A DNA stretch of 64,000 nt from positions 64,001-128,000 of the IMG/VR virus record IMGVR_UViG_3300023174_000058; one strand, given 5' to 3'. This DNA comes from a virus. Both the position numbers and the translations under genes were made by a program. Below are positions 1 through 64,000 of this stretch, piece after piece. The notes below the pieces were generated by a model. That model saw only the letters and a list, made by a program, of their open reading frames with translations, ran no database searches and was not told where the DNA came from. Within the stretch, counting starts at the first letter, position 1; each line of letters opens with the position of its first letter.

Positions 1-55
1 ATCGCCTGCTTTGCAAGCAGGAACCAGCAGGGGGCGGTACCCTGAAGCTCCACCA
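1..55 (+). tRNA. tRNA-Ala(TGC), 5' part cut off by the window edge
   Basis: Anticodon arm CCTGC-TTTGCAA-GCAGG, T-arm CAGGG-GGCGGTA-CCCTG, and 3' acceptor strand AAGCTCC-A-CCA with U70 (Ala identity element). Confidence 0.88.
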
Positions 56-189
56 ACTAACTAGTGTATACTACCATATTTGCACCAAAGTTTTTAGTAT
101 CCACCAAATTGCACGTTGCAAACGTGTCGTGACAATGAAAAGCCGACGCAACGATATGGCGTCCCCGTAAAGAGGTAAGCGGGATTTTT

Positions 190-279
190 AGAGGGTTGTG
201 TGAGCGGTTGAAACAGCCAGACTTGAAATCTGGTATACCTTTACGGGTATCGGGGGTTCAAATCCCTCACCCTCTGCCA
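190..279 (+). tRNA. tRNA-Ser(TGA)
   Basis: Acceptor stem AGAGGGT/ACCCTCT, anticodon arm CCAGA-CTTGAAA-TCTGG, long variable arm, TTCAAAT T-loop, encoded CCA. Confidence 0.96.
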
Positions 280-288
280 ATTTTAAAG

Positions 289-339
289 TTTAAAAACCGT
301 TAATAGCTATGGTAAAGTAGTTGTTAACGGTACTTTTTT
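289..339 (+). terminator. Hairpin after tRNA-Ser: probable intrinsic terminator overlapping an extended -10 promoter
   Basis: 14-bp stem (296-309 with 318-331, three G:U-type pairs) followed by a T-run. TGG-TAAAGT lies at the loop. Confidence 0.6.
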
Positions 340-366
340 GCGTCTGGAACAGACGAAGGAGCAAAA

Positions 367-612
367 ATGAGTGAACTTTGGAAGAACGAAAGATACTTTT
401 CTACATTTGAAGAAGCAGATGCACTAAGAAAATCATTACTCGGTGGGCCAAACGGCGCACTGCTACAAGTAAAAATCAAACGTTGTGGACTTGGCGGCTC
501 GCAGTATGTTGTAAAATCACGCCAAACCCCAGAGCTAAAGGCTGCTGTTGAACAAGTTGAGCAACAATTAGCTGCTACGAAAGAAAAAAAAGAGAAGAAA
601 GCTAAGAAATAG
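367..612 (+). CDS. Hypothetical protein
   Basis: 81-aa ORF with an AAGGAG RBS. Confidence 0.8.
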   Translation: MSELWKNERYFSTFEEADALRKSLLGGPNGALLQVKIKRCGLGGSQYVVKSRQTPELKAAVEQVEQQLAATKEKKEKKAKK

Positions 613-621
613 AGGCATAAA

Positions 622-1224
622 ATGTATAGGCTTTCGGCTCAAATCGAAAATAAACCAATTAAGCTTGATGATGACAGTGAATCATCCTCTGTTGAGAGCA
701 GCGGAAGCAGAATTTTCTTTTATAGTGATGTAACAAAAGATTCTATTCTTGCTTTAAATAAAGAAATCCGCGCAGTCTCTAATAGTTTACAAAACATTTC
801 TCAAGTTTATGAGATTCCAGCCCCACCACTAAGATTGCATATCAATAGTTATGGTGGCTCATTGCTTGATTGCTTTTCAACAGTAGACTATATTCGTAAT
901 AGCAAGACGCCAATTCATACAATCATTGAAGGTAGCGCAGCTAGCGCAGCAACAATTATCAGTGTGGTTGGTCATCGTAGATACATTCACAAGCACTCTT
1001 ACATGTTGATACACCAATTATCAACTGGCCTGTGGGGTAAATACGAAGAACTTGTTGATGATTTTAAAAATTCAACTGCTTTTATGGAACAAATACAAAG
1101 CATTTACAAATCGCACACTAAGATTCCGCCAAAAACTTTAAAAGAAATTTTAAAACGTGATCTTTGGTTCGACTCAGCAACCTGTCTCAAGTATGGCCTT
1201 GTAGACGAAATTATAGGAGAATAA
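622..1224 (+). CDS. clpP: ClpP-like protease proteolytic subunit
   Basis: LHINSYGGS motif, SAASAA (catalytic Ser), MLIHQ (His), RDLWF (Asp), GLVDEI C-terminus. Confidence 0.9.
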   Translation: MYRLSAQIENKPIKLDDDSESSSVESSGSRIFFYSDVTKDSILALNKEIRAVSNSLQNISQVYEIPAPPLRLHINSYGGSLLDCFSTVDYIRNSKTPIHTIIEGSAASAATIISVVGHRRYIHKHSYMLIHQLSTGLWGKYEELVDDFKNSTAFMEQIQSIYKSHTKIPPKTLKEILKRDLWFDSATCLKYGLVDEIIGE

Positions 1225-1225
1225 A

Positions 1226-1459
1226 ATGAAAACTGTATTTGCTGCACTAATCGCACTATCACTAACCGCCTGTGGAAAGAAAGTAGAAAGCGTACCGGGA
1301 CCAGTAAATCCACAAATTACTGACGCTGTAACTCAAACCCCAACCCCAGTTGTCGCCGCTGATGCCGGTGTTGTTGCCCCAACTACTGCTGTTGTGCAAG
1401 ACCCAGCCCCAAAACCAGTAGAAGTACCAGCCGTACAAAGCGTTCCAGAAACTAAGTAA
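1226..1459 (+). CDS. Small lipoprotein with a Pro/Val/Thr-rich disordered tail
   Basis: Signal peptide MKTVFAALIALS followed by lipobox LTAC. Confidence 0.8.
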   Translation: MKTVFAALIALSLTACGKKVESVPGPVNPQITDAVTQTPTPVVAADAGVVAPTTAVVQDPAPKPVEVPAVQSVPETK

Positions 1460-1461
1460 AA

Positions 1462-1656
1462 ATGATCCCCTGTGAAGTTTGCGGTGAAGAATTTCCATCT
1501 GCAATAAAAGTAATCACCGACGATGAAATTTTTATTTGTTGCTCCGATTGCAAAAAGCAGATTGATGATTTTAACACCGCAAACTCCATAGGTAATTCTT
1601 TAAAAGATATTATTGATAAAGTATTTGAGAAGAAAAATAAAGATGAGTTGCAATGA
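1462..1656 (+). CDS. Small Zn-finger protein (CxxC...CCxxC, TRASH-like)
   Basis: CEVC and CCSDC motifs. Confidence 0.65.
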   Translation: MIPCEVCGEEFPSAIKVITDDEIFICCSDCKKQIDDFNTANSIGNSLKDIIDKVFEKKNKDELQ

Positions 1657-1723
1657 TGTAGGAATTATGTTATTCTTGGCTTGTTCGGTTCTATTTATTC
1701 TTTTGCGACAAAAAGACGACTAA
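1643..1723 (+). CDS. Possible 26-aa membrane peptide (not in ORF track)
   Basis: MSCNDVGIMLFLACSVLFILLRQKDD. Fills the gap, and its TAA overlaps the next ATG (TAATG). Confidence 0.4.
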   Translation: MSCNDVGIMLFLACSVLFILLRQKDD

Positions 1724-1992
1724 TGAGCAAAGAAAAAGCGTTAGGCCTAATTAAAATTATTGAAATAAAAGATAACGATAACGGAACTTGTACCATCAAT
1801 TATGAAATACCCGAAGATTTAAAAACATTTTTTAAAAAATATTTTGGTTGGAAACGCTGGTCGTCAAAGAAGTTTAACGAGTTTTTCTTGGAGGCTTTGA
1901 CGAATTATGCAAAAACTTTGGAAAGAAAATCTGGGGTTATTTCTTCTAGCGACCAACATGGCTCTGATGTGTGTACTAATAAATCTCTTTAG
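1723..1992 (+). CDS. Hypothetical protein
   Basis: ATG at 1723 preferred over TTG at 1681 because of TAATG coupling. Confidence 0.7.
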   Translation: MSKEKALGLIKIIEIKDNDNGTCTINYEIPEDLKTFFKKYFGWKRWSSKKFNEFFLEALTNYAKTLERKSGVISSSDQHGSDVCTNKSL

Positions 1993-2146
1993 CCAAGTAC
2001 TTGATAATTCTAATAGAACAACGACGATAGAAGAAGCACCACCACAAGCATTTTATAAGTGTGGACGTAGTAACAAGCACGATGTATACTGCCCAATCCC
2101 AACAAGGAGAACGCATGGCGCTGAGACACTACATTCTTCACGATAA
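1907..2146 (+). CDS. Hypothetical membrane-anchored protein
   Basis: N-terminal hydrophobic helix and GGAGG upstream. Overlaps both neighbouring ORFs. Confidence 0.5.
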   Translation: MQKLWKENLGLFLLATNMALMCVLINLFSQVLDNSNRTTTIEEAPPQAFYKCGRSNKHDVYCPIPTRRTHGAETLHSSR

Positions 2147-2339
2147 AAAAAATAAGCTTGTTGTTTATGAAGAAATGATTGATGGTAAAAGTTACATTTT
2201 TATTCAACAAGGTAGAGACTTAACACAGATTCCTGTTCGTCAATGGCGTAAAATCGCCTCTGCATGGCAAGAAAATGGTTGGAGTGAAAAGTGGGATATG
2301 TTAGAAGATTGTATCCCACCGCTAGAAACAGAAGTTTAA
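2115..2339 (+). CDS. Hypothetical protein
   Basis: AAGGAG RBS before ATG at 2115 (MALRHYILHD...). Confidence 0.75.
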   Translation: MALRHYILHDKKNKLVVYEEMIDGKSYIFIQQGRDLTQIPVRQWRKIASAWQENGWSEKWDMLEDCIPPLETEV

Positions 2340-2346
2340 TATTATT

Positions 2347-2422
2347 GGCCCCTTCGTCTATTGGCTGAGGACAGAAGCCTTTCAAGCTTCAGAGACGGGA
2401 TCGATACCCGTAGGGGTCACCA
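2347..2422 (+). tRNA. tRNA-Glu(TTC)
   Basis: Acceptor stem GGCCCCT/AGGGGTC, anticodon arm GAAGC-CTTTCAA-GCTTC, T-arm ACGGG-ATCGATA-CCCGT, encoded CCA. Confidence 0.93.
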
Positions 2423-2429
2423 ATTAATA

Positions 2430-2461
2430 AAAACCCTCCTATTTATTTTAGGAGGGTTTTT
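2430..2461 (+). terminator. Terminator hairpin after tRNA-Glu containing the CTATTTAT motif; its 3' arm doubles as the RBS
   Basis: Perfect stem AAAACCCTCCTA/TAGGAGGGTTTT. AGGAGG lies in the 3' arm upstream of ATG 2464. Confidence 0.7.
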
Positions 2462-2463
2462 AT

Positions 2464-2649
2464 ATGCCTAAGAAAAGCCAAAATAATAGTAAAAAAATGT
2501 TTGATGCCGGTGTAATATTATTTGCTGCTGTAGTTGCTGGTTGTCTTTGCTATCTATTTTGGGACGCAGCCAGAACACACGAAATGGTTTGTACTGTTAA
2601 GATAGTGGATCAAATTACTGGACTTGTTAAATTAGATTGTGCGAGATGA
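2464..2649 (+). CDS. Small single-TM hypothetical protein
   Basis: Hydrophobic segment VILFAAVVAGCLCYLFW and an AGGAGG RBS. Confidence 0.7.
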   Translation: MPKKSQNNSKKMFDAGVILFAAVVAGCLCYLFWDAARTHEMVCTVKIVDQITGLVKLDCAR

Positions 2650-2831
2650 TTATGAAACTCCCAAATCCACACGGAACCGAAATTCATCAAGAGTTTACAA
2701 AACATAATGAATTTTTTGATGCTTATTATTGTGAGAAGTGTGATTTTTGGTTAGAAGATAAATGTTCAGATACACGTTGTAATTATTGCCCACAGAGGCC
2801 AGAAAAGCCTTCAAAAGCTTTTTATAATTAG
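2646..2831 (+). CDS. Small Cys-rich hypothetical protein
   Basis: CxxC...CxxxxCxxC pattern and ATGA coupling. Confidence 0.7.
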   Translation: MIMKLPNPHGTEIHQEFTKHNEFFDAYYCEKCDFWLEDKCSDTRCNYCPQRPEKPSKAFYN

Positions 2832-2851
2832 ATATAATGAAGATAGTTTAT

Positions 2852-2926
2852 TGAGGCGTCGGCAAGCGGCAAGCCAGAAAGCTGTTAACTTTCCCATCGT
2901 AGGTTCGAATCCTACCGCCTCAGCCA
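2852..2926 (+). tRNA. tRNA-Asn(GTT)
   Basis: Acceptor stem TGAGGCG/CGCCTCA, anticodon arm GAAAG-CTGTTAA-CTTTC, GGTTCGAATCC, encoded CCA. Confidence 0.96.
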
Positions 2927-2936
2927 ATACAAGATA

Positions 2937-2989
2937 CTTGACCACCGGTTTTAGGAGTGCTACTATGCTCCTATAGCTTGGTGGTCAAG
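2937..2989 (+). promoter_or_regulatory. Sigma70-type promoter embedded in a long inverted repeat
   Basis: TTGACC (2938-2943), 17-nt spacer, TACTAT (2961-2966). Stems CTTGACCACC/GGTGGTCAAG and TAGGAG/CTCCTA. Confidence 0.75.
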
Positions 2990-3013
2990 CTATTTTTAGC
3001 CTAGGAGGGCTGC

Positions 3014-3202
3014 ATGAGCGAAAAACTTAACTATGATGACATGAAGTTTCTTTATGAAACAGCCTACCAAGCCGCTATGAATAGTTTATTTCGTGATAAC
3101 CTTGACAAACACGGTTGGAAGTATGATGAATTTATGGAAGCCTATGGTTCTGAAGAGGAAGTTATTGACTTCGTGATTGATCCTAATGCAACCATCCACT
3201 AA
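3014..3202 (+). CDS. Small acidic hypothetical protein
   Basis: AGGAGG RBS. Confidence 0.75.
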   Translation: MSEKLNYDDMKFLYETAYQAAMNSLFRDNLDKHGWKYDEFMEAYGSEEEVIDFVIDPNATIH

Positions 3203-3410
3203 ATATGATGTAGGTGATATCATTTATCACTCTGGTCTTGGTATGTATTCGCTTATCGCGGATATTTTTATAAACAAATGGGACAAACAAAATGTTTGTT
3301 ATCGTTTTATAGACTTAACTTATCCTGAAGTGCGCGATCTTCTTAACGGCCAAGATTGGGATTTCGCAGAAAATATAGATAAGTCCAAACAAATAACAAA
3401 GGTGGCATAA
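3186..3410 (+). CDS. Small SH3/KOW-like protein, paralog 1
   Basis: KYDVGDIIYH start. Clear similarity to the next ORF. Confidence 0.7.
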   Translation: MQPSTKYDVGDIIYHSGLGMYSLIADIFINKWDKQNVCYRFIDLTYPEVRDLLNGQDWDFAENIDKSKQITKVA

Positions 3411-3619
3411 TGTACCATCTAGCCAAATATGATGTAGGCGACATCCTTTACCACCGCGCTCTTGAGTTTTATGCGCTAATAACAGAAATTTCTGTTGCTA
3501 AATGGGATGAAAAAACTTATTTTTATAAATTTATGTACTTAAACGATGATGGATATCGAGGCGAAGACAACCGCGTAGATCAAGTAGATCGATCTGCTTA
3601 CTGGATAAAGGTGGCATAA
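3410..3619 (+). CDS. Small SH3/KOW-like protein, paralog 2
   Basis: KYDVGDILYH...KWD...KVA, with TAATG coupling on both sides. Confidence 0.75.
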   Translation: MYHLAKYDVGDILYHRALEFYALITEISVAKWDEKTYFYKFMYLNDDGYRGEDNRVDQVDRSAYWIKVA

Positions 3620-4164
3620 TGGAAATCCCTCCCAACGCAAATATTATTGATAAGTACAAGTATGATCGACTCACAAAGTGGACTACGGAACTAATTAAGA
3701 AAGACCTACAGCAAAATAGCTTTCCTATTGCTGTGCTTATGGAAAATTTTGCTGGTGATTTTAATATTGGAACGGTGATTCGGAATTCAAATGCTTTTAA
3801 TGCCAAACAGGTTTATTACCTAGGAAACCGGCATTATGATCGAAGAGGTACTGTTGGTACTCATCATTATACAGATATTAGTCATTTACGATCTGTTGAA
3901 GAACTCCTAAAACTAAAGGAGAGCTACACCTTTGTTGGTCTTGAGAATAGTGTTGATGGCGCTATCTCTATGGATAAGTTTGAATGGCCTAGTAATCCTC
4001 TACTTATCATTGGTGAAGAGGGCGTCGGAATCACACCAGAAACGCTTTCCCTTTGTGACCGCTGCGTTTATATTCCTCAATACGGTAGCGTCCGAAGCCT
4101 TAATGCTGGCGTGGCTAGCGGGATTGCTCTAAACGATTTTGTCACCAAACACCAGAGGTCATAA
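3619..4164 (+). CDS. SpoU/TrmH-family SPOUT RNA 2'-O-methyltransferase
   Basis: Motif 1 NIGTVIRN, motif 2 IIGEEGVGI, motif 3 IPQYGSVRSLNAGVA. Confidence 0.92.
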   Translation: MEIPPNANIIDKYKYDRLTKWTTELIKKDLQQNSFPIAVLMENFAGDFNIGTVIRNSNAFNAKQVYYLGNRHYDRRGTVGTHHYTDISHLRSVEELLKLKESYTFVGLENSVDGAISMDKFEWPSNPLLIIGEEGVGITPETLSLCDRCVYIPQYGSVRSLNAGVASGIALNDFVTKHQRS

Positions 4165-5438
4165 TGATTTCCCCACTTGACGATAGATACTTTGAAAAAG
4201 TCCGTGAACTACATGAGTACTTTAGTGAAGATGCGATGCTTAAATTAAAAGCTCGCGTTGAAATTGATTATTTTATTGCTCTTTGTGAAGAATTAAAGCT
4301 ACCTTTTACAGAAGATGAGCGCATGTATATTGCGCAAATTTACGATACCATCGAAGCATACGAAATACGTTTGCTTGAAGAACAAACAAACCATGATATC
4401 AAGGCAGTTGAATATTACTTACGCCGTCGTTTCCAAGAATGGAAGATCCCGCACGACCATTTGCTGCACTTTGGCTTGACTAGCCAAGACATTAATAGTG
4501 TTGCTACAAGCATTATAATTGATCGCTTTAACCAAAGCGAAATGTCGTTCTATATGAGCGAAATGATTAACGCAATTTACACGTTTGCAGATAAAAACGA
4601 ATGTGTATTTCCAGCGCGCACGCATGGACAACTTGCTGTTCCAACTCTTTTTGACAAAGAGATGCTTGTTTACTTAACAAGAGTAGAAGAAGTGTGGTCA
4701 CAGATTATAGATCACCCATTCAAAGCTAAATTTGGTGGTGCTGTTGGTAATTTAAGTGCGCACTATCTTGCATATCCAGATCATAATTGGATAAACTTTT
4801 CAAATTTATTTCTAAAAAAATATGATATAGATAGAGAGCTTTCTACAACTCAAGTATCAAATAATATTTCTATCTGTAAATATTTTGACCAAATTCGCAT
4901 GATTAATAATATTTTAATTAATCTTTGCCAAGACATCTGGATGTACAATTCTTATGGCTATTTTAAACAATCTGTGACCGAAAAAGAGGTCGGTTCTTCT
5001 ACGATGCCACAAAAAATTAACCCAATTGCATTTGAAAACGCAGAGGGAAATCTTCAACTTTCTAACTGTCTTCTGGATTTCATGTCAAATAAATTAATTA
5101 TTTCTCGTATGCAGCGCGATCTAAGTGATTCAACCGTACTTCGCAATGTAGGTGTTGCTTTTGGACACGCAGTGGTGGCCTATAAATCGATTATGGCGGG
5201 CCTTAGCAAACTTTCCATCAATATACCCATAGTTAAACGTGACCTCGCTAGCAGCGGCCTATTGGCCGAGGCTTATCAAATCCTGCTAAAGAAAGAAAAT
5301 GTTAAAGATGGTTACGAACTAATTAAAAACATGGAGCGCAATGGTCAAGGAATAAATGACCTGAACATCTCAGAAACACTTAAAGAAAAATTAAAAAGTG
5401 TTACAATTGATGATTATGTAGCCCACATAAGGGATTAA
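4164..5438 (+). CDS. purB: Adenylosuccinate lyase
   Basis: ISPLDDRY, TNHDIKAVEY, HFGLTSQD, ARTHGQ, fumarate-lyase signature GSSTMPQKINP, SRMQRDLSDSTVLRN. Confidence 0.96.
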   Translation: MISPLDDRYFEKVRELHEYFSEDAMLKLKARVEIDYFIALCEELKLPFTEDERMYIAQIYDTIEAYEIRLLEEQTNHDIKAVEYYLRRRFQEWKIPHDHLLHFGLTSQDINSVATSIIIDRFNQSEMSFYMSEMINAIYTFADKNECVFPARTHGQLAVPTLFDKEMLVYLTRVEEVWSQIIDHPFKAKFGGAVGNLSAHYLAYPDHNWINFSNLFLKKYDIDRELSTTQVSNNISICKYFDQIRMINNILINLCQDIWMYNSYGYFKQSVTEKEVGSSTMPQKINPIAFENAEGNLQLSNCLLDFMSNKLIISRMQRDLSDSTVLRNVGVAFGHAVVAYKSIMAGLSKLSINIPIVKRDLASSGLLAEAYQILLKKENVKDGYELIKNMERNGQGINDLNISETLKEKLKSVTIDDYVAHIRD

Positions 5439-5443
5439 AACGG

Positions 5444-6757
5444 ATGTCAAAAAAAATCTATGTTCTTGATACAAACGTACTGCTAAGTGATTTTAATGCT
5501 CTTTACGCTTTTAAAAGCAACGATCTTGTAATCCCATTAAAAGTTATCGAAGAAATTGATAAACATAAAAAACGTCAAGATGGAGTTGGAGCAAACGCTC
5601 GCCAAGTTATTCGTGAATTAGACAAGCTACGAGAAAAAGGTAGTCTTGTCGAAGGTGTCAAATTAGGTGCTCGCAAAGGAACGTTAACTATTGAAGATTG
5701 CGCCACAAATACTCCATTTCCTGAAGAATTGCCACTAAAAGACCCAGATAATTTAATTCTTGCTACAGTACACAAAGTACGGTGTAACAATTCCGGCGTT
5801 GATGTTATTCTAGTATCGCAAGATATCAATATGCGAGTCAAAGCCGATTCGCTTGGCTTTCCAGCAGAAGACTACACAACCAATCAAATAGTTGAAAAAG
5901 CTGAAGAAATCTACACTGGTTTTTCTCAATATTTAGTAGATGATGCATTAATCGATCGCTTTTACAGCGGCGAAAAAATAATGCTTGAAGAAAAAAATAT
6001 TAAATTATTTCCAAATCAATTTGTAATGCTTGTTTCAAACGCTAATGATAAAAAAACTGCGCTAGCAAGATTTAAAAATTATAATCACCCAATTTCTAAA
6101 GTTATTGAATACAAAGATGGTATTTGGGGCGTTAGAGCAAAAAATAAGGAGCAACAATTTGCTCTTGATATGTTAATGAACGATGACATAAAGATTGTTT
6201 CTCTTGTTGGTAAAGCTGGATGCGGTAAAACTCTTATCGCTCTAGCCGCTGGACTTCAACAAATAATGGAAACAAGAGCATATAAAAAATTGATTGTATC
6301 TCGTCCGGTACAGCCAATGGGACGTGATATTGGATTTCTTCCCGGCACATTAGAAGAAAAAATGTTACCTTGGATTGCTCCAATTCAAGACAATTTAGAG
6401 TTTCTAATGGGCGATGACAAGGAAAACTTAAAGCTTTTGCAAGAACAAGGTACAATAGAAATTGAAGCTTTAACATTCATTCGCGGTCGTTCAATTGCAA
6501 ACGCTTTTATTATTATTGATGAAGCACAAAATCTTTCAATGCACGAATTAAAAACTATCATTACTCGCGTTGGAGAAGGTACAAAAGTTGTATTAACTGG
6601 TGACGTAGAACAAATCGATAGCGCCTTTCTTGATGCCACGAACAACGGTTTGACTTATGCTGTTGAAAAGTTTAAACCATACGAGTTATCTGGTCACGTA
6701 ACTTTACAAAAAGGTGAGCGTTCTGCCGTCGCGACACTTGCTTCTCAGGTTCTATAA
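5444..6757 (+). CDS. phoH: PIN-domain PhoH-family ATPase (PhoH2/YlaK-like)
   Basis: N-terminal PIN (YVLDTNVL...EEID...DNLIL...QD), Walker A GKAGCGKT, IGFLPG, IRGRS, DEAQN, GDVEQID. Confidence 0.93.
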   Translation: MSKKIYVLDTNVLLSDFNALYAFKSNDLVIPLKVIEEIDKHKKRQDGVGANARQVIRELDKLREKGSLVEGVKLGARKGTLTIEDCATNTPFPEELPLKDPDNLILATVHKVRCNNSGVDVILVSQDINMRVKADSLGFPAEDYTTNQIVEKAEEIYTGFSQYLVDDALIDRFYSGEKIMLEEKNIKLFPNQFVMLVSNANDKKTALARFKNYNHPISKVIEYKDGIWGVRAKNKEQQFALDMLMNDDIKIVSLVGKAGCGKTLIALAAGLQQIMETRAYKKLIVSRPVQPMGRDIGFLPGTLEEKMLPWIAPIQDNLEFLMGDDKENLKLLQEQGTIEIEALTFIRGRSIANAFIIIDEAQNLSMHELKTIITRVGEGTKVVLTGDVEQIDSAFLDATNNGLTYAVEKFKPYELSGHVTLQKGERSAVATLASQVL

Positions 6758-7434
6758 TGATCAAATATATAGTTGAATCAGCAACATACGCTAAAAATAA
6801 TAAAAAACAATATGTTTTGTATGATCAAGTTTATGTATTTGTACAAAATCCATTACCAAGCGAAGTATCTGTTGATAACGTCTTAAAAAAAGTTAAAGAA
6901 TTTATTCCCAAACACACAATACGTGATTTAGAAACAATTTATGTAGGAGATTTTAAGCCATTAAATGATCGTCAAGTTGATTCAATGTACGTTGATGGAT
7001 CAATAATGGTTAGTAATAAACATGAAAGCGATAAAGCTTTTTTTAACACGTTGATACACGAAATTGCTCACGCTACTGAGGATTGCAATAAAGAAAAAAT
7101 CTATGGCGATGGCGATCTCGCAAGAGAATTTTTAGCTAAAAGAACAGTTCTTTATAATTTATTAAAAGACGATTATAAATTAAATAAAAATGATTTCTTA
7201 AACATTGAGTTTAATAAGTCGTTTGATGATTTTGCTCATAAAACAATAGGATATGATAATTTAGGTATTATAACATCGGGCATGTTCATGTCCCCTTATG
7301 GCTGCACATCTTTGCGAGAATACTTTGCTAATTGCTTTGAACACTATTTTATTGACGGACCACAAGCTGTAGCAAAAATTGCACCAATTGCATATAAAAA
7401 AATAAAATTAGTCTTATCAAAAAAACAATTTTAA
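6757..7434 (+). CDS. Zincin-like metallopeptidase-domain protein
   Basis: HEIAH (HExxH) plus a downstream EYFA motif. Confidence 0.7.
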   Translation: MIKYIVESATYAKNNKKQYVLYDQVYVFVQNPLPSEVSVDNVLKKVKEFIPKHTIRDLETIYVGDFKPLNDRQVDSMYVDGSIMVSNKHESDKAFFNTLIHEIAHATEDCNKEKIYGDGDLAREFLAKRTVLYNLLKDDYKLNKNDFLNIEFNKSFDDFAHKTIGYDNLGIITSGMFMSPYGCTSLREYFANCFEHYFIDGPQAVAKIAPIAYKKIKLVLSKKQF

Positions 7435-7458
7435 AGTCTTTTTATTGTTTTACTTGTG

Positions 7459-7467
7459 TGGTATACT
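7459..7467 (+). promoter_or_regulatory. Extended -10 promoter
   Basis: TG-G-TATACT in the intergenic gap, upstream of the AAGGAG RBS. Confidence 0.6.
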
Positions 7468-7486
7468 GCTCTGAAAGGAGTAAGTT

Positions 7487-8248
7487 ATGCCACACATTTC
7501 ATTTTCGGCATTAAAAACTTGGAAAGACTGCTCATACAAATATAAATTAAATTATATTGATGAAATTAAGCTGTTTAATGGTAACGAATACACTGTTTTC
7601 GGTACAGCACTTCACGAAGCATGCGAAAGAAAAGTACTTGATAACAGCGTTGACGAAGTTCAAGTCTTTAAAGATAAATTCAAAGAAGAAATTGACAAAC
7701 TACCATCCCATATTATATTAGAACAAAAGACGAAAGAGGATCTTGAAAAGCAAGGGATCATGCTTTCGGGAATGATTTTAGACGCACTTAAGCAATATTT
7801 CGGTAGTTTTAAAGTGGTTAGCGCCGAAGAAGAGCTAAGAACAAATCTAGAATCAACTGAGTTTGATTTTAAAGGATACGTAGATTTAATTTTACAAACC
7901 GATGATGGTAAATATCACATTATTGATTGGAAGACTTGCTCATGGGGCTGGGATGCAGCAAAACGAAACGATCCAATGACAAATTACCAATTAACTCTAT
8001 ATAAGCATTTTTTTGGAAAGATCAAAAATATTGATGCAAAACAAATTGAAACACACTTTGCTCTCTTAAAGAGAACGGCTAAAAAAGACAATGTAGAGAT
8101 TTTTAGAATTACAAGTGGCCCAAAAAAAATTGAAAACGCTCTTAAAATATTAAACAATGCAGTGCATAATATATCAACTAACAATTTTCCAAAAAATAAA
8201 TTAAATTGTAAAAATTGTGAATTTTATAAAACACAACATTGCCCATGA
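7487..8248 (+). CDS. Cas4-like/RecB-family PD-(D/E)xK exonuclease with a probable Fe-S cluster
   Basis: ISFS...C, GTALH, E, GYVD, IIDWKT, QLTLY, and C-terminal CKNC...C. Confidence 0.9.
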   Translation: MPHISFSALKTWKDCSYKYKLNYIDEIKLFNGNEYTVFGTALHEACERKVLDNSVDEVQVFKDKFKEEIDKLPSHIILEQKTKEDLEKQGIMLSGMILDALKQYFGSFKVVSAEEELRTNLESTEFDFKGYVDLILQTDDGKYHIIDWKTCSWGWDAAKRNDPMTNYQLTLYKHFFGKIKNIDAKQIETHFALLKRTAKKDNVEIFRITSGPKKIENALKILNNAVHNISTNNFPKNKLNCKNCEFYKTQHCP

Positions 8249-8403
8249 ATAAGCGTATCGCATGTGTTATGTTAGATGATAAAGATTGTGCTTTACATTT
8301 AGAGATTATTTCTTGCGAAAAACAAATCAATGATTTAATTGAGTACTTAAGCAAAAAATATTGCATGAAAGAAATTTTTATAAATAAGGTAGATAAAAAA
8401 TGA
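8245..8403 (+). CDS. 52-aa hypothetical protein (not in ORF track)
   Basis: MNKRIACVMLDDKDCALHLEIISCEK... with ATGA overlaps to both neighbours. Confidence 0.6.
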   Translation: MNKRIACVMLDDKDCALHLEIISCEKQINDLIEYLSKKYCMKEIFINKVDKK

Positions 8404-9380
8404 AAACCGCACTTGTAACGGGAATATCAGGTCAAGACGGGAGCTATCTTGCTGAATTGCTGTTAGACAAAGGATATTTGGTAGTTGGAGTTGTTAGAAG
8501 ATCTGCAATGGAAGATAAAAAGCTGGTTAATATTGAGCATTTATTAAATAACCCTAATCTTATTTTAGAAAATGGTGACTTAACAGACAGTGCATCCATT
8601 TGGAGACTTACGCAACAGTATAAACCAAATGAATTTTATAATCTTGCAGCTCAAAGTCACGTAGGCGCATCATTTACTAGTCCAGAAAGCACTTTCGAAA
8701 TAAACGCCACTGGCGTTCTTAATTGCTTAGAAGCTATCAGAAGTGTAAGTCCAAAAACAAGATTTTATCAAGCCTCAACATCAGAAATGTTTGGGGATAA
8801 TACAAACGCTCCACAAAACGAACAAACCGAATTATCACCCGTATCACCATATGCTTGTGCAAAAGTAGCGGCACATAATCTTGTAATAAACTATCGTAAA
8901 TCATATGGGCTTTTTGCGTGCAGCGGTATACTTTTTAATCATGAAAGCCCACGACGAGGAGAGCAATTCGTTACTCGTAAGATTACAAAAGCCGCTGCAC
9001 GTATTAAACTCGGCTTACAGAAAGAATTACGTCTTGGCAATCTTGATGCAAAACGCGATTGGGGATATGCAAAAGAATATGTAGAAGCCATGTGGTTAAT
9101 GCTACAACAAGAAATTGCATCTGATTATGTAATTGGCACTGGAAAAACTCAAACAATAAAAGATTTTATTAATTGTGTATCTGAAATCTCTGGTTTTGAT
9201 TTGATGAAGTACGTTGTTATAGATGAAAAATTTAAACGTCCAAGTGAAGTCCCATTATTACTTGCTGATCCTTGGAAAGCAAAACAAGATTTAGGATGGC
9301 AATCAAAAACTTCTTTAAAAGAATTAGCTGAAATTATGTATAAAACAGACTTAGAAAAGGAAATTGTGAATGTCAAATAA
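8400..9380 (+). CDS. gmd: GDP-mannose 4,6-dehydratase
   Basis: TGISGQDGSYLAELLL, NLAAQSHV, YQASTSEMFG, PYACAK, GILFNHESPRRG, LGNLDAKRDWG. Confidence 0.97.
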   Translation: MKTALVTGISGQDGSYLAELLLDKGYLVVGVVRRSAMEDKKLVNIEHLLNNPNLILENGDLTDSASIWRLTQQYKPNEFYNLAAQSHVGASFTSPESTFEINATGVLNCLEAIRSVSPKTRFYQASTSEMFGDNTNAPQNEQTELSPVSPYACAKVAAHNLVINYRKSYGLFACSGILFNHESPRRGEQFVTRKITKAAARIKLGLQKELRLGNLDAKRDWGYAKEYVEAMWLMLQQEIASDYVIGTGKTQTIKDFINCVSEISGFDLMKYVVIDEKFKRPSEVPLLLADPWKAKQDLGWQSKTSLKELAEIMYKTDLEKEIVNVK

Positions 9381-10611
9381 GAAAAAGATATTAGTATTAG
9401 GTGATCACCCATTCTCACCATCTGGCGTTGGTACACAAATTAATTATTTTATCCAATCAATGTTAAAAACTGGTAAATATAGCTTTATTGCATTAGGTGG
9501 AGCAATAAAGCATCAAGATTATAGACCAGTTAAAACAGAACAATGGGGTGAGGATTTTATTGTTATTCCTATTGATGGTTATGGAACACCACAGATGATA
9601 CGCGATATGATACACGCTCACAAATTTGATGCAGTATGGTTCATGACGGATCCACGGTTTTGGACTTGGTTGTGGGCAATCGAACAAGAAATTCGCCCAA
9701 ATGTTCCCATGATCTATTATCACGTTTTGGATAACTATCCTTATCCAACATTTAATAAATCATTTTATGAATCAAACGACATGGTTGTAACAATGTCAGA
9801 GGTTTCCAGTGATATTGTTAGAACAGTAGCCCCGCAAATTGAAGAAAAGTATATTCCTTTATGTGTAGACACCGAAATATTTAAGCCGTTACCAGAAAGC
9901 GAATGGTCGCACTTAAAACCAAAAGGGAGGACTCTATTTTTCTGGAATAATAGAAACGCAAGGCGTAAGATGAGCGGCACCATTTTATGGTGGTTTAAAG
10001 AATTCTTAGATAAAGTAGGTCATGATAAAGCGCAGTTAATAATGCATACTGATCCAAAAGACGTACATGGGCAAGATCTTGAAGCAATTGCTAGAGAGTT
10101 GCAGCTAACAAGGGAACAATTTATGATCTCTGCAAATAAAGTCCCAGCCCAAGAATTAGCAAAATTTTACAATGCAGCAGATTGTATATTAAACATTAGT
10201 GATGCCGAAGGCGTTGGCATGGGTACAATTGAAAGCATGGCTTGCGAGACTCCTATTATTGTAAACATGACAGGTGGTTTACAAGAACAAGTAGTAGACG
10301 CGGAAGGAAATATGTTTGGAATTGGAATCACACCATCGTCAAAGGCAATAATTGGTTCTCAGGAGGTTCCGTTTATTTACGAAGATCGTGTAGCAAAACA
10401 AGATTTTATTGATGCACTTGTAAAAATGCATAGTATGAGCCGCGTCGAAAGAAAAGAAATGGGTAAAAAAGCTCGTGAATATGTGTTAAAAAAGTATAAT
10501 CTTAAGACTTTTGCCGAACAATGGGAGAAAACTATGGATTCTTTTATTGAAAAACATGGCGCTTGGGAAAATAGAAAAAATTATAAACGCTGGACCTCTA
10601 AGGAATACTAA
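9370..10611 (+). CDS. Glycosyltransferase, GT-B/GT4-like
   Basis: RNARRK and FYNAAD...EGVGMGTIESMACETPII (EX7E). Confidence 0.9.
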   Translation: MSNKKKILVLGDHPFSPSGVGTQINYFIQSMLKTGKYSFIALGGAIKHQDYRPVKTEQWGEDFIVIPIDGYGTPQMIRDMIHAHKFDAVWFMTDPRFWTWLWAIEQEIRPNVPMIYYHVLDNYPYPTFNKSFYESNDMVVTMSEVSSDIVRTVAPQIEEKYIPLCVDTEIFKPLPESEWSHLKPKGRTLFFWNNRNARRKMSGTILWWFKEFLDKVGHDKAQLIMHTDPKDVHGQDLEAIARELQLTREQFMISANKVPAQELAKFYNAADCILNISDAEGVGMGTIESMACETPIIVNMTGGLQEQVVDAEGNMFGIGITPSSKAIIGSQEVPFIYEDRVAKQDFIDALVKMHSMSRVERKEMGKKAREYVLKKYNLKTFAEQWEKTMDSFIEKHGAWENRKNYKRWTSKEY

Positions 10612-10613
10612 AA

Positions 10614-11822
10614 ATGAAAAAAATTTTAATTAATTCTCCAATTTTATCACGTTCTGGTTATGGCGAAATGGCGCGGTTTGCGCTGAATACCCTGCGCCAG
10701 CACGAAGATAAGTTTGATATTTATCTTGTTGTTTTAAATTGGGGACAAACAGGTTTTATTTTTGAAGAAACTGAAGAGTATAAGTATATTTCACAGCTTA
10801 GGTTAAAGACTGAGCAATATATAAAAGAGCATAACGGAAATCCCCCATTCGATATGTCGTTACAAATTACCATTCCAAACGAATGGAAGCGTATGGCCCC
10901 AGTAAATATTGGATATACCGCTGGTATCGAAACAACCCATATCTCGCCAGCTTGGCTAGAGCCATCACAGCAGATGGATAAAATTATTGTAATCAGTGAA
11001 CATGCTAAAAATGTTTTTTTAAACACAGCATTTCAAGATGACAAAGGACAACAATTTAAAGTTACAACACCGATTGAAGTTGTACATTTTCCTTGGAAAC
11101 AACTTGAAGATGCGCGAATTAATTTAGAATTACCATACGATTTTAATTTTTTAACAGTCAATCAATGGGGTCCAAGGAAAAACATTGAAGGTCTTATTTC
11201 TGCTTTTATTGACGAATTCCGTGATGAAGAAGTTGGTTTAGTAGTTAAAACAAATAGAGCAAACGACTCCACTACAGATAAATCATTCGTAGATAAACAA
11301 TTATCAGATCTTATTGCTTCAAAAGGGCCAAAAAAATGTAAAATTCATCTTGTTCATGGAACGCTAACAGAACAAGAAATGCATGGTCTTTATCGCCATC
11401 CAAAAATTAAAGCATTTGTAACAGCAACTCATGGTGAAGGTTTTGGTTTGCCAATCTTTGAGGCCGCCAATGAAGAATTACCTGTTATTGCCACGAATTG
11501 GAGTGGGCATCTAGACTTCCTATCAGCACCAGACAAAGAAGGCGTTGTAAAACCAATGTTTGCAAAAGTTGATTTTGAAATTAAACCAATACAAGAACAA
11601 TTTGTTTGGGCTGGCGTTATGGAAAAAGGTACCGGCTGGGCTTTTCCGTTACAAAGCAGCGTAAAAGCAAGAATGCGCGAAGTAGTAAAAGATTATCCAA
11701 GATTTAAAAGTTGGGCTAAAAAACTCTCAGCTTATAACAAGCAAAACTTTGAAAAACAAAAAATTTTCGATAACTTTATAAACTGCTTAGGAACAAGCGA
11801 TGACACAACAATCATTTTATAA
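10614..11822 (+). CDS. Glycosyltransferase, GT-B/GT4-like
   Basis: SGYG, PRKNIEGL, GEGFGLPIFEAA...PVIATNWSGH. Confidence 0.9.
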   Translation: MKKILINSPILSRSGYGEMARFALNTLRQHEDKFDIYLVVLNWGQTGFIFEETEEYKYISQLRLKTEQYIKEHNGNPPFDMSLQITIPNEWKRMAPVNIGYTAGIETTHISPAWLEPSQQMDKIIVISEHAKNVFLNTAFQDDKGQQFKVTTPIEVVHFPWKQLEDARINLELPYDFNFLTVNQWGPRKNIEGLISAFIDEFRDEEVGLVVKTNRANDSTTDKSFVDKQLSDLIASKGPKKCKIHLVHGTLTEQEMHGLYRHPKIKAFVTATHGEGFGLPIFEAANEELPVIATNWSGHLDFLSAPDKEGVVKPMFAKVDFEIKPIQEQFVWAGVMEKGTGWAFPLQSSVKARMREVVKDYPRFKSWAKKLSAYNKQNFEKQKIFDNFINCLGTSDDTTIIL

Positions 11823-12831
11823 TTGTTCTTTTTTTAACAATAAAATTGATAATTTTAATTCTTTTTCCGTAGAACAAGAAGAGATAGTTCTTAAGAAAAT
11901 GATAAGTAAAGAAAAATTAGAATTTGAAATAAAAAAAGTTGAATATAAGTGTAAATTTATACAACATAAAAAATTTGATATATCTAAACCTTTAGCTATT
12001 ATTCCTATAAAAGATAATGTTAGCTTACTAGAGTTCACAATTAAAAATATTATAAACTATAAAATTTTAGATTCTTTAGATTTTATAGTTGTTGATGATC
12101 GATCCGATGAAGATATCTACTCTTTATGTAAACAAAATTCTATAAATTATCTTAGAGTAGATAATGATAAAGGTTTTAATTTTTCAATGCTAAACAATAT
12201 AGCAGCCAAATTAGCATATGAAAACGGATATGACACAATTGTTCTATGGAATAGCGATTTATGGGCTAATGACGAATCCACCATTCCAGAGCTAGTAAAG
12301 CTACACAAAGAAAACAACTCCACTATTAGCGGGACAAAATTATTATATCCAAATTTTTCTTGGGACGGTAAAGAAGTTTCTCATAACATAGAAACTATTT
12401 TCCCAAATAAAAAAAATAATTATAGAGGAACAATTCAATTCGGTGGTTCTGCATTTATTATTGCTAGTGTTTTTAATACTTATTTTCCAATCCATTCTTT
12501 TCGTTTTAAAGAAAAAGATTATTATAGAGCGAACGTTAACAAAATATGCGAATTCGTGACTGGTGCTTTCCAAATAATAAATTTAAAATGGTTTATAGAA
12601 TTAGGTGGGTTGAACCCAAGCTTATCAAAAAACTTTCAGGATGTAGACATCTGTCTAAAAGCTACAGAAGATAATAAAAAAGTTATGTATTTTGGAAAAG
12701 ATCTATTTTTGCTACATGATGAATCCGTTTTGTTATCTAAAAATAAAACCGACCAGCAATTTATTTCAGACAACGCTCTTTATTCTAGAATTTGGAATAA
12801 TCATCGTTTTTTAAAAATGATTGTAGAATAA
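11800..12831 (+). CDS. Glycosyltransferase, GT-A/GT2
   Basis: IIPIKD, IVVDDRS, FNFSMLNN, LWNSD, VTGAF, QDVDICL. Confidence 0.88.
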   Translation: MTQQSFYNCSFFNNKIDNFNSFSVEQEEIVLKKMISKEKLEFEIKKVEYKCKFIQHKKFDISKPLAIIPIKDNVSLLEFTIKNIINYKILDSLDFIVVDDRSDEDIYSLCKQNSINYLRVDNDKGFNFSMLNNIAAKLAYENGYDTIVLWNSDLWANDESTIPELVKLHKENNSTISGTKLLYPNFSWDGKEVSHNIETIFPNKKNNYRGTIQFGGSAFIIASVFNTYFPIHSFRFKEKDYYRANVNKICEFVTGAFQIINLKWFIELGGLNPSLSKNFQDVDICLKATEDNKKVMYFGKDLFLLHDESVLLSKNKTDQQFISDNALYSRIWNNHRFLKMIVE

Positions 12832-12832
12832 A

Positions 12833-13366
12833 ATGATTGAACCTATTTTAATAAAAACAAAAAAATTTTTTGATAATCGTGGAATTTTTTATGAAAGTTA
12901 TAAAAAAAGCCATCTAAAAGATGAATATGGCTTGGAAGTTGATTTCCTGCAAGACAATTATTCTATTTCTCATAAAAATGTAATAAGAGGCTTGCACTAT
13001 CAATGGGACAAACCAATGTCCAAACTTATAAAAGTTTCTTATGGTAAAATATTAGATGTAATTGTAGATATAAGAAAAAAATCTAATAATTTTGGCAAAG
13101 TTTATTATTATGAGCTAGATGAAGAAAACAATGATCAGCTCTTCGTACCAGAAGGGTTTGCTCATGGCTTTATTTGTTTAAGTGAAATAGCGCACGTTCA
13201 ATATAAATGCTCCTCCGAATATAATAAAAATGGTGAATCTGGTATTAATCCATTCGATAAAAATTTAAATATTGATTGGAAAATTGATACTATAAAGGCG
13301 ATTATATCTGATAAAGACAAAAATTCTAAATCATTAGAACAATATTTATTAGATCCAAAATTCTGA
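12833..13366 (+). CDS. rmlC: dTDP-4-dehydrorhamnose 3,5-epimerase
   Basis: DNRGIFYE, QDNYS, RGLHYQ, VPEGFAHGF, YKC, ISDKD. Confidence 0.96.
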   Translation: MIEPILIKTKKFFDNRGIFYESYKKSHLKDEYGLEVDFLQDNYSISHKNVIRGLHYQWDKPMSKLIKVSYGKILDVIVDIRKKSNNFGKVYYYELDEENNDQLFVPEGFAHGFICLSEIAHVQYKCSSEYNKNGESGINPFDKNLNIDWKIDTIKAIISDKDKNSKSLEQYLLDPKF

Positions 13367-13373
13367 GGAAAAA

Positions 13374-14273
13374 ATGAAAATTTTAGTAACTGGCGGAAGA
13401 GGTTTCATAGGAAGTCATTTTGTTGAAGAGTCTCTTAAAAAGGGTTGGTCTATTATTGACATAGACAAATTAACATACGCTTCAAGTAAAAACCTACCTT
13501 GGGATAATAATAAAAATTATACATTTATTAAAGCAGACATAAGCGAAATTGATCATTTGCCATCGTGTGATGTAATTGTTAATTTCGCGGCAGAAAGTCA
13601 TGTAGATAATTCAATTAAAAGTTCTGAAATATTTGTTAAAAGTAATATTTTGGGAGTTCACAATCTTCTTGAATTAATAAGAGGTAAGCCTTCTTATGAT
13701 CGACCATTGTTTTTTCATATAAGTACAGACGAAGTTTATGGGGATAGAATAGAAGGTAAATTCACTGAAGAAGACAAATTAAAACCAAGTAATCCGTATT
13801 CATCTACAAAAGCTGCTGCTGAAATGTTAGTTATGTCATATCATAGGACTTACGGAATTGATTATCTAATAACGCGTAGTAGCAATAATTATGGAGAAAG
13901 ACAATTCGAAGAAAAACTTATTCCAAAATGTATCCAATGTATTAGTGATGAAAAACAAATACCAATTCATGGCGATGGAAGCTATGTTAGAGATTGGACT
14001 TACGTAAAAGATAATGTCGCAGCTATAATATTGCTAATAGAGAAGAAAATCAAAAATGATATCCTTAATATAGCAGCAGAAAATTATTTAACTAATTTAC
14101 AAGTCGCAAAACAAGTATTAGAGTGGCACGGTAAAGATGAAAGTTCTATTAAATTTGTAGAAAATCGCTGGGGTCAAGACTTGAGATATGCTGTTTCAAG
14201 TGAAAAAATAAGAAAATTAACTGGCTGGTCCCCAAAATATGATCAAGGGTTATACAAGTTTAAAACAAGCTAA
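13374..14273 (+). CDS. rmlB: dTDP-glucose 4,6-dehydratase
   Basis: TGGRGFIGS, DKLTYA, FAAESHVD, ISTDEVYG, PYSSTK, SNNYG, EKLIP. Confidence 0.95.
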   Translation: MKILVTGGRGFIGSHFVEESLKKGWSIIDIDKLTYASSKNLPWDNNKNYTFIKADISEIDHLPSCDVIVNFAAESHVDNSIKSSEIFVKSNILGVHNLLELIRGKPSYDRPLFFHISTDEVYGDRIEGKFTEEDKLKPSNPYSSTKAAAEMLVMSYHRTYGIDYLITRSSNNYGERQFEEKLIPKCIQCISDEKQIPIHGDGSYVRDWTYVKDNVAAIILLIEKKIKNDILNIAAENYLTNLQVAKQVLEWHGKDESSIKFVENRWGQDLRYAVSSEKIRKLTGWSPKYDQGLYKFKTS

Positions 14274-14293
14274 TATTTTTAAATTTAATAAAA

Positions 14294-14977
14294 ATGAAAA
14301 TTTTACTAACTGGCGGATCTGGAACTTTAGGTAAAGAATTGATTAAGTTATTGATTAAATCTGAACATACGGTTGAATATCCTTCTTCGTCTGAATTAGA
14401 TATCTCCGATTATAACTCTTGCTTAAGAGCAATTGATAAATACCAACCAGAATTAGTTATTAATTCAGCAGCTTATACTGATGTCAAAGCAAGCGAAAAT
14501 AATCTTAGCAAAATAATTAAAATTAACGTTATTGGAACTTGTAATATTGTTTTGGCTTGTGAAATAAAAAACATAAGACTAGTTCATATCTCCACAGACC
14601 ATGTATTTGATGGCGAAAAAGGCAATTATAAAGTAGATGATCCAATAAATCCAATTACTAAATACGCCAAAAGTAAAGGTTCAGCCGAGTTGTGCGCTCG
14701 TATGTACAATAATGCTTTAATAATAAGAACTTCTTTTTTTACTCACTCATTTCCTTATGAAAAAGCGTTTGTTGATCAGTGGTCTTCTAAAGATTACGTT
14801 GATATTATAGCACCTAAAGTATTAGAAGCGGCTTTGTCTAATAAATTAGGAATCGTGCATTGTGTTAGTAAACGTAGAACTTTATTAGATATAGCAAGAG
14901 ATCGAAAACCAGAGGTTCAAGCAATTAGCAGAAACGATATAAACTTTCCTACTCCAAAGGACACAAGTTTAATATGA
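14294..14977 (+). CDS. rmlD: dTDP-4-dehydrorhamnose reductase (short form)
   Basis: TGGSGTLG, AAYTDV, ISTDHVFDG, YAKSK. Confidence 0.9.
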   Translation: MKILLTGGSGTLGKELIKLLIKSEHTVEYPSSSELDISDYNSCLRAIDKYQPELVINSAAYTDVKASENNLSKIIKINVIGTCNIVLACEIKNIRLVHISTDHVFDGEKGNYKVDDPINPITKYAKSKGSAELCARMYNNALIIRTSFFTHSFPYEKAFVDQWSSKDYVDIIAPKVLEAALSNKLGIVHCVSKRRTLLDIARDRKPEVQAISRNDINFPTPKDTSLI

Positions 14978-15750
14978 AATATTATCTTACTATTTTTACT
15001 ATGTTTAAGAACGAAAAAAGGTATCTTAAAGAGTGGATTGATTTTCATTTACTTGTTGGTTTTGAACATATCTACTTGTGCGATGATTGCAGCACCGATA
15101 GTCCGTTTGAGATTCTAAAGCCTTATATAGATAGAAAATTAATAACATATTTTACTTGGAAAGATGAGCCAAAACCATCATTTTCATCAAGAAATTATTT
15201 TGTAGATACATTTAAAAACGAAACTTATTGGACTGCTTTTATAGACATTGATGAATTCTTATTTTGTTCTAACAAAGAAGATAAATTATCAGAAAAATTA
15301 AAAGAATATGAAGAATTTTCTGGATTGGGTATTAACAGTTACAGTTTTGGCAACAGTGGATTAAAAAAGTATGACGAAAGAATGGTTATTGAAAAATTCA
15401 TACATAGAAGCCCAGATGACCACCCAGAGAATACATATATAAAAACAATAAGTAAGCCGATTACTATGGCTGAGTCTAACAATCCTCATTATGCAAACTA
15501 TATTAGTGGATATGCTGTTAATGAAAACAAAGAAAAAATTAATGGATCAAATTGTTTAAACAAAAATAAAATTTTTAGAATTAATCATTATTCAAATAAA
15601 TCAGAGGAAGAATATTATAACTTTAAATTTAAACCAAATGAAGGTAGACTTCCTGTTGCAAAAAAAAATTATGATAAGTACAACAGCGAATGTATAGTTG
15701 AAGATAGATTAATACAAAGATATTTAAAGGATCTAAGTAATGCTAATTAA
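14974..15750 (+). CDS. Glycosyltransferase (GT92/GT2-like)
   Basis: KNE..YLKEWIDFH..GFEHIYL.DD.STD, FIDIDEFL, INHY. Confidence 0.88.
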   Translation: MKYYLTIFTMFKNEKRYLKEWIDFHLLVGFEHIYLCDDCSTDSPFEILKPYIDRKLITYFTWKDEPKPSFSSRNYFVDTFKNETYWTAFIDIDEFLFCSNKEDKLSEKLKEYEEFSGLGINSYSFGNSGLKKYDERMVIEKFIHRSPDDHPENTYIKTISKPITMAESNNPHYANYISGYAVNENKEKINGSNCLNKNKIFRINHYSNKSEEEYYNFKFKPNEGRLPVAKKNYDKYNSECIVEDRLIQRYLKDLSNAN

Positions 15751-16768
15751 TTATGTAAAAAATAAAAAACCAAATTATGAAAATATACAAAAAATATTAT
15801 CTATTTCACAAGAAAAAAATCATTTTACAAATAATGGACCAGCAAAAATAAAGCTAGAAAAATTTTTGCATTCATTCCTTAAAATTGATACAAATAAAAA
15901 AATTTTATGTGTAGCTAATGGAACATTAGCTTTGCATGCTATAAATTTTTATTTTAAAATTAAATATGGAAAATTTAAGTGGCTAACTCCTGCATATACT
16001 TTTCCTTCAAGCGTTATAGGAGGGATGGAAACAAAAATTTTAGATATTAACTTGAATGATTATTCTTTCGCAAAAGAGGAAGTAGAAAAAGAAAAAGATT
16101 ATGATGGTTTAATAATAACAAACTTGTTCGGAACATACCCAGATATTGATTATTGGGAATCGTTTTGCAAAGAAAATAATAAAATTTTAATTTTAGATAA
16201 TGCAAGTTCTCCACTTAGTTCATATAAAGGAAAAAATATTTCAAATTATGGTAATTTTTCTTTTGGTAGTTTGCATCATACAAAAGTAATAGGATTCGGG
16301 GAAGGCGGATTCATTGTATGTCCAGAAGAAGATTATGAATTACTCAGTTCTATTGTTACATTTGGCTTTAAAGGTAATAGAATTTATAATGAAAATTCAT
16401 CAAATTATAAAATGTCCGATGTACAAGCTGCTTTCATTTTAGATCATTTAATGAATTTTAATTTAGAAAAATATGTAAAAACACAAAAAATTTTTTTAAA
16501 TGAATTAAACATTGATGGTGCCGAAATTTTTAACAAAAAAGAAGGCGTTGTATATGGAAATTTACCAATTATTTTTAAAAAACCAACAGACAATCTTTTA
16601 TTTAAAGATTTAGGCATAGATGCTTATAAGTATTATTTACCATTAAAGCAATTAAAAAATTCTGTTTATTTATATGAAAGAATGGTAAATTTTCCACTAA
16701 ATGAAAATCTAGAAGAAGAAGAGATTGAATTAATAATTAACAACATCAAAAGGCAAGCAAAAAAATGA
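15740..16768 (+). CDS. DegT/DnrJ/EryC1/StrS PLP-dependent sugar aminotransferase
   Basis: NGTLALH, TPAYTF, LDNAS, SLHHTK (PLP Lys), GEGG, NYKMSD. Confidence 0.9.
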   Translation: MLINYVKNKKPNYENIQKILSISQEKNHFTNNGPAKIKLEKFLHSFLKIDTNKKILCVANGTLALHAINFYFKIKYGKFKWLTPAYTFPSSVIGGMETKILDINLNDYSFAKEEVEKEKDYDGLIITNLFGTYPDIDYWESFCKENNKILILDNASSPLSSYKGKNISNYGNFSFGSLHHTKVIGFGEGGFIVCPEEDYELLSSIVTFGFKGNRIYNENSSNYKMSDVQAAFILDHLMNFNLEKYVKTQKIFLNELNIDGAEIFNKKEGVVYGNLPIIFKKPTDNLLFKDLGIDAYKYYLPLKQLKNSVYLYERMVNFPLNENLEEEEIELIINNIKRQAKK

Positions 16769-17430
16769 AACTAGCAATTATGCAACCCTATATATTTCCA
16801 TATATAGGGTATTTTCATTTGATAGATAGTGTAGATACGTTTATATTTTACGATGATGTAAATTTTATAAATTCTGGATGGGTCAATAGAAATAAAATAT
16901 TAGTAAACAATAAAGAATTTTTATTTACTATTCCAACAGACTGGTCGCAAAATAAAAAAATAAACGAGGTATTTGTTACGGGAGAATACGCAAAGTGGAA
17001 GAAGAAATTTTTTAGTACTGTTAAACATTCCTATGGAAAAGAAAAATATTATAAGGATGGCGTAACTATTATAGAACAGACCTTTGAACAATCCCAGAGT
17101 CTAAATCAAATATGTAAATCTTCAATTAAAAACGTTTTAGATTATCTAGAAATTGAAAAAAATATTATTGATTCTTCTGCCATATTTAATAATGAAAATT
17201 TAAAATCTGAAATTAGAATAAAAGATATATGTAAAAAAAACAAAACTAGCACGTATATCAATACATCTGGTGGTAAGGCTTTGTATTCTAAAGAAGATTT
17301 TGCTAATGATTATATAGAACTTTATTTTGTAAAGAGCAAAGAAAATTTAAATTTTTTGTCAATAATAGATACAATAATGAAGTACGGAAAAGAAACAAAA
17401 AAATTTATAAAAGAATACGAGTTAGAATGA
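16765..17430 (+). CDS. WbqC-family protein
   Basis: AIMQPYIFPYIGYF, YDDVNF, WVNRNKI, YIN..GG..LY, LSIID. Confidence 0.92.
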   Translation: MKLAIMQPYIFPYIGYFHLIDSVDTFIFYDDVNFINSGWVNRNKILVNNKEFLFTIPTDWSQNKKINEVFVTGEYAKWKKKFFSTVKHSYGKEKYYKDGVTIIEQTFEQSQSLNQICKSSIKNVLDYLEIEKNIIDSSAIFNNENLKSEIRIKDICKKNKTSTYINTSGGKALYSKEDFANDYIELYFVKSKENLNFLSIIDTIMKYGKETKKFIKEYELE

Positions 17431-18050
17431 TGCATTCACCAGAATCCCTAAAAGATCATTATGAAGAATGCTTTATAAAGCACGGGGACAATTATCTTGG
17501 CGCAGATTGGACTAAAGAAAAGGATCTTTATACAAGATATGATGTTATGCTTTCCATAATAGATAAAAGCATTAGCGAAAAAAAAGTTTTAGATTTTGGT
17601 TGTGGAACAGGAATGCTATACAATTATATTTTATCTAAGGACATAAATTATATAAATTATAGCGGAATTGACATAAATGATATATTAATAGAAAAAGCTA
17701 AAACAAAGTTTAAAAATATAAATTTTAAAACATCAGATATCTTTAAAAACCCAGAGTCGCTAGAGCAATACGATTATATTATCTGTAATGGTGTATTTAC
17801 CGAAAAGATAAATTTAACACATGAACAAATGTTCAATTTTTTTTCAAGTGTTTTAAACGTTCTCTTTAAAAAAACTAATATTGGTATTTCTTTTAATTTA
17901 ATGTCAAAACACGTTGATTACGAAAGAGAAGATCTATTTCATGTGAGCCATGATGAATTGGCAAGTTTTTTAACTAAAAATTTATCAAGAAATTATATTA
18001 TAAGAAATGATTATGGCTTATATGAATATACTACATATTTGTATAAATAA
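17427..18050 (+). CDS. Class I SAM-dependent methyltransferase
   Basis: VLDFGCGTG, YSGIDI, YDYIICNG. Confidence 0.9.
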   Translation: MMHSPESLKDHYEECFIKHGDNYLGADWTKEKDLYTRYDVMLSIIDKSISEKKVLDFGCGTGMLYNYILSKDINYINYSGIDINDILIEKAKTKFKNINFKTSDIFKNPESLEQYDYIICNGVFTEKINLTHEQMFNFFSSVLNVLFKKTNIGISFNLMSKHVDYEREDLFHVSHDELASFLTKNLSRNYIIRNDYGLYEYTTYLYK

Positions 18051-18059
18051 TGGATAAAA

Positions 18060-18713
18060 ATGAATAAATTAATTATATTTGGCGATAAAGATTTAGCTGA
18101 GTTGGCTAATTTTTATATAAATAATGAAAAAAAATACGAAATAGAGTGCTTTACGGTACACAAAAGCTTTCTTACAAAAGAAACCTTCTGCGATAAACCG
18201 GTGATACCTTTTGAAGATATAGAAAAAAAATATTCTCCAAATGAGTATAAAATATTTGCACCAATGACAGGTGTAAGGATGAATGGCATTAGAACAAATA
18301 TTTATCAAGAAGCAAAGAATAAAGGGTATAAATTTATTTCTTATATAAGCCCGAAATGTACTAATTTTGCTTCTAAAATTGGAGAAAATTGTTTTATTTT
18401 AGAAGATAATACTCTACAACCATTTGTAGAAATAGGTAACAATGTTGTAATGTGGAGCGGTAATCATATAGGGCATCATAGCGTGATAAGAGACAATGCA
18501 TTCTTTACATCTCATGTTGTATTGTCCGGTCACTGCGACGTTGGAGAAAACTCTTGGTTTGGAGTCAACGCTACTATTAGAGATCAGATAAAAATAGGAA
18601 AATATTCTTTAATAGCTATGGGCAGTTTAGTGACAAAAAACACAGATGAAAATGGTTTCTACATGGGAAGCCCAGCTAAAAAACAAGAAAAAAAATCTAC
18701 AGAGGTTTATTGA
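18060..18713 (+). CDS. Hexapeptide-repeat sugar acyltransferase (PglD/NeuD-like)
   Basis: IGENCFI..., IGNNVV, IGHH, VGENSWFG left-handed beta-helix repeats, GSPAK. Confidence 0.9.
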   Translation: MNKLIIFGDKDLAELANFYINNEKKYEIECFTVHKSFLTKETFCDKPVIPFEDIEKKYSPNEYKIFAPMTGVRMNGIRTNIYQEAKNKGYKFISYISPKCTNFASKIGENCFILEDNTLQPFVEIGNNVVMWSGNHIGHHSVIRDNAFFTSHVVLSGHCDVGENSWFGVNATIRDQIKIGKYSLIAMGSLVTKNTDENGFYMGSPAKKQEKKSTEVY

Positions 18714-19612
18714 TGTGGGAAAAGAAGGGCAATATTTTTAGTAAACATTGGGCACAATTACCAGTTGTAGATACCTCTTATGAAAATTTTTGGAGAATAT
18801 TTTATTCTCAAAGAATAGAAAACAAAAGTTATCCTATGTTTGTTGATATAAAAAAAGATAATCCAGTAGAAATTATAAATGAAAGTCAATTACCTATAGT
18901 AACTTTAGGAGAATTAGGAACTTTTGATCAAGCAGGTGTAATGCCTACGGAAATAGTAAGTTTTAATGATAAAAAATATCTTTATTATATTGGTTGGAGC
19001 AATAGAAAAGATGTTCCATATTTTAATACGATAGGGCTGGCAATAAGTGAAGATAACGGTAACACTTTTAAAAAATTTTCTACTGGGCCTGTTTTTGGGT
19101 GCTCTTATAAAGAGCCGGGATATACTGGCACTATAAAAATTTTAATAGAAAAAAATATATGGAAAGCGTGGTATTTATCATGCCGAAAATGGCAAGAAAT
19201 AAATGGTATTGTAGAACCTTTTTATGATATAAAATATGCAGAATCTACAAATGGAATAGATTGGGAACCTCATAATAAAACTTGTATTCATATGGATGAA
19301 GATTTTGCTGGGGTTTCACAAGCGTCTGTTTTAAAAATTGATAATAAATATCATATGTGGTTCTCAGCAAGAAAAAAAACTGATTATAGAACCAATCCTA
19401 ATAATAGCTACAGAATTTATAAAGCTATATCTCAGAACGGAATCGATTGGGAATATGATAAAACTCCTTCTCTGGATGTTTCTGAAACAGGTTGGGATTC
19501 TACTATGGTAGAGTATCCTTATGTAATTTTTGATAAACAAAGTTATTATATGTTTTATAATGGAAATGGGTTTGGCAAAGAAGGAATAGGATACGCAAAA
19601 ATAAAAAAATAA
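18713..19612 (+). CDS. Five-bladed beta-propeller glycoside hydrolase-like protein
   Basis: Repeated Asp-box-like S.DG..W/F motifs, YLYYIGW, C-terminal YMFYNGNGFG..GIGYA. Confidence 0.8.
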   Translation: MWEKKGNIFSKHWAQLPVVDTSYENFWRIFYSQRIENKSYPMFVDIKKDNPVEIINESQLPIVTLGELGTFDQAGVMPTEIVSFNDKKYLYYIGWSNRKDVPYFNTIGLAISEDNGNTFKKFSTGPVFGCSYKEPGYTGTIKILIEKNIWKAWYLSCRKWQEINGIVEPFYDIKYAESTNGIDWEPHNKTCIHMDEDFAGVSQASVLKIDNKYHMWFSARKKTDYRTNPNNSYRIYKAISQNGIDWEYDKTPSLDVSETGWDSTMVEYPYVIFDKQSYYMFYNGNGFGKEGIGYAKIKK

Positions 19613-19634
19613 TAATTTTTCTAAGCACAATAAA

Positions 19635-20381
19635 ATGAAAAAACAATTAAAAGAAGATGGTTATATATTATTAAAAAATTTTTTAGATTTATCTACTCTG
19701 AACGATCTTAAAAAAGAAGCGGAATTATTTTTTTTAAAACAATTTCAAAATCATATTTCAAAAAATATAAAAAAATTTGAAGAAAAATATATGTTTGAGT
19801 TGTTTGAAAAAAATTTTGAAACTTTTCAAAACTGCGGCAAACATATACAACATGGATCTATAAAACTACATTCTCTTGGAATTAATAATAAAATTTTAGA
19901 TATTTTAAAAGAATGTGGGCTAGAATATCCTGCAATAGCTACAAGACCAGTTCTTTTTTTTAATCACCAAAGATTAGCAAAAGATCAAGTATATTATAAA
20001 ACTCCACCTCACCAAGACTGGAACAGTATTAGAGGTTCTAATGATTGTATGATAGTTTGGATACCTTTAGTAGATGTAGATACAACTATGGGAGCATTAC
20101 GAATAGTACCAAAATCTCATACAAGTGGAAGTTTAATGTCTAATGTCGTTGGAGGTTTTGGAGCTGTTTCAAAATATTCTAAAGCAGACTTTATTAATGT
20201 TCCAATGAATAAAGGTGATATATTGATATTTTCTTCTTTTTTGGTGCACGAATCAGGGGAAATGAATACTGATAAAATACGTTGGTCTTGTAATTTTAGG
20301 TATAACAATATTAACGACGAAGATTTCATTAAAAGAAATTATGAATTTTCATATATTTATAAACCAAAAATTAAGGAATAA
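19635..20381 (+). CDS. PhyH-family 2OG/Fe(II) dioxygenase
   Basis: EDGY, PHQD (HxD), VWIPL.D, G.L...P.SH, GD.LIF...LVH.S, R.S. Confidence 0.9.
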   Translation: MKKQLKEDGYILLKNFLDLSTLNDLKKEAELFFLKQFQNHISKNIKKFEEKYMFELFEKNFETFQNCGKHIQHGSIKLHSLGINNKILDILKECGLEYPAIATRPVLFFNHQRLAKDQVYYKTPPHQDWNSIRGSNDCMIVWIPLVDVDTTMGALRIVPKSHTSGSLMSNVVGGFGAVSKYSKADFINVPMNKGDILIFSSFLVHESGEMNTDKIRWSCNFRYNNINDEDFIKRNYEFSYIYKPKIKE

Positions 20382-20383
20382 AA

Positions 20384-21109
20384 ATGAAAAAATTTGGGAT
20401 TGTTATTTGTACATATTATAGAAAAGATGGGTCTTCCTTTTTAAAAGTTTCAAGAGCAATAAAATCAATAGAAAATCAAACAAATAAAGAATGGAAAATT
20501 TTTCTTATTGGTGATCACTATGAAAATGAAGAAGAATTTAAAAAAATAACACAATTATTACCAGAAGAAAAAATTACAGCAATAAATTTGCCATTTGCGG
20601 CGGAAAGAGAATCTGGTTTATTTTCTGGTAATAGCTTGTGGTGTTCTGCTGGAGCTAATGCCTCTAATGCCGGAATTGAGCAAAGCGTAAAAGAAGAGTA
20701 TGATATTCATTGTCATCTGGACGATGATGACATTTGGCTACCAAATCATTTAGAGACTCTACAATTAGCTTACGATAATATGCCCGAGGCTGTATTTGTT
20801 TATACAAACGCTTTATACACCGATCGTGGCGGACACACTACAAGATACCCGGTTGAACAAGTTAGCAATGAAATATTTTATAATAATTTAATGCCAAGAC
20901 CAGAAAAGCTTATTCATTCAAGTGCATCTTGGAAGCTAAAAGTGTTCCCTTTTAGACACAGAAATACTATGGAGCAAGGAAGAATATTCCCCGGAGACGC
21001 AGATATGTGGGAGCGAATAAACTTGTTTTGTAGACAAAATAACCTAAAAACAATCTATGTACCAATTACAACAGTTGTAAAATTTGACGAAGCGAGCATT
21101 CTTAAATGA
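20384..21109 (+). CDS. Glycosyltransferase, GT-A/GT2
   Basis: IVICTY, AIKSIENQT, HLDDDDIWLPNHL, DADMW. Confidence 0.88.
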   Translation: MKKFGIVICTYYRKDGSSFLKVSRAIKSIENQTNKEWKIFLIGDHYENEEEFKKITQLLPEEKITAINLPFAAERESGLFSGNSLWCSAGANASNAGIEQSVKEEYDIHCHLDDDDIWLPNHLETLQLAYDNMPEAVFVYTNALYTDRGGHTTRYPVEQVSNEIFYNNLMPRPEKLIHSSASWKLKVFPFRHRNTMEQGRIFPGDADMWERINLFCRQNNLKTIYVPITTVVKFDEASILK

Positions 21110-21519
21110 AAACGGCATTATTAGCTGGCAATTTTGATATAATTCATCCCGGCTATATTCACACATTTCGTAAAGCAAAAGAATATTGTGATTATTTTGT
21201 AGTTGCTCTACAAACAGATCCAACTATTGAACGTCCAAAAAAAATTAAACCAATACTTTCTTGGGAAGAACGTCAAAACATATTATTATCAATAAAATAC
21301 ATTGATGAAGTTATAAAATATACAACAGAAAATGACTTAATAAATATATTAAAAACTAATCGCTATGATGTTAGAATACTTGGAGATGATTATGTTGGAA
21401 AGTATGCAACTGGTCAAGAATATAGTGATGAAATAGTTTACATAGATCGAGAACACGGTTGGTCAACAACCAAATATAAACATCTTATTTGCAAAAGTTT
21501 ACACGGAGAAAATAAATGA
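21106..21519 (+). CDS. Cytidylyltransferase (TagD-like, HIGH family)
   Basis: GNFDIIHPGY, ER...L.SIKYIDEV, GDDY, R..GWSTT. Confidence 0.88.
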   Translation: MKTALLAGNFDIIHPGYIHTFRKAKEYCDYFVVALQTDPTIERPKKIKPILSWEERQNILLSIKYIDEVIKYTTENDLINILKTNRYDVRILGDDYVGKYATGQEYSDEIVYIDREHGWSTTKYKHLICKSLHGENK

Positions 21520-21698
21520 AGTTATCACAACAGGCAATGGCGTGCGTAATGATGGCACTACAAAAATCGCTTATGGAACAAAGCGATATCGTACCAGTTC
21601 TTTCCAGTTTTGAACTAGAGTTAGTTGGCGAAGAGTTAATGGTAAAAAATCCTCCAACTCAAATTAACGTTCAGCAATCTAAGTTTATGGTGGAATAA
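21516..21698 (+). CDS. Small hypothetical protein
   Basis: GGAG RBS and ATGA coupling. Confidence 0.7.
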   Translation: MKLSQQAMACVMMALQKSLMEQSDIVPVLSSFELELVGEELMVKNPPTQINVQQSKFMVE

Positions 21699-21699
21699 G

Positions 21700-21948
21700 A
21701 TGCCATTTTACGCATACAAATGCGATACGTGCAAAAAAACATTTAAATCCTTTCATACTGCTGATGAATGTGAAACGAAATGTGTTATTTGTTCATCAGA
21801 CAAGATAAACAAACTTGTTGGCACATTACGAACAGTTGTAGAGCAAAATAACAATAGCTCTGCTAAAGAGCGCGTTGAAAAATTTATTGAAGATAGCCGA
21901 CAAACATTAAAAGAACAAATGCAAGAAGCAAGGAAAGAATACAAATGA
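21700..21948 (+). CDS. FmdB-like zinc-ribbon protein
   Basis: MPFYAYKCDTC...CVICSS...KL. Confidence 0.85.
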   Translation: MPFYAYKCDTCKKTFKSFHTADECETKCVICSSDKINKLVGTLRTVVEQNNNSSAKERVEKFIEDSRQTLKEQMQEARKEYK

Positions 21949-22355
21949 TTTATGTTATACTAACGTTATCTTTGGTCGCAAACGGGTTGCTTGTATGGTA
22001 TGTACGTAAATTACTTTCAAAATATTGGGCTGACGTTGAAGTCCGCGAAAAATTTACCGATTTATTAGATCAATACGCAGAATCCTTGCAATCAATATAT
22101 AAAATGGAAGAATTTTATGGCGAAGAAATCCTTAAAAAAGCAATCCAAGAAACGCGTTTTGTCGAAGAAGCGTGTAAAGAATACAAGAAAATCCTCGAAA
22201 CCGAAATTAACGAAAAAGATTATTTCGAAGAAGAAGGTTCTGGTCAAGAAGACACTCAAAACAAAAAAGAAAACAACACAATCCGCCTCAAAGAAGGCGA
22301 AAGTGTCTCGCAAAACGCGGCGGAATACAAAAGGGTCGTCTCGGACCCCTTCTAA
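21945..22355 (+). CDS. Membrane-anchored hypothetical protein with an acidic tail
   Basis: N-terminal TM helix and ATGA coupling to the upstream gene. Confidence 0.75.
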   Translation: MIYVILTLSLVANGLLVWYVRKLLSKYWADVEVREKFTDLLDQYAESLQSIYKMEEFYGEEILKKAIQETRFVEEACKEYKKILETEINEKDYFEEEGSGQEDTQNKKENNTIRLKEGESVSQNAAEYKRVVSDPF

Positions 22356-23121
22356 GCTACCGCCAGAGCCATTACCAATTAAAGCTGCCGCTAAGATAGT
22401 AGCTAAGAAGAATGAATATTTTACAAAAATACACGAAGACGCAATTTTAAAATACGCTACAAGCACTGATAGGCATGAAAAATCAGTTCTTTATGTCACA
22501 TTAATACAGCCAGCTTTTAACGAGATGGTCGATAAGATTGTGTTTACGTATAAGTTTACTTCATTACCAAACATTGAAGATCTAAAAGAAGAATGCAAAA
22601 TATGGCTAACAACCATATTAGATAAATTTGATGTCTCTAAAGGATCAAAAGCGTTTTCGTATTTCTCAGTTATAACAAAAAACTGGTTTATCCATAAAGT
22701 TAAAAAAAATAGTAGCGGTAGAGAAGTTGGCTTAGAAGACATTTCCCAAGAATTTGAAGAAGATAACTTATTTATTCTTAATGAATATGATGAAAAACGC
22801 GAAAAAAAAGAGTTTTGGATTGCCCTATGGCAAGAAATTGACAGTTGGGATAGCGTTAATTTAAAACCAAACGAAAAAAAGGTCTACGAAGCGATAAGGA
22901 TGGTCTTAAAAGACCCTGAAAGTATTGAAATTTTTAATAAAAAAGCTATTTATTTGTACATAAGAGAAATTACTGGTCTTTCAACAAAACAAATAGTAAT
23001 GGGTTTGAAAAAATTTAAAACCAAATATATTTATTTTGTACAGAAATGGAACAGAGGTGGAGTTACGCACCTAAAGGTACAAGAAAATGGCATCGAAGAA
23101 GAAATTACAGGATTTAATTGA
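22117..23121 (+). CDS. Phage sigma-70-like transcription factor (gp55-like region 2) with a Lys-rich N-terminal extension; start uncertain (ATG 22117 or GTG 22303)
   Basis: EDLKEEC...ILDKFDVSKGSKAFSYFSVITKNWF resembles sigma region 2, and the C-terminus is HTH-like (IREITGLSTKQI). Confidence 0.75.
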   Translation: MAKKSLKKQSKKRVLSKKRVKNTRKSSKPKLTKKIISKKKVLVKKTLKTKKKTTQSASKKAKVSRKTRRNTKGSSRTPSKLPPEPLPIKAAAKIVAKKNEYFTKIHEDAILKYATSTDRHEKSVLYVTLIQPAFNEMVDKIVFTYKFTSLPNIEDLKEECKIWLTTILDKFDVSKGSKAFSYFSVITKNWFIHKVKKNSSGREVGLEDISQEFEEDNLFILNEYDEKREKKEFWIALWQEIDSWDSVNLKPNEKKVYEAIRMVLKDPESIEIFNKKAIYLYIREITGLSTKQIVMGLKKFKTKYIYFVQKWNRGGVTHLKVQENGIEEEITGFN

Positions 23122-23383
23122 TAAAAGCATTACAAACATCGAAGATGATCGGGCGACAACCAATAAGTTGTTGACCGATCTTTTGATTTATATGGCTAAA
23201 ACTGGTGATGCCGCTCACAATACGCTTGGGCATGTTGCTGCACAATACCTAGAAACACTACAGCGTAGCAATGAGCAGCTTGTAAAAATAACAGGCATAG
23301 TACAAAAGCAAGAAAGCTCTGTTCGTGGTATGAGTGCTCAAGAAAGAGATGGTTTATTTGATATAATTAAAGAGGATAAATAA
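23087..23383 (+). CDS. Helical hypothetical protein
   Basis: 98-aa ORF with an AAGG RBS. Confidence 0.75.
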   Translation: MASKKKLQDLIDKSITNIEDDRATTNKLLTDLLIYMAKTGDAAHNTLGHVAAQYLETLQRSNEQLVKITGIVQKQESSVRGMSAQERDGLFDIIKEDK

Positions 23384-25321
23384 TTGTCTGTTTTTAATAT
23401 TTTCAACAAAATAAGACAAACTTCTGATTATGACGAATTAAAGCAAGTTTTATTTGATGCAAATAAAAGCATAATTGATCCAAATTCAAGAATAATTGTT
23501 GATCAAACAAATCAATCTTCATTAGCAAACTTTAGAAAATCTATAGAAAAAAATTACGAAGCTAAGGTTATCGAAAAAGATGAATACTTGGGCGTAGTTC
23601 TATTTGTGCCACCACCAGAAACAGATCCACTATCAGGCAGATTAATATATAAGGTTTACGTGGACGTTCCCGGCGTTGATATAGAGGGTATTCCACACCC
23701 AGATATATTTGCTGATGAAACCGCTGATCTTAGTTTTTTAGAACAAAAAGCATTTTACCCAGTTAGTGATTCATTGTTTTTATCAGATTATCCATCCGTT
23801 AATGATATAGTCAGAGTAAAGTTTTCAAAAAATTATTTTAATGGAATTTGTGGCAATCCAACTGACAATGTGTACCTTGGTATATCCATAAAAGGCACCT
23901 ATCTATTTCCAACAACCGATAAACAAATATCAAAACCGGCAGCTGCTTCGTTACAGCTAACTAAAGAAGTGAGAAGAGACTCGTTATTTCAAAAGAAACC
24001 ATCTAATAAACCAAGAGAAGAAGATTTATTAAGTCTTCCGTACAAAGGAGATTTTTTAATTTCAGGACTACCATCTCTTAGAATTAGACCAAATTATGGC
24101 ACATTACAAGGGCATTACGCTTTAGATATCGCCATGTCAGTTGGAACACCAATTTATTCTGTAAATGATCAAGAGGTAATAAACGTCTCAGAACAAAAAG
24201 AAGGCGCTGGAAAATTTGTAAAAACAACTAATGGCATATATAAATATTTATATTTTCATTTAAGCGAGCAAAAAGTTAAAAAAGGAGATATTTTAAAACG
24301 AGGCGATTTAATAGGCTTTTCCGGTAATACTGGCAATACCGAGGGGCCTCATTTGCATTTTGAAGTAAGAGAGATGAATGAAACAAAAGTTAATCCACTT
24401 TATTTATTAAAAGGTGAATTAAAGGTTGATGAAAAAGTAAAAAATACTTTTGGTTTAACCAGTTCTATTCTCAAAGTGCCTTTTCCTCTAGATGAAAATA
24501 TTAATTCTATTGATAAAGTTTCCGTAGATTTAAGCGAAGAGCAACCCACGCCATCAGCGGTCAATCAAAGCCGCCCAAACCAAAGTAACGCAACAAATAA
24601 AAGTAACCCAGTCAATCGACCAAAATTATTGTTAAAAGATTTTATAGTAGATAAAGCAAACGGTATAAAAACTACCGCTTATGTTGGGTCAAAATCTATA
24701 AGGGTAAGAGAAGATTTAATACCTGATTTAACATTAATAAAAGAAAAACTAAATCAATATAACATTGCTCTAACTTGCGAAGACCAAGATATTAAAATAA
24801 TAAACGATAAGTTGTCTTTACTAGGCAAAGCTGGACTAGAAATTAGATTAAATTCCAAAGCGGCTTTGTTTAGTGAAAACAATTTAGACATAGATGATTA
24901 TTTTGTAGGACCAGACTACAATCATCCAATTGGCAATGGTTATAAATTAATAGTTTATGGTAACGTTAGAAGAAACATTAAATATTTTGATGAAACCTAT
25001 GTGCCAGAGAAAAAAGTAATAGAGGTATATGATCCAAAGTCTCTTTCCCCTAATGGACCACCAAAATTAAAAAAGATCTTTAAAAGTGTTATAAATATTA
25101 CAAAAATTTTTGAGGATCAAGGATTCAAAAGCATAAATCCAAGTCAAGAATTCTTTTTATATAGCAATCTAGAAAAAAGCAACTGGAATATATTCCAAAA
25201 ACCAGCAAAAATTACTGTTGGGTATAGTTATAAAGAACTACTTTCAACCGTCTATTACAATAATGGTGAGCCAGCTTGGCAGCTACCAGATATAAAATGG
25301 GATGGTAATAAGTTTATTTAA
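23384..25321 (+). CDS. Probable baseplate hub protein with an M23 peptidoglycan endopeptidase domain
   Basis: M23 motifs HYALD, YFHLS, VKKGD, GNTGNTEGPHLHFE. The N-terminus has a gp5 OB-fold-like PSVNDIVRVKF. TTG start. Confidence 0.8.
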   Translation: MSVFNIFNKIRQTSDYDELKQVLFDANKSIIDPNSRIIVDQTNQSSLANFRKSIEKNYEAKVIEKDEYLGVVLFVPPPETDPLSGRLIYKVYVDVPGVDIEGIPHPDIFADETADLSFLEQKAFYPVSDSLFLSDYPSVNDIVRVKFSKNYFNGICGNPTDNVYLGISIKGTYLFPTTDKQISKPAAASLQLTKEVRRDSLFQKKPSNKPREEDLLSLPYKGDFLISGLPSLRIRPNYGTLQGHYALDIAMSVGTPIYSVNDQEVINVSEQKEGAGKFVKTTNGIYKYLYFHLSEQKVKKGDILKRGDLIGFSGNTGNTEGPHLHFEVREMNETKVNPLYLLKGELKVDEKVKNTFGLTSSILKVPFPLDENINSIDKVSVDLSEEQPTPSAVNQSRPNQSNATNKSNPVNRPKLLLKDFIVDKANGIKTTAYVGSKSIRVREDLIPDLTLIKEKLNQYNIALTCEDQDIKIINDKLSLLGKAGLEIRLNSKAALFSENNLDIDDYFVGPDYNHPIGNGYKLIVYGNVRRNIKYFDETYVPEKKVIEVYDPKSLSPNGPPKLKKIFKSVINITKIFEDQGFKSINPSQEFFLYSNLEKSNWNIFQKPAKITVGYSYKELLSTVYYNNGEPAWQLPDIKWDGNKFI

Positions 25322-25323
25322 TC

Positions 25324-26286
25324 ATGGCTGACGCATTAGTAAAAGATTCTTCAATCCCTCCAAATTTATCCGAAACAGTCTCCAAGATTGTGAGAGATGA
25401 ATTAACAAATTTTACAAACTATTCTGGTATTGCTAACAAAAATCAACTAGAAATAATAACAAACTTCCACCAAACAGACGGCGAAGTGGTTTTACGTGGG
25501 AAGACAAACTCTTTTATAGTGATTGGTCGAGATAGAACAGCTGGAATAGGAAGCGGCAAGGGAGGCTCTGGACACAACCAAGCATCCTCTATCGATCTTA
25601 TCGCTGGTCATGGCGGTACACGACCAGTTGATCAAGTTAATGGAACAAAAATCCTATCAGACAAAAACTTTTCAGCAGACTCAGCACGAATTTATATAAG
25701 CCAAAAATGCGATCTTGATAAAACGCTAGGATTGCCAAGGCAATCAGTTAAAGTTAGCGAAACAACAAAAGTAGACATTAACATCAACGACGGAAGATCA
25801 GGCATCGGCGCAAAAGCAGATTCTATATGTTTAGTTGGTAGAGAAAATATTAAGATTTGCACAATGCATCATGAGTCAAATGCTCGTGGAAAAGAAATTC
25901 ATCCGGGTGGCATTGATATTATTGCTGGTATTGATGATCTTAAAAAATCTTTAATTCCGCAGCCTATGGTTAAGGGCAATAATTTAAAAGAAATGCTTGA
26001 AAAAATACTTGTTTCGTTACAAGACTTACAAAGTTCTGTTACAAATTTTATTGATTTACAAAACTCTTTTAACAATTTAACAATTGATCACGCTCATCAG
26101 TTAATTTCAACAAGCGTTACGGATTCTCCTATACAAAAATCTCAAATGTCTTTAATAAACAAAGATTTATTAAATCAAACTACTTTTCATTTAACAAATA
26201 TGATTTCTTATCAAACACTAGCCGGAACTTATTTAACAGATGGCAAAGAAAAAAGCATCAATAGCCAATACAATAGAGTGAATTAA
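25324..26286 (+). CDS. Probable baseplate central spike/puncturing protein
   Basis: Beta-rich GEVVLRG...IVIG segment and a C-terminal HxH (DHAH) typical of spike tips. Position next to the hub and gp25. Confidence 0.55.
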   Translation: MADALVKDSSIPPNLSETVSKIVRDELTNFTNYSGIANKNQLEIITNFHQTDGEVVLRGKTNSFIVIGRDRTAGIGSGKGGSGHNQASSIDLIAGHGGTRPVDQVNGTKILSDKNFSADSARIYISQKCDLDKTLGLPRQSVKVSETTKVDININDGRSGIGAKADSICLVGRENIKICTMHHESNARGKEIHPGGIDIIAGIDDLKKSLIPQPMVKGNNLKEMLEKILVSLQDLQSSVTNFIDLQNSFNNLTIDHAHQLISTSVTDSPIQKSQMSLINKDLLNQTTFHLTNMISYQTLAGTYLTDGKEKSINSQYNRVN

Positions 26287-26287
26287 A

Positions 26288-29200
26288 ATGGATTTTTTAT
26301 ACCCAAAACTTGATAAACCAACGCATATAGTAAAAAAAGGATCTATAAACTCTATCGTTTATCCATCCAATGATTCATTTAATAATTCTATAAGTGTGCC
26401 TATTGCGGAAGATACAAAAGTTGTATTGATAAGAAATAATATAGGATTTGATTGCAAATGGGCGCAAGTAAAAATTATCGAAGGAGCAAGTCAAGAAAGA
26501 ATTCTGTACGTATTAAATTCTGAATTAATAAACACATCTTCAAAGGTCGATTATGTGCCTATCTGTACTTTTGAAAACAGTATAGATGAAGCAGTACCAG
26601 AAATAGATCCAAACATAAAAGAAGTGTTTGTGCCATATATTGATAAAAAAAATGGTTTGTTTTCTGTAAGAATTCAAACTGATTATGAAAAAGTTTTAGA
26701 TAGCTTTGTATTTGATAATTTATTGCAAGATGTTTTATTTGAAGGATTAAGTATATTATTTGCTAGCCGTGGTATTAAATCCGATAACGGTTATATTCAA
26801 CAATTATTAAATAAATTCCAGTCCATTGCATTTATAAACAATGATTTAGATTTAACAGTTAATAGAGATTGTGAGCCGTTAACGTTTACTGTTTCTACCC
26901 CGTTAAACTTTTTTAATGAACAAGAATTAACAAAACAAGAATCATTAATTGGCGAAGCAACTAAGGTAGTAGAATTTAATAATATAAACTATAACTCCTT
27001 AATTCGTAGATTAACAAGTATATTGTCTTCTATTAGGGAAGATGTAGAAAAACTTTTATATCCAAATAATTTTATTGAAAATTTTGTTATAGATTTTGAA
27101 TTGTCTGCAATTAAAGAATTTGATTTACAATTTAAAGAATATACTTCACTTCAAAACTACTCAGTAAACGATTTAAGTCTTTTTACAGATTACATGTTTG
27201 GGTTTGATGATAACTTAAACATCGCTTATATTAAATTTAAGAACGCTAACGGACAAAAAGTTCTTAATCAAGCAGAATTATCTTATTTTAAATTAAAGCC
27301 GAGCTTAAATTCAAAAAGAATATTTAATTACTTTCTAAATTTAGATCAAATGTCGGCAGACGCTGCGTCATTAGATGTAAAAGAATTTATTTTTAAATAT
27401 GTAAAATATCCAGATCCAAAAATAATAAAAGATACAATCATTATTAATGGAAAAGCTTTGCCAGAAGAAAAAGCAGAACAATTTAAAAAAGACCAAGCGT
27501 TAAGCAATGAACAATGCATTAATCTTTCTGACGTTTCTTCTATATCTAAATCCACTTTAAATATCATTAGTTATACTGATCCTCTATATCATATATTTGT
27601 TAAGAAAGATGTCGATAATTTAGAAGATTATAATACATATAAGTCTTTTATAAACGAAGGAAAAAGTGTGCAAGATGCACTAAAGTCATTAAAAGATTCT
27701 CAAAGCAAGCAAAAAAGTGAAGTGCAAAAGTTACTAGAAAAGAAAAACAAAGAAGAGCTACAAAGAAAAGCGGATGATAACATAAAAAAAGCAAAACAAG
27801 AAAGTGATGCTTTATCTTTAGAAAATTTAAAAAATCGCAAAGAGTTAGAAAATATTAATAATATTTTAAATCCAAACGAAGACGTAGAAGTTGAATCAGA
27901 ATTAAAACAAAAACTTTTAGACAAAAAATTTGAATTAGAACAAAAACAGCAAGAAATATCAGATAAATTAAAAATAGCTAAGTCTAACAATACTGAGCTT
28001 GAAAGACAAAAAAATTTAATACAATCAACACCAGCCGATAAGCTTGTTGATATTACAAACCCTGAAGAAGTTTTAGGCACTACTCAAGAGCAAATAGATG
28101 GCCTTTCGGCTGCATTTAATAAAATAAAAATCAAAGAAGAACTAAAAGAAACGCTAAACATATCAGCGCCAGTTAACTTTATGTATAGTAATGCTGCCGG
28201 TCAAATAGTGTATGACGACAGTAATAAATTATCTATTTCAACTGTTTTGTATATTTTGAATAGAATTAATGTAAATGAAGTTCTCTTTAAAAAGTTGCTT
28301 TGCACTTTAAAAGGAACAGACCCTAACTCTCCAGAAATAGCATCGATTCTTTCACAACTACCAGTTCAAATATTAAACTATTTTAATTATTTACAAGCAA
28401 ACTCTACACTTAACGGCACTGCTTATATAAGGGCATTGGAAGCCGGGGCTGTACCAGATATTAAATTGTACTGTTCGCAAAGCAATGGTTTAATCTATTT
28501 TGTTAAAGGGTTAAGACAAGTTTTAACAAACGTTGAAAAAGCAGAAGCAATAATCTTAAATATTTTGCCAAACCTTGGCAAATTACCAAAACCAACAACC
28601 AATCCATATGAAGTCTTTGTTAAAAATTTAATACAAAACTCTATACGGATTATTGCTTCTGTTCTTTTGGATGTTGTAAAAGAATTATTACAAACATCTT
28701 GCGAAGATCCAATTCTTGATTTAAACAATAATAATTTTTCTGATCCTTTTAACACACACTACCCTGCACAATCATTCGGTGGATCGTCAACAAATAGCGG
28801 TAATAATAATAACAATCCAAATATTTTAAACGATAATAGAAAAACTGTATTAGAGAATGTTTATCAAAATGAATTAGAGTTTGGTTTTGATAGAGAATAC
28901 ACTGTTGATCTAATTGGTAGACTATTAAACGATATTAATTGTATCCTAACCCCACTTGAAAGTGTTAATTTATTACGTGGTGAGCCAACAGAGCTAGTAA
29001 AAACATTAATAAAAAACATTATTAGGACAAAATATTCGGCTCCACCAAACGATCTAACTTTTCTTTTATCTGATGATGAAAAGCTAAAGCTGTTATTTAA
29101 ACAGTTAGGCTTAACTGTTGACCCCGGCTATATTGAAACTACAAACGAGATTGTTACAAACTATTTAGAACAATCTAATGTTTGTGACGAGCCTACCCTT

Positions 29201-32200
29201 AAAGCAAGAACTGATTTGCTAAAAGGAAAATTACCAAAAGAATTAGGGACACTTGATAGAAGACTTCAAACAAGAACACAGACTGCTAAAAAACTATTCG
29301 AAAGAATCAAAAATGGCGAAACAGTAATCGAGGTATCGCCACTGTGCCCCGATTTAACAAATGATGATGTTGAGGCGGCAAAAGATAAAATTTTGAATAA
29401 TTATGTTAACTTTGTAAACAGCTCATTTGCAAATATTTTAACAAATTTTACTCAAGAAGCAAAACAATTACCAGAAGTTTATAAAGATAAAAGAATACTA
29501 TTAAGAAAAGAAGGCGAAAATCCTTTTGATTCTATTGAGTACTATCTCTACAACTCAGAATTAGGTTTAAATTTAATTGGGCAAGGTGTAGGCGATAGTG
29601 TTTATATTGATCGCATAAACGAAAATACTACATCATATAGCTATAGATATGGTGTAAAAGGACTCAAAGATCAAATAAAAGACTTAGCAAAAATTTTAAT
29701 TCCAAGAAATGAAAATGTTTCGCTTACTTTCTGTCCAGAAAAAGAATTTAAATTAAGCGATGACTTTCAGACTGTTTTAGATAGTGGAAATATTTTAGTT
29801 GAATTTGCTGGCGCTTCTGGAGATTTTCAATTTGATGACAGAGGAGATGGCTCTGGAGATTTAGGTGAATATTATGATGGAAGTGATAGATCTAAGTTAC
29901 CTGATGCTGAGTATATAAAGCAAAAAGAATATATCATAACAATTTCTTTAAATAAAGACCCAGACCCTCTTGGGATTTTAGACTACGACGAAGTGTCTAT
30001 AAAATTTATCTATAATGATACCGATAATAGTTTGCTAAGAGTCCTTTCCAGCGTTAATTACGAAGAGGGCGAAATATCCAAAGATTTTATTTCTGACAAT
30101 GTATTAGACGCTATAGACGCAGTAACAGACAATGTACCAAACGATGAAATCTATTATTTAGATGAACAGCCCGCTGACATATTGCAAAACCCTTACACTA
30201 TTAAAAAAACGGTTGATGAAGAAATAAAAGCAGGAAAACTTGTAAACATAAACGACAGTGATGATATATACATCTTATCAAAATCTGTATTTGATAAGAT
30301 ACAAGACATAAGAGTAAAACAACTTTTACAAAAAATCTTTGAAGAAAAATTTAAGAAAGAAATTGAAAAAATAAATAATTTTAAAGAACTAAAAAGACAA
30401 TCAGAAAATCTTGAAAAGTTATTTGAAAGCAAAACTTTTGTTAATAAAAATGATGGTTATTTTAAAAAAGAAATCAATGCGGCTACCGGAAAATTTGATA
30501 GCATAACGAATCTTCCAGTTGTTTCTACAAAAAATTATGTCTCTTGGGAAGACATAACAATTAATAATAATTTTGAATATAAATTTGATAAATCATTTTA
30601 CGAAAATAACGCAAAATTAACTATAGATAATGTTCGTAAGCATGTTCTTAATAATAGTGTTAATTATTTTAAAACAAAATTTGATTATTCTGATTTCACT
30701 GGTAGGCTAAAGGACGGAAAGTGGGAATTTATAGATTCCAAAAAGATCGAAGAGCAAATAAATAATCCTTTATATAATATTGTTTATAATCCTCAAACAA
30801 ATACAACTGGTGAAAAATATAATCTTTATAGTTTATTGGACTTTCCAATAGACGAAAGATATAGAAAATGCAATCTCTATCCACATTATTTAAATTTACA
30901 ATATATTTTACAAAAAGCTAAACTTGTTAAACAAGGAGAGTTATGCAATTTAGAAAACTACGCAGCGGATGATATATTGAAGATCGCATTGGTTGAGTTA
31001 ACTTTTAGAACTCACGTCACTGATTTATTAGTGAAGTCAATTCCTTATCTTTCTTGCCTTTCAAAAAATAATCTATTGAATATGCATAAAAGGCAAACCT
31101 ATGTTGATGTCATAAGAGAATTTTTTATAAAAGAATTAGAAATTTTTAGTCCTCTTAATGAAGATGGAACAACTAAAGATAAATATTATAAGTATTTTTC
31201 AAAAATAACCAAAGAAGTATATCAAAAATACGCTTCTTCGACCCCACCAGAATTGAATAAGGAGTTTGTAGATAATTTTTCTATCAACGAAGAGGTTGAT
31301 TATTTTATTAAAAAAGAAATAAATAGATTTATTAAATATTCATTAGAAAAAGGAATTTTTAGTCCTAATTCTAACGAAAATGATTATTTTAATGTTGCCA
31401 AAAAGTTTGCATTTTTTGAAGGAGGAGGTTTTGGTATACAAAAACAACCAGATGATCCTTTTGGCAAATTTTTAAATGATTTATGGATTTTTGAATTTGA
31501 AAGTTATTTGGGCTATTTCATAATGTCTAACACCGTAGACGCTAACAAAAGAACCATATTTTATTCCACAAAAAGCGAATTGGCTAATATGTTTTTTGGG
31601 AATATCGGCGGCTTAACTGTCATTGATGAGGCTGATACTAACGTAGGCCAAAATTCTTTAAAATCACAAGAAGATGTAATCAAGTTTTTACAAAATCTCG
31701 CTTATAGCCCATCTCCAGCGGCTATGGTTCTACTAAAGCCAGAGTACTCTAAGTATGTTAAAAAATATTTAACATTAGTTTTGCAAACTACAAGGGATAC
31801 TCTTGCTTCCGTGGCTCAAGCAACAGATTTAAACATCTCTACTACAAGAAAAATTAGTCAAATATCTGCTTTTATAGCCACTACAACTTTTGCTTTCTTG
31901 GACGATGAATCAAAAGTAAAAGCAATTGTAGGGGATCCAACGTTAAGAGTTAAAAGGATATCAGACGGAAAAGCTCCTATTGAAGATCTTGCCGTTTCAT
32001 TAGGGTTATCAGCTTTTGGTATGTGGCCGACACTCTTAGGTTGGTCATATTTAACGGTTGATACAATACAAGAATCGATTTATCTAGCAAGTGCTCAAAA
32101 AGAAGTAGAACAATTAAGAAATTCTATAAAAACCGAGCAACCAATTGACCCATGCGCTATAACACCAAAACAGCAAGATGAAATTGCAAATAACACTAAA

Positions 32201-32260
32201 TGTACGCCAAACAACAAAAAAGCCCTAATACAAGAAATAAACCAATATGATAAAATATAA
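26288..32260 (+). CDS. 1990-aa hypothetical virion protein
   Basis: Long open ORF in the baseplate cluster with a K/E/Q-rich coiled-coil segment. No recognised catalytic motif. Confidence 0.75.
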   Translation: MDFLYPKLDKPTHIVKKGSINSIVYPSNDSFNNSISVPIAEDTKVVLIRNNIGFDCKWAQVKIIEGASQERILYVLNSELINTSSKVDYVPICTFENSIDEAVPEIDPNIKEVFVPYIDKKNGLFSVRIQTDYEKVLDSFVFDNLLQDVLFEGLSILFASRGIKSDNGYIQQLLNKFQSIAFINNDLDLTVNRDCEPLTFTVSTPLNFFNEQELTKQESLIGEATKVVEFNNINYNSLIRRLTSILSSIREDVEKLLYPNNFIENFVIDFELSAIKEFDLQFKEYTSLQNYSVNDLSLFTDYMFGFDDNLNIAYIKFKNANGQKVLNQAELSYFKLKPSLNSKRIFNYFLNLDQMSADAASLDVKEFIFKYVKYPDPKIIKDTIIINGKALPEEKAEQFKKDQALSNEQCINLSDVSSISKSTLNIISYTDPLYHIFVKKDVDNLEDYNTYKSFINEGKSVQDALKSLKDSQSKQKSEVQKLLEKKNKEELQRKADDNIKKAKQESDALSLENLKNRKELENINNILNPNEDVEVESELKQKLLDKKFELEQKQQEISDKLKIAKSNNTELERQKNLIQSTPADKLVDITNPEEVLGTTQEQIDGLSAAFNKIKIKEELKETLNISAPVNFMYSNAAGQIVYDDSNKLSISTVLYILNRINVNEVLFKKLLCTLKGTDPNSPEIASILSQLPVQILNYFNYLQANSTLNGTAYIRALEAGAVPDIKLYCSQSNGLIYFVKGLRQVLTNVEKAEAIILNILPNLGKLPKPTTNPYEVFVKNLIQNSIRIIASVLLDVVKELLQTSCEDPILDLNNNNFSDPFNTHYPAQSFGGSSTNSGNNNNNPNILNDNRKTVLENVYQNELEFGFDREYTVDLIGRLLNDINCILTPLESVNLLRGEPTELVKTLIKNIIRTKYSAPPNDLTFLLSDDEKLKLLFKQLGLTVDPGYIETTNEIVTNYLEQSNVCDEPTLKARTDLLKGKLPKELGTLDRRLQTRTQTAKKLFERIKNGETVIEVSPLCPDLTNDDVEAAKDKILNNYVNFVNSSFANILTNFTQEAKQLPEVYKDKRILLRKEGENPFDSIEYYLYNSELGLNLIGQGVGDSVYIDRINENTTSYSYRYGVKGLKDQIKDLAKILIPRNENVSLTFCPEKEFKLSDDFQTVLDSGNILVEFAGASGDFQFDDRGDGSGDLGEYYDGSDRSKLPDAEYIKQKEYIITISLNKDPDPLGILDYDEVSIKFIYNDTDNSLLRVLSSVNYEEGEISKDFISDNVLDAIDAVTDNVPNDEIYYLDEQPADILQNPYTIKKTVDEEIKAGKLVNINDSDDIYILSKSVFDKIQDIRVKQLLQKIFEEKFKKEIEKINNFKELKRQSENLEKLFESKTFVNKNDGYFKKEINAATGKFDSITNLPVVSTKNYVSWEDITINNNFEYKFDKSFYENNAKLTIDNVRKHVLNNSVNYFKTKFDYSDFTGRLKDGKWEFIDSKKIEEQINNPLYNIVYNPQTNTTGEKYNLYSLLDFPIDERYRKCNLYPHYLNLQYILQKAKLVKQGELCNLENYAADDILKIALVELTFRTHVTDLLVKSIPYLSCLSKNNLLNMHKRQTYVDVIREFFIKELEIFSPLNEDGTTKDKYYKYFSKITKEVYQKYASSTPPELNKEFVDNFSINEEVDYFIKKEINRFIKYSLEKGIFSPNSNENDYFNVAKKFAFFEGGGFGIQKQPDDPFGKFLNDLWIFEFESYLGYFIMSNTVDANKRTIFYSTKSELANMFFGNIGGLTVIDEADTNVGQNSLKSQEDVIKFLQNLAYSPSPAAMVLLKPEYSKYVKKYLTLVLQTTRDTLASVAQATDLNISTTRKISQISAFIATTTFAFLDDESKVKAIVGDPTLRVKRISDGKAPIEDLAVSLGLSAFGMWPTLLGWSYLTVDTIQESIYLASAQKEVEQLRNSIKTEQPIDPCAITPKQQDEIANNTKCTPNNKKALIQEINQYDKI

Positions 32261-32273
32261 TTTTATTTTATAT

Positions 32274-32281
32274 CTAATTAT
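32274..32281 (+). promoter_or_regulatory. Putative late promoter motif CTAATTAT
   Basis: The same motif recurs in the other intergenic gaps of the structural region. Confidence 0.6.
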
Positions 32282-32289
32282 AAATTGAT

Positions 32290-32709
32290 ATGAGCAAAAT
32301 AAAATATGCGCCTAAATTACCATTAGAATTAGATTCTGATAATAATTTTATAAAAATTGATGATATTTTACAAAATACACGACAAAAATTAAAAATGTTG
32401 GTGATGACCAATCCCGGCGAAAAATTAATGGACCCGGAATTTGGAGTTGGAATAAGGAATTATCTATTTGAACCAGAAAACGGATTAGTTAATTACACTT
32501 ATTTTAATGGAAACATTTCAAGTATACAGATACAAGATTTTCAATCAACAATAAAGCAATCAATAAATGCACAAGTGGCGAAATATGCAAACGATATAAC
32601 AATATATGATGTAAAAGCCACTCTAGAAGAACAAACTCTATATTTAGAAATAGATTATAATTATAAAGGATTCCTACAAGATACATTGGAATTAAATATT
32701 ACAGTGTAA
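32290..32709 (+). CDS. Baseplate wedge protein, gp25-like
   Basis: LKMLVMTNPGEKLMDPEFGVGIRNYLFE. Confidence 0.92.
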   Translation: MSKIKYAPKLPLELDSDNNFIKIDDILQNTRQKLKMLVMTNPGEKLMDPEFGVGIRNYLFEPENGLVNYTYFNGNISSIQIQDFQSTIKQSINAQVAKYANDITIYDVKATLEEQTLYLEIDYNYKGFLQDTLELNITV

Positions 32710-32720
32710 GAGACAAACAA

Positions 32721-34517
32721 ATGAACAAATCTTTTAAAGTAAATTATTTAGCAAAAGATTTTCAAACAATCAAGAATGATTTGAAAGATTACGCAAAAAG
32801 ATATTATACAAATGAGTTTGCTGATCTTTCAGAAGCTAGCATAAATTCATTTATGATAGACATGGCTGCTTATGTTGGCGATGTTTTATCTTATTATACT
32901 GATTATCAAGCTAACGAATCGTTTCTTGCAACTGCTATTGAAACACAAAATGTATTAAAGTTAGCAAAATCAATGGGCTATAAACAGGTTTCTGCAACTA
33001 CAACGGCTGGTAAAGTTGCAATGTATATGCTTATCCCATCAGATGGATACAATAATCCAGACTATTCAAGTGTTCCAATTATTCGTAAAGGATCGACACT
33101 AAAAACAATAGATAGCACAAGAATTTATTTAATAAACGAAGATGTTATTATAAACGAAAATTTTATTGGTACAAATTATGTTGTAGCCAGAACAAACGAT
33201 GTCGGCAACCCAACTTATTATGCAATTAAGTTTTATGTTCCAGTTATTTCCGGCGAGATAACAGAAAAAAATATACAAGTTGGTAACTTTATAAAATTTA
33301 ATAGAATTTATTTAAATGACGTAAACGCCGTTGAAATTATATCTATTGTAGATAGTGATGGCAATGAATATTATGAAGTACCAAACCTTTCACAAAACAT
33401 AATTTATAAATCTGTTTTAAATAAAGATACTACTGATTTATCGGTACGTTATGCTTTAAAACCAATTTCTGCTCAAAGAAGATTTGTATTTGAATTAGAT
33501 AATTTAAACCCATCGATGGTGTTTGGTGGCAAGCAATATAAACCAGATGAAGACTTAACTGTTGATCCTGTCGCAGAACCAAGCAAATTTATATTAAACA
33601 GATACAACAACGATTACCTACAGGATGCTTATTTTGACCCAAATAAATTATTAAATGGTGATTCTTATGGAATAGGCCCTGAAAATACTACTTTAACTGT
33701 GACTTATAGAAAAAATCTAAATCAAATAAATACTGCCAACACTGGTGAAATTACAGTTATTGATAATTTATCATATGAATTTACAAAATCTGTTGCAAGC
33801 GATATTGTAAATACAATTATTAGCAGCGTACAGGTTATAAATGAAGAGCCAATAGTTGGAGAAAACCTACAACTAACAGTTGATGAAGTTAAAGATCTGG
33901 CTGGTATTATCTATCAATCACAAAATAGAGCCGTTACAGCGAAAGACTACGAAGCGCTTACTTATATGATGCCAGCAAAATATGGTACAATCAAAAGAGT
34001 AAAAGCAGAACGTGATCCAAAAAGCTTAAAAAACAATATAAATCTCTACCTTGTGTGCTCTGACATCAACGGGTTACTTTCAGCCCCAAATACGCAAATA
34101 AAAGAAAATTTAAAAGTTTGGCTATCTGGTTACAAAATGATAACAGATACTGTTGATATCATTGATGCTAAAATTATTAATTTTGGAATCGATTATACAA
34201 TTTTAGTTGATCCAAACTTCAATAAATTGGATGTATATAATTTAGTTCAAAAACAATTACAATTTGTGTTTTCTTCAAAGCCACAGATTGGAGAATCTTT
34301 TAATAAATTAGATATTTATAGAGAAATTCAAAAAATTGAAGGCGTTTTAGATATAAAAGATATAAATATACGTAATATTACAGATTCTGGGTATTCACAA
34401 ACCACTTTTAATATAGAAGAAAATACAACTGAAGATGGCAATGTTATTTTAATGCCACGAAATGCTATATACGAAGTAAGATTTCCTACAATTGACATAG
34501 CAGGGAAAGCTATTTAA
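32721..34517 (+). CDS. Baseplate wedge protein, T4 gp6-like
   Basis: KDFQTIKNDL, IDMAAYVGDVLSYY.D...NESFL.TA, LAKSMGY, QNRAVTAKDYE. Confidence 0.92.
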   Translation: MNKSFKVNYLAKDFQTIKNDLKDYAKRYYTNEFADLSEASINSFMIDMAAYVGDVLSYYTDYQANESFLATAIETQNVLKLAKSMGYKQVSATTTAGKVAMYMLIPSDGYNNPDYSSVPIIRKGSTLKTIDSTRIYLINEDVIINENFIGTNYVVARTNDVGNPTYYAIKFYVPVISGEITEKNIQVGNFIKFNRIYLNDVNAVEIISIVDSDGNEYYEVPNLSQNIIYKSVLNKDTTDLSVRYALKPISAQRRFVFELDNLNPSMVFGGKQYKPDEDLTVDPVAEPSKFILNRYNNDYLQDAYFDPNKLLNGDSYGIGPENTTLTVTYRKNLNQINTANTGEITVIDNLSYEFTKSVASDIVNTIISSVQVINEEPIVGENLQLTVDEVKDLAGIIYQSQNRAVTAKDYEALTYMMPAKYGTIKRVKAERDPKSLKNNINLYLVCSDINGLLSAPNTQIKENLKVWLSGYKMITDTVDIIDAKIINFGIDYTILVDPNFNKLDVYNLVQKQLQFVFSSKPQIGESFNKLDIYREIQKIEGVLDIKDINIRNITDSGYSQTTFNIEENTTEDGNVILMPRNAIYEVRFPTIDIAGKAI

Positions 34518-35926
34518 TGCCAATTACAAAATATACTGCTTCGGCAGACACAACAATAGTTAATGCTTATTATCCTGATAGTTTAAATAGGGCTATATAT
34601 GCAAACTTAGGAGCAGCCGACTCTTTAGAGGTATTTTCTATTTATATTTCTGGCACTGAAACACAAAAAGCAAGAACTCTTGTTCAATTCCCAATTAGTG
34701 CCATATCATCAAGTAGAGTAGCCGGTTCAATACCAAGTTCAGGTAGTGTTAATTTTTATCTAAAGTTATTTAACGTAGAGCATCCTGAGACTTTACCTAA
34801 AAAATATTATGTTTCAGTAGATCCAATAACTGGTTCTTGGGATGAAGGATTCGGTTTAGATCTTGAAAACTATAGCGACAAAGGTCAAAGCGGCTCTATT
34901 GGCTATGGCTCCAACTGGAAATATAGATCGACAACTAATTCACCATATGTATGGGCAAGCGAAGGCGGTGATGTTGTTTCTGGCTATAACAAAACCTTTT
35001 ATTTTGATGAAGGTACCGAAGATTTAGACGTAAACATAACAGATATTGTTGAAGCTCAAATAAACGGCGTAATACCAAACAATGGCTTTATGATTAAACT
35101 ATCTGGTGCATATGAGGATGGTACAAACGCTACAACATATTATACAAAAAGATTCTCAGCAAGAAGCTCAGAATACTTTTATAAAGTACCAGTCATTGAA
35201 GCACGCTGGGAATCTGTTATAAAAGATGATAGAAATAACTTTTACTATGCAACGCCAAACTTAAGTTCAACCGATAATAATCAAAGCGTATATTTTTATA
35301 ATAAAGTTAATGGTATTTTAAAAGATATCCCAAGCTCAGTTGTTCCATTGGTTAATGTATATAATGAATCAGGAAATTTATTAACCGGTTCCATACAGTC
35401 GGTAAAAGTCTCAACTGGTACTTACAAAGCAACGATAAACATTACTGGGAGCTCAGAAGAATTACTACAAGATGTATGGTTTTCCGGTAGTAATGCGTAT
35501 TTTACGGGTTCTATTGATGCTAAGATTAGACAATTTGATGATTCAGCGATCCAGCCAGAATATATATTTGCTGTTACCAATTTAAAAAGCGTATATAGCT
35601 CTGAAGAAAAGCCAGCGATAAGAATCTTTGGAAGACAAAGAGATTGGTCGCCTAATATATATAAAGTTGCCTCTAAAGAAATTAATACCTTAACTTTTAA
35701 TAATTTATATTATAAAATAATAAGAATAGTTGATAACTCCACAATTATTGATTATGGCATTGAGCCAATTGCTTACACCTTATGTTCTTATGATAAAAAT
35801 GGTAATTATTTCGAGTTAGATATGTCAATGTTAGAACCGGGATACGCATACGGTATTAAGCTAATGTTATTAAATGGCGAGTTAAAGACAGAATTTAAAG
35901 ATATATTTAGATTTAAGGTTCAATAA
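34517..35926 (+). CDS. Virion structural protein (DNRLRE-like beta-sandwich N-terminus)
   Basis: ADTTI, RTLVQF, WDEG, NNGFMIK, P.IEARW pattern, plus genomic context. Confidence 0.6.
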   Translation: MPITKYTASADTTIVNAYYPDSLNRAIYANLGAADSLEVFSIYISGTETQKARTLVQFPISAISSSRVAGSIPSSGSVNFYLKLFNVEHPETLPKKYYVSVDPITGSWDEGFGLDLENYSDKGQSGSIGYGSNWKYRSTTNSPYVWASEGGDVVSGYNKTFYFDEGTEDLDVNITDIVEAQINGVIPNNGFMIKLSGAYEDGTNATTYYTKRFSARSSEYFYKVPVIEARWESVIKDDRNNFYYATPNLSSTDNNQSVYFYNKVNGILKDIPSSVVPLVNVYNESGNLLTGSIQSVKVSTGTYKATINITGSSEELLQDVWFSGSNAYFTGSIDAKIRQFDDSAIQPEYIFAVTNLKSVYSSEEKPAIRIFGRQRDWSPNIYKVASKEINTLTFNNLYYKIIRIVDNSTIIDYGIEPIAYTLCSYDKNGNYFELDMSMLEPGYAYGIKLMLLNGELKTEFKDIFRFKVQ

Positions 35927-38340
35927 TGGCAAGCACAATAGATATTTTTAATTCCGCTAAGATAGATCAGGCTAAATTAACTGGTAGCCAAGGTTTTTAT
36001 AATAATATAGGTGAAATAACTGAATCAGCCAAACTGCAAGACAAATTTATTTCTAACGTAGACTACTCTGATCCGGCTAATTTTGCTAGATTTGGCTCCG
36101 CTGAAGAATATTATAAAAATGCAATTACATATATTGCGACAGATTATCCATACGATTCATCTTTTTATGAAAAAACAAAGTGGATAAACAATTTAAATGA
36201 ATTAGAATACTATATTTTTAAAGAAGAATTCCCTAAATATAAAGGTTACGTTGAACTAAGCTCATCTCAATATATTGGAACATTTTCTCCATCAAGAGAC
36301 ATCCCAGATACTGACACAAAAAGCATTTATGTTAACGGAGAAAGATACTTTGTTAACGAATCATTAAACTTTAGTGATGGCTTTACGTTTGAAAGCTGGT
36401 TGAAATTTGATAACGTAACAAACACTCCAAACATTCTAACAATTAATACTGTTGTTTCTGGCGGTTCTGGCATTAATAACGTTGTTTTGCTTAAAGTATT
36501 TGCTAGCGCCAGTAATCTTTATGTTTCCGGTAACATTTCTCAGACTAATTTTTCATATAATTTACAAAATGGCAGCTGGAATCATTATGCAATTTCATTT
36601 AATGCAAACAGTTGTTCATTATATGTAGATGGGGAACGCACACAGCAAATACAAACAGACACTTTATTAAATACTGGTAGTTCCTATGTTTTTTATAGAG
36701 CTGGTTTAGTCCCTACAACTCAAACTTCAAGCTATTCCTCACTTGGGACATACATAACTTCCTCAGTATTTACTTTAGGAAGTGGGTCATTGTTATCATT
36801 AGATGAAACAAGATTCTGGAATAAGGAAAGAACTCTTGAAAACGTAGGCCGTTACTGGTTTACGGCTGTTGATGGAAATGATTTTTCGGATCCAAATACA
36901 AGTAATCTTATCCTTTATTATAAATACAATGAAGGCTGGGATGATGTAAATGGAAGCATTTGCTTAGATTATTCCGGTTTTAAGAAAGATGCAATCATTT
37001 ATAATTATAATTTATACGATTGTAGAAAAAGCGGATCAGCAATAGATGATTCTGGTTTGATTGAAGATTTAGAGCCTTCAAGTATTATCTATGCGCCTGC
37101 TATAAGTTATTCAACAGCATCACTAGAAGCGTTTTATGATCAAAAAGTACAATCTGGTACTGATTATGATGAGTTAAATGGCAACGCTTTATATAAAAAG
37201 TTTCCATCTTGGATACTTGAAGAAGAACAATTAAACGAGACAAAGCACTTAAAGCAAGTTATACAGATAGTTTCTTCATATTTTGATGATTTATACAATA
37301 AAATATCAGAAATATCTAACTATAAGCATCAGCAAATAACAACAGATGTTAATAAGCTGTATCCATTTTATGATAAAATATTAACTTCAACTGGATTTGA
37401 TGTAACGGAACTATTTAACAACTTAGATATTATTGAAAAGATCTCATCAAGATCGGAAAATAATATTTTTGATCAAGATATTCAAAAGATAAAAAATAGT
37501 ATATTCCAAAATATATATAACAATTTATCCTTCATACTAAAGTCAAAAGGAACTGAGAAATCTATTAAAAGTTTTCTTAGAAGTTATGGCATAAATGAAA
37601 ACTTGGTTCGTGTTAATCTTTATGCCGATAAATCAAATTACGTTATTAACGATAAATACGTTGAAACAACAGTAAAAAAGAAAACAATAACTCTTACAGA
37701 TAACAAGAATATATTTTTATCTGGTACTGCCGTTGACGCACCAGTAAGCGGCAACTATTTAACGCTTGAAACTTCTGTTATATTTCCAAAAATACTTTTG
37801 TCAAATGCCCCAGCAACAGCATCCATACTTGGGTACTATATTGCCAACAATTCAACAACATTTGCTACAAGTAGTACAAAGCATAGAGCGCTTATAACAG
37901 CAGAAACAGATCAATATGGATCTACTATTTGTTTTTATACAGGTTCAAATGGTACTTCGAATTTTAATTTAGTTGCCTCATCGTCAAAGATTCCAAATTT
38001 ATATGATGATACTGTATGGAATTTCGCTATAGGGCAAAGACCAGACGTTGACACTACGCTTGGAGTGCCTAGCTACCCGTATAAAATAGATTTTAGAGCA
38101 GTTAATACTCAAAAAGAGAACACTCCGATCATAACAGCGTCAGTTGGCTCAATATATGCTAGCGGGTTTCTTTCTGACTACGCCAGATATTTTATTGGAG
38201 CTTTTAATCAAGAAATGACAGGTTCCACGATATATAATTCAAATGCCAAATATTTATATTGTAATTATTGGACAAAGTATTTGAGCGACGATGAACTTAT
38301 TGCGCACAACAAGGACATATTAAGCTATGGCGTTGAATAG
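35926..38340 (+). CDS. Baseplate-associated protein with LamG/ConA-like domains (gp7-like motif)
   Basis: FTFESWLK, WNHYAISF, LYVDG, LDETRFWN (LamG), and KSKGTEKSIKSFLRSYG. Confidence 0.75.
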   Translation: MASTIDIFNSAKIDQAKLTGSQGFYNNIGEITESAKLQDKFISNVDYSDPANFARFGSAEEYYKNAITYIATDYPYDSSFYEKTKWINNLNELEYYIFKEEFPKYKGYVELSSSQYIGTFSPSRDIPDTDTKSIYVNGERYFVNESLNFSDGFTFESWLKFDNVTNTPNILTINTVVSGGSGINNVVLLKVFASASNLYVSGNISQTNFSYNLQNGSWNHYAISFNANSCSLYVDGERTQQIQTDTLLNTGSSYVFYRAGLVPTTQTSSYSSLGTYITSSVFTLGSGSLLSLDETRFWNKERTLENVGRYWFTAVDGNDFSDPNTSNLILYYKYNEGWDDVNGSICLDYSGFKKDAIIYNYNLYDCRKSGSAIDDSGLIEDLEPSSIIYAPAISYSTASLEAFYDQKVQSGTDYDELNGNALYKKFPSWILEEEQLNETKHLKQVIQIVSSYFDDLYNKISEISNYKHQQITTDVNKLYPFYDKILTSTGFDVTELFNNLDIIEKISSRSENNIFDQDIQKIKNSIFQNIYNNLSFILKSKGTEKSIKSFLRSYGINENLVRVNLYADKSNYVINDKYVETTVKKKTITLTDNKNIFLSGTAVDAPVSGNYLTLETSVIFPKILLSNAPATASILGYYIANNSTTFATSSTKHRALITAETDQYGSTICFYTGSNGTSNFNLVASSSKIPNLYDDTVWNFAIGQRPDVDTTLGVPSYPYKIDFRAVNTQKENTPIITASVGSIYASGFLSDYARYFIGAFNQEMTGSTIYNSNAKYLYCNYWTKYLSDDELIAHNKDILSYGVE

Positions 38341-41300
38341 TGACTTATTAGTATCATGGAATTTTGAGACTGTTACCGGATCAAATAGTAGTGGTCAATT
38401 TGAAGTTGCTGACGTGTCAACCACATATAGTGGTATAGGTACCGGCTTCGACGCCAATTCGCAAAATTTTATATTAAAAGAAGATATATTAACTGGTAAA
38501 AAACAACATTTTGAAACTCTTGAGGGATCTGACACAATACAGATTGTGGACTTTGATGACGAAAGAACCTCACAAATAAATAAACCAAGCTCAGTTAGAC
38601 TAGCGATTGAAAACAGCATGTATCAAATCGTTTCTGACGAGATGATGAACCTTTTTACCACAGTAAATTCGTATGCTTTCAAGTTTTCTGTACCAGATAA
38701 CAAATATCAACCAGAATACGATAAGCTTATTGAATTAAGAAAAGGCTTTTTTGAAAACATAGATGGCAAACCAGATTTAGAAAGATATATTGAATTTTAT
38801 AAATGGATCGATTCCTCACTAGGTGCGCTATTAGACCAATTAAAACCAGAAAATTCATCAGATATATCTGGATTAAAGGTAACTGTCGAAAGCCATATTT
38901 TAGAAAGAAACAAATATCAGCATCAATTACCTGTTACTATCGAGCCAAATAAAATTTTTTCTTCTGGAATTCAAGTAATAAAATCAAATGCTACAACTAG
39001 CTCAAATAAACAGGATTATTTAACTACTTCTGCCGATAATATTGCGGTTGATAATGATAAAGTTATCTCTGTTGGAAATATTTTAAACAAAAACTACTCC
39101 AGTAATACAGAAATTATTCAAACTGCTGGTAAGATTCATAATAATCGTGGTACAAAAGAAAATAAAACGGTTATACAAACAAAATTTAGCGCTGGTGACG
39201 GTCTTTCTGAGCAATTTAGAGATTCTTCGGAAGAATTTTCAGTATACAACGATACAAATCAACGCGCATTAAACCTTAGAACTGAATTTAATTTGTCCCA
39301 ATCGCAAGATAGAAGAATAGACCAAGGTACAAGCTCTAATGTTGATTTTGAAGATAATGCGTTTGTGCAGAGAAACGTACCTTATGCTGCTAGAAATTAT
39401 GCTCATACTGAATCAATAGATTATACAAGCATACCAAGCGAAGATATTTTACAACTAAGATATAATAATAGACTTATTTATGATCTAACAAACGGCAAAG
39501 AAGTAATAGAGCCTCCAATTCGATTTGCTGTATCAGCAAAACATAAAGTTAGAATGGTTGGTGCGTTTGAAGATATGGATATTGAATCTCCATATTATTC
39601 AAAGATTGATACTTTTACACCAAGAACACTAAACGCAACTGGTACTTCTGTTTATTTTGATAGAAGTGAGTTTGGTAGATTAGACGACGCTGATACATTT
39701 TATAAAAAAATTGATGGAGCTTCTACAAGCTCTATTGATATTAAACGTGTGGAAATTTTAGATAACATATTTCCACGTAAAGATATGATGGGACGCGCAG
39801 TAATACGTACTAAGTCAGACTATGAAGAAGAAAAAGGTACGTTTAGCAGCACAGAATTAACTTGGTCACAAAATAGCTATAATAATAACAGTGCAGATAT
39901 TAGAAGTTTTTGGAGAGATAATTATGAAGATCGAAAACGTACAAGAGGAGCAGATAACCCTACAAGTTACACTGGTTCAATAAATGCTCTTGGAAGTTAT
40001 AATTTGTCTGAAAGTAATTCATATCAACTTTCAAATCCCTCTAACTATTTGGTATTAACAGGTTCTAACTACTCTGGGACTTGCAATTTTACCACAAACA
40101 TATTTAATAATTATTATGATTTATTATCGACAGTAGAAGCAAGTAGTTCTGTGTCCGACAGGGCTGATCCTAGGATTTATATTGATTTAAGGTCTTCTGG
40201 GATTGGTGATATTTCTGCTTATTCACATGGGGAATTGAGCAAGTTTATAGTCTCTTCTTCTCTTGTCCCAAGAGCAAAACCAACTTTTATATTTAATAAC
40301 TTTCCAAGTTATATCTCTGATCGATATTACTATCCCGGCAGTTTTATATTTTCTGCGGGATACTACCCATCGGCTTCATTTGGATTTAATTTATCTTATC
40401 AAACAGGTTTAGACAGTAGAATAAAACCTTTTTATGATTCTTATAAATTATATTTTGAAAATATAAAGGGAAAATCTCATAATAGTTCCATAATCCCTGA
40501 ATTTCAAGTTTCAAATTTTGATAAACTGCTTTCACAAGATTTTAACGACCCATATGATAATGGAGAATATCTAAAAATACTAGGTAGAGAAAATACAGAT
40601 CAATATTATTCAAATATTTCCGATGCTCTTAATATAGACTTTAACAAATTTTTTGATAAAGACTCAAATAAGATAAAATTTAAATTTAATGGTATAAAAA
40701 AACTATTACCATATAATGGTTTTTATCCACAACAAGCATCTGCAAAGATTGTAAATTTATTTTCTTCTTCTTATTTTTCAGGCTCATCATTAGGAGAAGC
40801 ACAAAAGCAAACACTATTACAACCACTATTCGCCCCCGGTGTATTGTTCAACACAATAAAGGCCGGTATAGCAATGGATTATCCTGTTTGTATAACTTCA
40901 AGCTTAATTACAACAGCTAGTATTTATACCAACGTTTATAATAATACAAATACAGCTTCTTGCGATGAAAATATTAGAGTAATAAAGTCTGGTTCTATTA
41001 CAGATAGAGCGGCTTTTGAATCGTTGCTAGACCCAAAGAAATTTTATTTTGACTTATTTAGCGATTCGGATAAAAGACTTATTTATTTAGATCCGACTCA
41101 CTATAGCGATATTTTTACATATAATTCAGCTTCAAACGCTATTATTCCTTCGGCTTCTTATGCGGATATACAAGATTCATTTATAAACAATAAAGATGAT
41201 CAGTATAAAGCATATATAAACAACTTTTTATCAGAAATTCCAAATTTTTTCTTAAAAAATAACAATCTAACCTACTTCATATCACGCCCAGAAAGTGAAT

Positions 41301-42826
41301 TCCAAACACTAACAAATGGAAAAGAATACTCTTTTAATATTAGAATAAGAAAAAATAATAATTTTTCTATGTTCAAAAGAATTTCTAGTATTGGCAGTAA
41401 CGATCTACCAATCGAAAGTATATTTGGACCGCCAACACAAATTAAAAGTTCTGTTGTTAATAAAAACAATTTATTTAATAGAATAAGTTATTATCCATTT
41501 TGTCCTCCATATTTTGCGGATCGTTTTCTCGACATAGCATCAACTAATCCAAGCACAGATGTTTTAGATGTTCCTGTAACAGTATCATTTATTGCGAATG
41601 ACACAAGAAAATATTCGCTTGAAGATATTTTTAGTTCGGTAACATGTAAAACGTACATAGGTCCAGAGTATGGGCCTCCCGCTTATTATCCATATTCAAA
41701 TGGCATTAGGACGCTACTAGAAAATCTTTTAAATTTAAAAAATAAAATAAACTCAAAGCAAATTACTTTCAGCACAACTACTGGTTTACCAACTGATACA
41801 GTTGATAAAGATGATTTTAGATGGGTAATACAAACAAAGTTTGAAACGCCTCTTATTGATTATGACGATACAACAGAAGCGTCTTCTTCGGTAGGTTCTG
41901 CGCACGTAGGCACATATAGCAGCGCAGGATCCACGAACACTGGGCCTTTGTCTACTGAATTTCGATATAATTTGCTTGAAGGTATATGGTCTTCCTATGG
42001 AAATGTTCCAAAAGACGGTCAAAGTGTACAGATAATCATAGATGATGATGGAGCCGAAAATTCATTATTAGAAGCAGTAGGATTTAGACGAGAATCCAAA
42101 TCAATCGGTCAGCTAGCGACAAACAAAACAATACAAGAAGCAATTGTTTTAGCGCCTTTTGCTGTTAAAAATGCTGATACAAATATATTCACATATAACA
42201 CAACAGAGGATAAATATTTTATCAAGATCCCAGAATCAACCATAAACAGACTACTAAAAGTCCCAAATTATAGATTGATAGATAGAAACAACAATAGGCG
42301 TATGGATAAAATAAAAACAATCCTAAACACAAATCTAGAAATTGATAAAAACAATTCTATAGTAGATTTGATGATTAAAATGGTTAATTATAATATTCCA
42401 CCGCATCTAAATTGGCTGTTCGATACTAATATCGAACCATTTGTAATGTATATTGCTGAATTTAATCATGTATTATCCAAACAAGACCTAGCGGATATTT
42501 GGCAAGGAACAATGCCACAAATTGCTCAAGTTCCAGAAGAACAGCAAGTGACGTTGGAACATTCATTAGGGCCAGATCAGCTATTGGGGAATCTTGATTT
42601 GGGTAAATATGATCTAAAAATGAAAACGTTCAAAATCAAATATAGAGCAAATGGTAGCTATTATGATATGTTAGACGATATCGAAGATAATAAAAATTAT
42701 AAATATGTAAAAAGCGATACATCTATCCCTTGGTATACATATAACTGGCCTTATGATTACTTCTCCCTTGTAGAACTAGTTAATATACAAGCGGGCGAAG
42801 TATACGAAAAATCAGGTAGCGTATAA
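38327..42826 (+). CDS. 1499-aa virion structural protein, probably the continuation of the preceding protein
   Basis: Long ORF that begins with a LamG closing-strand-like segment, LLVSWNFET. Confidence 0.7.
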   Translation: MALNSDLLVSWNFETVTGSNSSGQFEVADVSTTYSGIGTGFDANSQNFILKEDILTGKKQHFETLEGSDTIQIVDFDDERTSQINKPSSVRLAIENSMYQIVSDEMMNLFTTVNSYAFKFSVPDNKYQPEYDKLIELRKGFFENIDGKPDLERYIEFYKWIDSSLGALLDQLKPENSSDISGLKVTVESHILERNKYQHQLPVTIEPNKIFSSGIQVIKSNATTSSNKQDYLTTSADNIAVDNDKVISVGNILNKNYSSNTEIIQTAGKIHNNRGTKENKTVIQTKFSAGDGLSEQFRDSSEEFSVYNDTNQRALNLRTEFNLSQSQDRRIDQGTSSNVDFEDNAFVQRNVPYAARNYAHTESIDYTSIPSEDILQLRYNNRLIYDLTNGKEVIEPPIRFAVSAKHKVRMVGAFEDMDIESPYYSKIDTFTPRTLNATGTSVYFDRSEFGRLDDADTFYKKIDGASTSSIDIKRVEILDNIFPRKDMMGRAVIRTKSDYEEEKGTFSSTELTWSQNSYNNNSADIRSFWRDNYEDRKRTRGADNPTSYTGSINALGSYNLSESNSYQLSNPSNYLVLTGSNYSGTCNFTTNIFNNYYDLLSTVEASSSVSDRADPRIYIDLRSSGIGDISAYSHGELSKFIVSSSLVPRAKPTFIFNNFPSYISDRYYYPGSFIFSAGYYPSASFGFNLSYQTGLDSRIKPFYDSYKLYFENIKGKSHNSSIIPEFQVSNFDKLLSQDFNDPYDNGEYLKILGRENTDQYYSNISDALNIDFNKFFDKDSNKIKFKFNGIKKLLPYNGFYPQQASAKIVNLFSSSYFSGSSLGEAQKQTLLQPLFAPGVLFNTIKAGIAMDYPVCITSSLITTASIYTNVYNNTNTASCDENIRVIKSGSITDRAAFESLLDPKKFYFDLFSDSDKRLIYLDPTHYSDIFTYNSASNAIIPSASYADIQDSFINNKDDQYKAYINNFLSEIPNFFLKNNNLTYFISRPESEFQTLTNGKEYSFNIRIRKNNNFSMFKRISSIGSNDLPIESIFGPPTQIKSSVVNKNNLFNRISYYPFCPPYFADRFLDIASTNPSTDVLDVPVTVSFIANDTRKYSLEDIFSSVTCKTYIGPEYGPPAYYPYSNGIRTLLENLLNLKNKINSKQITFSTTTGLPTDTVDKDDFRWVIQTKFETPLIDYDDTTEASSSVGSAHVGTYSSAGSTNTGPLSTEFRYNLLEGIWSSYGNVPKDGQSVQIIIDDDGAENSLLEAVGFRRESKSIGQLATNKTIQEAIVLAPFAVKNADTNIFTYNTTEDKYFIKIPESTINRLLKVPNYRLIDRNNNRRMDKIKTILNTNLEIDKNNSIVDLMIKMVNYNIPPHLNWLFDTNIEPFVMYIAEFNHVLSKQDLADIWQGTMPQIAQVPEEQQVTLEHSLGPDQLLGNLDLGKYDLKMKTFKIKYRANGSYYDMLDDIEDNKNYKYVKSDTSIPWYTYNWPYDYFSLVELVNIQAGEVYEKSGSV

Positions 42827-43659
42827 TGGCAGCATTTTTAGATCAAAAAGAGGAAGTTTTATCAGTTGAGCTTACAAAACACGGCAGAAAGTTGCTTGGT
42901 TTGGGCCAACTTGAACCAGAATTTTTTTCTTTTTTTGATGATTCTGTTATTTATGACGCAAATTATGGCGATTTAACCGAACAACAAAACGAAATTCAAA
43001 ACCGTCTTTTAAACGAAGATCTAACTTTACGCGCATTAAATGTTACTGACGACATACAACTAGCCCCACTGGGGCGTTCAAGTCCGTCCTCAGATTATGC
43101 ACCAGCTTGGAATCTAAAAGTGTTAAATGGTTCTATAGATTCTTACAACTCTTCTAGTTCAAACTATCTTCAAAAAGAGTTTGATATGAAGGATATAACA
43201 TATACCGTTTCTCTTGAAAAAACAAACGTATCAAATATTCCAAATTTTAATCTCTCATCGTTTGAGCTAGAGGACGGAAGAATTGTAAAAGTTGATGATG
43301 ATTATATCTTACTAGAATTAATAGAAGAGAACGTGGAAGATGAATTTCAAAACTTTACAATAGAACTTTTCACATATGATGAGTTGGCTGGCGGTAAAAA
43401 CGGAGGTTTGGAGCGCCAGTTAATGTTTTTGCCAAAACAGACCAACATAATTGATGGTATCATTTATGATGAAAGCGAGCTTCCAAATAGATTCGCAGAT
43501 ATAAAATTAACAAAAAATGATGCAGAATTCTATTTAGATGTGCTTGTAGATAATGAGATAGATCAAGCGATCATTACAAAAGCCGCTAAAGCCGTCAACG
43601 AAGTTGTTAAAGCAACCTACACCACTACGTTTGAAGGCCCAACAGGATCAGACTGCTAA
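42826..43659 (+). CDS. Baseplate/tail structural protein
   Basis: N-terminal LT..GR.LL..G.....F.F.DD motif shared with the ORF at 48106. Confidence 0.65.
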   Translation: MAAFLDQKEEVLSVELTKHGRKLLGLGQLEPEFFSFFDDSVIYDANYGDLTEQQNEIQNRLLNEDLTLRALNVTDDIQLAPLGRSSPSSDYAPAWNLKVLNGSIDSYNSSSSNYLQKEFDMKDITYTVSLEKTNVSNIPNFNLSSFELEDGRIVKVDDDYILLELIEENVEDEFQNFTIELFTYDELAGGKNGGLERQLMFLPKQTNIIDGIIYDESELPNRFADIKLTKNDAEFYLDVLVDNEIDQAIITKAAKAVNEVVKATYTTTFEGPTGSDC

Positions 43660-45878
43660 TGTTTACAGTTGCTACAATTAACGACTCATCGCAAAATTTA
43701 ATAGCACCATCTGTATACATTGATGGTGTTGAAAAAGAAAACAATACTTACAAAATACACTATTCTCTTGTTGATAACAATAATTCTTGGATGAACAATG
43801 AAGATATTTTAAGTAATCTAAGCGTGTATATAAGCGATGGTATTTCTACAGAAAAAAGACTTTTAAATACAACAATTGCCGCAAATCAAATAAAAAATAA
43901 TACTGTAAAAGATTACGCTATTCTATTCAACACTGCTTCAACCGTAACTATAACCGCTTGGAGCGGAAATGAAAATATAAGCAGCAGCGTAGTCACGCAG
44001 TCTGTATTACTTCAATCTAATATTGTAAAGGCATCATATAACGGCGTAACGTATGATTATGTAAATAAAATAAAAGATTTTGATATTCTAAACTTTATAA
44101 ATACAATAAACTTAAATACAGGTTCGCAAGTAACTTCAAGCACACCACTAGAAAGCGAGCTATTGATATCTTATAATCCAATTAAAAAAGCTTCACTTGG
44201 TTTTATAATAAATTTAGAAAAGCTATTTACACAAAAATCATCATTTTATAATATTTTAAAAGGTAACGAAAATTATAAAAAGTTAATTTTAACAAATTCT
44301 AAAATTAATGATAATTTAAGCTATTTTTCGAAGAAAAACTTAACAAAAAAAGCAAAAGACTATACAAAAATAGCCAACCCTATTTCAGCAAGTATAATAG
44401 ATGCACAAACGTTTTTATATTATGTTGGCGTCGTTGATGATAACACGCAAATAGACGACAAAAGCTATTATGATATTAGCGCGCATATAGAATTTAATGA
44501 TTTTTCAAATGAATTTATTGGTGATAATATTAGAGAAAGTTTAAAGCAAGCGCAATCATTTTTAGAAAAATACAAAAATAGCTTTATAATATCTTGGAAT
44601 GATACTTCAATAAATGATCCAAATACTTTTGTATTTGAAAATTATTACGAGCAATATACCAAAAATATAGAATCATATATTAATGATTTATCACCTCTAT
44701 GTGCGTTGTTGTCTGGTCTTAGTACACAGAAGTTTGCTAGTTTATTTATGTCACTTTTGCACCCGCTAATGACAACACCAGAATTATTAAATAAACTAAC
44801 TGATTTTACTACGAAATTACAAGACACGATTGAATCTATATCTTCTTTGACGGCAAGAGGCGATGCAATTACAAAAAGTAATGTTATATATGATAAGATT
44901 TTTGGTAATTCGGAAGAAAATATCTTTTCTGCTGATTTAAATTATGATTATGACGCTAACACAGGCATTGAATTGCTATCTGCTGATAGTGTTTCTGATA
45001 GAGCAAAAGAAACAATAACGCCGTTAAAAGAGCTAACGCAAACTGATTTTGAAAGCAGAAAAATATTAGAAGCACGAAAATATTTTAGTAACCCAAGCGT
45101 TTCAACAATTAATCAGATAAATCTATTTTCAATAGCAAGTTTTGACATAAAAGGTACATCATTTCAATCTCTTATTGGATTAACGCAGACAGATGTTTCC
45201 CCATATAATGATGTTTACTTATCAATAAAAGAATATAATGATTTTAATTTTAGCTATAAAAAACCAGAAACTTATTTCTTTCAAATTTCAAAAGATGGCA
45301 TAAACATAAAAACATTATCTAACAGAGACAATAAATCTATTAATTCCTTGCAGAAGAGTACATTATTTGATTCAAACCGAGATACAAAACAATCTTCGCT
45401 TAAGTTTATGACTGATACAAACATTAAAAGCCTTTATTATGTATTAGATAATGAAATATTTATTTCTCTTGAAAACATAAAAGATACACAGCACTATAGA
45501 GCAGCCAATAACGATGGCACAGGCGAAGCCTCAGTGTTTAAGTACGCAGAATCTTATTTAGAAAATCCTGACTTAAAAGCAAAGACTTTCATATATTATA
45601 ATAATCTTTTTAGTATAACAAGCCTAACGGAAGCGAATACAACAGATTTAGACATTTATGAGCTACAAGATAATAAAACTAGCTGTGTTTCAGATCTTTT
45701 TACTAAAAAATTAAGACAATTTAATCGTTTTTTTGCCGTTCGTAAAGCCACTACTAAGCCAACGTACGTATTACCTGTATTAAATTTACAAAATGATATT
45801 AAATTAAATGTTCCCGCTATTTATCTTAGCAGAAGCACAACGCCAGCAAAAATTAATATATCAACATCTGAATTATAA
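43659..45878 (+). CDS. Hypothetical virion protein
   Basis: 739-aa ORF, TAATG-coupled within the structural operon. Confidence 0.7.
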   Translation: MFTVATINDSSQNLIAPSVYIDGVEKENNTYKIHYSLVDNNNSWMNNEDILSNLSVYISDGISTEKRLLNTTIAANQIKNNTVKDYAILFNTASTVTITAWSGNENISSSVVTQSVLLQSNIVKASYNGVTYDYVNKIKDFDILNFINTINLNTGSQVTSSTPLESELLISYNPIKKASLGFIINLEKLFTQKSSFYNILKGNENYKKLILTNSKINDNLSYFSKKNLTKKAKDYTKIANPISASIIDAQTFLYYVGVVDDNTQIDDKSYYDISAHIEFNDFSNEFIGDNIRESLKQAQSFLEKYKNSFIISWNDTSINDPNTFVFENYYEQYTKNIESYINDLSPLCALLSGLSTQKFASLFMSLLHPLMTTPELLNKLTDFTTKLQDTIESISSLTARGDAITKSNVIYDKIFGNSEENIFSADLNYDYDANTGIELLSADSVSDRAKETITPLKELTQTDFESRKILEARKYFSNPSVSTINQINLFSIASFDIKGTSFQSLIGLTQTDVSPYNDVYLSIKEYNDFNFSYKKPETYFFQISKDGINIKTLSNRDNKSINSLQKSTLFDSNRDTKQSSLKFMTDTNIKSLYYVLDNEIFISLENIKDTQHYRAANNDGTGEASVFKYAESYLENPDLKAKTFIYYNNLFSITSLTEANTTDLDIYELQDNKTSCVSDLFTKKLRQFNRFFAVRKATTKPTYVLPVLNLQNDIKLNVPAIYLSRSTTPAKINISTSEL

Positions 45879-48070
45879 TGAGTAAAAAAGGCAAAAGAGC
45901 AATTTATATTAATTCAAATATATTTGCTCAAAATGTAAAACCAGAAAACTTTAATAAAGATTCGGCTGGATCGCAGATCCCTGATCCAATCCGTTATTAT
46001 TCTGGTAATTTTTGGACATTTAAGAATAACAATCTTACAAAAACAGACGTTGCTCCACTTTTCAATATCGCCAAAGAAAATTTTAGTCCTGACACAATCA
46101 CGCTAACTGTTGATCAAAGCAAATTTTATGAAGACACTTTTGAAAACGGCATACTTATAAAAAAATTTAATAAATCAAGTTGGTTAGATTTTATTGAACA
46201 AACCGTTCCAGCGCAAGAGCAAATATTTGAAGACTACTATGTAAATTTTGCAGAACCTATAAATATAGCAGAAAGTGGGCAAATTGCGGAAGGTGATATA
46301 AGTTTTTTAAATAGAGAATTTATATTTAATTTTTATTCTCCTTCTTACGAAGCTCTTCTATCCGACCAAACTTTTGATGTAACAATTTTACCAACAGTAT
46401 ATAACGTATTAAGAAACAATCAGGTCGATATAAGAACTGAGGAAGAAAATCTAATCTTATCTCTTGGTGGGTTTATAGAATCAAATTACGTTGATTCACT
46501 CACTACATCTAATAAAACAAACGATTTATTAAAAGAATATTTTAATCAATACGCAGAAACTTTTGTCCTACCAGACGTTGCACCTGTAAAAAAGCGCATA
46601 AGACAAACAAATTCAATTATTAATTTAAATACAGAAACATTATCACTAGTAAAAAAATTAAACAATAAATATGTTCCGTTTCCATTTTATATGCAGACAG
46701 AATTTAGTAATCTAGCTTCAGAATATAACAATCTAATTCATGTTTTAGATGATTTTGAAGGAACAAAAGACAATCTACTTTCATATATACAAAATCAATT
46801 CAGCATTAAAACAAAAAATTTTTTGTACAGTAGCGATGATGTTACACCAACAGAATTACAATTACAAGAGTTAGATATTAAAACTTGGATAGACAGTAAT
46901 ATAGCAAGAACCACAGCGACTGACGTTAATATCACTCCATCTGTTGCTATATCATTTAGCCAATTAATCGATTATCTTAAAGATAATATAAAAATAAAAA
47001 ATCGTAAATATGAAAATTTTGTAAAAGAATCATGCTTCTACGATGTTCTTTTTTATAAAATTGAAAAAAGGCAATTTAACTACAATAAACAAAATAAACC
47101 AATAAATACGTACTTTGTAACTCCAGATAAAGGTGATTTAATAAAGTTTATCGATACTCAAATAAAGTATGGGGTAGATTATTACTATACAATCACCGCC
47201 TATACAATGGTTATCGGTTCAGAATATAATTATACGCCATATTATAACGAAACAAACAAGCTAGAAAAGCAAAGGGATATAGAAAAAGGTAAATACAAAC
47301 TAAATGTAACTGCTAAACCAGCGTATAAAATACTTGAAATCCCATTTGCCAAATTCACAGGTGCAGTACATGAAAAACCATACACAAAACCTGTTATGAG
47401 CGTTTCACAGTTAGAAAATGAATTATTCTTTAGACTATTAGATTCGGATTTACAAAGCTCAGAAGAGTTTGAGATTGTTGAAAATAATGATTTTAAGTTA
47501 TTTGAAAATATAAGACTCTCTCAAGATAACGAAAATCCAAATGAAATTGTTTCTTCTATCAATAATAATGCTAATGTAAGATTACAAATTTACAAAACAA
47601 CAAATTATCCAACAAATTATTTATCTTTCCAAAATAAATTATATAAAACACTAATATTAGAAAATAACAATAAAAGCTTTATAGATACAATCCTAGACAA
47701 TACAAAATATTATTATATGTTCCGTTTTTTAAACGAGCATAATGTGCCTTCTAATGTTTCAAAAATTATAGAAGTTAAATTAATAAATGAAGAAGGCTAT
47801 TATTACTTAGAAACAAAAGACATAGATGTTAAGACGCCATATCCTAAGAAGAATTTTAAGGCTATGAAAAGATATCTTCTTGTTAGGCCAAGCGTTTTAC
47901 AAGTTCAGCCACATTTCGATAAAGACATAAAAACAATAGATGATGTTTATTTAGGAACAAATCAGCAAAATGTATGGGACAAACCGTTTGTTCTTAAAAT
48001 AACATCAAATAAAACAAATAGAGTTTTAAAATTTAACTTTACGGCAACATTAGATAAGAAAAAAGAATAA
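45878..48070 (+). CDS. Hypothetical virion protein with FN3-like segments
   Basis: FIDTQIKYGVDYYYTITA and FIDTILDNTKYYYMFR are FN3-like strands. Confidence 0.65.
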   Translation: MSKKGKRAIYINSNIFAQNVKPENFNKDSAGSQIPDPIRYYSGNFWTFKNNNLTKTDVAPLFNIAKENFSPDTITLTVDQSKFYEDTFENGILIKKFNKSSWLDFIEQTVPAQEQIFEDYYVNFAEPINIAESGQIAEGDISFLNREFIFNFYSPSYEALLSDQTFDVTILPTVYNVLRNNQVDIRTEEENLILSLGGFIESNYVDSLTTSNKTNDLLKEYFNQYAETFVLPDVAPVKKRIRQTNSIINLNTETLSLVKKLNNKYVPFPFYMQTEFSNLASEYNNLIHVLDDFEGTKDNLLSYIQNQFSIKTKNFLYSSDDVTPTELQLQELDIKTWIDSNIARTTATDVNITPSVAISFSQLIDYLKDNIKIKNRKYENFVKESCFYDVLFYKIEKRQFNYNKQNKPINTYFVTPDKGDLIKFIDTQIKYGVDYYYTITAYTMVIGSEYNYTPYYNETNKLEKQRDIEKGKYKLNVTAKPAYKILEIPFAKFTGAVHEKPYTKPVMSVSQLENELFFRLLDSDLQSSEEFEIVENNDFKLFENIRLSQDNENPNEIVSSINNNANVRLQIYKTTNYPTNYLSFQNKLYKTLILENNNKSFIDTILDNTKYYYMFRFLNEHNVPSNVSKIIEVKLINEEGYYYLETKDIDVKTPYPKKNFKAMKRYLLVRPSVLQVQPHFDKDIKTIDDVYLGTNQQNVWDKPFVLKITSNKTNRVLKFNFTATLDKKKE

Positions 48071-48076
48071 AACGAC

Positions 48077-48084
48077 CTAATTAT
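48077..48084 (+). promoter_or_regulatory. Putative late promoter motif CTAATTAT
   Basis: Recurring motif, here upstream of a GAGG RBS. Confidence 0.6.
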
Positions 48085-48105
48085 AAACAGTAAAGAGGAT
48101 AAATT

Positions 48106-49032
48106 ATGGCATCATTTCTAAATAATAGCGGCGATATCATCTTAGATGCCGTTTTAACAGATTACGGTAGACAACTATTAGCCAAAGGCGATGGTTCTTT
48201 TAACATAACAAAGTTTGCTTTTGGTGATGATGAAATCGATTATTCATTATGGGATGCAAATCAAACTACGGCCCTTAAAGATGTAGAGATACTAGGAACC
48301 CCAATTCTTGAAGCTTTTACAAATAATGCTGCTTCTATGAAAAGTAAGTTACTAACACTTAATATTGAAAATCTTTTATACCTCCCAATTCTTAAATTAA
48401 ATACAAATATCTTTAATACATCAAGTTTTAATTCTCAATTTACTGGTTTTGTTGTCCCAATCGATGACTCAAACAATACTACTACAACATCATTTACGCC
48501 AACAAATTCAGTTTATTTAACTGAGGGTCTAGTTAATTACAGCAATCTATTAACGATAGACCAAGGTATTGATTCAAGCGATACCGACAACAGAAAAAGC
48601 CTTGAGCAAGAAATTCCAGAGTTATATGAAAAAGAATATAACATTATTATGGATAATAGATTAGGTACTTTAGCATCTTCTATAAATGGCACACCAGAGA
48701 CGCCAGTAAGCATAGACGACGATAATATGGCAACATATAAAGTTTCTCTAACAAGCGCTGGCGGGTTTGTAACAAAAATCCCTGCAAACGGAACAAGCCC
48801 AACACAAAATGCAATTATAAATGGTTATCAAGGCACAAGACTACAATTTACTGTGTTACCAACAAGAACAGTTGAAAATAACAATATACTCGATAGATTG
48901 GGTGAACAGTTACAAATTAATCCAATTGACCCAACTGCTTATTATAGAACTGTTCGTACATCAGTCACAGTAGTCGGTATAACAACTGGTTATTCAGTAG
49001 AAATACCTGTTTTATTTGCTAAAAAAGTTTAA
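48106..49032 (+). CDS. Baseplate/tail structural protein
   Basis: ILDAVLTDYGRQLLAKG...ITKFAFGDDEIDY resembles a tail-fibre attachment-type N-terminus. Confidence 0.7.
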   Translation: MASFLNNSGDIILDAVLTDYGRQLLAKGDGSFNITKFAFGDDEIDYSLWDANQTTALKDVEILGTPILEAFTNNAASMKSKLLTLNIENLLYLPILKLNTNIFNTSSFNSQFTGFVVPIDDSNNTTTTSFTPTNSVYLTEGLVNYSNLLTIDQGIDSSDTDNRKSLEQEIPELYEKEYNIIMDNRLGTLASSINGTPETPVSIDDDNMATYKVSLTSAGGFVTKIPANGTSPTQNAIINGYQGTRLQFTVLPTRTVENNNILDRLGEQLQINPIDPTAYYRTVRTSVTVVGITTGYSVEIPVLFAKKV

Positions 49033-49044
49033 TAGGAATATAAT

Positions 49045-50115
49045 ATGGCATCTTCATATAAATATCTTGGCACCAATGACCGTGTTGTTTCAACAACAAA
49101 TTTAACTGAGCAAGTAACAGAAGCGCAAGGATCCGCATGGTCTGCAACTGGCTTACCAGTGAGCTCTCCTGTTTTTGTTAAATATGCTTCCAGCAGTTTA
49201 AATGTATTTGACGTAACAATTGGTAGAAGCAGCGAAACAACAAGCTCAAATTCAACAACGTTAGCAAGAGAACAGGCAAACTATAACCAAATGGCAAAAG
49301 TGCTCCTTGGACACGATGCTAGCGGACAGATACTAAAGTTTAGCCTTGATGCCGATGCTAGCATCTCAAACAATATTTTGCACAATGCTATATTCCTAAA
49401 TTTCGCAAGAACGCAATTTAAAGATAAAATTAAAAGCGGCACATTTAAAATTTTAGTAAATGTAAGCGGTGCATCAGATGTATATCTTTCTGATACAAGC
49501 GGAACGGTTGGTCCAACTGTCAGAGAAGCGCAAACTGGGGAAGTTGGTCTTCTTTATGTAAGCGGTGCGGCTACAACTTCTGGCCTTACTTCATCACTAA
49601 ATGTTACTGGTGGGCTTGTATTTTATGAAGCCGGTATAGCAGTTATATCTCCTTATATCTTTTCTAAATATGGAATTAATGCGCCTCCCTCTTCTTCAAA
49701 TGATACTTTTGATACAAATTCAAGCGGAATATTAACTAATATTGGATATTTTAGTGGCAGTACTACGGTCGGTGCCACATTCGTAAGCAGCAGTACCCCA
49801 ATTTCTGCTTCCGCTTACGGTTTCAGTAGTAATCTATTAACTGCCAGCTTCCAAGCAGTAACAGAACTAAATTCAACTGTTTATTTCTGCCGTGCATTTA
49901 ATAATGAGTTTAACTATTCATCAAACCCAACCTATCTTAGCAGCAGCCAAATAATTGTCAAAGAAGGTGATCCAATGAACCAACCTGTTTCATATATAAC
50001 AAGCGTTGGTTTATATGATGACAATAACCAGCTCTTAGCGGTGGCTAAGTTATCAGAACCAATCAAGAAAACCCCAGATACAGAATTAATCGCGAGAGTT
50101 CGTCTGGACTTCTAA
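49045..50115 (+). CDS. Virion structural protein
   Basis: C-terminal FNYSSNPTY...YITSVGLYDDNNQLLAVAKLSEPIKK, shared with the ORF at 50381. Confidence 0.7.
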   Translation: MASSYKYLGTNDRVVSTTNLTEQVTEAQGSAWSATGLPVSSPVFVKYASSSLNVFDVTIGRSSETTSSNSTTLAREQANYNQMAKVLLGHDASGQILKFSLDADASISNNILHNAIFLNFARTQFKDKIKSGTFKILVNVSGASDVYLSDTSGTVGPTVREAQTGEVGLLYVSGAATTSGLTSSLNVTGGLVFYEAGIAVISPYIFSKYGINAPPSSSNDTFDTNSSGILTNIGYFSGSTTVGATFVSSSTPISASAYGFSSNLLTASFQAVTELNSTVYFCRAFNNEFNYSSNPTYLSSSQIIVKEGDPMNQPVSYITSVGLYDDNNQLLAVAKLSEPIKKTPDTELIARVRLDF

Positions 50116-50116
50116 A

Positions 50117-50302
50117 ATGAAAAACATTAACGCAACAATAAAAAATGCAGCAAAAAATACAAATACAATAAAGTTTAATAAATGGAAAGGGGTAGTCAAT
50201 GGTAACATTTTTGATCCCACTCCTTATCCAACCGCTGCTGGCTGTGAAATACAACTAGATTTTAGCTGCGAAGACAATAGCCAATATATTGGGGTTGTTT
50301 AA
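50117..50302 (+). CDS. Small hypothetical protein
   Basis: TAAAATG-coupled and followed by a terminator. Confidence 0.55.
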   Translation: MKNINATIKNAAKNTNTIKFNKWKGVVNGNIFDPTPYPTAAGCEIQLDFSCEDNSQYIGVV

Positions 50303-50319
50303 AAAGAAATAAAATATAG

Positions 50320-50350
50320 TAAGCGGTGCCCACAAAGCACCGCTTATTTT
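50320..50350 (+). terminator. Rho-independent terminator
   Basis: TAAGCGGTGC-ccacaaa-GCACCGCTTA followed by TTTTATTTT. Confidence 0.85.
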
Positions 50351-50380
50351 ATTTTGTGAAAACTATATATTATTAGATAA

Positions 50381-51286
50381 ATGCCAAATTATATAATATA
50401 TAAAGACTCTTCTCGCGCAAGACCGCGAAACGTCTCAGAAGAAGCGTATAATTCAGCCAGCTATGGCACAGAATATGTGTATTCTCCAAATGATTCACGA
50501 TTTGATGCTTACTATTTTAGCAGTAGCGCACAATTTGCAAGCGAAGATCATAAAAAAATAAGATCATTAAAAAATATCGTAAATAGACATTCTGCTTACG
50601 ACGATATCTATAACATAAATAACTTTTATAATACAACCTCAAGTTTGTTAACAATAAATTCTTATTATTTGGGCTCCGGGATACAACCGGGGACAGTTCA
50701 ACTAACATTTTATTTTTCAGGTTCAATTTTAGATAGAGCCATTGATTCAAAAGAAAACGGTGTTTTATCAAGCAGTTTAAATGGTAAAGTAGGAATTGTT
50801 CTTTACAAAGAGGGCGTTATTCTATTAAACAATACTTCCTCTCTTACCGGCGTTTCTGTTAGCGTCAATAATTCAATTGATTATCCAAGGTGGACAAACT
50901 TTTTTGCTAATGATTCTCAAGACGACGACGGTCTATATTCAGATGTAGAATTCGCATATAACGAATCAGTACCAACAGCAATTTGGTATGCTTCAGCCGA
51001 TAAATATGATTTAAATCATTCAAATAATGAAACTTATATTCAATCTGGGAGCTATTCGTACGTAACAAACTCATTGGCATATTTTGAAAACAAAAAAATG
51101 GCAATAAAAAATGTAGTAAAATCGCCATTTACTAGTGGTTCTGCTCAATTTGAAAAAGAAACCTATATAACAAAAATAGGTTTATATGATAAAGATAAAA
51201 AATTAATTGGAATTGCGTCTTTATCAAACCCAGTTAGAAAAACCGAAAATAGAGAGTTTATTTTTAAATTAAAATTAGATTTATAA
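50381..51286 (+). CDS. Virion structural protein (paralog of the ORF at 49045)
   Basis: VGIVLYKEGVILL, LNHSNN, YITKIGLYDKDKKLIGIASLSNPVRK...KLDL. Confidence 0.7.
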   Translation: MPNYIIYKDSSRARPRNVSEEAYNSASYGTEYVYSPNDSRFDAYYFSSSAQFASEDHKKIRSLKNIVNRHSAYDDIYNINNFYNTTSSLLTINSYYLGSGIQPGTVQLTFYFSGSILDRAIDSKENGVLSSSLNGKVGIVLYKEGVILLNNTSSLTGVSVSVNNSIDYPRWTNFFANDSQDDDGLYSDVEFAYNESVPTAIWYASADKYDLNHSNNETYIQSGSYSYVTNSLAYFENKKMAIKNVVKSPFTSGSAQFEKETYITKIGLYDKDKKLIGIASLSNPVRKTENREFIFKLKLDL

Positions 51287-51287
51287 A

Positions 51288-52370
51288 ATGGATAAAAAAG
51301 AACCTTTAATAGATTTAACTTATGCGTCATCCATAGAAAATGTTGATTTTGCTATCTACGATTGGTTAGATAGACAATTAAATTTATCTTGCGATACAAA
51401 AGATGGTTTTAAAAAAGTTCCAGTTATCTGGGTAACACCTGAAAGAGCTTTTCAAATTAAACAAAATAAAGAATTTAGAGATATTAATGGAACAATAAAC
51501 CCGCCGTTAATGACGATTGAAAGAACAAATATTTTAAAAGATGTTAGAAATAACGGAACATATTATACAAACCTACCACCGAAAGACAATAGGCAGATAA
51601 TTTCAAGAAGAATAAATCAAAAGAAGACTTCTGAATTTGCTAATGCTGATTATCAAAAGCAATACGGTTATGTACAGTTTGCTAGACCGCGTAAAAATGA
51701 AAAAGTAGTATATGAATTTAAAAGCATGTTATTGCCTGTGTATGCAACTTTTACATACAACATTAATGTATTTACACAGTTTCAACAGCAAATGAATGAA
51801 ATATTACAGCCATTCCTCGCAAAAACTGGCAGTACAAGATATTTCTTGGTTGAACGAGATGGCTACAAATACGAATGCTTTATTGAAGGAAATATAGATA
51901 ACAAAAATAATATAGCTTCTATGGAAGAAGAAGAGCGTAGATATATTTCTACTATTACTATAAAAGTATTAGCGAATCTTATTTCAGATGGGAAAAATCA
52001 AGAAGATACCATTATTAAAACATTTGAAAATGCGGTTGAGCTAAAAATACCAAGAGAGTCATTAATAATCGCAAAAGAGGAGCTTAAAGCCCCTAAAGAA
52101 ATAACTAAACCATTATCAGCAAATAGCGCACAATTAGTAACTTCAAATGTAGCAATTAAGAAAGTATTTACAATTGGTAATGGAATTGATTCTATTTATC
52201 AAGTTAATCACAATTTAGCTAGCAGGGATTTATATGTAATTGTAAGAGAAAATTTTGATGGTTATTCGACCGTTGAAGTTGCTATAGACTATACAGACTT
52301 AAATCATATAGATATAGACATGGGCGATGTAATTAATACTGATTCATATGTTGTTACAATAATCGGTTAG
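51288..52370 (+). CDS. Tail completion/terminator protein (T4 gp15-like) with an extra C-terminal beta domain
   Basis: KVPVIWVTPER, PLMTIER, PV...Y...FT...QMNEILQ. The C-terminal module is IGNG...VNHNL...YVVTIIG. Confidence 0.65.
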   Translation: MDKKEPLIDLTYASSIENVDFAIYDWLDRQLNLSCDTKDGFKKVPVIWVTPERAFQIKQNKEFRDINGTINPPLMTIERTNILKDVRNNGTYYTNLPPKDNRQIISRRINQKKTSEFANADYQKQYGYVQFARPRKNEKVVYEFKSMLLPVYATFTYNINVFTQFQQQMNEILQPFLAKTGSTRYFLVERDGYKYECFIEGNIDNKNNIASMEEEERRYISTITIKVLANLISDGKNQEDTIIKTFENAVELKIPRESLIIAKEELKAPKEITKPLSANSAQLVTSNVAIKKVFTIGNGIDSIYQVNHNLASRDLYVIVRENFDGYSTVEVAIDYTDLNHIDIDMGDVINTDSYVVTIIG

Positions 52371-52384
52371 TATAATTTATATAA

Positions 52385-52392
52385 CTATTTAT
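52385..52392 (+). promoter_or_regulatory. Putative late promoter motif CTATTTAT
   Basis: Recurring motif, here upstream of a GAGG RBS. Confidence 0.6.
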
Positions 52393-52409
52393 AGGTTAGA
52401 GGAAATAAA

Positions 52410-53291
52410 ATGTCATTACCAGTAAAAGATGGAAATGGTTCGCTAACAGCACTAAAAACTACACTATCAGCCTCAGAACATCTACCACATCACATCGTAC
52501 AATCAGTCGCTAGTACGGTTTCTGTTACTGGTACTATTGGAGTAGGTAATTCATTAACGATTGGCACAATTTCTGATACTGTACAGCTAGAGGTAGATAA
52601 CTACTCTTATCCGGGTGGGACTTACGGTGCTTTAGTGACTAAAATAACAGCTTCAAGCGGAGATCCCGTACATGTTTCGGCTTCTAAGAGCAATCCAGTT
52701 TTCGTTGTTTCCGATAGTGATAAGCCAGTTTATGTATATAGCGAAGACGGTAAACCAGTTTTCGTTACAAGCTCAGAAGGTCGTGTTGTTTTCGTTTCAG
52801 CTTCAGCAAACAGCCCAGTTTCAGTTACTTCAAGCGCGAATAAGCCAATTTATGTTACAAATGATTCATATTATCCTGTTTATGTTACATCTTCAGAATC
52901 TTATCCTGTAACAACTAAAGAAAAGTTACCAAGCTTAATAGTAAGAGCCAATTTTTCAACTTTTGCTGGTACTATCAACTGGGCTGCAACCGGTTCTTCA
53001 AACATTAGCGGAACATTTATTTTAGCAGATTCTTCTTCTACTAGAAGGGGTCTTATGTTTGCCAACAACACAAACAAAGATTTGTATATTGCACTTGGGA
53101 ATACTGATTTTGCAAGTACGAATGGGTTTTTATTATCAAATACGGCTTCTGCCCCAATAGCCTATTCTTTTGTTCTTTATCCATCTGGGACGTATTTTGC
53201 AGAGCCATCTTTTGCTGGAATAAAGCATAGTGGTTTCTTTGTTAGCTCATCTAACATAGATGTTCAAGTCAACGTATTTAAAACAGAGTAA
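52410..53291 (+). CDS. Fibre/spike-like structural protein with 10-aa repeats
   Basis: About nine tandem copies of P-V-(Y/F/H/S)-V-x-(S/A)-(S/D)-x-x-x. Confidence 0.7.
   Translation: MSLPVKDGNGSLTALKTTLSASEHLPHHIVQSVASTVSVTGTIGVGNSLTIGTISDTVQLEVDNYSYPGGTYGALVTKITASSGDPVHVSASKSNPVFVVSDSDKPVYVYSEDGKPVFVTSSEGRVVFVSASANSPVSVTSSANKPIYVTNDSYYPVYVTSSESYPVTTKEKLPSLIVRANFSTFAGTINWAATGSSNISGTFILADSSSTRRGLMFANNTNKDLYIALGNTDFASTNGFLLSNTASAPIAYSFVLYPSGTYFAEPSFAGIKHSGFFVSSSNIDVQVNVFKTE
52660..52915 (+). repeat. Degenerate 30-nt coding tandem repeat
   Basis: CCAGTTT(T/A)(C/T)GT recurs at 30-nt spacing. Confidence 0.8.
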
Positions 53292-53295
53292 AAAA

Positions 53296-53766
53296 ATGTC
53301 AATTTCATATCCAATCCCATCAGGCGGCGGCGGCACAGTAATTATAAGTCAACGCGCACAATATGCAATCCCCGCAACAATTAATACTAACTTTCCGATA
53401 GTAGTAAGCGGAGCTACTACTCCAACAGAGATAGCTACAATTTTTGTTCCTCCTACTTATCTTTACCAAATGTCCGGTAGCTACAATCTTATAGCTATTG
53501 GGTATATTACTGGCGCTTCTGGCATAACAGGCTCGCTTGAAATTACTTCATATGATACACATAACGTTTTTTTAACAGAATATGCTCCACTTGGCGATAA
53601 TTCTGCTATGGCTCTTAGGTTCACGGGCAGCTCAGATTATTTTACTTTAAACTATCCACTTAACATTGGGGCTGATTACGGAGCATCCCTCCCAGTAATG
53701 TTTTCTGGTTCTGTTTCAAACTACACGGCAAGCATTTATGGCTTTTATTTAAGCCCAACCGTATAG
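53296..53766 (+). CDS. Hypothetical beta-rich structural protein
   Basis: ATG at 53296 (MSISYPIPSGGGG...) follows the upstream stop codon. Confidence 0.65.
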   Translation: MSISYPIPSGGGGTVIISQRAQYAIPATINTNFPIVVSGATTPTEIATIFVPPTYLYQMSGSYNLIAIGYITGASGITGSLEITSYDTHNVFLTEYAPLGDNSAMALRFTGSSDYFTLNYPLNIGADYGASLPVMFSGSVSNYTASIYGFYLSPTV

Positions 53767-53802
53767 TATATCATATCATTGGGAATAATTTAAATTTTAA
53801 TA

Positions 53803-53875
53803 CTAATTATTATAACGCTGGTAATTTGCGTAAGCAAGTTCTGGCGTTTATTATTGCCTATTGGCAGGAGGATAA
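53803..53875 (+). promoter_or_regulatory. Late promoter motif, structured 5' leader and strong RBS
   Basis: CTAATTAT; hairpin AACGCTGG-t-AATTTGC-GTAA-GCAAGTT-CTGGCGTT; TGCC-tatt-GGCA; GGAGGA. Confidence 0.65.
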
Positions 53876-53881
53876 CCATTT

Positions 53882-55876
53882 ATGGCTAATCCATTAAAAA
53901 TTTTAACACAGTTATCAGCAAGTGAAGCTGCTGAATTTATGAAAGAAGTTAAATTCAATGAAAAAATTACACTAGCTAACAAGAAAATCGTTGGCCTAGC
54001 AGAAGGTACAGTAAACGGTGATGCAGTTCGTTATGAACAATTATCATCAGAGGCTTCATTACGCGTCTCAGGCGATTCATCACTAGCTTCACGCCTATCT
54101 GTTGAAGAATCAAACCGTGAAGTAGCAGTTAGCTTAGAAACATCAAACCGTATTTCTGCTGATAATTCGCTCTCATCACGTATTTCATTAGAAGAATCAA
54201 ATCGCGCTTCAGCTGATAGCTCAGTAAGTACTTCATTAACAAACCGTATTTCATCTGAAGAATCAACTCGTGCATCAGGCGATGTTTCACTAACAAATCG
54301 CGTTTCATTAGAAGAATCAACAAGAATATCCTTAGATGTTTCATTAACAAATCGTGTTTCATTAGAAGAGTCAACTCGTGCAGCTGCAGTTAGCGTTGAA
54401 CAATCAGTCCGTGCATCAGCAGATATTTCATTAACTACTCGTTTATCAACAGAAGAAAGCAATTCACTTTCAGTTGATATAAGCCTCTCTAATCGTATAT
54501 CAACCGAAGAATCAACACGTGCTTCAGCTGATGGTTCAATCGCAGTTGCTTTTGCTGCAGCTGATACGTCATTAACAACACGTCTTGGTAACGAAGAATC
54601 AACTCGTGCATCAGGCGATCTTTCCTTAACAAACCGTATTTCAACCGAAGAATCAGCTCGCGCAGCTGCAATTATTGCAGCAAATTCTTCTATTGATACT
54701 CGCGTTTCAAACGAAGAATCAGCCCGTGCGGAAGGAGATGTTTCATTAACAAATCGTATATCAACCGAAGAATCAACACGCGCTTCAGCTGATGGTTCAT
54801 TAACAAATCGTGTTTCATTAGAAGAATCAACAAGAATATCCTTAGATGTTTCATTAACAAATCGTGTTTCATTAGAAGAGTCAACTCGTGCCTCATCTGA
54901 TGTCTCATTAGCAACACGTCTTGGAAATGAAGAAACAGCAAGAGGAAGTGCTGATACCTCGTTAACAACCCGCGTTTCATTAGAAGAATCAGTTCGCGCT
55001 TCAGCTGACGCAAGCATCGTAGTAGCACTATCAACCGAAGCACAAGCACGTATTGCGGAAGATCTACTCTTCCTCAAGCTTGATGGTTCACGCGCAATGA
55101 CCGGCGATCTTAATATGGGTACAAAGAGCATTACAAATGCTAAGAGCGGTTCATTCTCGGGTGATGTTACAATTGCTGGTCAATTAAAGGTTCAAGGTTC
55201 ATTAACTTACCTAGATACACAAAATCTAAAAGTTAAAGATAACCTAATTGAACTTAACGTTCCAGAAACTGGCGCAACAAGCAATGCAAATGCTGGTATC
55301 GTAATCAAGGGTAGCACCGCAAACAAAGACGTAAGCATGATCGTTGATACAGACGGCGGCAACCTTGTTGTTAACACCAAAGTCTCAGCTTCAGCGTTTG
55401 ATGCAGCTGGTGCTGTTGATGTTGGCGGTGCATTAACAGTAGATGGACAAGCAACAATTAGCTCAGATCTATTTATCTCAGGTGCTTCATACGGCGCAGC
55501 GGATACAATGATTGGTTACTCTGGCGGAGTATACAACGTTGAGAGCATGCTACGCGTATTGTTCAACAGAGGCAACACAAGCGTTGATGGTTATTCAAAA
55601 CTACGCCACGTTGCAGAACCAAGCCTTGTTGGTGGTACACTCACCTACGCTCTACCAGAAACAGCAATGTTTGCTGATAGCCAACTTGGTAAGGTTATGG
55701 TTGACGTTCTAGTAGCTTCAGGCGGCGGTTGGAGCAACGATCTAATCGCAGTCAAACTAGAAGATAAGGGCAACGGCTATCTACAAATTGTTATCGACGC
55801 TCCAGCCCACAACAACGGTAAAGTACGTATTATCGCTGTTAACGAAGGCATGGACCTAGAGACAGCTGGTCAATAA
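53882..55876 (+). CDS. Long coiled-coil fibre protein with 18-aa repeats and a C-terminal beta head domain
   Basis: SLTNR(V/I)S(L/T)EESTRAS(G/A)D repeats; LKLDGSRAMTGDLNMG and LKVKDNLIELN are fibre-type motifs. Confidence 0.85.
   Translation: MANPLKILTQLSASEAAEFMKEVKFNEKITLANKKIVGLAEGTVNGDAVRYEQLSSEASLRVSGDSSLASRLSVEESNREVAVSLETSNRISADNSLSSRISLEESNRASADSSVSTSLTNRISSEESTRASGDVSLTNRVSLEESTRISLDVSLTNRVSLEESTRAAAVSVEQSVRASADISLTTRLSTEESNSLSVDISLSNRISTEESTRASADGSIAVAFAAADTSLTTRLGNEESTRASGDLSLTNRISTEESARAAAIIAANSSIDTRVSNEESARAEGDVSLTNRISTEESTRASADGSLTNRVSLEESTRISLDVSLTNRVSLEESTRASSDVSLATRLGNEETARGSADTSLTTRVSLEESVRASADASIVVALSTEAQARIAEDLLFLKLDGSRAMTGDLNMGTKSITNAKSGSFSGDVTIAGQLKVQGSLTYLDTQNLKVKDNLIELNVPETGATSNANAGIVIKGSTANKDVSMIVDTDGGNLVVNTKVSASAFDAAGAVDVGGALTVDGQATISSDLFISGASYGAADTMIGYSGGVYNVESMLRVLFNRGNTSVDGYSKLRHVAEPSLVGGTLTYALPETAMFADSQLGKVMVDVLVASGGGWSNDLIAVKLEDKGNGYLQIVIDAPAHNNGKVRIIAVNEGMDLETAGQ
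54040..55060 (+). repeat. 54-nt coding tandem repeats with 33-nt variants
   Basis: TCATTAACAAATCGTGTTTCATTAGAAGAATCAAC units; exact 80-nt duplication 54302-54381 = 54812-54891. Confidence 0.92.
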
Positions 55877-55901
55877 TTAAAACTAAAATAATTTAGTTTG
55901 G

Positions 55902-55930
55902 GGAGCGGAGAGAAATCTCCGCTCCTTTTT
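55902..55930 (+). terminator. Rho-independent terminator
   Basis: GGAGCGGAGA-GAAA-TCTCCGCTCC-TTTTT. Confidence 0.92.
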
Positions 55931-55949
55931 ATTTATCTTGTAAAACATA

Positions 55950-55957
55950 CTATTTAT
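55950..55957 (+). promoter_or_regulatory. Putative late promoter motif CTATTTAT
   Basis: Directly after the terminator and before an AAGGAG RBS. Confidence 0.62.
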
Positions 55958-55977
55958 TTTAGTTAAAGGAGCCGAAA

Positions 55978-57108
55978 ATGAAAAAAATAAATATTGGTAT
56001 CTCTGTTTTAATTAACAAACCAACAGAATCTTTCTTTACAAATGGTATAAGACAAAATGCGATCATAATGAAAGACCTTTATGAGAAAATAGATTTTGTT
56101 AATAAAGCTTATTATATAAATTTTGGAAAACAAAAAGATTATTCACAATCACCTTGGAAACAATATGAACGAAACATTATACAATTTGAAGAAATGTTTG
56201 ATAAAATAGATGTTTTAGTCGTTTCTTGCGTAACGATTTCAAAAGAAATTGCTGATGCGGCAAAGAAAAAAGGCATTAAGCTTATACATCACATAATGGG
56301 AAATGAATATTACTCATACGTTGAAAGCGTTTTATTTAAAAAAGAAGAAAGCACTATACTAGCAAAAGAAGATTGGTATGACTCAGTATGGATTTCTCCA
56401 CACTTATATGAAATAAATAAAGATTTATTTGAAGCAATTTATGAATGTGATGCAAATGTTGGTGCATATGTGTGGTCACCACAATTTTTATTGGAACATG
56501 TGAATGCTTTATACGATACAAAAAAAATTAAAGAAAAAATCTATATTCCAAGCGATAAAAAACAAAAAAGAATTAATGTTTTTGAGCCAAATTTAAGTTT
56601 TATGAAAAATTCTATATTTCCGATTTTAATAGGTGAAAAACTAGAACTAAAACACCCAGAAATTTTTGATAGTTTAAATTTGTTTGGATCAGACACAATA
56701 AAAGAAAAAAAACAATTAATAGATCTTGTAAAAACTTTAAAAATACAAAAAAATAAAAAAATCTTTTTTGAAGACAGATATCCTATTGCTTGGTCACTTT
56801 TTAATCATACGGACATTGTTTTATCTCATACGCATTATTGCGACTTAAATTATGTTTATTTTGATGCTGCTTGGCTTGGTTTTCCATTAGTACACAATTC
56901 AAAGTTTATAAAAAAGCTCGGCTGGTATTATGAAAATTTTGATGCAGATGGAGCGATTAAGCAAATTAATAAAATAGCTAACACGTTTGACAAATTGCAG
57001 GTTAGAGAAAAATATCTAAAAGATTCGCAAAAGTTTATTTCTGATTATTTTCCAACACACGTCAAGAACGTTGAAGCATATAAAAAATTATTAGAAAAAC
57101 TATTTTAA
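55978..57108 (+). CDS. DUF2827-like putative glycosyltransferase, copy 1
   Basis: IGIS...SFFTNGIRQN, GNEY, YVWSP, FEPNLS..K, TDIVLSH, LNYVYFD...GFPLVHNS...GWYY. Confidence 0.78.
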   Translation: MKKINIGISVLINKPTESFFTNGIRQNAIIMKDLYEKIDFVNKAYYINFGKQKDYSQSPWKQYERNIIQFEEMFDKIDVLVVSCVTISKEIADAAKKKGIKLIHHIMGNEYYSYVESVLFKKEESTILAKEDWYDSVWISPHLYEINKDLFEAIYECDANVGAYVWSPQFLLEHVNALYDTKKIKEKIYIPSDKKQKRINVFEPNLSFMKNSIFPILIGEKLELKHPEIFDSLNLFGSDTIKEKKQLIDLVKTLKIQKNKKIFFEDRYPIAWSLFNHTDIVLSHTHYCDLNYVYFDAAWLGFPLVHNSKFIKKLGWYYENFDADGAIKQINKIANTFDKLQVREKYLKDSQKFISDYFPTHVKNVEAYKKLLEKLF

Positions 57109-57117
57109 AGGTTGATT

Positions 57118-58254
57118 ATGAAAAAAATAAATATTGGTATAACTTTATCTATAGATCCAACTGAATCTTTGTTTACTAATGGTATACGACAAAACATTCT
57201 TATTCTTAGAGAATTATATGAAAAATGCGAAGGTGTAGAAAAATCTTACATTATTAATACATCTGGAAAAAGCATCCCAGACGATCCAAAATTGCCACTT
57301 TATCCTTTTAGAGATGTCATAATAGATATCAAAGATGTAGTTAAATATTGTAATTTTGTTGTTGTTGCCCACGGTTCTTTGTTGCCAGCAGAGTATCAAG
57401 AATTGTCAAAAGCAGGAATAAAAATAACTAAACTTATTCTCGGACCATCAGTTAGTATTTTTAACGAAGGAATACTTTTTAAAGGCAATGATCAGCAACA
57501 AGGTAATTTTTATAGAAATAAAGGTAATGTTAGTAAAGTTTGGATGTCAAAACATTACTTTAAAGATAGATATTTTTTTGAAACAATCTATGGATGTGAA
57601 GCAAAAATTGCACCATATGTTTGGGATCCACGATTTATAGAAAAAAGCTGTTCAGATTTCCAAAATAACAATAAAAAAATAGCAGAATATATTCCAAGCG
57701 GTTTAAAAGAAAAAAGAATTGTTAATTTTGAGCCAAATTTAAATATGGTTAAGACTTCTACGCAATCTGTTGTAACTTTAGAAAGATTTTATCGGCAACA
57801 CCCAGAATATGTAGGAGATTGCTATTTTTTTAATACAGGCGTTATTAAGCAAAAAAAGGATTTTATTGATTTTGTAAAAGATTTAGATATTTACGTTTCA
57901 AAAAAACTTTCTTTTGAGGGCGGGATTGCGATAGTAAATGCTTTAGGTAATTATGGAGATGTAGTTTTAGCTAGTCAAAATCAAAATGAGCTAAATTATC
58001 TTTATTTAGATGCTGCTTGGATGGGATATCCAGTTCTACACAATTCAAGCATGATGAAAGAAATAGGATTTTATTATAAAGATAATGATGCTCAACAAGC
58101 TTCAAAAATATTATATAATATATGCAAAAATTTTGATAAAAATTACAAAAAATATAAACAAGAATCAAGAGAAAAATGTAAAAAGTATATGATTACAAAC
58201 GAACAACATATAAAAAATTATACAAAACTTATACATGAAGTAATGGATTCTTAA
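57118..58254 (+). CDS. DUF2827-like putative glycosyltransferase, copy 2
   Basis: IGIT...SLFTNGIRQN, PYVWDP, FEPNLNMVK, LNYLYLDAAWMGYPVLHNS...GFYY. Paralog of copy 1. Confidence 0.78.
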   Translation: MKKINIGITLSIDPTESLFTNGIRQNILILRELYEKCEGVEKSYIINTSGKSIPDDPKLPLYPFRDVIIDIKDVVKYCNFVVVAHGSLLPAEYQELSKAGIKITKLILGPSVSIFNEGILFKGNDQQQGNFYRNKGNVSKVWMSKHYFKDRYFFETIYGCEAKIAPYVWDPRFIEKSCSDFQNNNKKIAEYIPSGLKEKRIVNFEPNLNMVKTSTQSVVTLERFYRQHPEYVGDCYFFNTGVIKQKKDFIDFVKDLDIYVSKKLSFEGGIAIVNALGNYGDVVLASQNQNELNYLYLDAAWMGYPVLHNSSMMKEIGFYYKDNDAQQASKILYNICKNFDKNYKKYKQESREKCKKYMITNEQHIKNYTKLIHEVMDS

Positions 58255-58255
58255 A

Positions 58256-58465
58256 ATGAAGAAAAAAATTACATATTTAGTAAAATATATGGATGATGTT
58301 ATCAAAGAAGTATTAACGCATACAAAAGATATAAAAACTCAAGCAGAATTATTAAAAAATAGGCAAATGTTAGATGAAGCAATAAAAAAATTAGAAAAAA
58401 AATATGACAATATTATAAAAGACATACAAAACGATATAGAGGAAGAGCAAACGGATGAAAAATAG
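58256..58465 (+). CDS. Small helical hypothetical protein
   Basis: Coupled ORF, K/E-rich. Confidence 0.6.
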   Translation: MKKKITYLVKYMDDVIKEVLTHTKDIKTQAELLKNRQMLDEAIKKLEKKYDNIIKDIQNDIEEEQTDEK

Positions 58466-58706
58466 TTTTAATTTTTTACAATTTACTAATTGGTTATTAA
58501 TTTGTAGAGAAAATATTGGAAAAATAAAACAAGAAATTTTAGACGAAAAAATTACAAAGCAACAAGCAATTGAAAAATTATTAGCGGAAAAAAAAAGAAT
58601 ATCAATCTTAAAAGATGTTTTAGATAAAAAAGTCCGACTATTTGGTATTCAATCGCATTTTTTAAAGAATTTAAATGAGTTAAAAAAAAGATATGGAGTT
58701 GAATAG
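58455..58706 (+). CDS. Small helical hypothetical protein
   Basis: Overlapping coupled ORF with GAGG upstream. Confidence 0.6.
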   Translation: MKNSFNFLQFTNWLLICRENIGKIKQEILDEKITKQQAIEKLLAEKKRISILKDVLDKKVRLFGIQSHFLKNLNELKKRYGVE

Positions 58707-58710
58707 CAAA

Positions 58711-58718
58711 CTATTTAT
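58711..58718 (+). promoter_or_regulatory. Putative late promoter motif CTATTTAT
   Basis: Recurring motif, here upstream of a GAGG RBS. Confidence 0.62.
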
Positions 58719-58739
58719 TATTAATTTGAGGATTGATAA

Positions 58740-60848
58740 ATGTCCACTGGCAATAGAAAACCGGTAAAAGTTTTGACCGATCTGCTTACAAAAAAGCAGA
58801 TCCTAAAAGAAGATTCTGACGGTAATATTCTTTTTAAAGTTTCTGGATCTCAAAATAATGGTATAATTAGTGCTTCTTTGCCAATAACAGGTACTGATGC
58901 TTATTTTAATAATGATGTAACGATCGATGGAGTTTTACGAGCAAGTCAAATAGAAGTTACAACATTAATTAATTCGTTAAATTATGAAACTTCCATATCC
59001 GCTTCTATTAATGCGCTTTTAGACGTTTCAGCCTCTACGGCAGAAGTGGATCAATTTTTAAAATGGGATGGCTCACAATGGGTTCCCGGTAATGTTAATA
59101 ATGGCTCAATAGGAGCAGCTGAGGATGGCGATTATACTGACGGTTTATTTACTGACTTTAATGATACCACGCCAGTTGGGACAGCTATTGATAGAATAAA
59201 TGAGGTTTTAAAAGGTCTAGCCCCCAAAGTTGCTCCCGATCTCACAAATTTAGAAAAAACATCCGGCGCAACTGGAACTAATATGCGTTTAGCTTTTGGT
59301 TCTTCATATTCGGTTGCAGGTTATACGAATGTCACTGCTTCAATTGGTGCAATATTATTAAATAAAGATTTTACGGAATCATTTACAACTATTAATGGAA
59401 ACGGCGGATATCCTATAAGACTAGGCGCGTATGCTACGCCTGTTGTCTTAACAATGTCGCTAAATAATAGTGTAGTATCAGACGCAGGAGCTTTTACAAA
59501 TTATCCGGCTAAGTCTTTTAATGTTTCGCAAAATGGTATCGGAAATTATATTTTAGAAGTTAATGGCGTACAAATAAATCCAACTGGTTCTACAAATAAT
59601 ACAAGTTTAGCAAATACAGAAACTTTTGCATTATCATTGGCTAATACTGCTTCTTTTATAGGATCCGGTCAAGGATTTGATTTATTTAGGCATAGAACTG
59701 GAACTGTAGGAATTCCTACGTCCCTATGGCAAAATGGTCATAACTATGTAAAAGTCATTCATAGCTCTTCTCTTGGAACACACGTTACCAACTATATAGA
59801 TTGGGTTTATGATCCTTCGGCAGCATCTGGAGTTGATTCTTATAGTTTTACCACGCCAATTTCAGCTTCTTTTACGGCAACTGGAACAAAACATCTATCT
59901 GGTATAAAATATTACACAAATATATCTTATAACTTTGCTACAACTGTTAGCAATTTCTTTAAAAATATATACCCAATTGCTGGTGGTTTAACTTTCAGTG
60001 GTTTAACATCAGGTTTAACTGTTAACAGCGTTACGATCCCAACTCCTACAACAAATCTTGATGATATCAATGTGAGTGTTGGACATACATTTAATGGTGC
60101 ATATAGGTTATTAGGTAGTTCGCTTGTGTCAACATTAAATTCTGCGAATGGTCTTGGAAAAGCTGGCTCTACTACATTAACAACCAATACTATTCTTTAT
60201 GACAACGTAAATACGGCAAATACGACAACAGCGGAAAATTTCTGCTTAGAAAATTATCGCGGTGAATCAGGTAGCTATGATACGCAAACAGCAGCTTTAA
60301 ATGCAATTGGGGCTTTCCCAAGCGGTTCTTCTTTAGGATCTAACGAATTGGCTGTTTATAATGATTCATTAAGATATCCAACCCAAATCTTAAACGGTGG
60401 TAACGTTAGTGGATCCGGTATTGTCCATATGATTTCAGGGCAGCCAAACTATTCTTCAGCATCCGGTAATAGAACATATCATCGTATCTTCCGCAATGGC
60501 TCAAGCTCTATAGCTGTATTTAATTTAGCAATTAATGGCGGAAGCGGTATTAATGTTGTACCTTTTGGCACAGCTTTAAACTCAAACAACGTTCATGTAT
60601 GGATCAAAATACCCGGAAAAACAGGCTGGCGTGATATAGCTACTGGTACCCCCGCCCCCGGCTATAGTGCCTTGGATAATAATTTAGGTGCTTTACAGGG
60701 TTCAAAAGTAACAACATCTACTTCTTCAACTCATACTATCAATTTATTAACCGAGGCGCTTGCTGTAAATGAATATTTTGTTTTAAGAATTGAAGCATCG
60801 GACGCTTGGACTAATAACATTGGTTCAATAACAATAACAGGATTGTAA
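58740..60848 (+). CDS. Ser/Thr/Gly-rich virion fibre or structural protein
   Basis: L.DV......Q.LKWDGSQWVP fibre motif and a beta-rich composition. Confidence 0.75.
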   Translation: MSTGNRKPVKVLTDLLTKKQILKEDSDGNILFKVSGSQNNGIISASLPITGTDAYFNNDVTIDGVLRASQIEVTTLINSLNYETSISASINALLDVSASTAEVDQFLKWDGSQWVPGNVNNGSIGAAEDGDYTDGLFTDFNDTTPVGTAIDRINEVLKGLAPKVAPDLTNLEKTSGATGTNMRLAFGSSYSVAGYTNVTASIGAILLNKDFTESFTTINGNGGYPIRLGAYATPVVLTMSLNNSVVSDAGAFTNYPAKSFNVSQNGIGNYILEVNGVQINPTGSTNNTSLANTETFALSLANTASFIGSGQGFDLFRHRTGTVGIPTSLWQNGHNYVKVIHSSSLGTHVTNYIDWVYDPSAASGVDSYSFTTPISASFTATGTKHLSGIKYYTNISYNFATTVSNFFKNIYPIAGGLTFSGLTSGLTVNSVTIPTPTTNLDDINVSVGHTFNGAYRLLGSSLVSTLNSANGLGKAGSTTLTTNTILYDNVNTANTTTAENFCLENYRGESGSYDTQTAALNAIGAFPSGSSLGSNELAVYNDSLRYPTQILNGGNVSGSGIVHMISGQPNYSSASGNRTYHRIFRNGSSSIAVFNLAINGGSGINVVPFGTALNSNNVHVWIKIPGKTGWRDIATGTPAPGYSALDNNLGALQGSKVTTSTSSTHTINLLTEALAVNEYFVLRIEASDAWTNNIGSITITGL

Positions 60849-60851
60849 TCA

Positions 60852-62279
60852 ATGGCTTTAACAGAAAAAAATCAGTTATTAATAGCATTTAAAAAACTTT
60901 ACGGTAAAAGTCACACAAGCGCTAAATTTGGCGTTTTCAATGAAAGTATTGGTTCATCCGTTCAATTAGGCGCTAGTACAATATTTGGTAGCGTAATACC
61001 AAGCAGCCCAAGTGGTTCGCTGTATAGTATTACGCAAAATATTGTAGAAAAAATTAAATTTGATCTCGTACCTATTTCGCTATCAACTTACGCCAGTACA
61101 TTAGGCTCTTTAGCTGGTACTACAATAGATGATGAAGGCGATACAGCGGTAAATGGTGTACATGCCTATCGTTTAGTTTTACCTTCTGATTATGTAATTA
61201 ACTCTTCCAATCCAAAGAAGGGCACTGGGTATTTTATAAATTCTGCTACAGCATCAGTATCTAATGGTGCCTTGCAGTTGGTTCCACCATCTTTTGGTGA
61301 CTTGTATACAGCAGAAATTAGTAGTTCTTCTGGTATTATTGGCGGTCTTGATGACGAAGATTATTATCTAGACTATTATTCCGGTATTTTATTTATACAA
61401 GATATTGGTAGAACTCCAACTGCCGTTACTGCTTATGCATATGTTGGCGACTTTGTTAGTGATATTATTTCGGATGTAGCAACTGATGTAATAACAGAAG
61501 TTATTGCTGGAACAAATTTAACTGGTGGCGGCACAAGCGGTTCTGTAACTGTAAGCTTAGAGGATAATATTTCTCTAACATCTGTAACGGCATCTTTATA
61601 CGGTACTGCTTCTTGGGCTACTACATCAAGTTATGCATTAAATGCTGCTACTGCAAGTTATGTTACTGCTTCTAATATTGATAATTTTACTTCTGATGTT
61701 AGAAGTCAATTTAGTGCTGGCACAAATATAAGCATAACTAGTGGCACTATATCAACAATTAATGTTCCCACTGTAACACAAGTAAGTGGAGCTATTTCAA
61801 ATTTTGCAACAAGAGCAGAAGTTACTGGTGCGCTTTCTCCATACGCTCTTTCAATAGATGTATCATCTTCGTTCACAACACCAGCACAAGTAACGGGAGC
61901 TTTTTCTGTTGTAACTGCAAAAAATGCAGAAACTGCAAGTTATGCATTAAATACAACATTTTCTACTACTAATATACAAAATGCTTATAACCGATTAAGA
62001 TACAAAGAAGTAGGTTTTTTTGATCACACTGGTAGCGCTACAGTGCAGCTTCCAACTTCTTCTTTGGGAGGCGCAGCTTTTCCTGTTACTTCATTAGATT
62101 ATATAAATGTAAATGTTAGCGTGCTTGATGATGGTACGTGGGTTAATGATATTTTTGCTGTATCTGTATACACTGCTTCAAATCATGTTTATGTAGATTT
62201 ATGGGCCCCAGATCTTCACGAAACAGATAAATACAAATTATTGGCAATCAATCAAGATCCAAGTTTATTTATAATTTAA
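60852..62279 (+). CDS. Virion fibre protein
   Basis: YLDYYSGILF, ITEVIAGTNLTGGGTSGSVTV, TASYAL repeats, and a C-terminal domain shared with the ORF at 53882. Confidence 0.75.
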   Translation: MALTEKNQLLIAFKKLYGKSHTSAKFGVFNESIGSSVQLGASTIFGSVIPSSPSGSLYSITQNIVEKIKFDLVPISLSTYASTLGSLAGTTIDDEGDTAVNGVHAYRLVLPSDYVINSSNPKKGTGYFINSATASVSNGALQLVPPSFGDLYTAEISSSSGIIGGLDDEDYYLDYYSGILFIQDIGRTPTAVTAYAYVGDFVSDIISDVATDVITEVIAGTNLTGGGTSGSVTVSLEDNISLTSVTASLYGTASWATTSSYALNAATASYVTASNIDNFTSDVRSQFSAGTNISITSGTISTINVPTVTQVSGAISNFATRAEVTGALSPYALSIDVSSSFTTPAQVTGAFSVVTAKNAETASYALNTTFSTTNIQNAYNRLRYKEVGFFDHTGSATVQLPTSSLGGAAFPVTSLDYINVNVSVLDDGTWVNDIFAVSVYTASNHVYVDLWAPDLHETDKYKLLAINQDPSLFII

Positions 62280-62408
62280 AAAATTTAATTAATTCCTTTA
62301 AAACGATTTGTTATAATCGTTAATAATATTTTATTTCTAAAAACCATTTATTAAATTAAAAACTAATTAATTAGATAATTTGGACTATTTTATAGGAATT
62401 AATGTTTG

Positions 62409-63350
62409 ATGGAATATCAACCAGTTAGAGTTTTAGCTGATTTAGAAGCCTTACAAGACGTTGTTGTTAGTGGTTCGCTTATAATCACTACCGATACTGC
62501 CTTTAGCGCATCTGCTATAGCAACTGGTGCGGTTGGCGAGTATTCTGTTGACGAGGCATTTCACACCCTTGATCAATCAGTATATCAAACAAATGCAAAT
62601 ATTGCTAATGCTATTGCTGGTGTTGTTACTGCTTATAACAACAACAGATATATTTTCAGTGGGTCATTAGATTCCAGCGGATCTGCCGTTTTAAATTTAA
62701 CCACTAGTATTATTTCTGGCAGCGAAAACTTTTCTTCAACTGAATTAGCAAAAGTTACTGTTAATTTATTAATTGATACCAACGGCGATGGTAGATATCG
62801 CAATGATTTAACTTCTTACGAAATTTATACTTCTGGTAGCGAATTATTAGTTAGTATTGATGCCCCTGCTTCTCCAAATAATAATTACCGTTTAATTGTT
62901 TCTAATGAAAAACCATTAAATCCTATCTCTGGTAGCAATGGAATCCTTATAATAGCTGGCCCACAGGGAGTAGCTGGCCCGTCTGGTTCTACTGGTGCGG
63001 AGGGGAGATCTCATATAAACGTTGCGTCTCTTTTGTCAACAACCAATTCAATTGAAACAGTTGCGTCTAATTTCTCACTAAGCCCAGCAAAAGCACCTAA
63101 TGGTTTTTACATTGACGTGACTGGTTTTACACAGGACAGCTCTTTTCCCTTGGTTGTAAAATTATATAATCTAACAACCGATTCGCTTCTTGATTCAGAT
63201 TTAATAAATACTTTGTCTCCACAAACAGTTCGCTTGAACGGAGCAATCCCATCTGTTTCTAATACTCAATTTGAATTAAGATATTACTCTTCTGGCTCTT
63301 CCAGCAACTATGTATATTTACAAACAGCAATAGTGGAAATTACAAATTAA
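62409..63350 (+). CDS. Virion fibre protein with a short collagen-like linker
   Basis: Domain shared with the ORFs at 53882 and 60852; GPQGVAGPSGSTGAEG. Confidence 0.75.
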   Translation: MEYQPVRVLADLEALQDVVVSGSLIITTDTAFSASAIATGAVGEYSVDEAFHTLDQSVYQTNANIANAIAGVVTAYNNNRYIFSGSLDSSGSAVLNLTTSIISGSENFSSTELAKVTVNLLIDTNGDGRYRNDLTSYEIYTSGSELLVSIDAPASPNNNYRLIVSNEKPLNPISGSNGILIIAGPQGVAGPSGSTGAEGRSHINVASLLSTTNSIETVASNFSLSPAKAPNGFYIDVTGFTQDSSFPLVVKLYNLTTDSLLDSDLINTLSPQTVRLNGAIPSVSNTQFELRYYSSGSSSNYVYLQTAIVEITN

Positions 63351-63364
63351 TTGGAGAAATAAAT

Positions 63365-64000
63365 ATGTCTTTAGAATTATCTTGGTCTTGTTCAGGTTCT
63401 GTTTCTGGTCAGACAGTCAACGTAATAAATCCATATACAGATGTAGTCAATGGTCCAGCATGGGAACTCTGGTGGTTTAAAGAAAGATTAAAAGAGTTTG
63501 GTTGGACTGTTGTTAGCTCATCTAACTCCTCAACAGCTAGCGCTGGGGATCTTTGGGGGTCCACATTTGATTCTACAACATCAGATGGTGCGACTAAAAA
63601 CGCCAAAATTAAATTTGGTTCAAATTCTGCTGCGCGTTCATGGATTGCTCTTGCTGCTCCAACTGGTAGCAATGCAGCAGGTCATCATTTGATTATTGAT
63701 TACGGAAATGAATCAAACGTGGCGTACAGAGCGCAGTTTATTTTTAATAAAGGCGCTATTAGCGGTGGCGCTACAAATTCAAGACCAACTGGAAGCTACG
63801 AAATGGGGCTTTCTGTTGCTGGTGGTTTAGCGTCAAAAGATATTGCTTTTCATGATTCAACAACTAACTCTTCTGCTCAACATAGAGTTAATTTTCACGC
63901 CGCGACAAACGGCGCTTTCTATATATCAGAAGTTCAGGTTGGAAAGGGTAGGTTTACTTTCTTTTTGTCTTTCCTACCTCTACAAAACACACACGCTGTA
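63365..64000 (+). CDS. Structural protein, 3'-truncated by the window edge (not in ORF track)
   Basis: GGAG RBS, then MSLELSWSCSGSVSGQ...LKEFGWTVVSSSN..., open to the end of the window. Confidence 0.75.
   Translation, partial: MSLELSWSCSGSVSGQTVNVINPYTDVVNGPAWELWWFKERLKEFGWTVVSSSNSSTASAGDLWGSTFDSTTSDGATKNAKIKFGSNSAARSWIALAAPTGSNAAGHHLIIDYGNESNVAYRAQFIFNKGAISGGATNSRPTGSYEMGLSVAGGLASKDIAFHDSTTNSSAQHRVNFHAATNGAFYISEVQVGKGRFTFFLSFLPLQNTHAV

What the first reader, a model, noticed from the sequence alone, without database searches (positions are those of the whole stretch)
34517..64000. Pervasive hydrophobic-[ST]-[GAS]-S micro-motif in a subset of structural proteins: candidate glycosylation sequon
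Seen: unrelated structural proteins repeatedly contain ITGS, LTGS, FTGS, FSGS, VSGS, ISGS, ISAS, VSAS, LTAS, ISSS and VTSS. Examples: ORF 34517 has ITGS twice plus LTGS, FSGS, FTGS and ISSS; ORF 49045 has FSGS, VSSS, ISAS, LTAS and LSSS; ORFs 52410, 58740, 60852 and 62409 have many more. By eye the motif is scarce in gp6, the 1990-aa protein, ORF 45878 and the enzymes. Inference: convergent accumulation of one short motif across non-homologous surface proteins suggests a recognition site for a phage-encoded modifying enzyme, such as an O-glycosyltransferase. I have not computed the enrichment.
Basis: inference. Interest (0 to 1): 0.75.

Follow-up and report, generated by a model that had tools for sequence, protein, structure and literature searches.

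The report
Serine motif on phage tail proteins
The outer baseplate and tail-fibre proteins of this uncultured 162-kb aquatic T4-type phage, and of its whole clade, carry the short motif hydrophobic-Ser/Thr-Gly/Ala/Ser-Ser about four times more often than chance; it may be an attachment tag for sugars made by the phage's own enzymes, but a purely structural role is almost as likely and no chemistry has tested either.

Summary
Observation confirmed. In 13 structural ORFs (34517-64000), [ILVF][ST][GAS]S occurs 58 times against 13-15 expected, even under 8-residue local shuffles (z about 12.6). Most permutations of the motif are not enriched. The last slot accepts Ser but not Thr or Asn. SGS is the most over-represented of all tripeptides. 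Codons vary, so the signal is at protein level.

The excess is clade-wide. Two large families average 4.1-4.7 motifs against 0.5-0.7 expected, and positions turn over between homologs. It is absent from T4, Syn9 and three near-complete Ser-rich aquatic phages.

The interpretation remains open. For a sequon:
- The 12 modelled sites lie in mixed structural contexts.
- A distant ortholog keeps the fold without the motif.
- A soluble sugar/GT cluster with no membrane or export genes lies upstream of the baseplate genes.
- An ortholog of its first GT (w9370) occurs in 6 of 7 motif-rich and 0 of 6 motif-poor genomes.

Against:
- G007 (83% complete) is motif-rich without that GT.
- Cultured HTVC008M has a 2.4-fold excess and no detectable GT.
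- In relatives the motif is the unit of periodic fibre repeats.
- The DUF2827 pair in the fibre cluster tracks a different, motif-poor fibre.

My odds: glycosylation tag about 0.45, structural idiom about 0.40. This scan has noted the same motif on other phage genomes.

The parts
34517..35926 (+). 469-aa conserved outer baseplate protein built of tandem Ig/FN3/CBM-like beta-sandwiches. Six motifs, at residues 63, 104, 289, 309, 322 and 329.
   Evidence: 6 vs 0.55 expected. Across 117 homologs the mean is 4.12 vs 0.54. AF2 pLDDT 79.7 with mixed structural contexts.
35926..38340 (+). 804-aa structural protein with a LamG/ConA-like domain. Four motifs.
   Evidence: 4 vs 0.99. Pfam PF13385. The family is found only in motif-rich genomes.
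38327..42826 (+). 1499-aa structural protein. Six motifs.
   Evidence: 6 vs 1.49, p=0.0025.
43659..45878 (+). 739-aa structural protein. Three motifs.
   Evidence: 3 vs 0.87.
49045..50115 (+). 356-aa fibre or baseplate protein of a very large aquatic family. Six motifs.
   Evidence: 6 vs 1.05. Across 118 homologs the mean is 4.66 vs 0.74, with positional turnover over about 20 columns. AF2 places the sites in four loops, one helix start and one strand start.
50381..51286 (+). 301-aa protein sharing its C-terminal domain with ORF 49045. Three motifs.
   Evidence: 3 vs 0.47. Paralogy shown.
52410..53291 (+). 293-aa protein with a 10-residue tandem repeat PVxV[ST][AS]S. Eight motifs, which are not independent.
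   Evidence: 8 vs 1.05. Repeat contexts.
53260..53766 (+). 168-aa protein. Three motifs (ITGS, FTGS, FSGS).
   Evidence: 3 vs 0.36.
58740..60848 (+). 702-aa fibre protein. Seven motifs.
   Evidence: 7 vs 1.27.
60852..62279 (+). 475-aa fibre protein. Four motifs, including the module VTASLYGTASWA that is also seen in distant phages.
   Evidence: 4 vs 1.31.
62406..63350 (+). 314-aa fibre protein with a TTG start. Five motifs.
   Evidence: 5 vs 0.84. It is a paralog of the next large ORF beyond the window.
53882..55876 (+). 664-aa Ser/Ala-rich fibre that is NOT motif-enriched. Its family co-occurs with DUF2827.
   Evidence: 2 vs 1.98. Homologs are present in all DUF2827-carrying genomes examined and are not enriched in any of them.
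55978..58254 (+). Two tandem motif-free DUF2827 (PF10933) paralogs, predicted cytoplasmic glycosyltransferases, inside the fibre cluster.
   Evidence: Pfam E-values 4.7e-78 and 2.4e-71. 36% identical to each other. Literature.
9370..11822 (+). Adjacent pair of GT-B (GT1/GT4-type) glycosyltransferases. This is the GT component that best tracks motif richness.
   Evidence: Pfam PF00534/PF13692. Both have orthologs in G002 and G004. w9370 orthologs are also in G001, G003 and G041 and absent from G007 and G009. G001 and G003 each also show a second GT1-family hit next to the first.
8400..21519 (+). Sixteen-gene soluble sugar-nucleotide and glycosyltransferase cluster: RmlB-like, 2 GT1, GT2, RmlC, epimerase, RmlD, GT2/GT92, DegT aminotransferase, WbqC, methyltransferase, hexapeptide acyltransferase, GH130-like, PhyH dioxygenase, GT2, TagD-like nucleotidyltransferase.
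   Evidence: Pfam, NCBIfam and PDB. No predicted membrane protein in the cluster.
26288..34517 (+). Motif-free comparators: the 1990-aa protein, the gp25-like ORF 32290 and the gp6-like ORF 32721.
   Evidence: 0 motifs in each. PHROG baseplate wedge hits for ORFs 32290 and 32721.

Best explanation
The motif Φ-[ST]-[GAS]-S, with core [ST]-[GAS]-S and a preference for hydrophobic residues on both sides, is an acceptor tag for O-glycosylation of Ser on the outward-facing baseplate and fibre proteins.

Proposed mechanism. Virion proteins fold and assemble in the cytoplasm. There, soluble phage-encoded GT-B enzymes transfer sugar directly from nucleotide sugars made by the adjacent cluster. The conserved adjacent pair w9370/w10614 is the best candidate. 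The dTDP-rhamnose branch (RmlB, RmlC, RmlD) is conserved in the clade; the amino-sugar tailoring genes vary. The sugars would go onto exposed Ser residues that follow a buried hydrophobic residue.

The DUF2827 pair inside the fibre cluster more probably serves the neighbouring Ser/Ala-rich fibre ORF 53882 than this motif.

Shown: the motif excess, its order and residue specificity, its clade-wide presence, its positional turnover, and the existence and make-up of the soluble GT cluster.

Inferred: that any sugar is attached, which enzyme does it, and which Ser is modified.
For: 1. The excess is order-specific and robust to local composition: 58 vs about 15, z about 12.6. The last slot is Ser-only (T 0.98x, N 0.69x). 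SGS is the top-ranked tripeptide.
2. It is confined to outer virion proteins and absent from enzymes, the 1990-aa protein and the gp6- and gp25-like wedge proteins.
3. The 12 modelled sites in two unrelated proteins sit in helices, strands, strand ends and loops, so there is no single structural role.
4. In two families of about 117 homologs each, density is held at 4-5 per protein while sites occupy about 11-20 alternative columns. The slots change together; at q309 the joint frequency is 0.42 against 0.15 under independence.
5. The G009 ortholog of ORF 34517 keeps the fold and has only one motif. It reads VSGL and WKGL at two hot sites and has a deletion at a third.
6. Ser-rich proteins of other phages are not enriched: G008 1.03, G039 1.21, G009 0.96, T4 0.87, Syn9 0.99.
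7. The sugar cluster has no flippase, polymerase or initiating transferase, and the genome has no multi-pass membrane protein. This fits a cytoplasmic acceptor.
8. A w9370-type GT is present in 6 of 7 motif-rich genomes, including the separate lineage G041, and in 0 of 6 motif-poor ones.
9. Published flagellin O-GT sites lie next to hydrophobic or small residues and have no strict sequon (PMC11339370). A Rha-Rha-modified-viosamine glycan on flagellin is made by a comparable enzyme set (PMC3927599).
Against: - No chemistry exists.
- G007 has the highest motif density (5.76x) but no ortholog of the GT pair and no RmlC in the 83% recovered. Its only weak GT1-like ORF sits in a replication/DNA-modification neighbourhood.
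- Cultured HTVC008M (complete genome) shows a 2.4-fold excess in its Ser-rich proteins, which are mostly baseplate and fibre genes, with no hit to five GT families.
- The GT correlation rests on two or three lineages, so it is largely a matter of clade membership.
- In relatives the motif is the unit of 6- and 15-residue periodic fibre repeats.
- Several sites are more than 85% conserved and slot 1 is always hydrophobic, as a structural element would be.
- Non-structural proteins show no avoidance of the motif.
- Comparable clusters in cyanomyoviruses are usually read as host-surface or DNA modification genes (PMC12801897).
Confidence: 0.45

Rival explanations
1. Structural sequence idiom. Φ-[ST]-[GAS]-S is a favoured way for these beta-rich fibrous and Ig-like proteins to end a buried strand position and enter a tight turn or arc: a small, flexible G/A/S followed by Ser. 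It would have been inherited with particular baseplate and fibre families and multiplied by repeat duplication and module exchange among aquatic T4-type phages. No modification is involved.
For: - In distant phages the motif is the repeating unit of 6-residue periodic arrays (ITGSLTVSGSSTFT, spacings 6/12/18) and of 15-residue Φ[ST]AS[YW]A modules, with up to 38 copies in one 1115-aa fibre.
- ORF 52410 carries it in a 10-residue repeat.
- Slot 1 is invariably hydrophobic, and several sites are more than 85% conserved across 117 homologs.
- Site q322 (FS|GS) is a textbook two-residue hairpin turn in the model.
- Hydrophobic residues flank both sides (4.4x).
- Genes found only in motif-rich genomes are all structural families.
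- HTVC008M shows the idiom without any detected GT, and G007 shows it without the GT pair.
- DUF2827 presence does not predict it.
Against: - The 12 modelled sites fall in helix, strand interior, strand end and loop, so one structural role does not fit all.
- Sites are replaced by unrelated polar sequences or deletions in homologs (IKKD, ID-T), and the G009 ortholog keeps the fold without them.
- T4, Syn9 and three Ser-rich aquatic phages, which have comparable fibre and baseplate architectures, show no excess.
- Permutations with the same composition, such as Φ[GAS][ST]S, are not enriched.
Confidence: 0.4
2. The motif is a functional surface feature other than a glycosylation site. It could be a tag for a different serine modification, such as phosphorylation or glycerol-phosphate transfer using the TagD-like enzyme. 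It could also be an unmodified hydroxyl-rich patch that aids hydration or weak binding to host polysaccharide.
For: - Ser specificity in the last slot and exposure of slots 3-4.
- A TagD/RfaE-II-like nucleotidyltransferase (w21106) is shared by G000, G002, G004 and G007, and P-SSM2 has a homolog. tblastn found none in G008, G009 or G039.
Against: - No kinase or glycerophosphotransferase was identified.
- The w21106 profile rests on few genomes, and P-SSM2 carries the gene with only a 1.5-fold excess.
- Nothing distinguishes this reading positively from the other two.
Confidence: 0.1
3. Artefact of Ser/Gly-rich composition, local low complexity or a DNA-level repeat.
For: The motif-rich proteins are Ser-rich, at 11-16% Ser.
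Against: - 8-, 15- and 30-residue local shuffles leave the excess intact.
- Permutations are not enriched.
- Equally Ser-rich proteins, such as ORF 53882 and those of G008, G009 and G039, are not enriched.
- Ser codons in the motif are a mix of TCN and AGY, so no nucleotide repeat is involved.
Confidence: 0.02

Closest known systems
Virion glycosylation of mycobacteriophages by phage-encoded glycosyltransferases (Freeman et al. 2023, as summarised in PMC12619734)
   Same: Phage-encoded GTs acting on virion proteins in the cytoplasm. A glycan coat on the particle is the proposed outcome.
   Different: There the glycans sit at the C-termini of the capsid and tail-tube subunits and were shown by mass spectrometry. 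Here the candidate sites are dispersed internal motifs on baseplate and fibre proteins, the enzymes are unrelated GT-B and DUF2827 proteins, and nothing has been shown chemically.
Cytoplasmic O-glycosylation of flagellin (P. syringae Fgt1/Fgt2 with the vio genes; Maf enzymes) (PMC3927599, PMC11339370)
   Same: Soluble GTs modify exposed Ser/Thr of a filament protein before assembly. Sites lie next to hydrophobic or small residues. The P. syringae glycan (modified viosamine-Rha-Rha) needs rhamnose genes, an aminotransferase, an acyltransferase and a methyltransferase, a set that this cluster also has at domain level.
   Different: No conserved sequon is known for flagellins, whereas here there is a sharply defined four-residue pattern. 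Homology of the phage GTs to Fgt1/Fgt2 or Maf was not tested. RmlA was not found in the cluster.
DUF2827 proteins next to trimeric autotransporter adhesins (bioRxiv 10.64898/2026.01.22.700529), and BAHT/TibC heptosylation of AIDA-I/TibA
   Same: Predicted cytoplasmic GTs in 2-3 tandem copies beside genes for fibrous surface proteins. This phage has two tandem DUF2827 genes inside its fibre cluster.
   Different: DUF2827 does not track this motif. Bacterial DUF2827 neighbourhoods are depleted in it (0.61x). Three DUF2827-bearing phages have no excess, and two motif-rich relatives lack DUF2827. It co-occurs instead with the motif-poor fibre ORF 53882.
Periodic sequence repeats of phage fibre proteins (structural repeats)
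   Same: In relatives the motif recurs with 6- and 15-residue periodicity, and in ORF 52410 with 10-residue periodicity.
   Different: Most copies in the window are isolated and lie in non-repetitive Ig-like or other domains, in varied secondary-structure contexts. No solved structure matched the one motif-dense fibre searched.
'Cell-wall synthesis and modification' / LPS gene clusters of large cyanomyoviruses (P-SSM2, S-SCSM1, S-SCSM2R; PMC12801897)
   Same: Similar gene content: GTs, NDP-sugar epimerases, RmlC, TagD, a GH130-type phosphorylase.
   Different: Those clusters are interpreted as modifying the host surface or DNA. P-SSM2 shows only a 1.5-fold motif excess. No link to a virion motif has been proposed for them.

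Membership tests
Phage virion glycosylation (mycobacteriophage type) | Phage-encoded glycosyltransferases | tested here: met
   GT1 x2, GT2 x3-4 and DUF2827 x2 by Pfam
Phage virion glycosylation (mycobacteriophage type) | Glycans demonstrated on virion proteins | not testable with these tools
   Needs mass spectrometry or glycan staining of virions. No cultured member was found.
Phage virion glycosylation (mycobacteriophage type) | Acceptor at the C-terminus of capsid and tail-tube subunits | tested here: not met
   Motifs are internal and lie on baseplate and fibre proteins. Most large structural ORFs beyond the fibre cluster are near expectation, e.g. 0/0.46, 0/0.24, 0/0.26, 1/0.60, 2/0.63.
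Flagellin-type rhamnose/viosamine O-glycosylation | dTDP-rhamnose pathway RmlA-D | tested here: inconclusive
   RmlB-like, RmlC and RmlD are present. No RmlA-type thymidylyltransferase is in the cluster, only a TagD-like nucleotidyltransferase.
Flagellin-type rhamnose/viosamine O-glycosylation | Aminotransferase, acyltransferase and methyltransferase for a modified 4-amino-4,6-dideoxyhexose | tested here: met
   DegT, hexapeptide transferase and SAM methyltransferase domains. This is domain level only, and these genes vary among relatives.
Flagellin-type rhamnose/viosamine O-glycosylation | Homology of the GTs to Fgt1/Fgt2 or Maf | not tested
   No reference sequences were compared.
DUF2827-adhesin systems | Full-length PF10933 protein(s) adjacent to a fibrous surface-protein gene | tested here: met
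   E-values 4.7e-78 and 2.4e-71, directly downstream of fibre ORF 53882. The same fibre family is present in all DUF2827-bearing phages examined.
DUF2827-adhesin systems | If DUF2827 reads this motif, its neighbours elsewhere should be enriched in it | tested here: not met
   80 bacterial loci give 0.61x. G008, G009 and G039 give about 1.0-1.2x genome-wide. G002 and G004 are motif-rich without DUF2827.
Known bacterial sequons (PglB D/E-X-N-X-S/T; PglL WPAAASAP, both quoted in PMC11339370; Bacteroidetes D-[ST]-[AILVMT], recalled from memory) | Sequence pattern of the sequon | tested here: not met
   The enriched pattern is Φ-[ST]-[GAS]-S, with no Asn, Asp or Pro requirement.
Structural fibre repeat | Regular periodic spacing of the motif | tested here: inconclusive
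   Periodic in ORF 52410 (10 aa) and in the L036, L044 and L063 fibres (6 and 15 aa). Most window copies are isolated.
Structural fibre repeat | One recurring secondary-structure context | tested here: not met
   12 modelled sites: 2 helix, 3 strand (2 interior, 1 strand start), 2 strand-end/turn, 5 loop. The models have moderate confidence (pLDDT 76-80).

The most novel reading that the evidence does not exclude
Φ-[ST]-[GAS]-S is a true O-glycosylation sequon. It is read in the cytoplasm by a conserved phage GT-B pair that coats the outer baseplate and fibres of a globally abundant clade of aquatic T4-type phages with rhamnose-based glycans. This would be the first defined acceptor code for phage virion glycosylation. 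A second system, DUF2827, would be dedicated to a coiled-coil-like fibre.
Probability: 0.4. Interest if true: 0.85.

Novelty: new variant of a known kind. Interest (0 to 1): 0.6.

Why it matters
Virion glycosylation by phage-encoded enzymes is experimentally established only in mycobacteriophages, and no acceptor code is known for any phage.

The two protein families analysed here have thousands of homologs in freshwater and marine metagenomes. A defined sequon would let glycan-coated virion surfaces be predicted from sequence across an abundant phage group. It would also give a function to the 'LPS-like' sugar clusters of aquatic myoviruses and offer a short tag for glyco-engineering.

If the motif is instead structural, it is a compact sequence signature of a set of fibre and baseplate folds that have no solved structures. 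That would be useful for annotating the many unnamed tail proteins of uncultured phages.

Either way, the work separates two things that looked like one system. The DUF2827 pair in the fibre cluster does not explain the motif.

Tried and rejected
- **Composition or low-complexity artefact:** rejected by local shuffles and permutation controls.
- **DNA-level repeat:** rejected because codons vary.
- **Paralogy as the sole cause:** only a few shared C-terminal domains were found.
- **DUF2827 as the reader of the motif:** rejected.
- **RmlC/rhamnose pathway as a universal partner:** absent from 39 DUF2827-bearing records, including motif-rich G007, and not found in G001 or G003, which are 71% and 85% complete.
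- **Close or cultured relatives:** none for the DNA, for ORF 34517 or for DUF2827 in 50,697 phage records. ORF 60852 gave one marginal hit.
- **PDB sequence search with a motif-dense fibre:** no hit.
- **PHROGs on ten motif-rich proteins:** one marginal hit.
- **Solvent accessibility:** could not be computed because model coordinates are not exposed. Substitution patterns were used instead.
- **Phylogenetic profile by tblastn:** with -max_hsps 1 and in multi-query mode it dropped true hits. It was redone with phmmer. Absences are therefore less certain than presences.
- **w21106 (TagD-like) as a marker:** fragile, so kept only as a passing note.
- **G007's weak GT1-like ORF as a divergent member of the GT pair:** rejected. 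There is no similarity, and it lies in a replication/DNA-modification context.
- **Freeman et al. 2023:** could not be read because it is not held.
- **Complex prediction:** not used, because enzyme-substrate pairs are poorly suited to it.

Full report
**Setting.** The window is bases 64001-128000 of a single 162,187-bp virus contig. CheckV estimates it at 89% complete. GC is about 0.30-0.38. It has no nucleotide or protein relatives among 50,697 deposited phage records.

Gene order on the + strand:
- auxiliary genes (ClpP, PhoH and others);
- a 16-gene sugar-nucleotide/glycosyltransferase cluster at 8400-21519;
- an M23-peptidase protein, a 1990-aa protein, and gp25- and gp6-like wedge proteins;
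- from 34517 onward, a long run of baseplate-periphery and fibre genes, interrupted at 55978-58254 by two DUF2827 paralogs.

- Eleven ORFs between 34517 and 63350 individually exceed 2000 composition-preserving shuffles, with p from below 0.0005 (none of 2000 shuffles) to 0.04. No upstream enzyme nor the gp6-like, 1990-aa and 45878 proteins has a copy.
- Pooled, 58 copies compare with 13.0 expected by global shuffling and 13.8, 14.6 and 15.4 by shuffling within 30-, 15- and 8-residue blocks (z about 12.6). Local Ser-rich patches therefore do not explain it.
- Of the other 23 orderings of the same four residue classes, only three related ones are clearly enriched: Φ-S-[GAS]-[ST], [ST][GAS]S-Φ and S[GAS][ST]-Φ.
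- Each slot is specific. Slot 1 takes V/I/F/L, and also P. Slot 2 takes S/T only. Slot 3 takes G/A/S only. Slot 4 takes Ser (63 vs 16.6) but not Thr (13 vs 11.5).
- Under 15-residue shuffles the core [ST][GAS]S is 2.15-fold enriched, 3.3-fold after a hydrophobic residue and 4.4-fold with hydrophobic residues on both sides. Thr or Asn in the last slot gives 0.98 and 0.69.
- In an unbiased scan of all tripeptides SGS ranks first (35 vs 9.1), TGS third and TAS fifth.
- Ser codons in the motif are a mixture of TCN and AGY, so the signal is at protein level.
- Caveats: the eight copies in ORF 52410 belong to a 10-residue tandem repeat, a few proteins share C-terminal domains, and the very Ser-rich fibre ORF 53882 is not enriched.

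**How far does it extend?** ORF 34517 belongs to a family of more than 1000 near-constant-length metagenomic proteins.
- In 117 of them the mean is 4.12 motifs against 0.54 expected. Some sites are strongly conserved (q104, q195, q322). Others are present only in subsets and are replaced elsewhere by unrelated polar sequences or deletions.
- Eighty IMG/VR loci of this family (35-72% identity, GC 0.28-0.47) nearly all show 3- to 9-fold excesses (mostly 4-8) in the neighbouring Ser-rich proteins wherever enough sequence is present.
- A second, unrelated family (ORF 49045, more than 5600 homologs including Tara and GOS samples) averages 4.66 against 0.74. Motifs are spread over about 20 columns, each occupied in 5-50% of members.

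Whole-genome observed/expected ratios in proteins with at least 9% Ser:

| Genome | Ratio |
|---|---|
| G000 (this phage) | 3.49 |
| G002 | 4.39 |
| G004 | 4.36 |
| G007 | 5.76 |
| G008 | 1.03 |
| G039 | 1.21 |
| G009 | 0.96 |
| T4 (25 structural proteins) | 0.87 |
| Syn9 | 0.99 |
| P-SSM2 | 1.48 |
| HTVC008M | 2.38 |

The motif is therefore not a generic property of Ser-rich or T4-type tail proteins. It is a trait of particular aquatic lineages.

**Structural context.** An AlphaFold model of ORF 34517 (pLDDT 79.7) shows tandem Ig/FN3/CBM-like beta-sandwiches. Its six sites are in a helix (63), at a strand end entering a loop (104), inside strands (289, 329), in a hairpin loop (309) and at a two-residue hairpin turn (322). 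The ORF 49045 model (pLDDT 76) puts its six sites in four loops, one helix start and one strand start. Slot 1 is always hydrophobic, while slots 3 and 4 accept polar and charged residues.

The distant G009 ortholog of ORF 34517 has only one motif. It reads VSGL and WKGL at two hot sites and has a deletion at a third.

Against this, in distant phages the motif is plainly the unit of fibre repeats. One kind is a 6-residue periodic array (ITGSLTVSGSSTFT). Another is a 15-residue Φ[ST]AS[YW]A module. One fibre has 38 copies.

**Candidate enzymes.** The cluster at 8400-21519 encodes an RmlB-like enzyme, two GT-B (GT1/GT4-type) enzymes, GT2-type enzymes, RmlC, an epimerase/reductase, RmlD, a DegT aminotransferase, WbqC, a methyltransferase, a hexapeptide acyltransferase, a GH130-like protein, a PhyH dioxygenase and a TagD-like nucleotidyltransferase.
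- It contains no predicted membrane protein, and the genome has no multi-pass membrane protein. A lipid-carrier polysaccharide pathway encoded by the phage alone is therefore unlikely.
- The first half (RmlB-like, both GT-B genes, GT2, RmlC, epimerase, RmlD) is conserved at 35-89% identity in the near-complete relatives G002 and G004. The tailoring genes are variable.
- The two DUF2827 genes are full-length PF10933 proteins. A 2026 preprint describes this family as predicted cytoplasmic GTs found in 2-3 tandem copies next to trimeric autotransporter adhesins.

**Testing the link between motif and enzymes.**

*DUF2827.*
- It occurs on 293 IMG/VR contigs and 363 bacterial stretches.
- Bacterial DUF2827 neighbourhoods are depleted in the motif (0.61x). 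Viral ones are heterogeneous.
- With working positive controls, DUF2827 is absent from the motif-rich G002 (98% complete) and G004 (92%), and present in the motif-poor G008, G009 and G039.
- It co-occurs instead with homologs of the motif-poor fibre ORF 53882.

*RmlC.* Found only in G000, G002 and G004.

*The GT-B pair.*
- Both genes have orthologs in G002 and G004.
- w9370 orthologs are also in G001 (54%), G003 (46%) and G041 (37%). None is in G007 or G009, and HMM searches found none in G008, G039, P-SSM2, Syn9 or HTVC008M. T4 has no GT1-family hit.
- G041 has no detectable ORF 34517 homolog, so it represents a separate lineage that has both the GT and motif-rich fibres.
- The tally is 6 of 7 motif-rich against 0 of 6 motif-poor genomes. 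Only two or three independent lineages are represented.

*Two counter-examples.*
- G007 has the highest motif density. In its 83% recovered it has only a sub-threshold GT1-like ORF, beside a DNA polymerase and a TGT/DpdA-like gene.
- HTVC008M has a complete genome and a 2.4-fold excess in its Ser-rich proteins, mostly in its annotated baseplate module. It has no hit to PF00534, PF13692, PF13704 or DUF2827, and only an unconfirmed sub-threshold PF00535 signal.

A phmmer profile shows that the genes restricted to motif-rich genomes are all structural families.

**Reading.** Two explanations survive.

*Sequon reading.* It best accounts for:
- the varied structural contexts;
- the positional turnover with maintained density;
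- the Ser-only last slot;
- the confinement to outward-facing proteins;
- the soluble GT cluster upstream of the baseplate genes;
- the GT-B association.

It also fits what is known of cytoplasmic flagellin O-GTs, whose sites lie among hydrophobic and small residues (PMC11339370), and the rhamnose/modified-viosamine glycan of P. syringae flagellin (PMC3927599).

*Structural-idiom reading.* It best accounts for:
- the periodic repeats in relatives;
- the invariant hydrophobic slot 1 and the highly conserved sites;
- the inheritance with particular protein families;
- the G007 and HTVC008M cases.

I put the sequon reading at about 0.45, the structural idiom at about 0.40, another serine-directed function at about 0.10, and artefact at about 0.02.

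**Relation to earlier notes of this scan.** Notes on this genome had flagged the DUF2827 pair. I confirmed the family assignment but found that it does not track the motif. Notes on other genomes (e1-5644667, e1-5764702) report the same [S/T]-[G/A/S]-S excess and a link to a conserved transferase pair. My data partly agree (6 of 7 against 0 of 6) and add two counter-examples. The phenomenon has therefore been seen before in this scan on other DNA. I found no published description of such a motif.

**Novelty.** If the sequon reading is right, this is a new variant of a known kind: phage virion glycosylation, with a defined acceptor code and different enzymes. If the structural reading is right, it is a useful sequence signature of uncharacterised fibre folds.

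Noticed in passing
window 53882-58254; G007, G008, G009, G039: DUF2827 genes co-occur with homologs of the Ser/Ala-rich fibre ORF 53882 in all five DUF2827-bearing phage genomes examined. This includes the otherwise nearly unrelated 82-kb G039. G002 has none and G004 only a weak partial hit. The fibre is not enriched in the Φ-[ST]-[GAS]-S motif. This points to that fibre as DUF2827's substrate, in parallel with the bacterial association between DUF2827 and trimeric autotransporters.
   Followed up: partly
window 21106-21519: A 137-aa TagD/RfaE-II-like nucleotidyltransferase (best PDB match glycerol-3-phosphate cytidylyltransferase 1coz, E 8.5e-19, but far below equivalog cut-offs). It is shared with G002, G004, G007 and P-SSM2 and was not found in G008, G009 or G039. 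Substrate unknown.
   Followed up: partly
window 22117-23121: A 334-aa protein with a weak sigma-70/ECF-like NCBIfam hit, conserved in G002, G004, G007 and G009 and placed just upstream of the baseplate module. It may be a late sigma factor.
   Followed up: no
window 52410-53291: A 10-residue tandem repeat (xxxPVxV[ST][AS]S, about 8 units from residue 79 to 162) in a 293-aa protein that matches no Pfam or PHROG family.
   Followed up: no
G003:C1:82685-85276: The w9370 ortholog in G003 matches in two pieces (query residues 4-284 and 287-411) within a single 875-aa open frame. That implies an in-frame insertion of roughly 440 residues, possibly an intein or an inserted domain.
   Followed up: no
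L281:12331-15366 (G007:132331-135369): In G007 a methyltransferase, a sub-threshold GT1-like protein and a weak TGT/DpdA-like protein lie together just downstream of the family-B DNA polymerase and upstream of a clamp-loader-like ATPase. This looks like a DNA-modification module.
   Followed up: partly
genome 51329-51847, minus strand (12.7 kb upstream of the window): A 172-aa minus-strand ORF with one predicted transmembrane segment carries three copies of the motif against 0.2 expected. It is the only significant case outside the structural module and may be a spurious ORF.
   Followed up: no
P-SSM2 (AY939844) 18953-20746: A 597-aa Ser-rich protein of cyanophage P-SSM2 has the repeat FSGSGSHTHS, which combines the SGS motif with His-x-His units. 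From memory, these resemble the metal-binding HxH repeats of the T4 gp37 fibre tip.
   Followed up: no
method note: tblastn against a whole genome held as a single subject dropped true hits, both with -max_hsps 1 and in multi-query mode. Absence calls made that way are unreliable; phmmer on ORF sets was used instead.
   Followed up: yes
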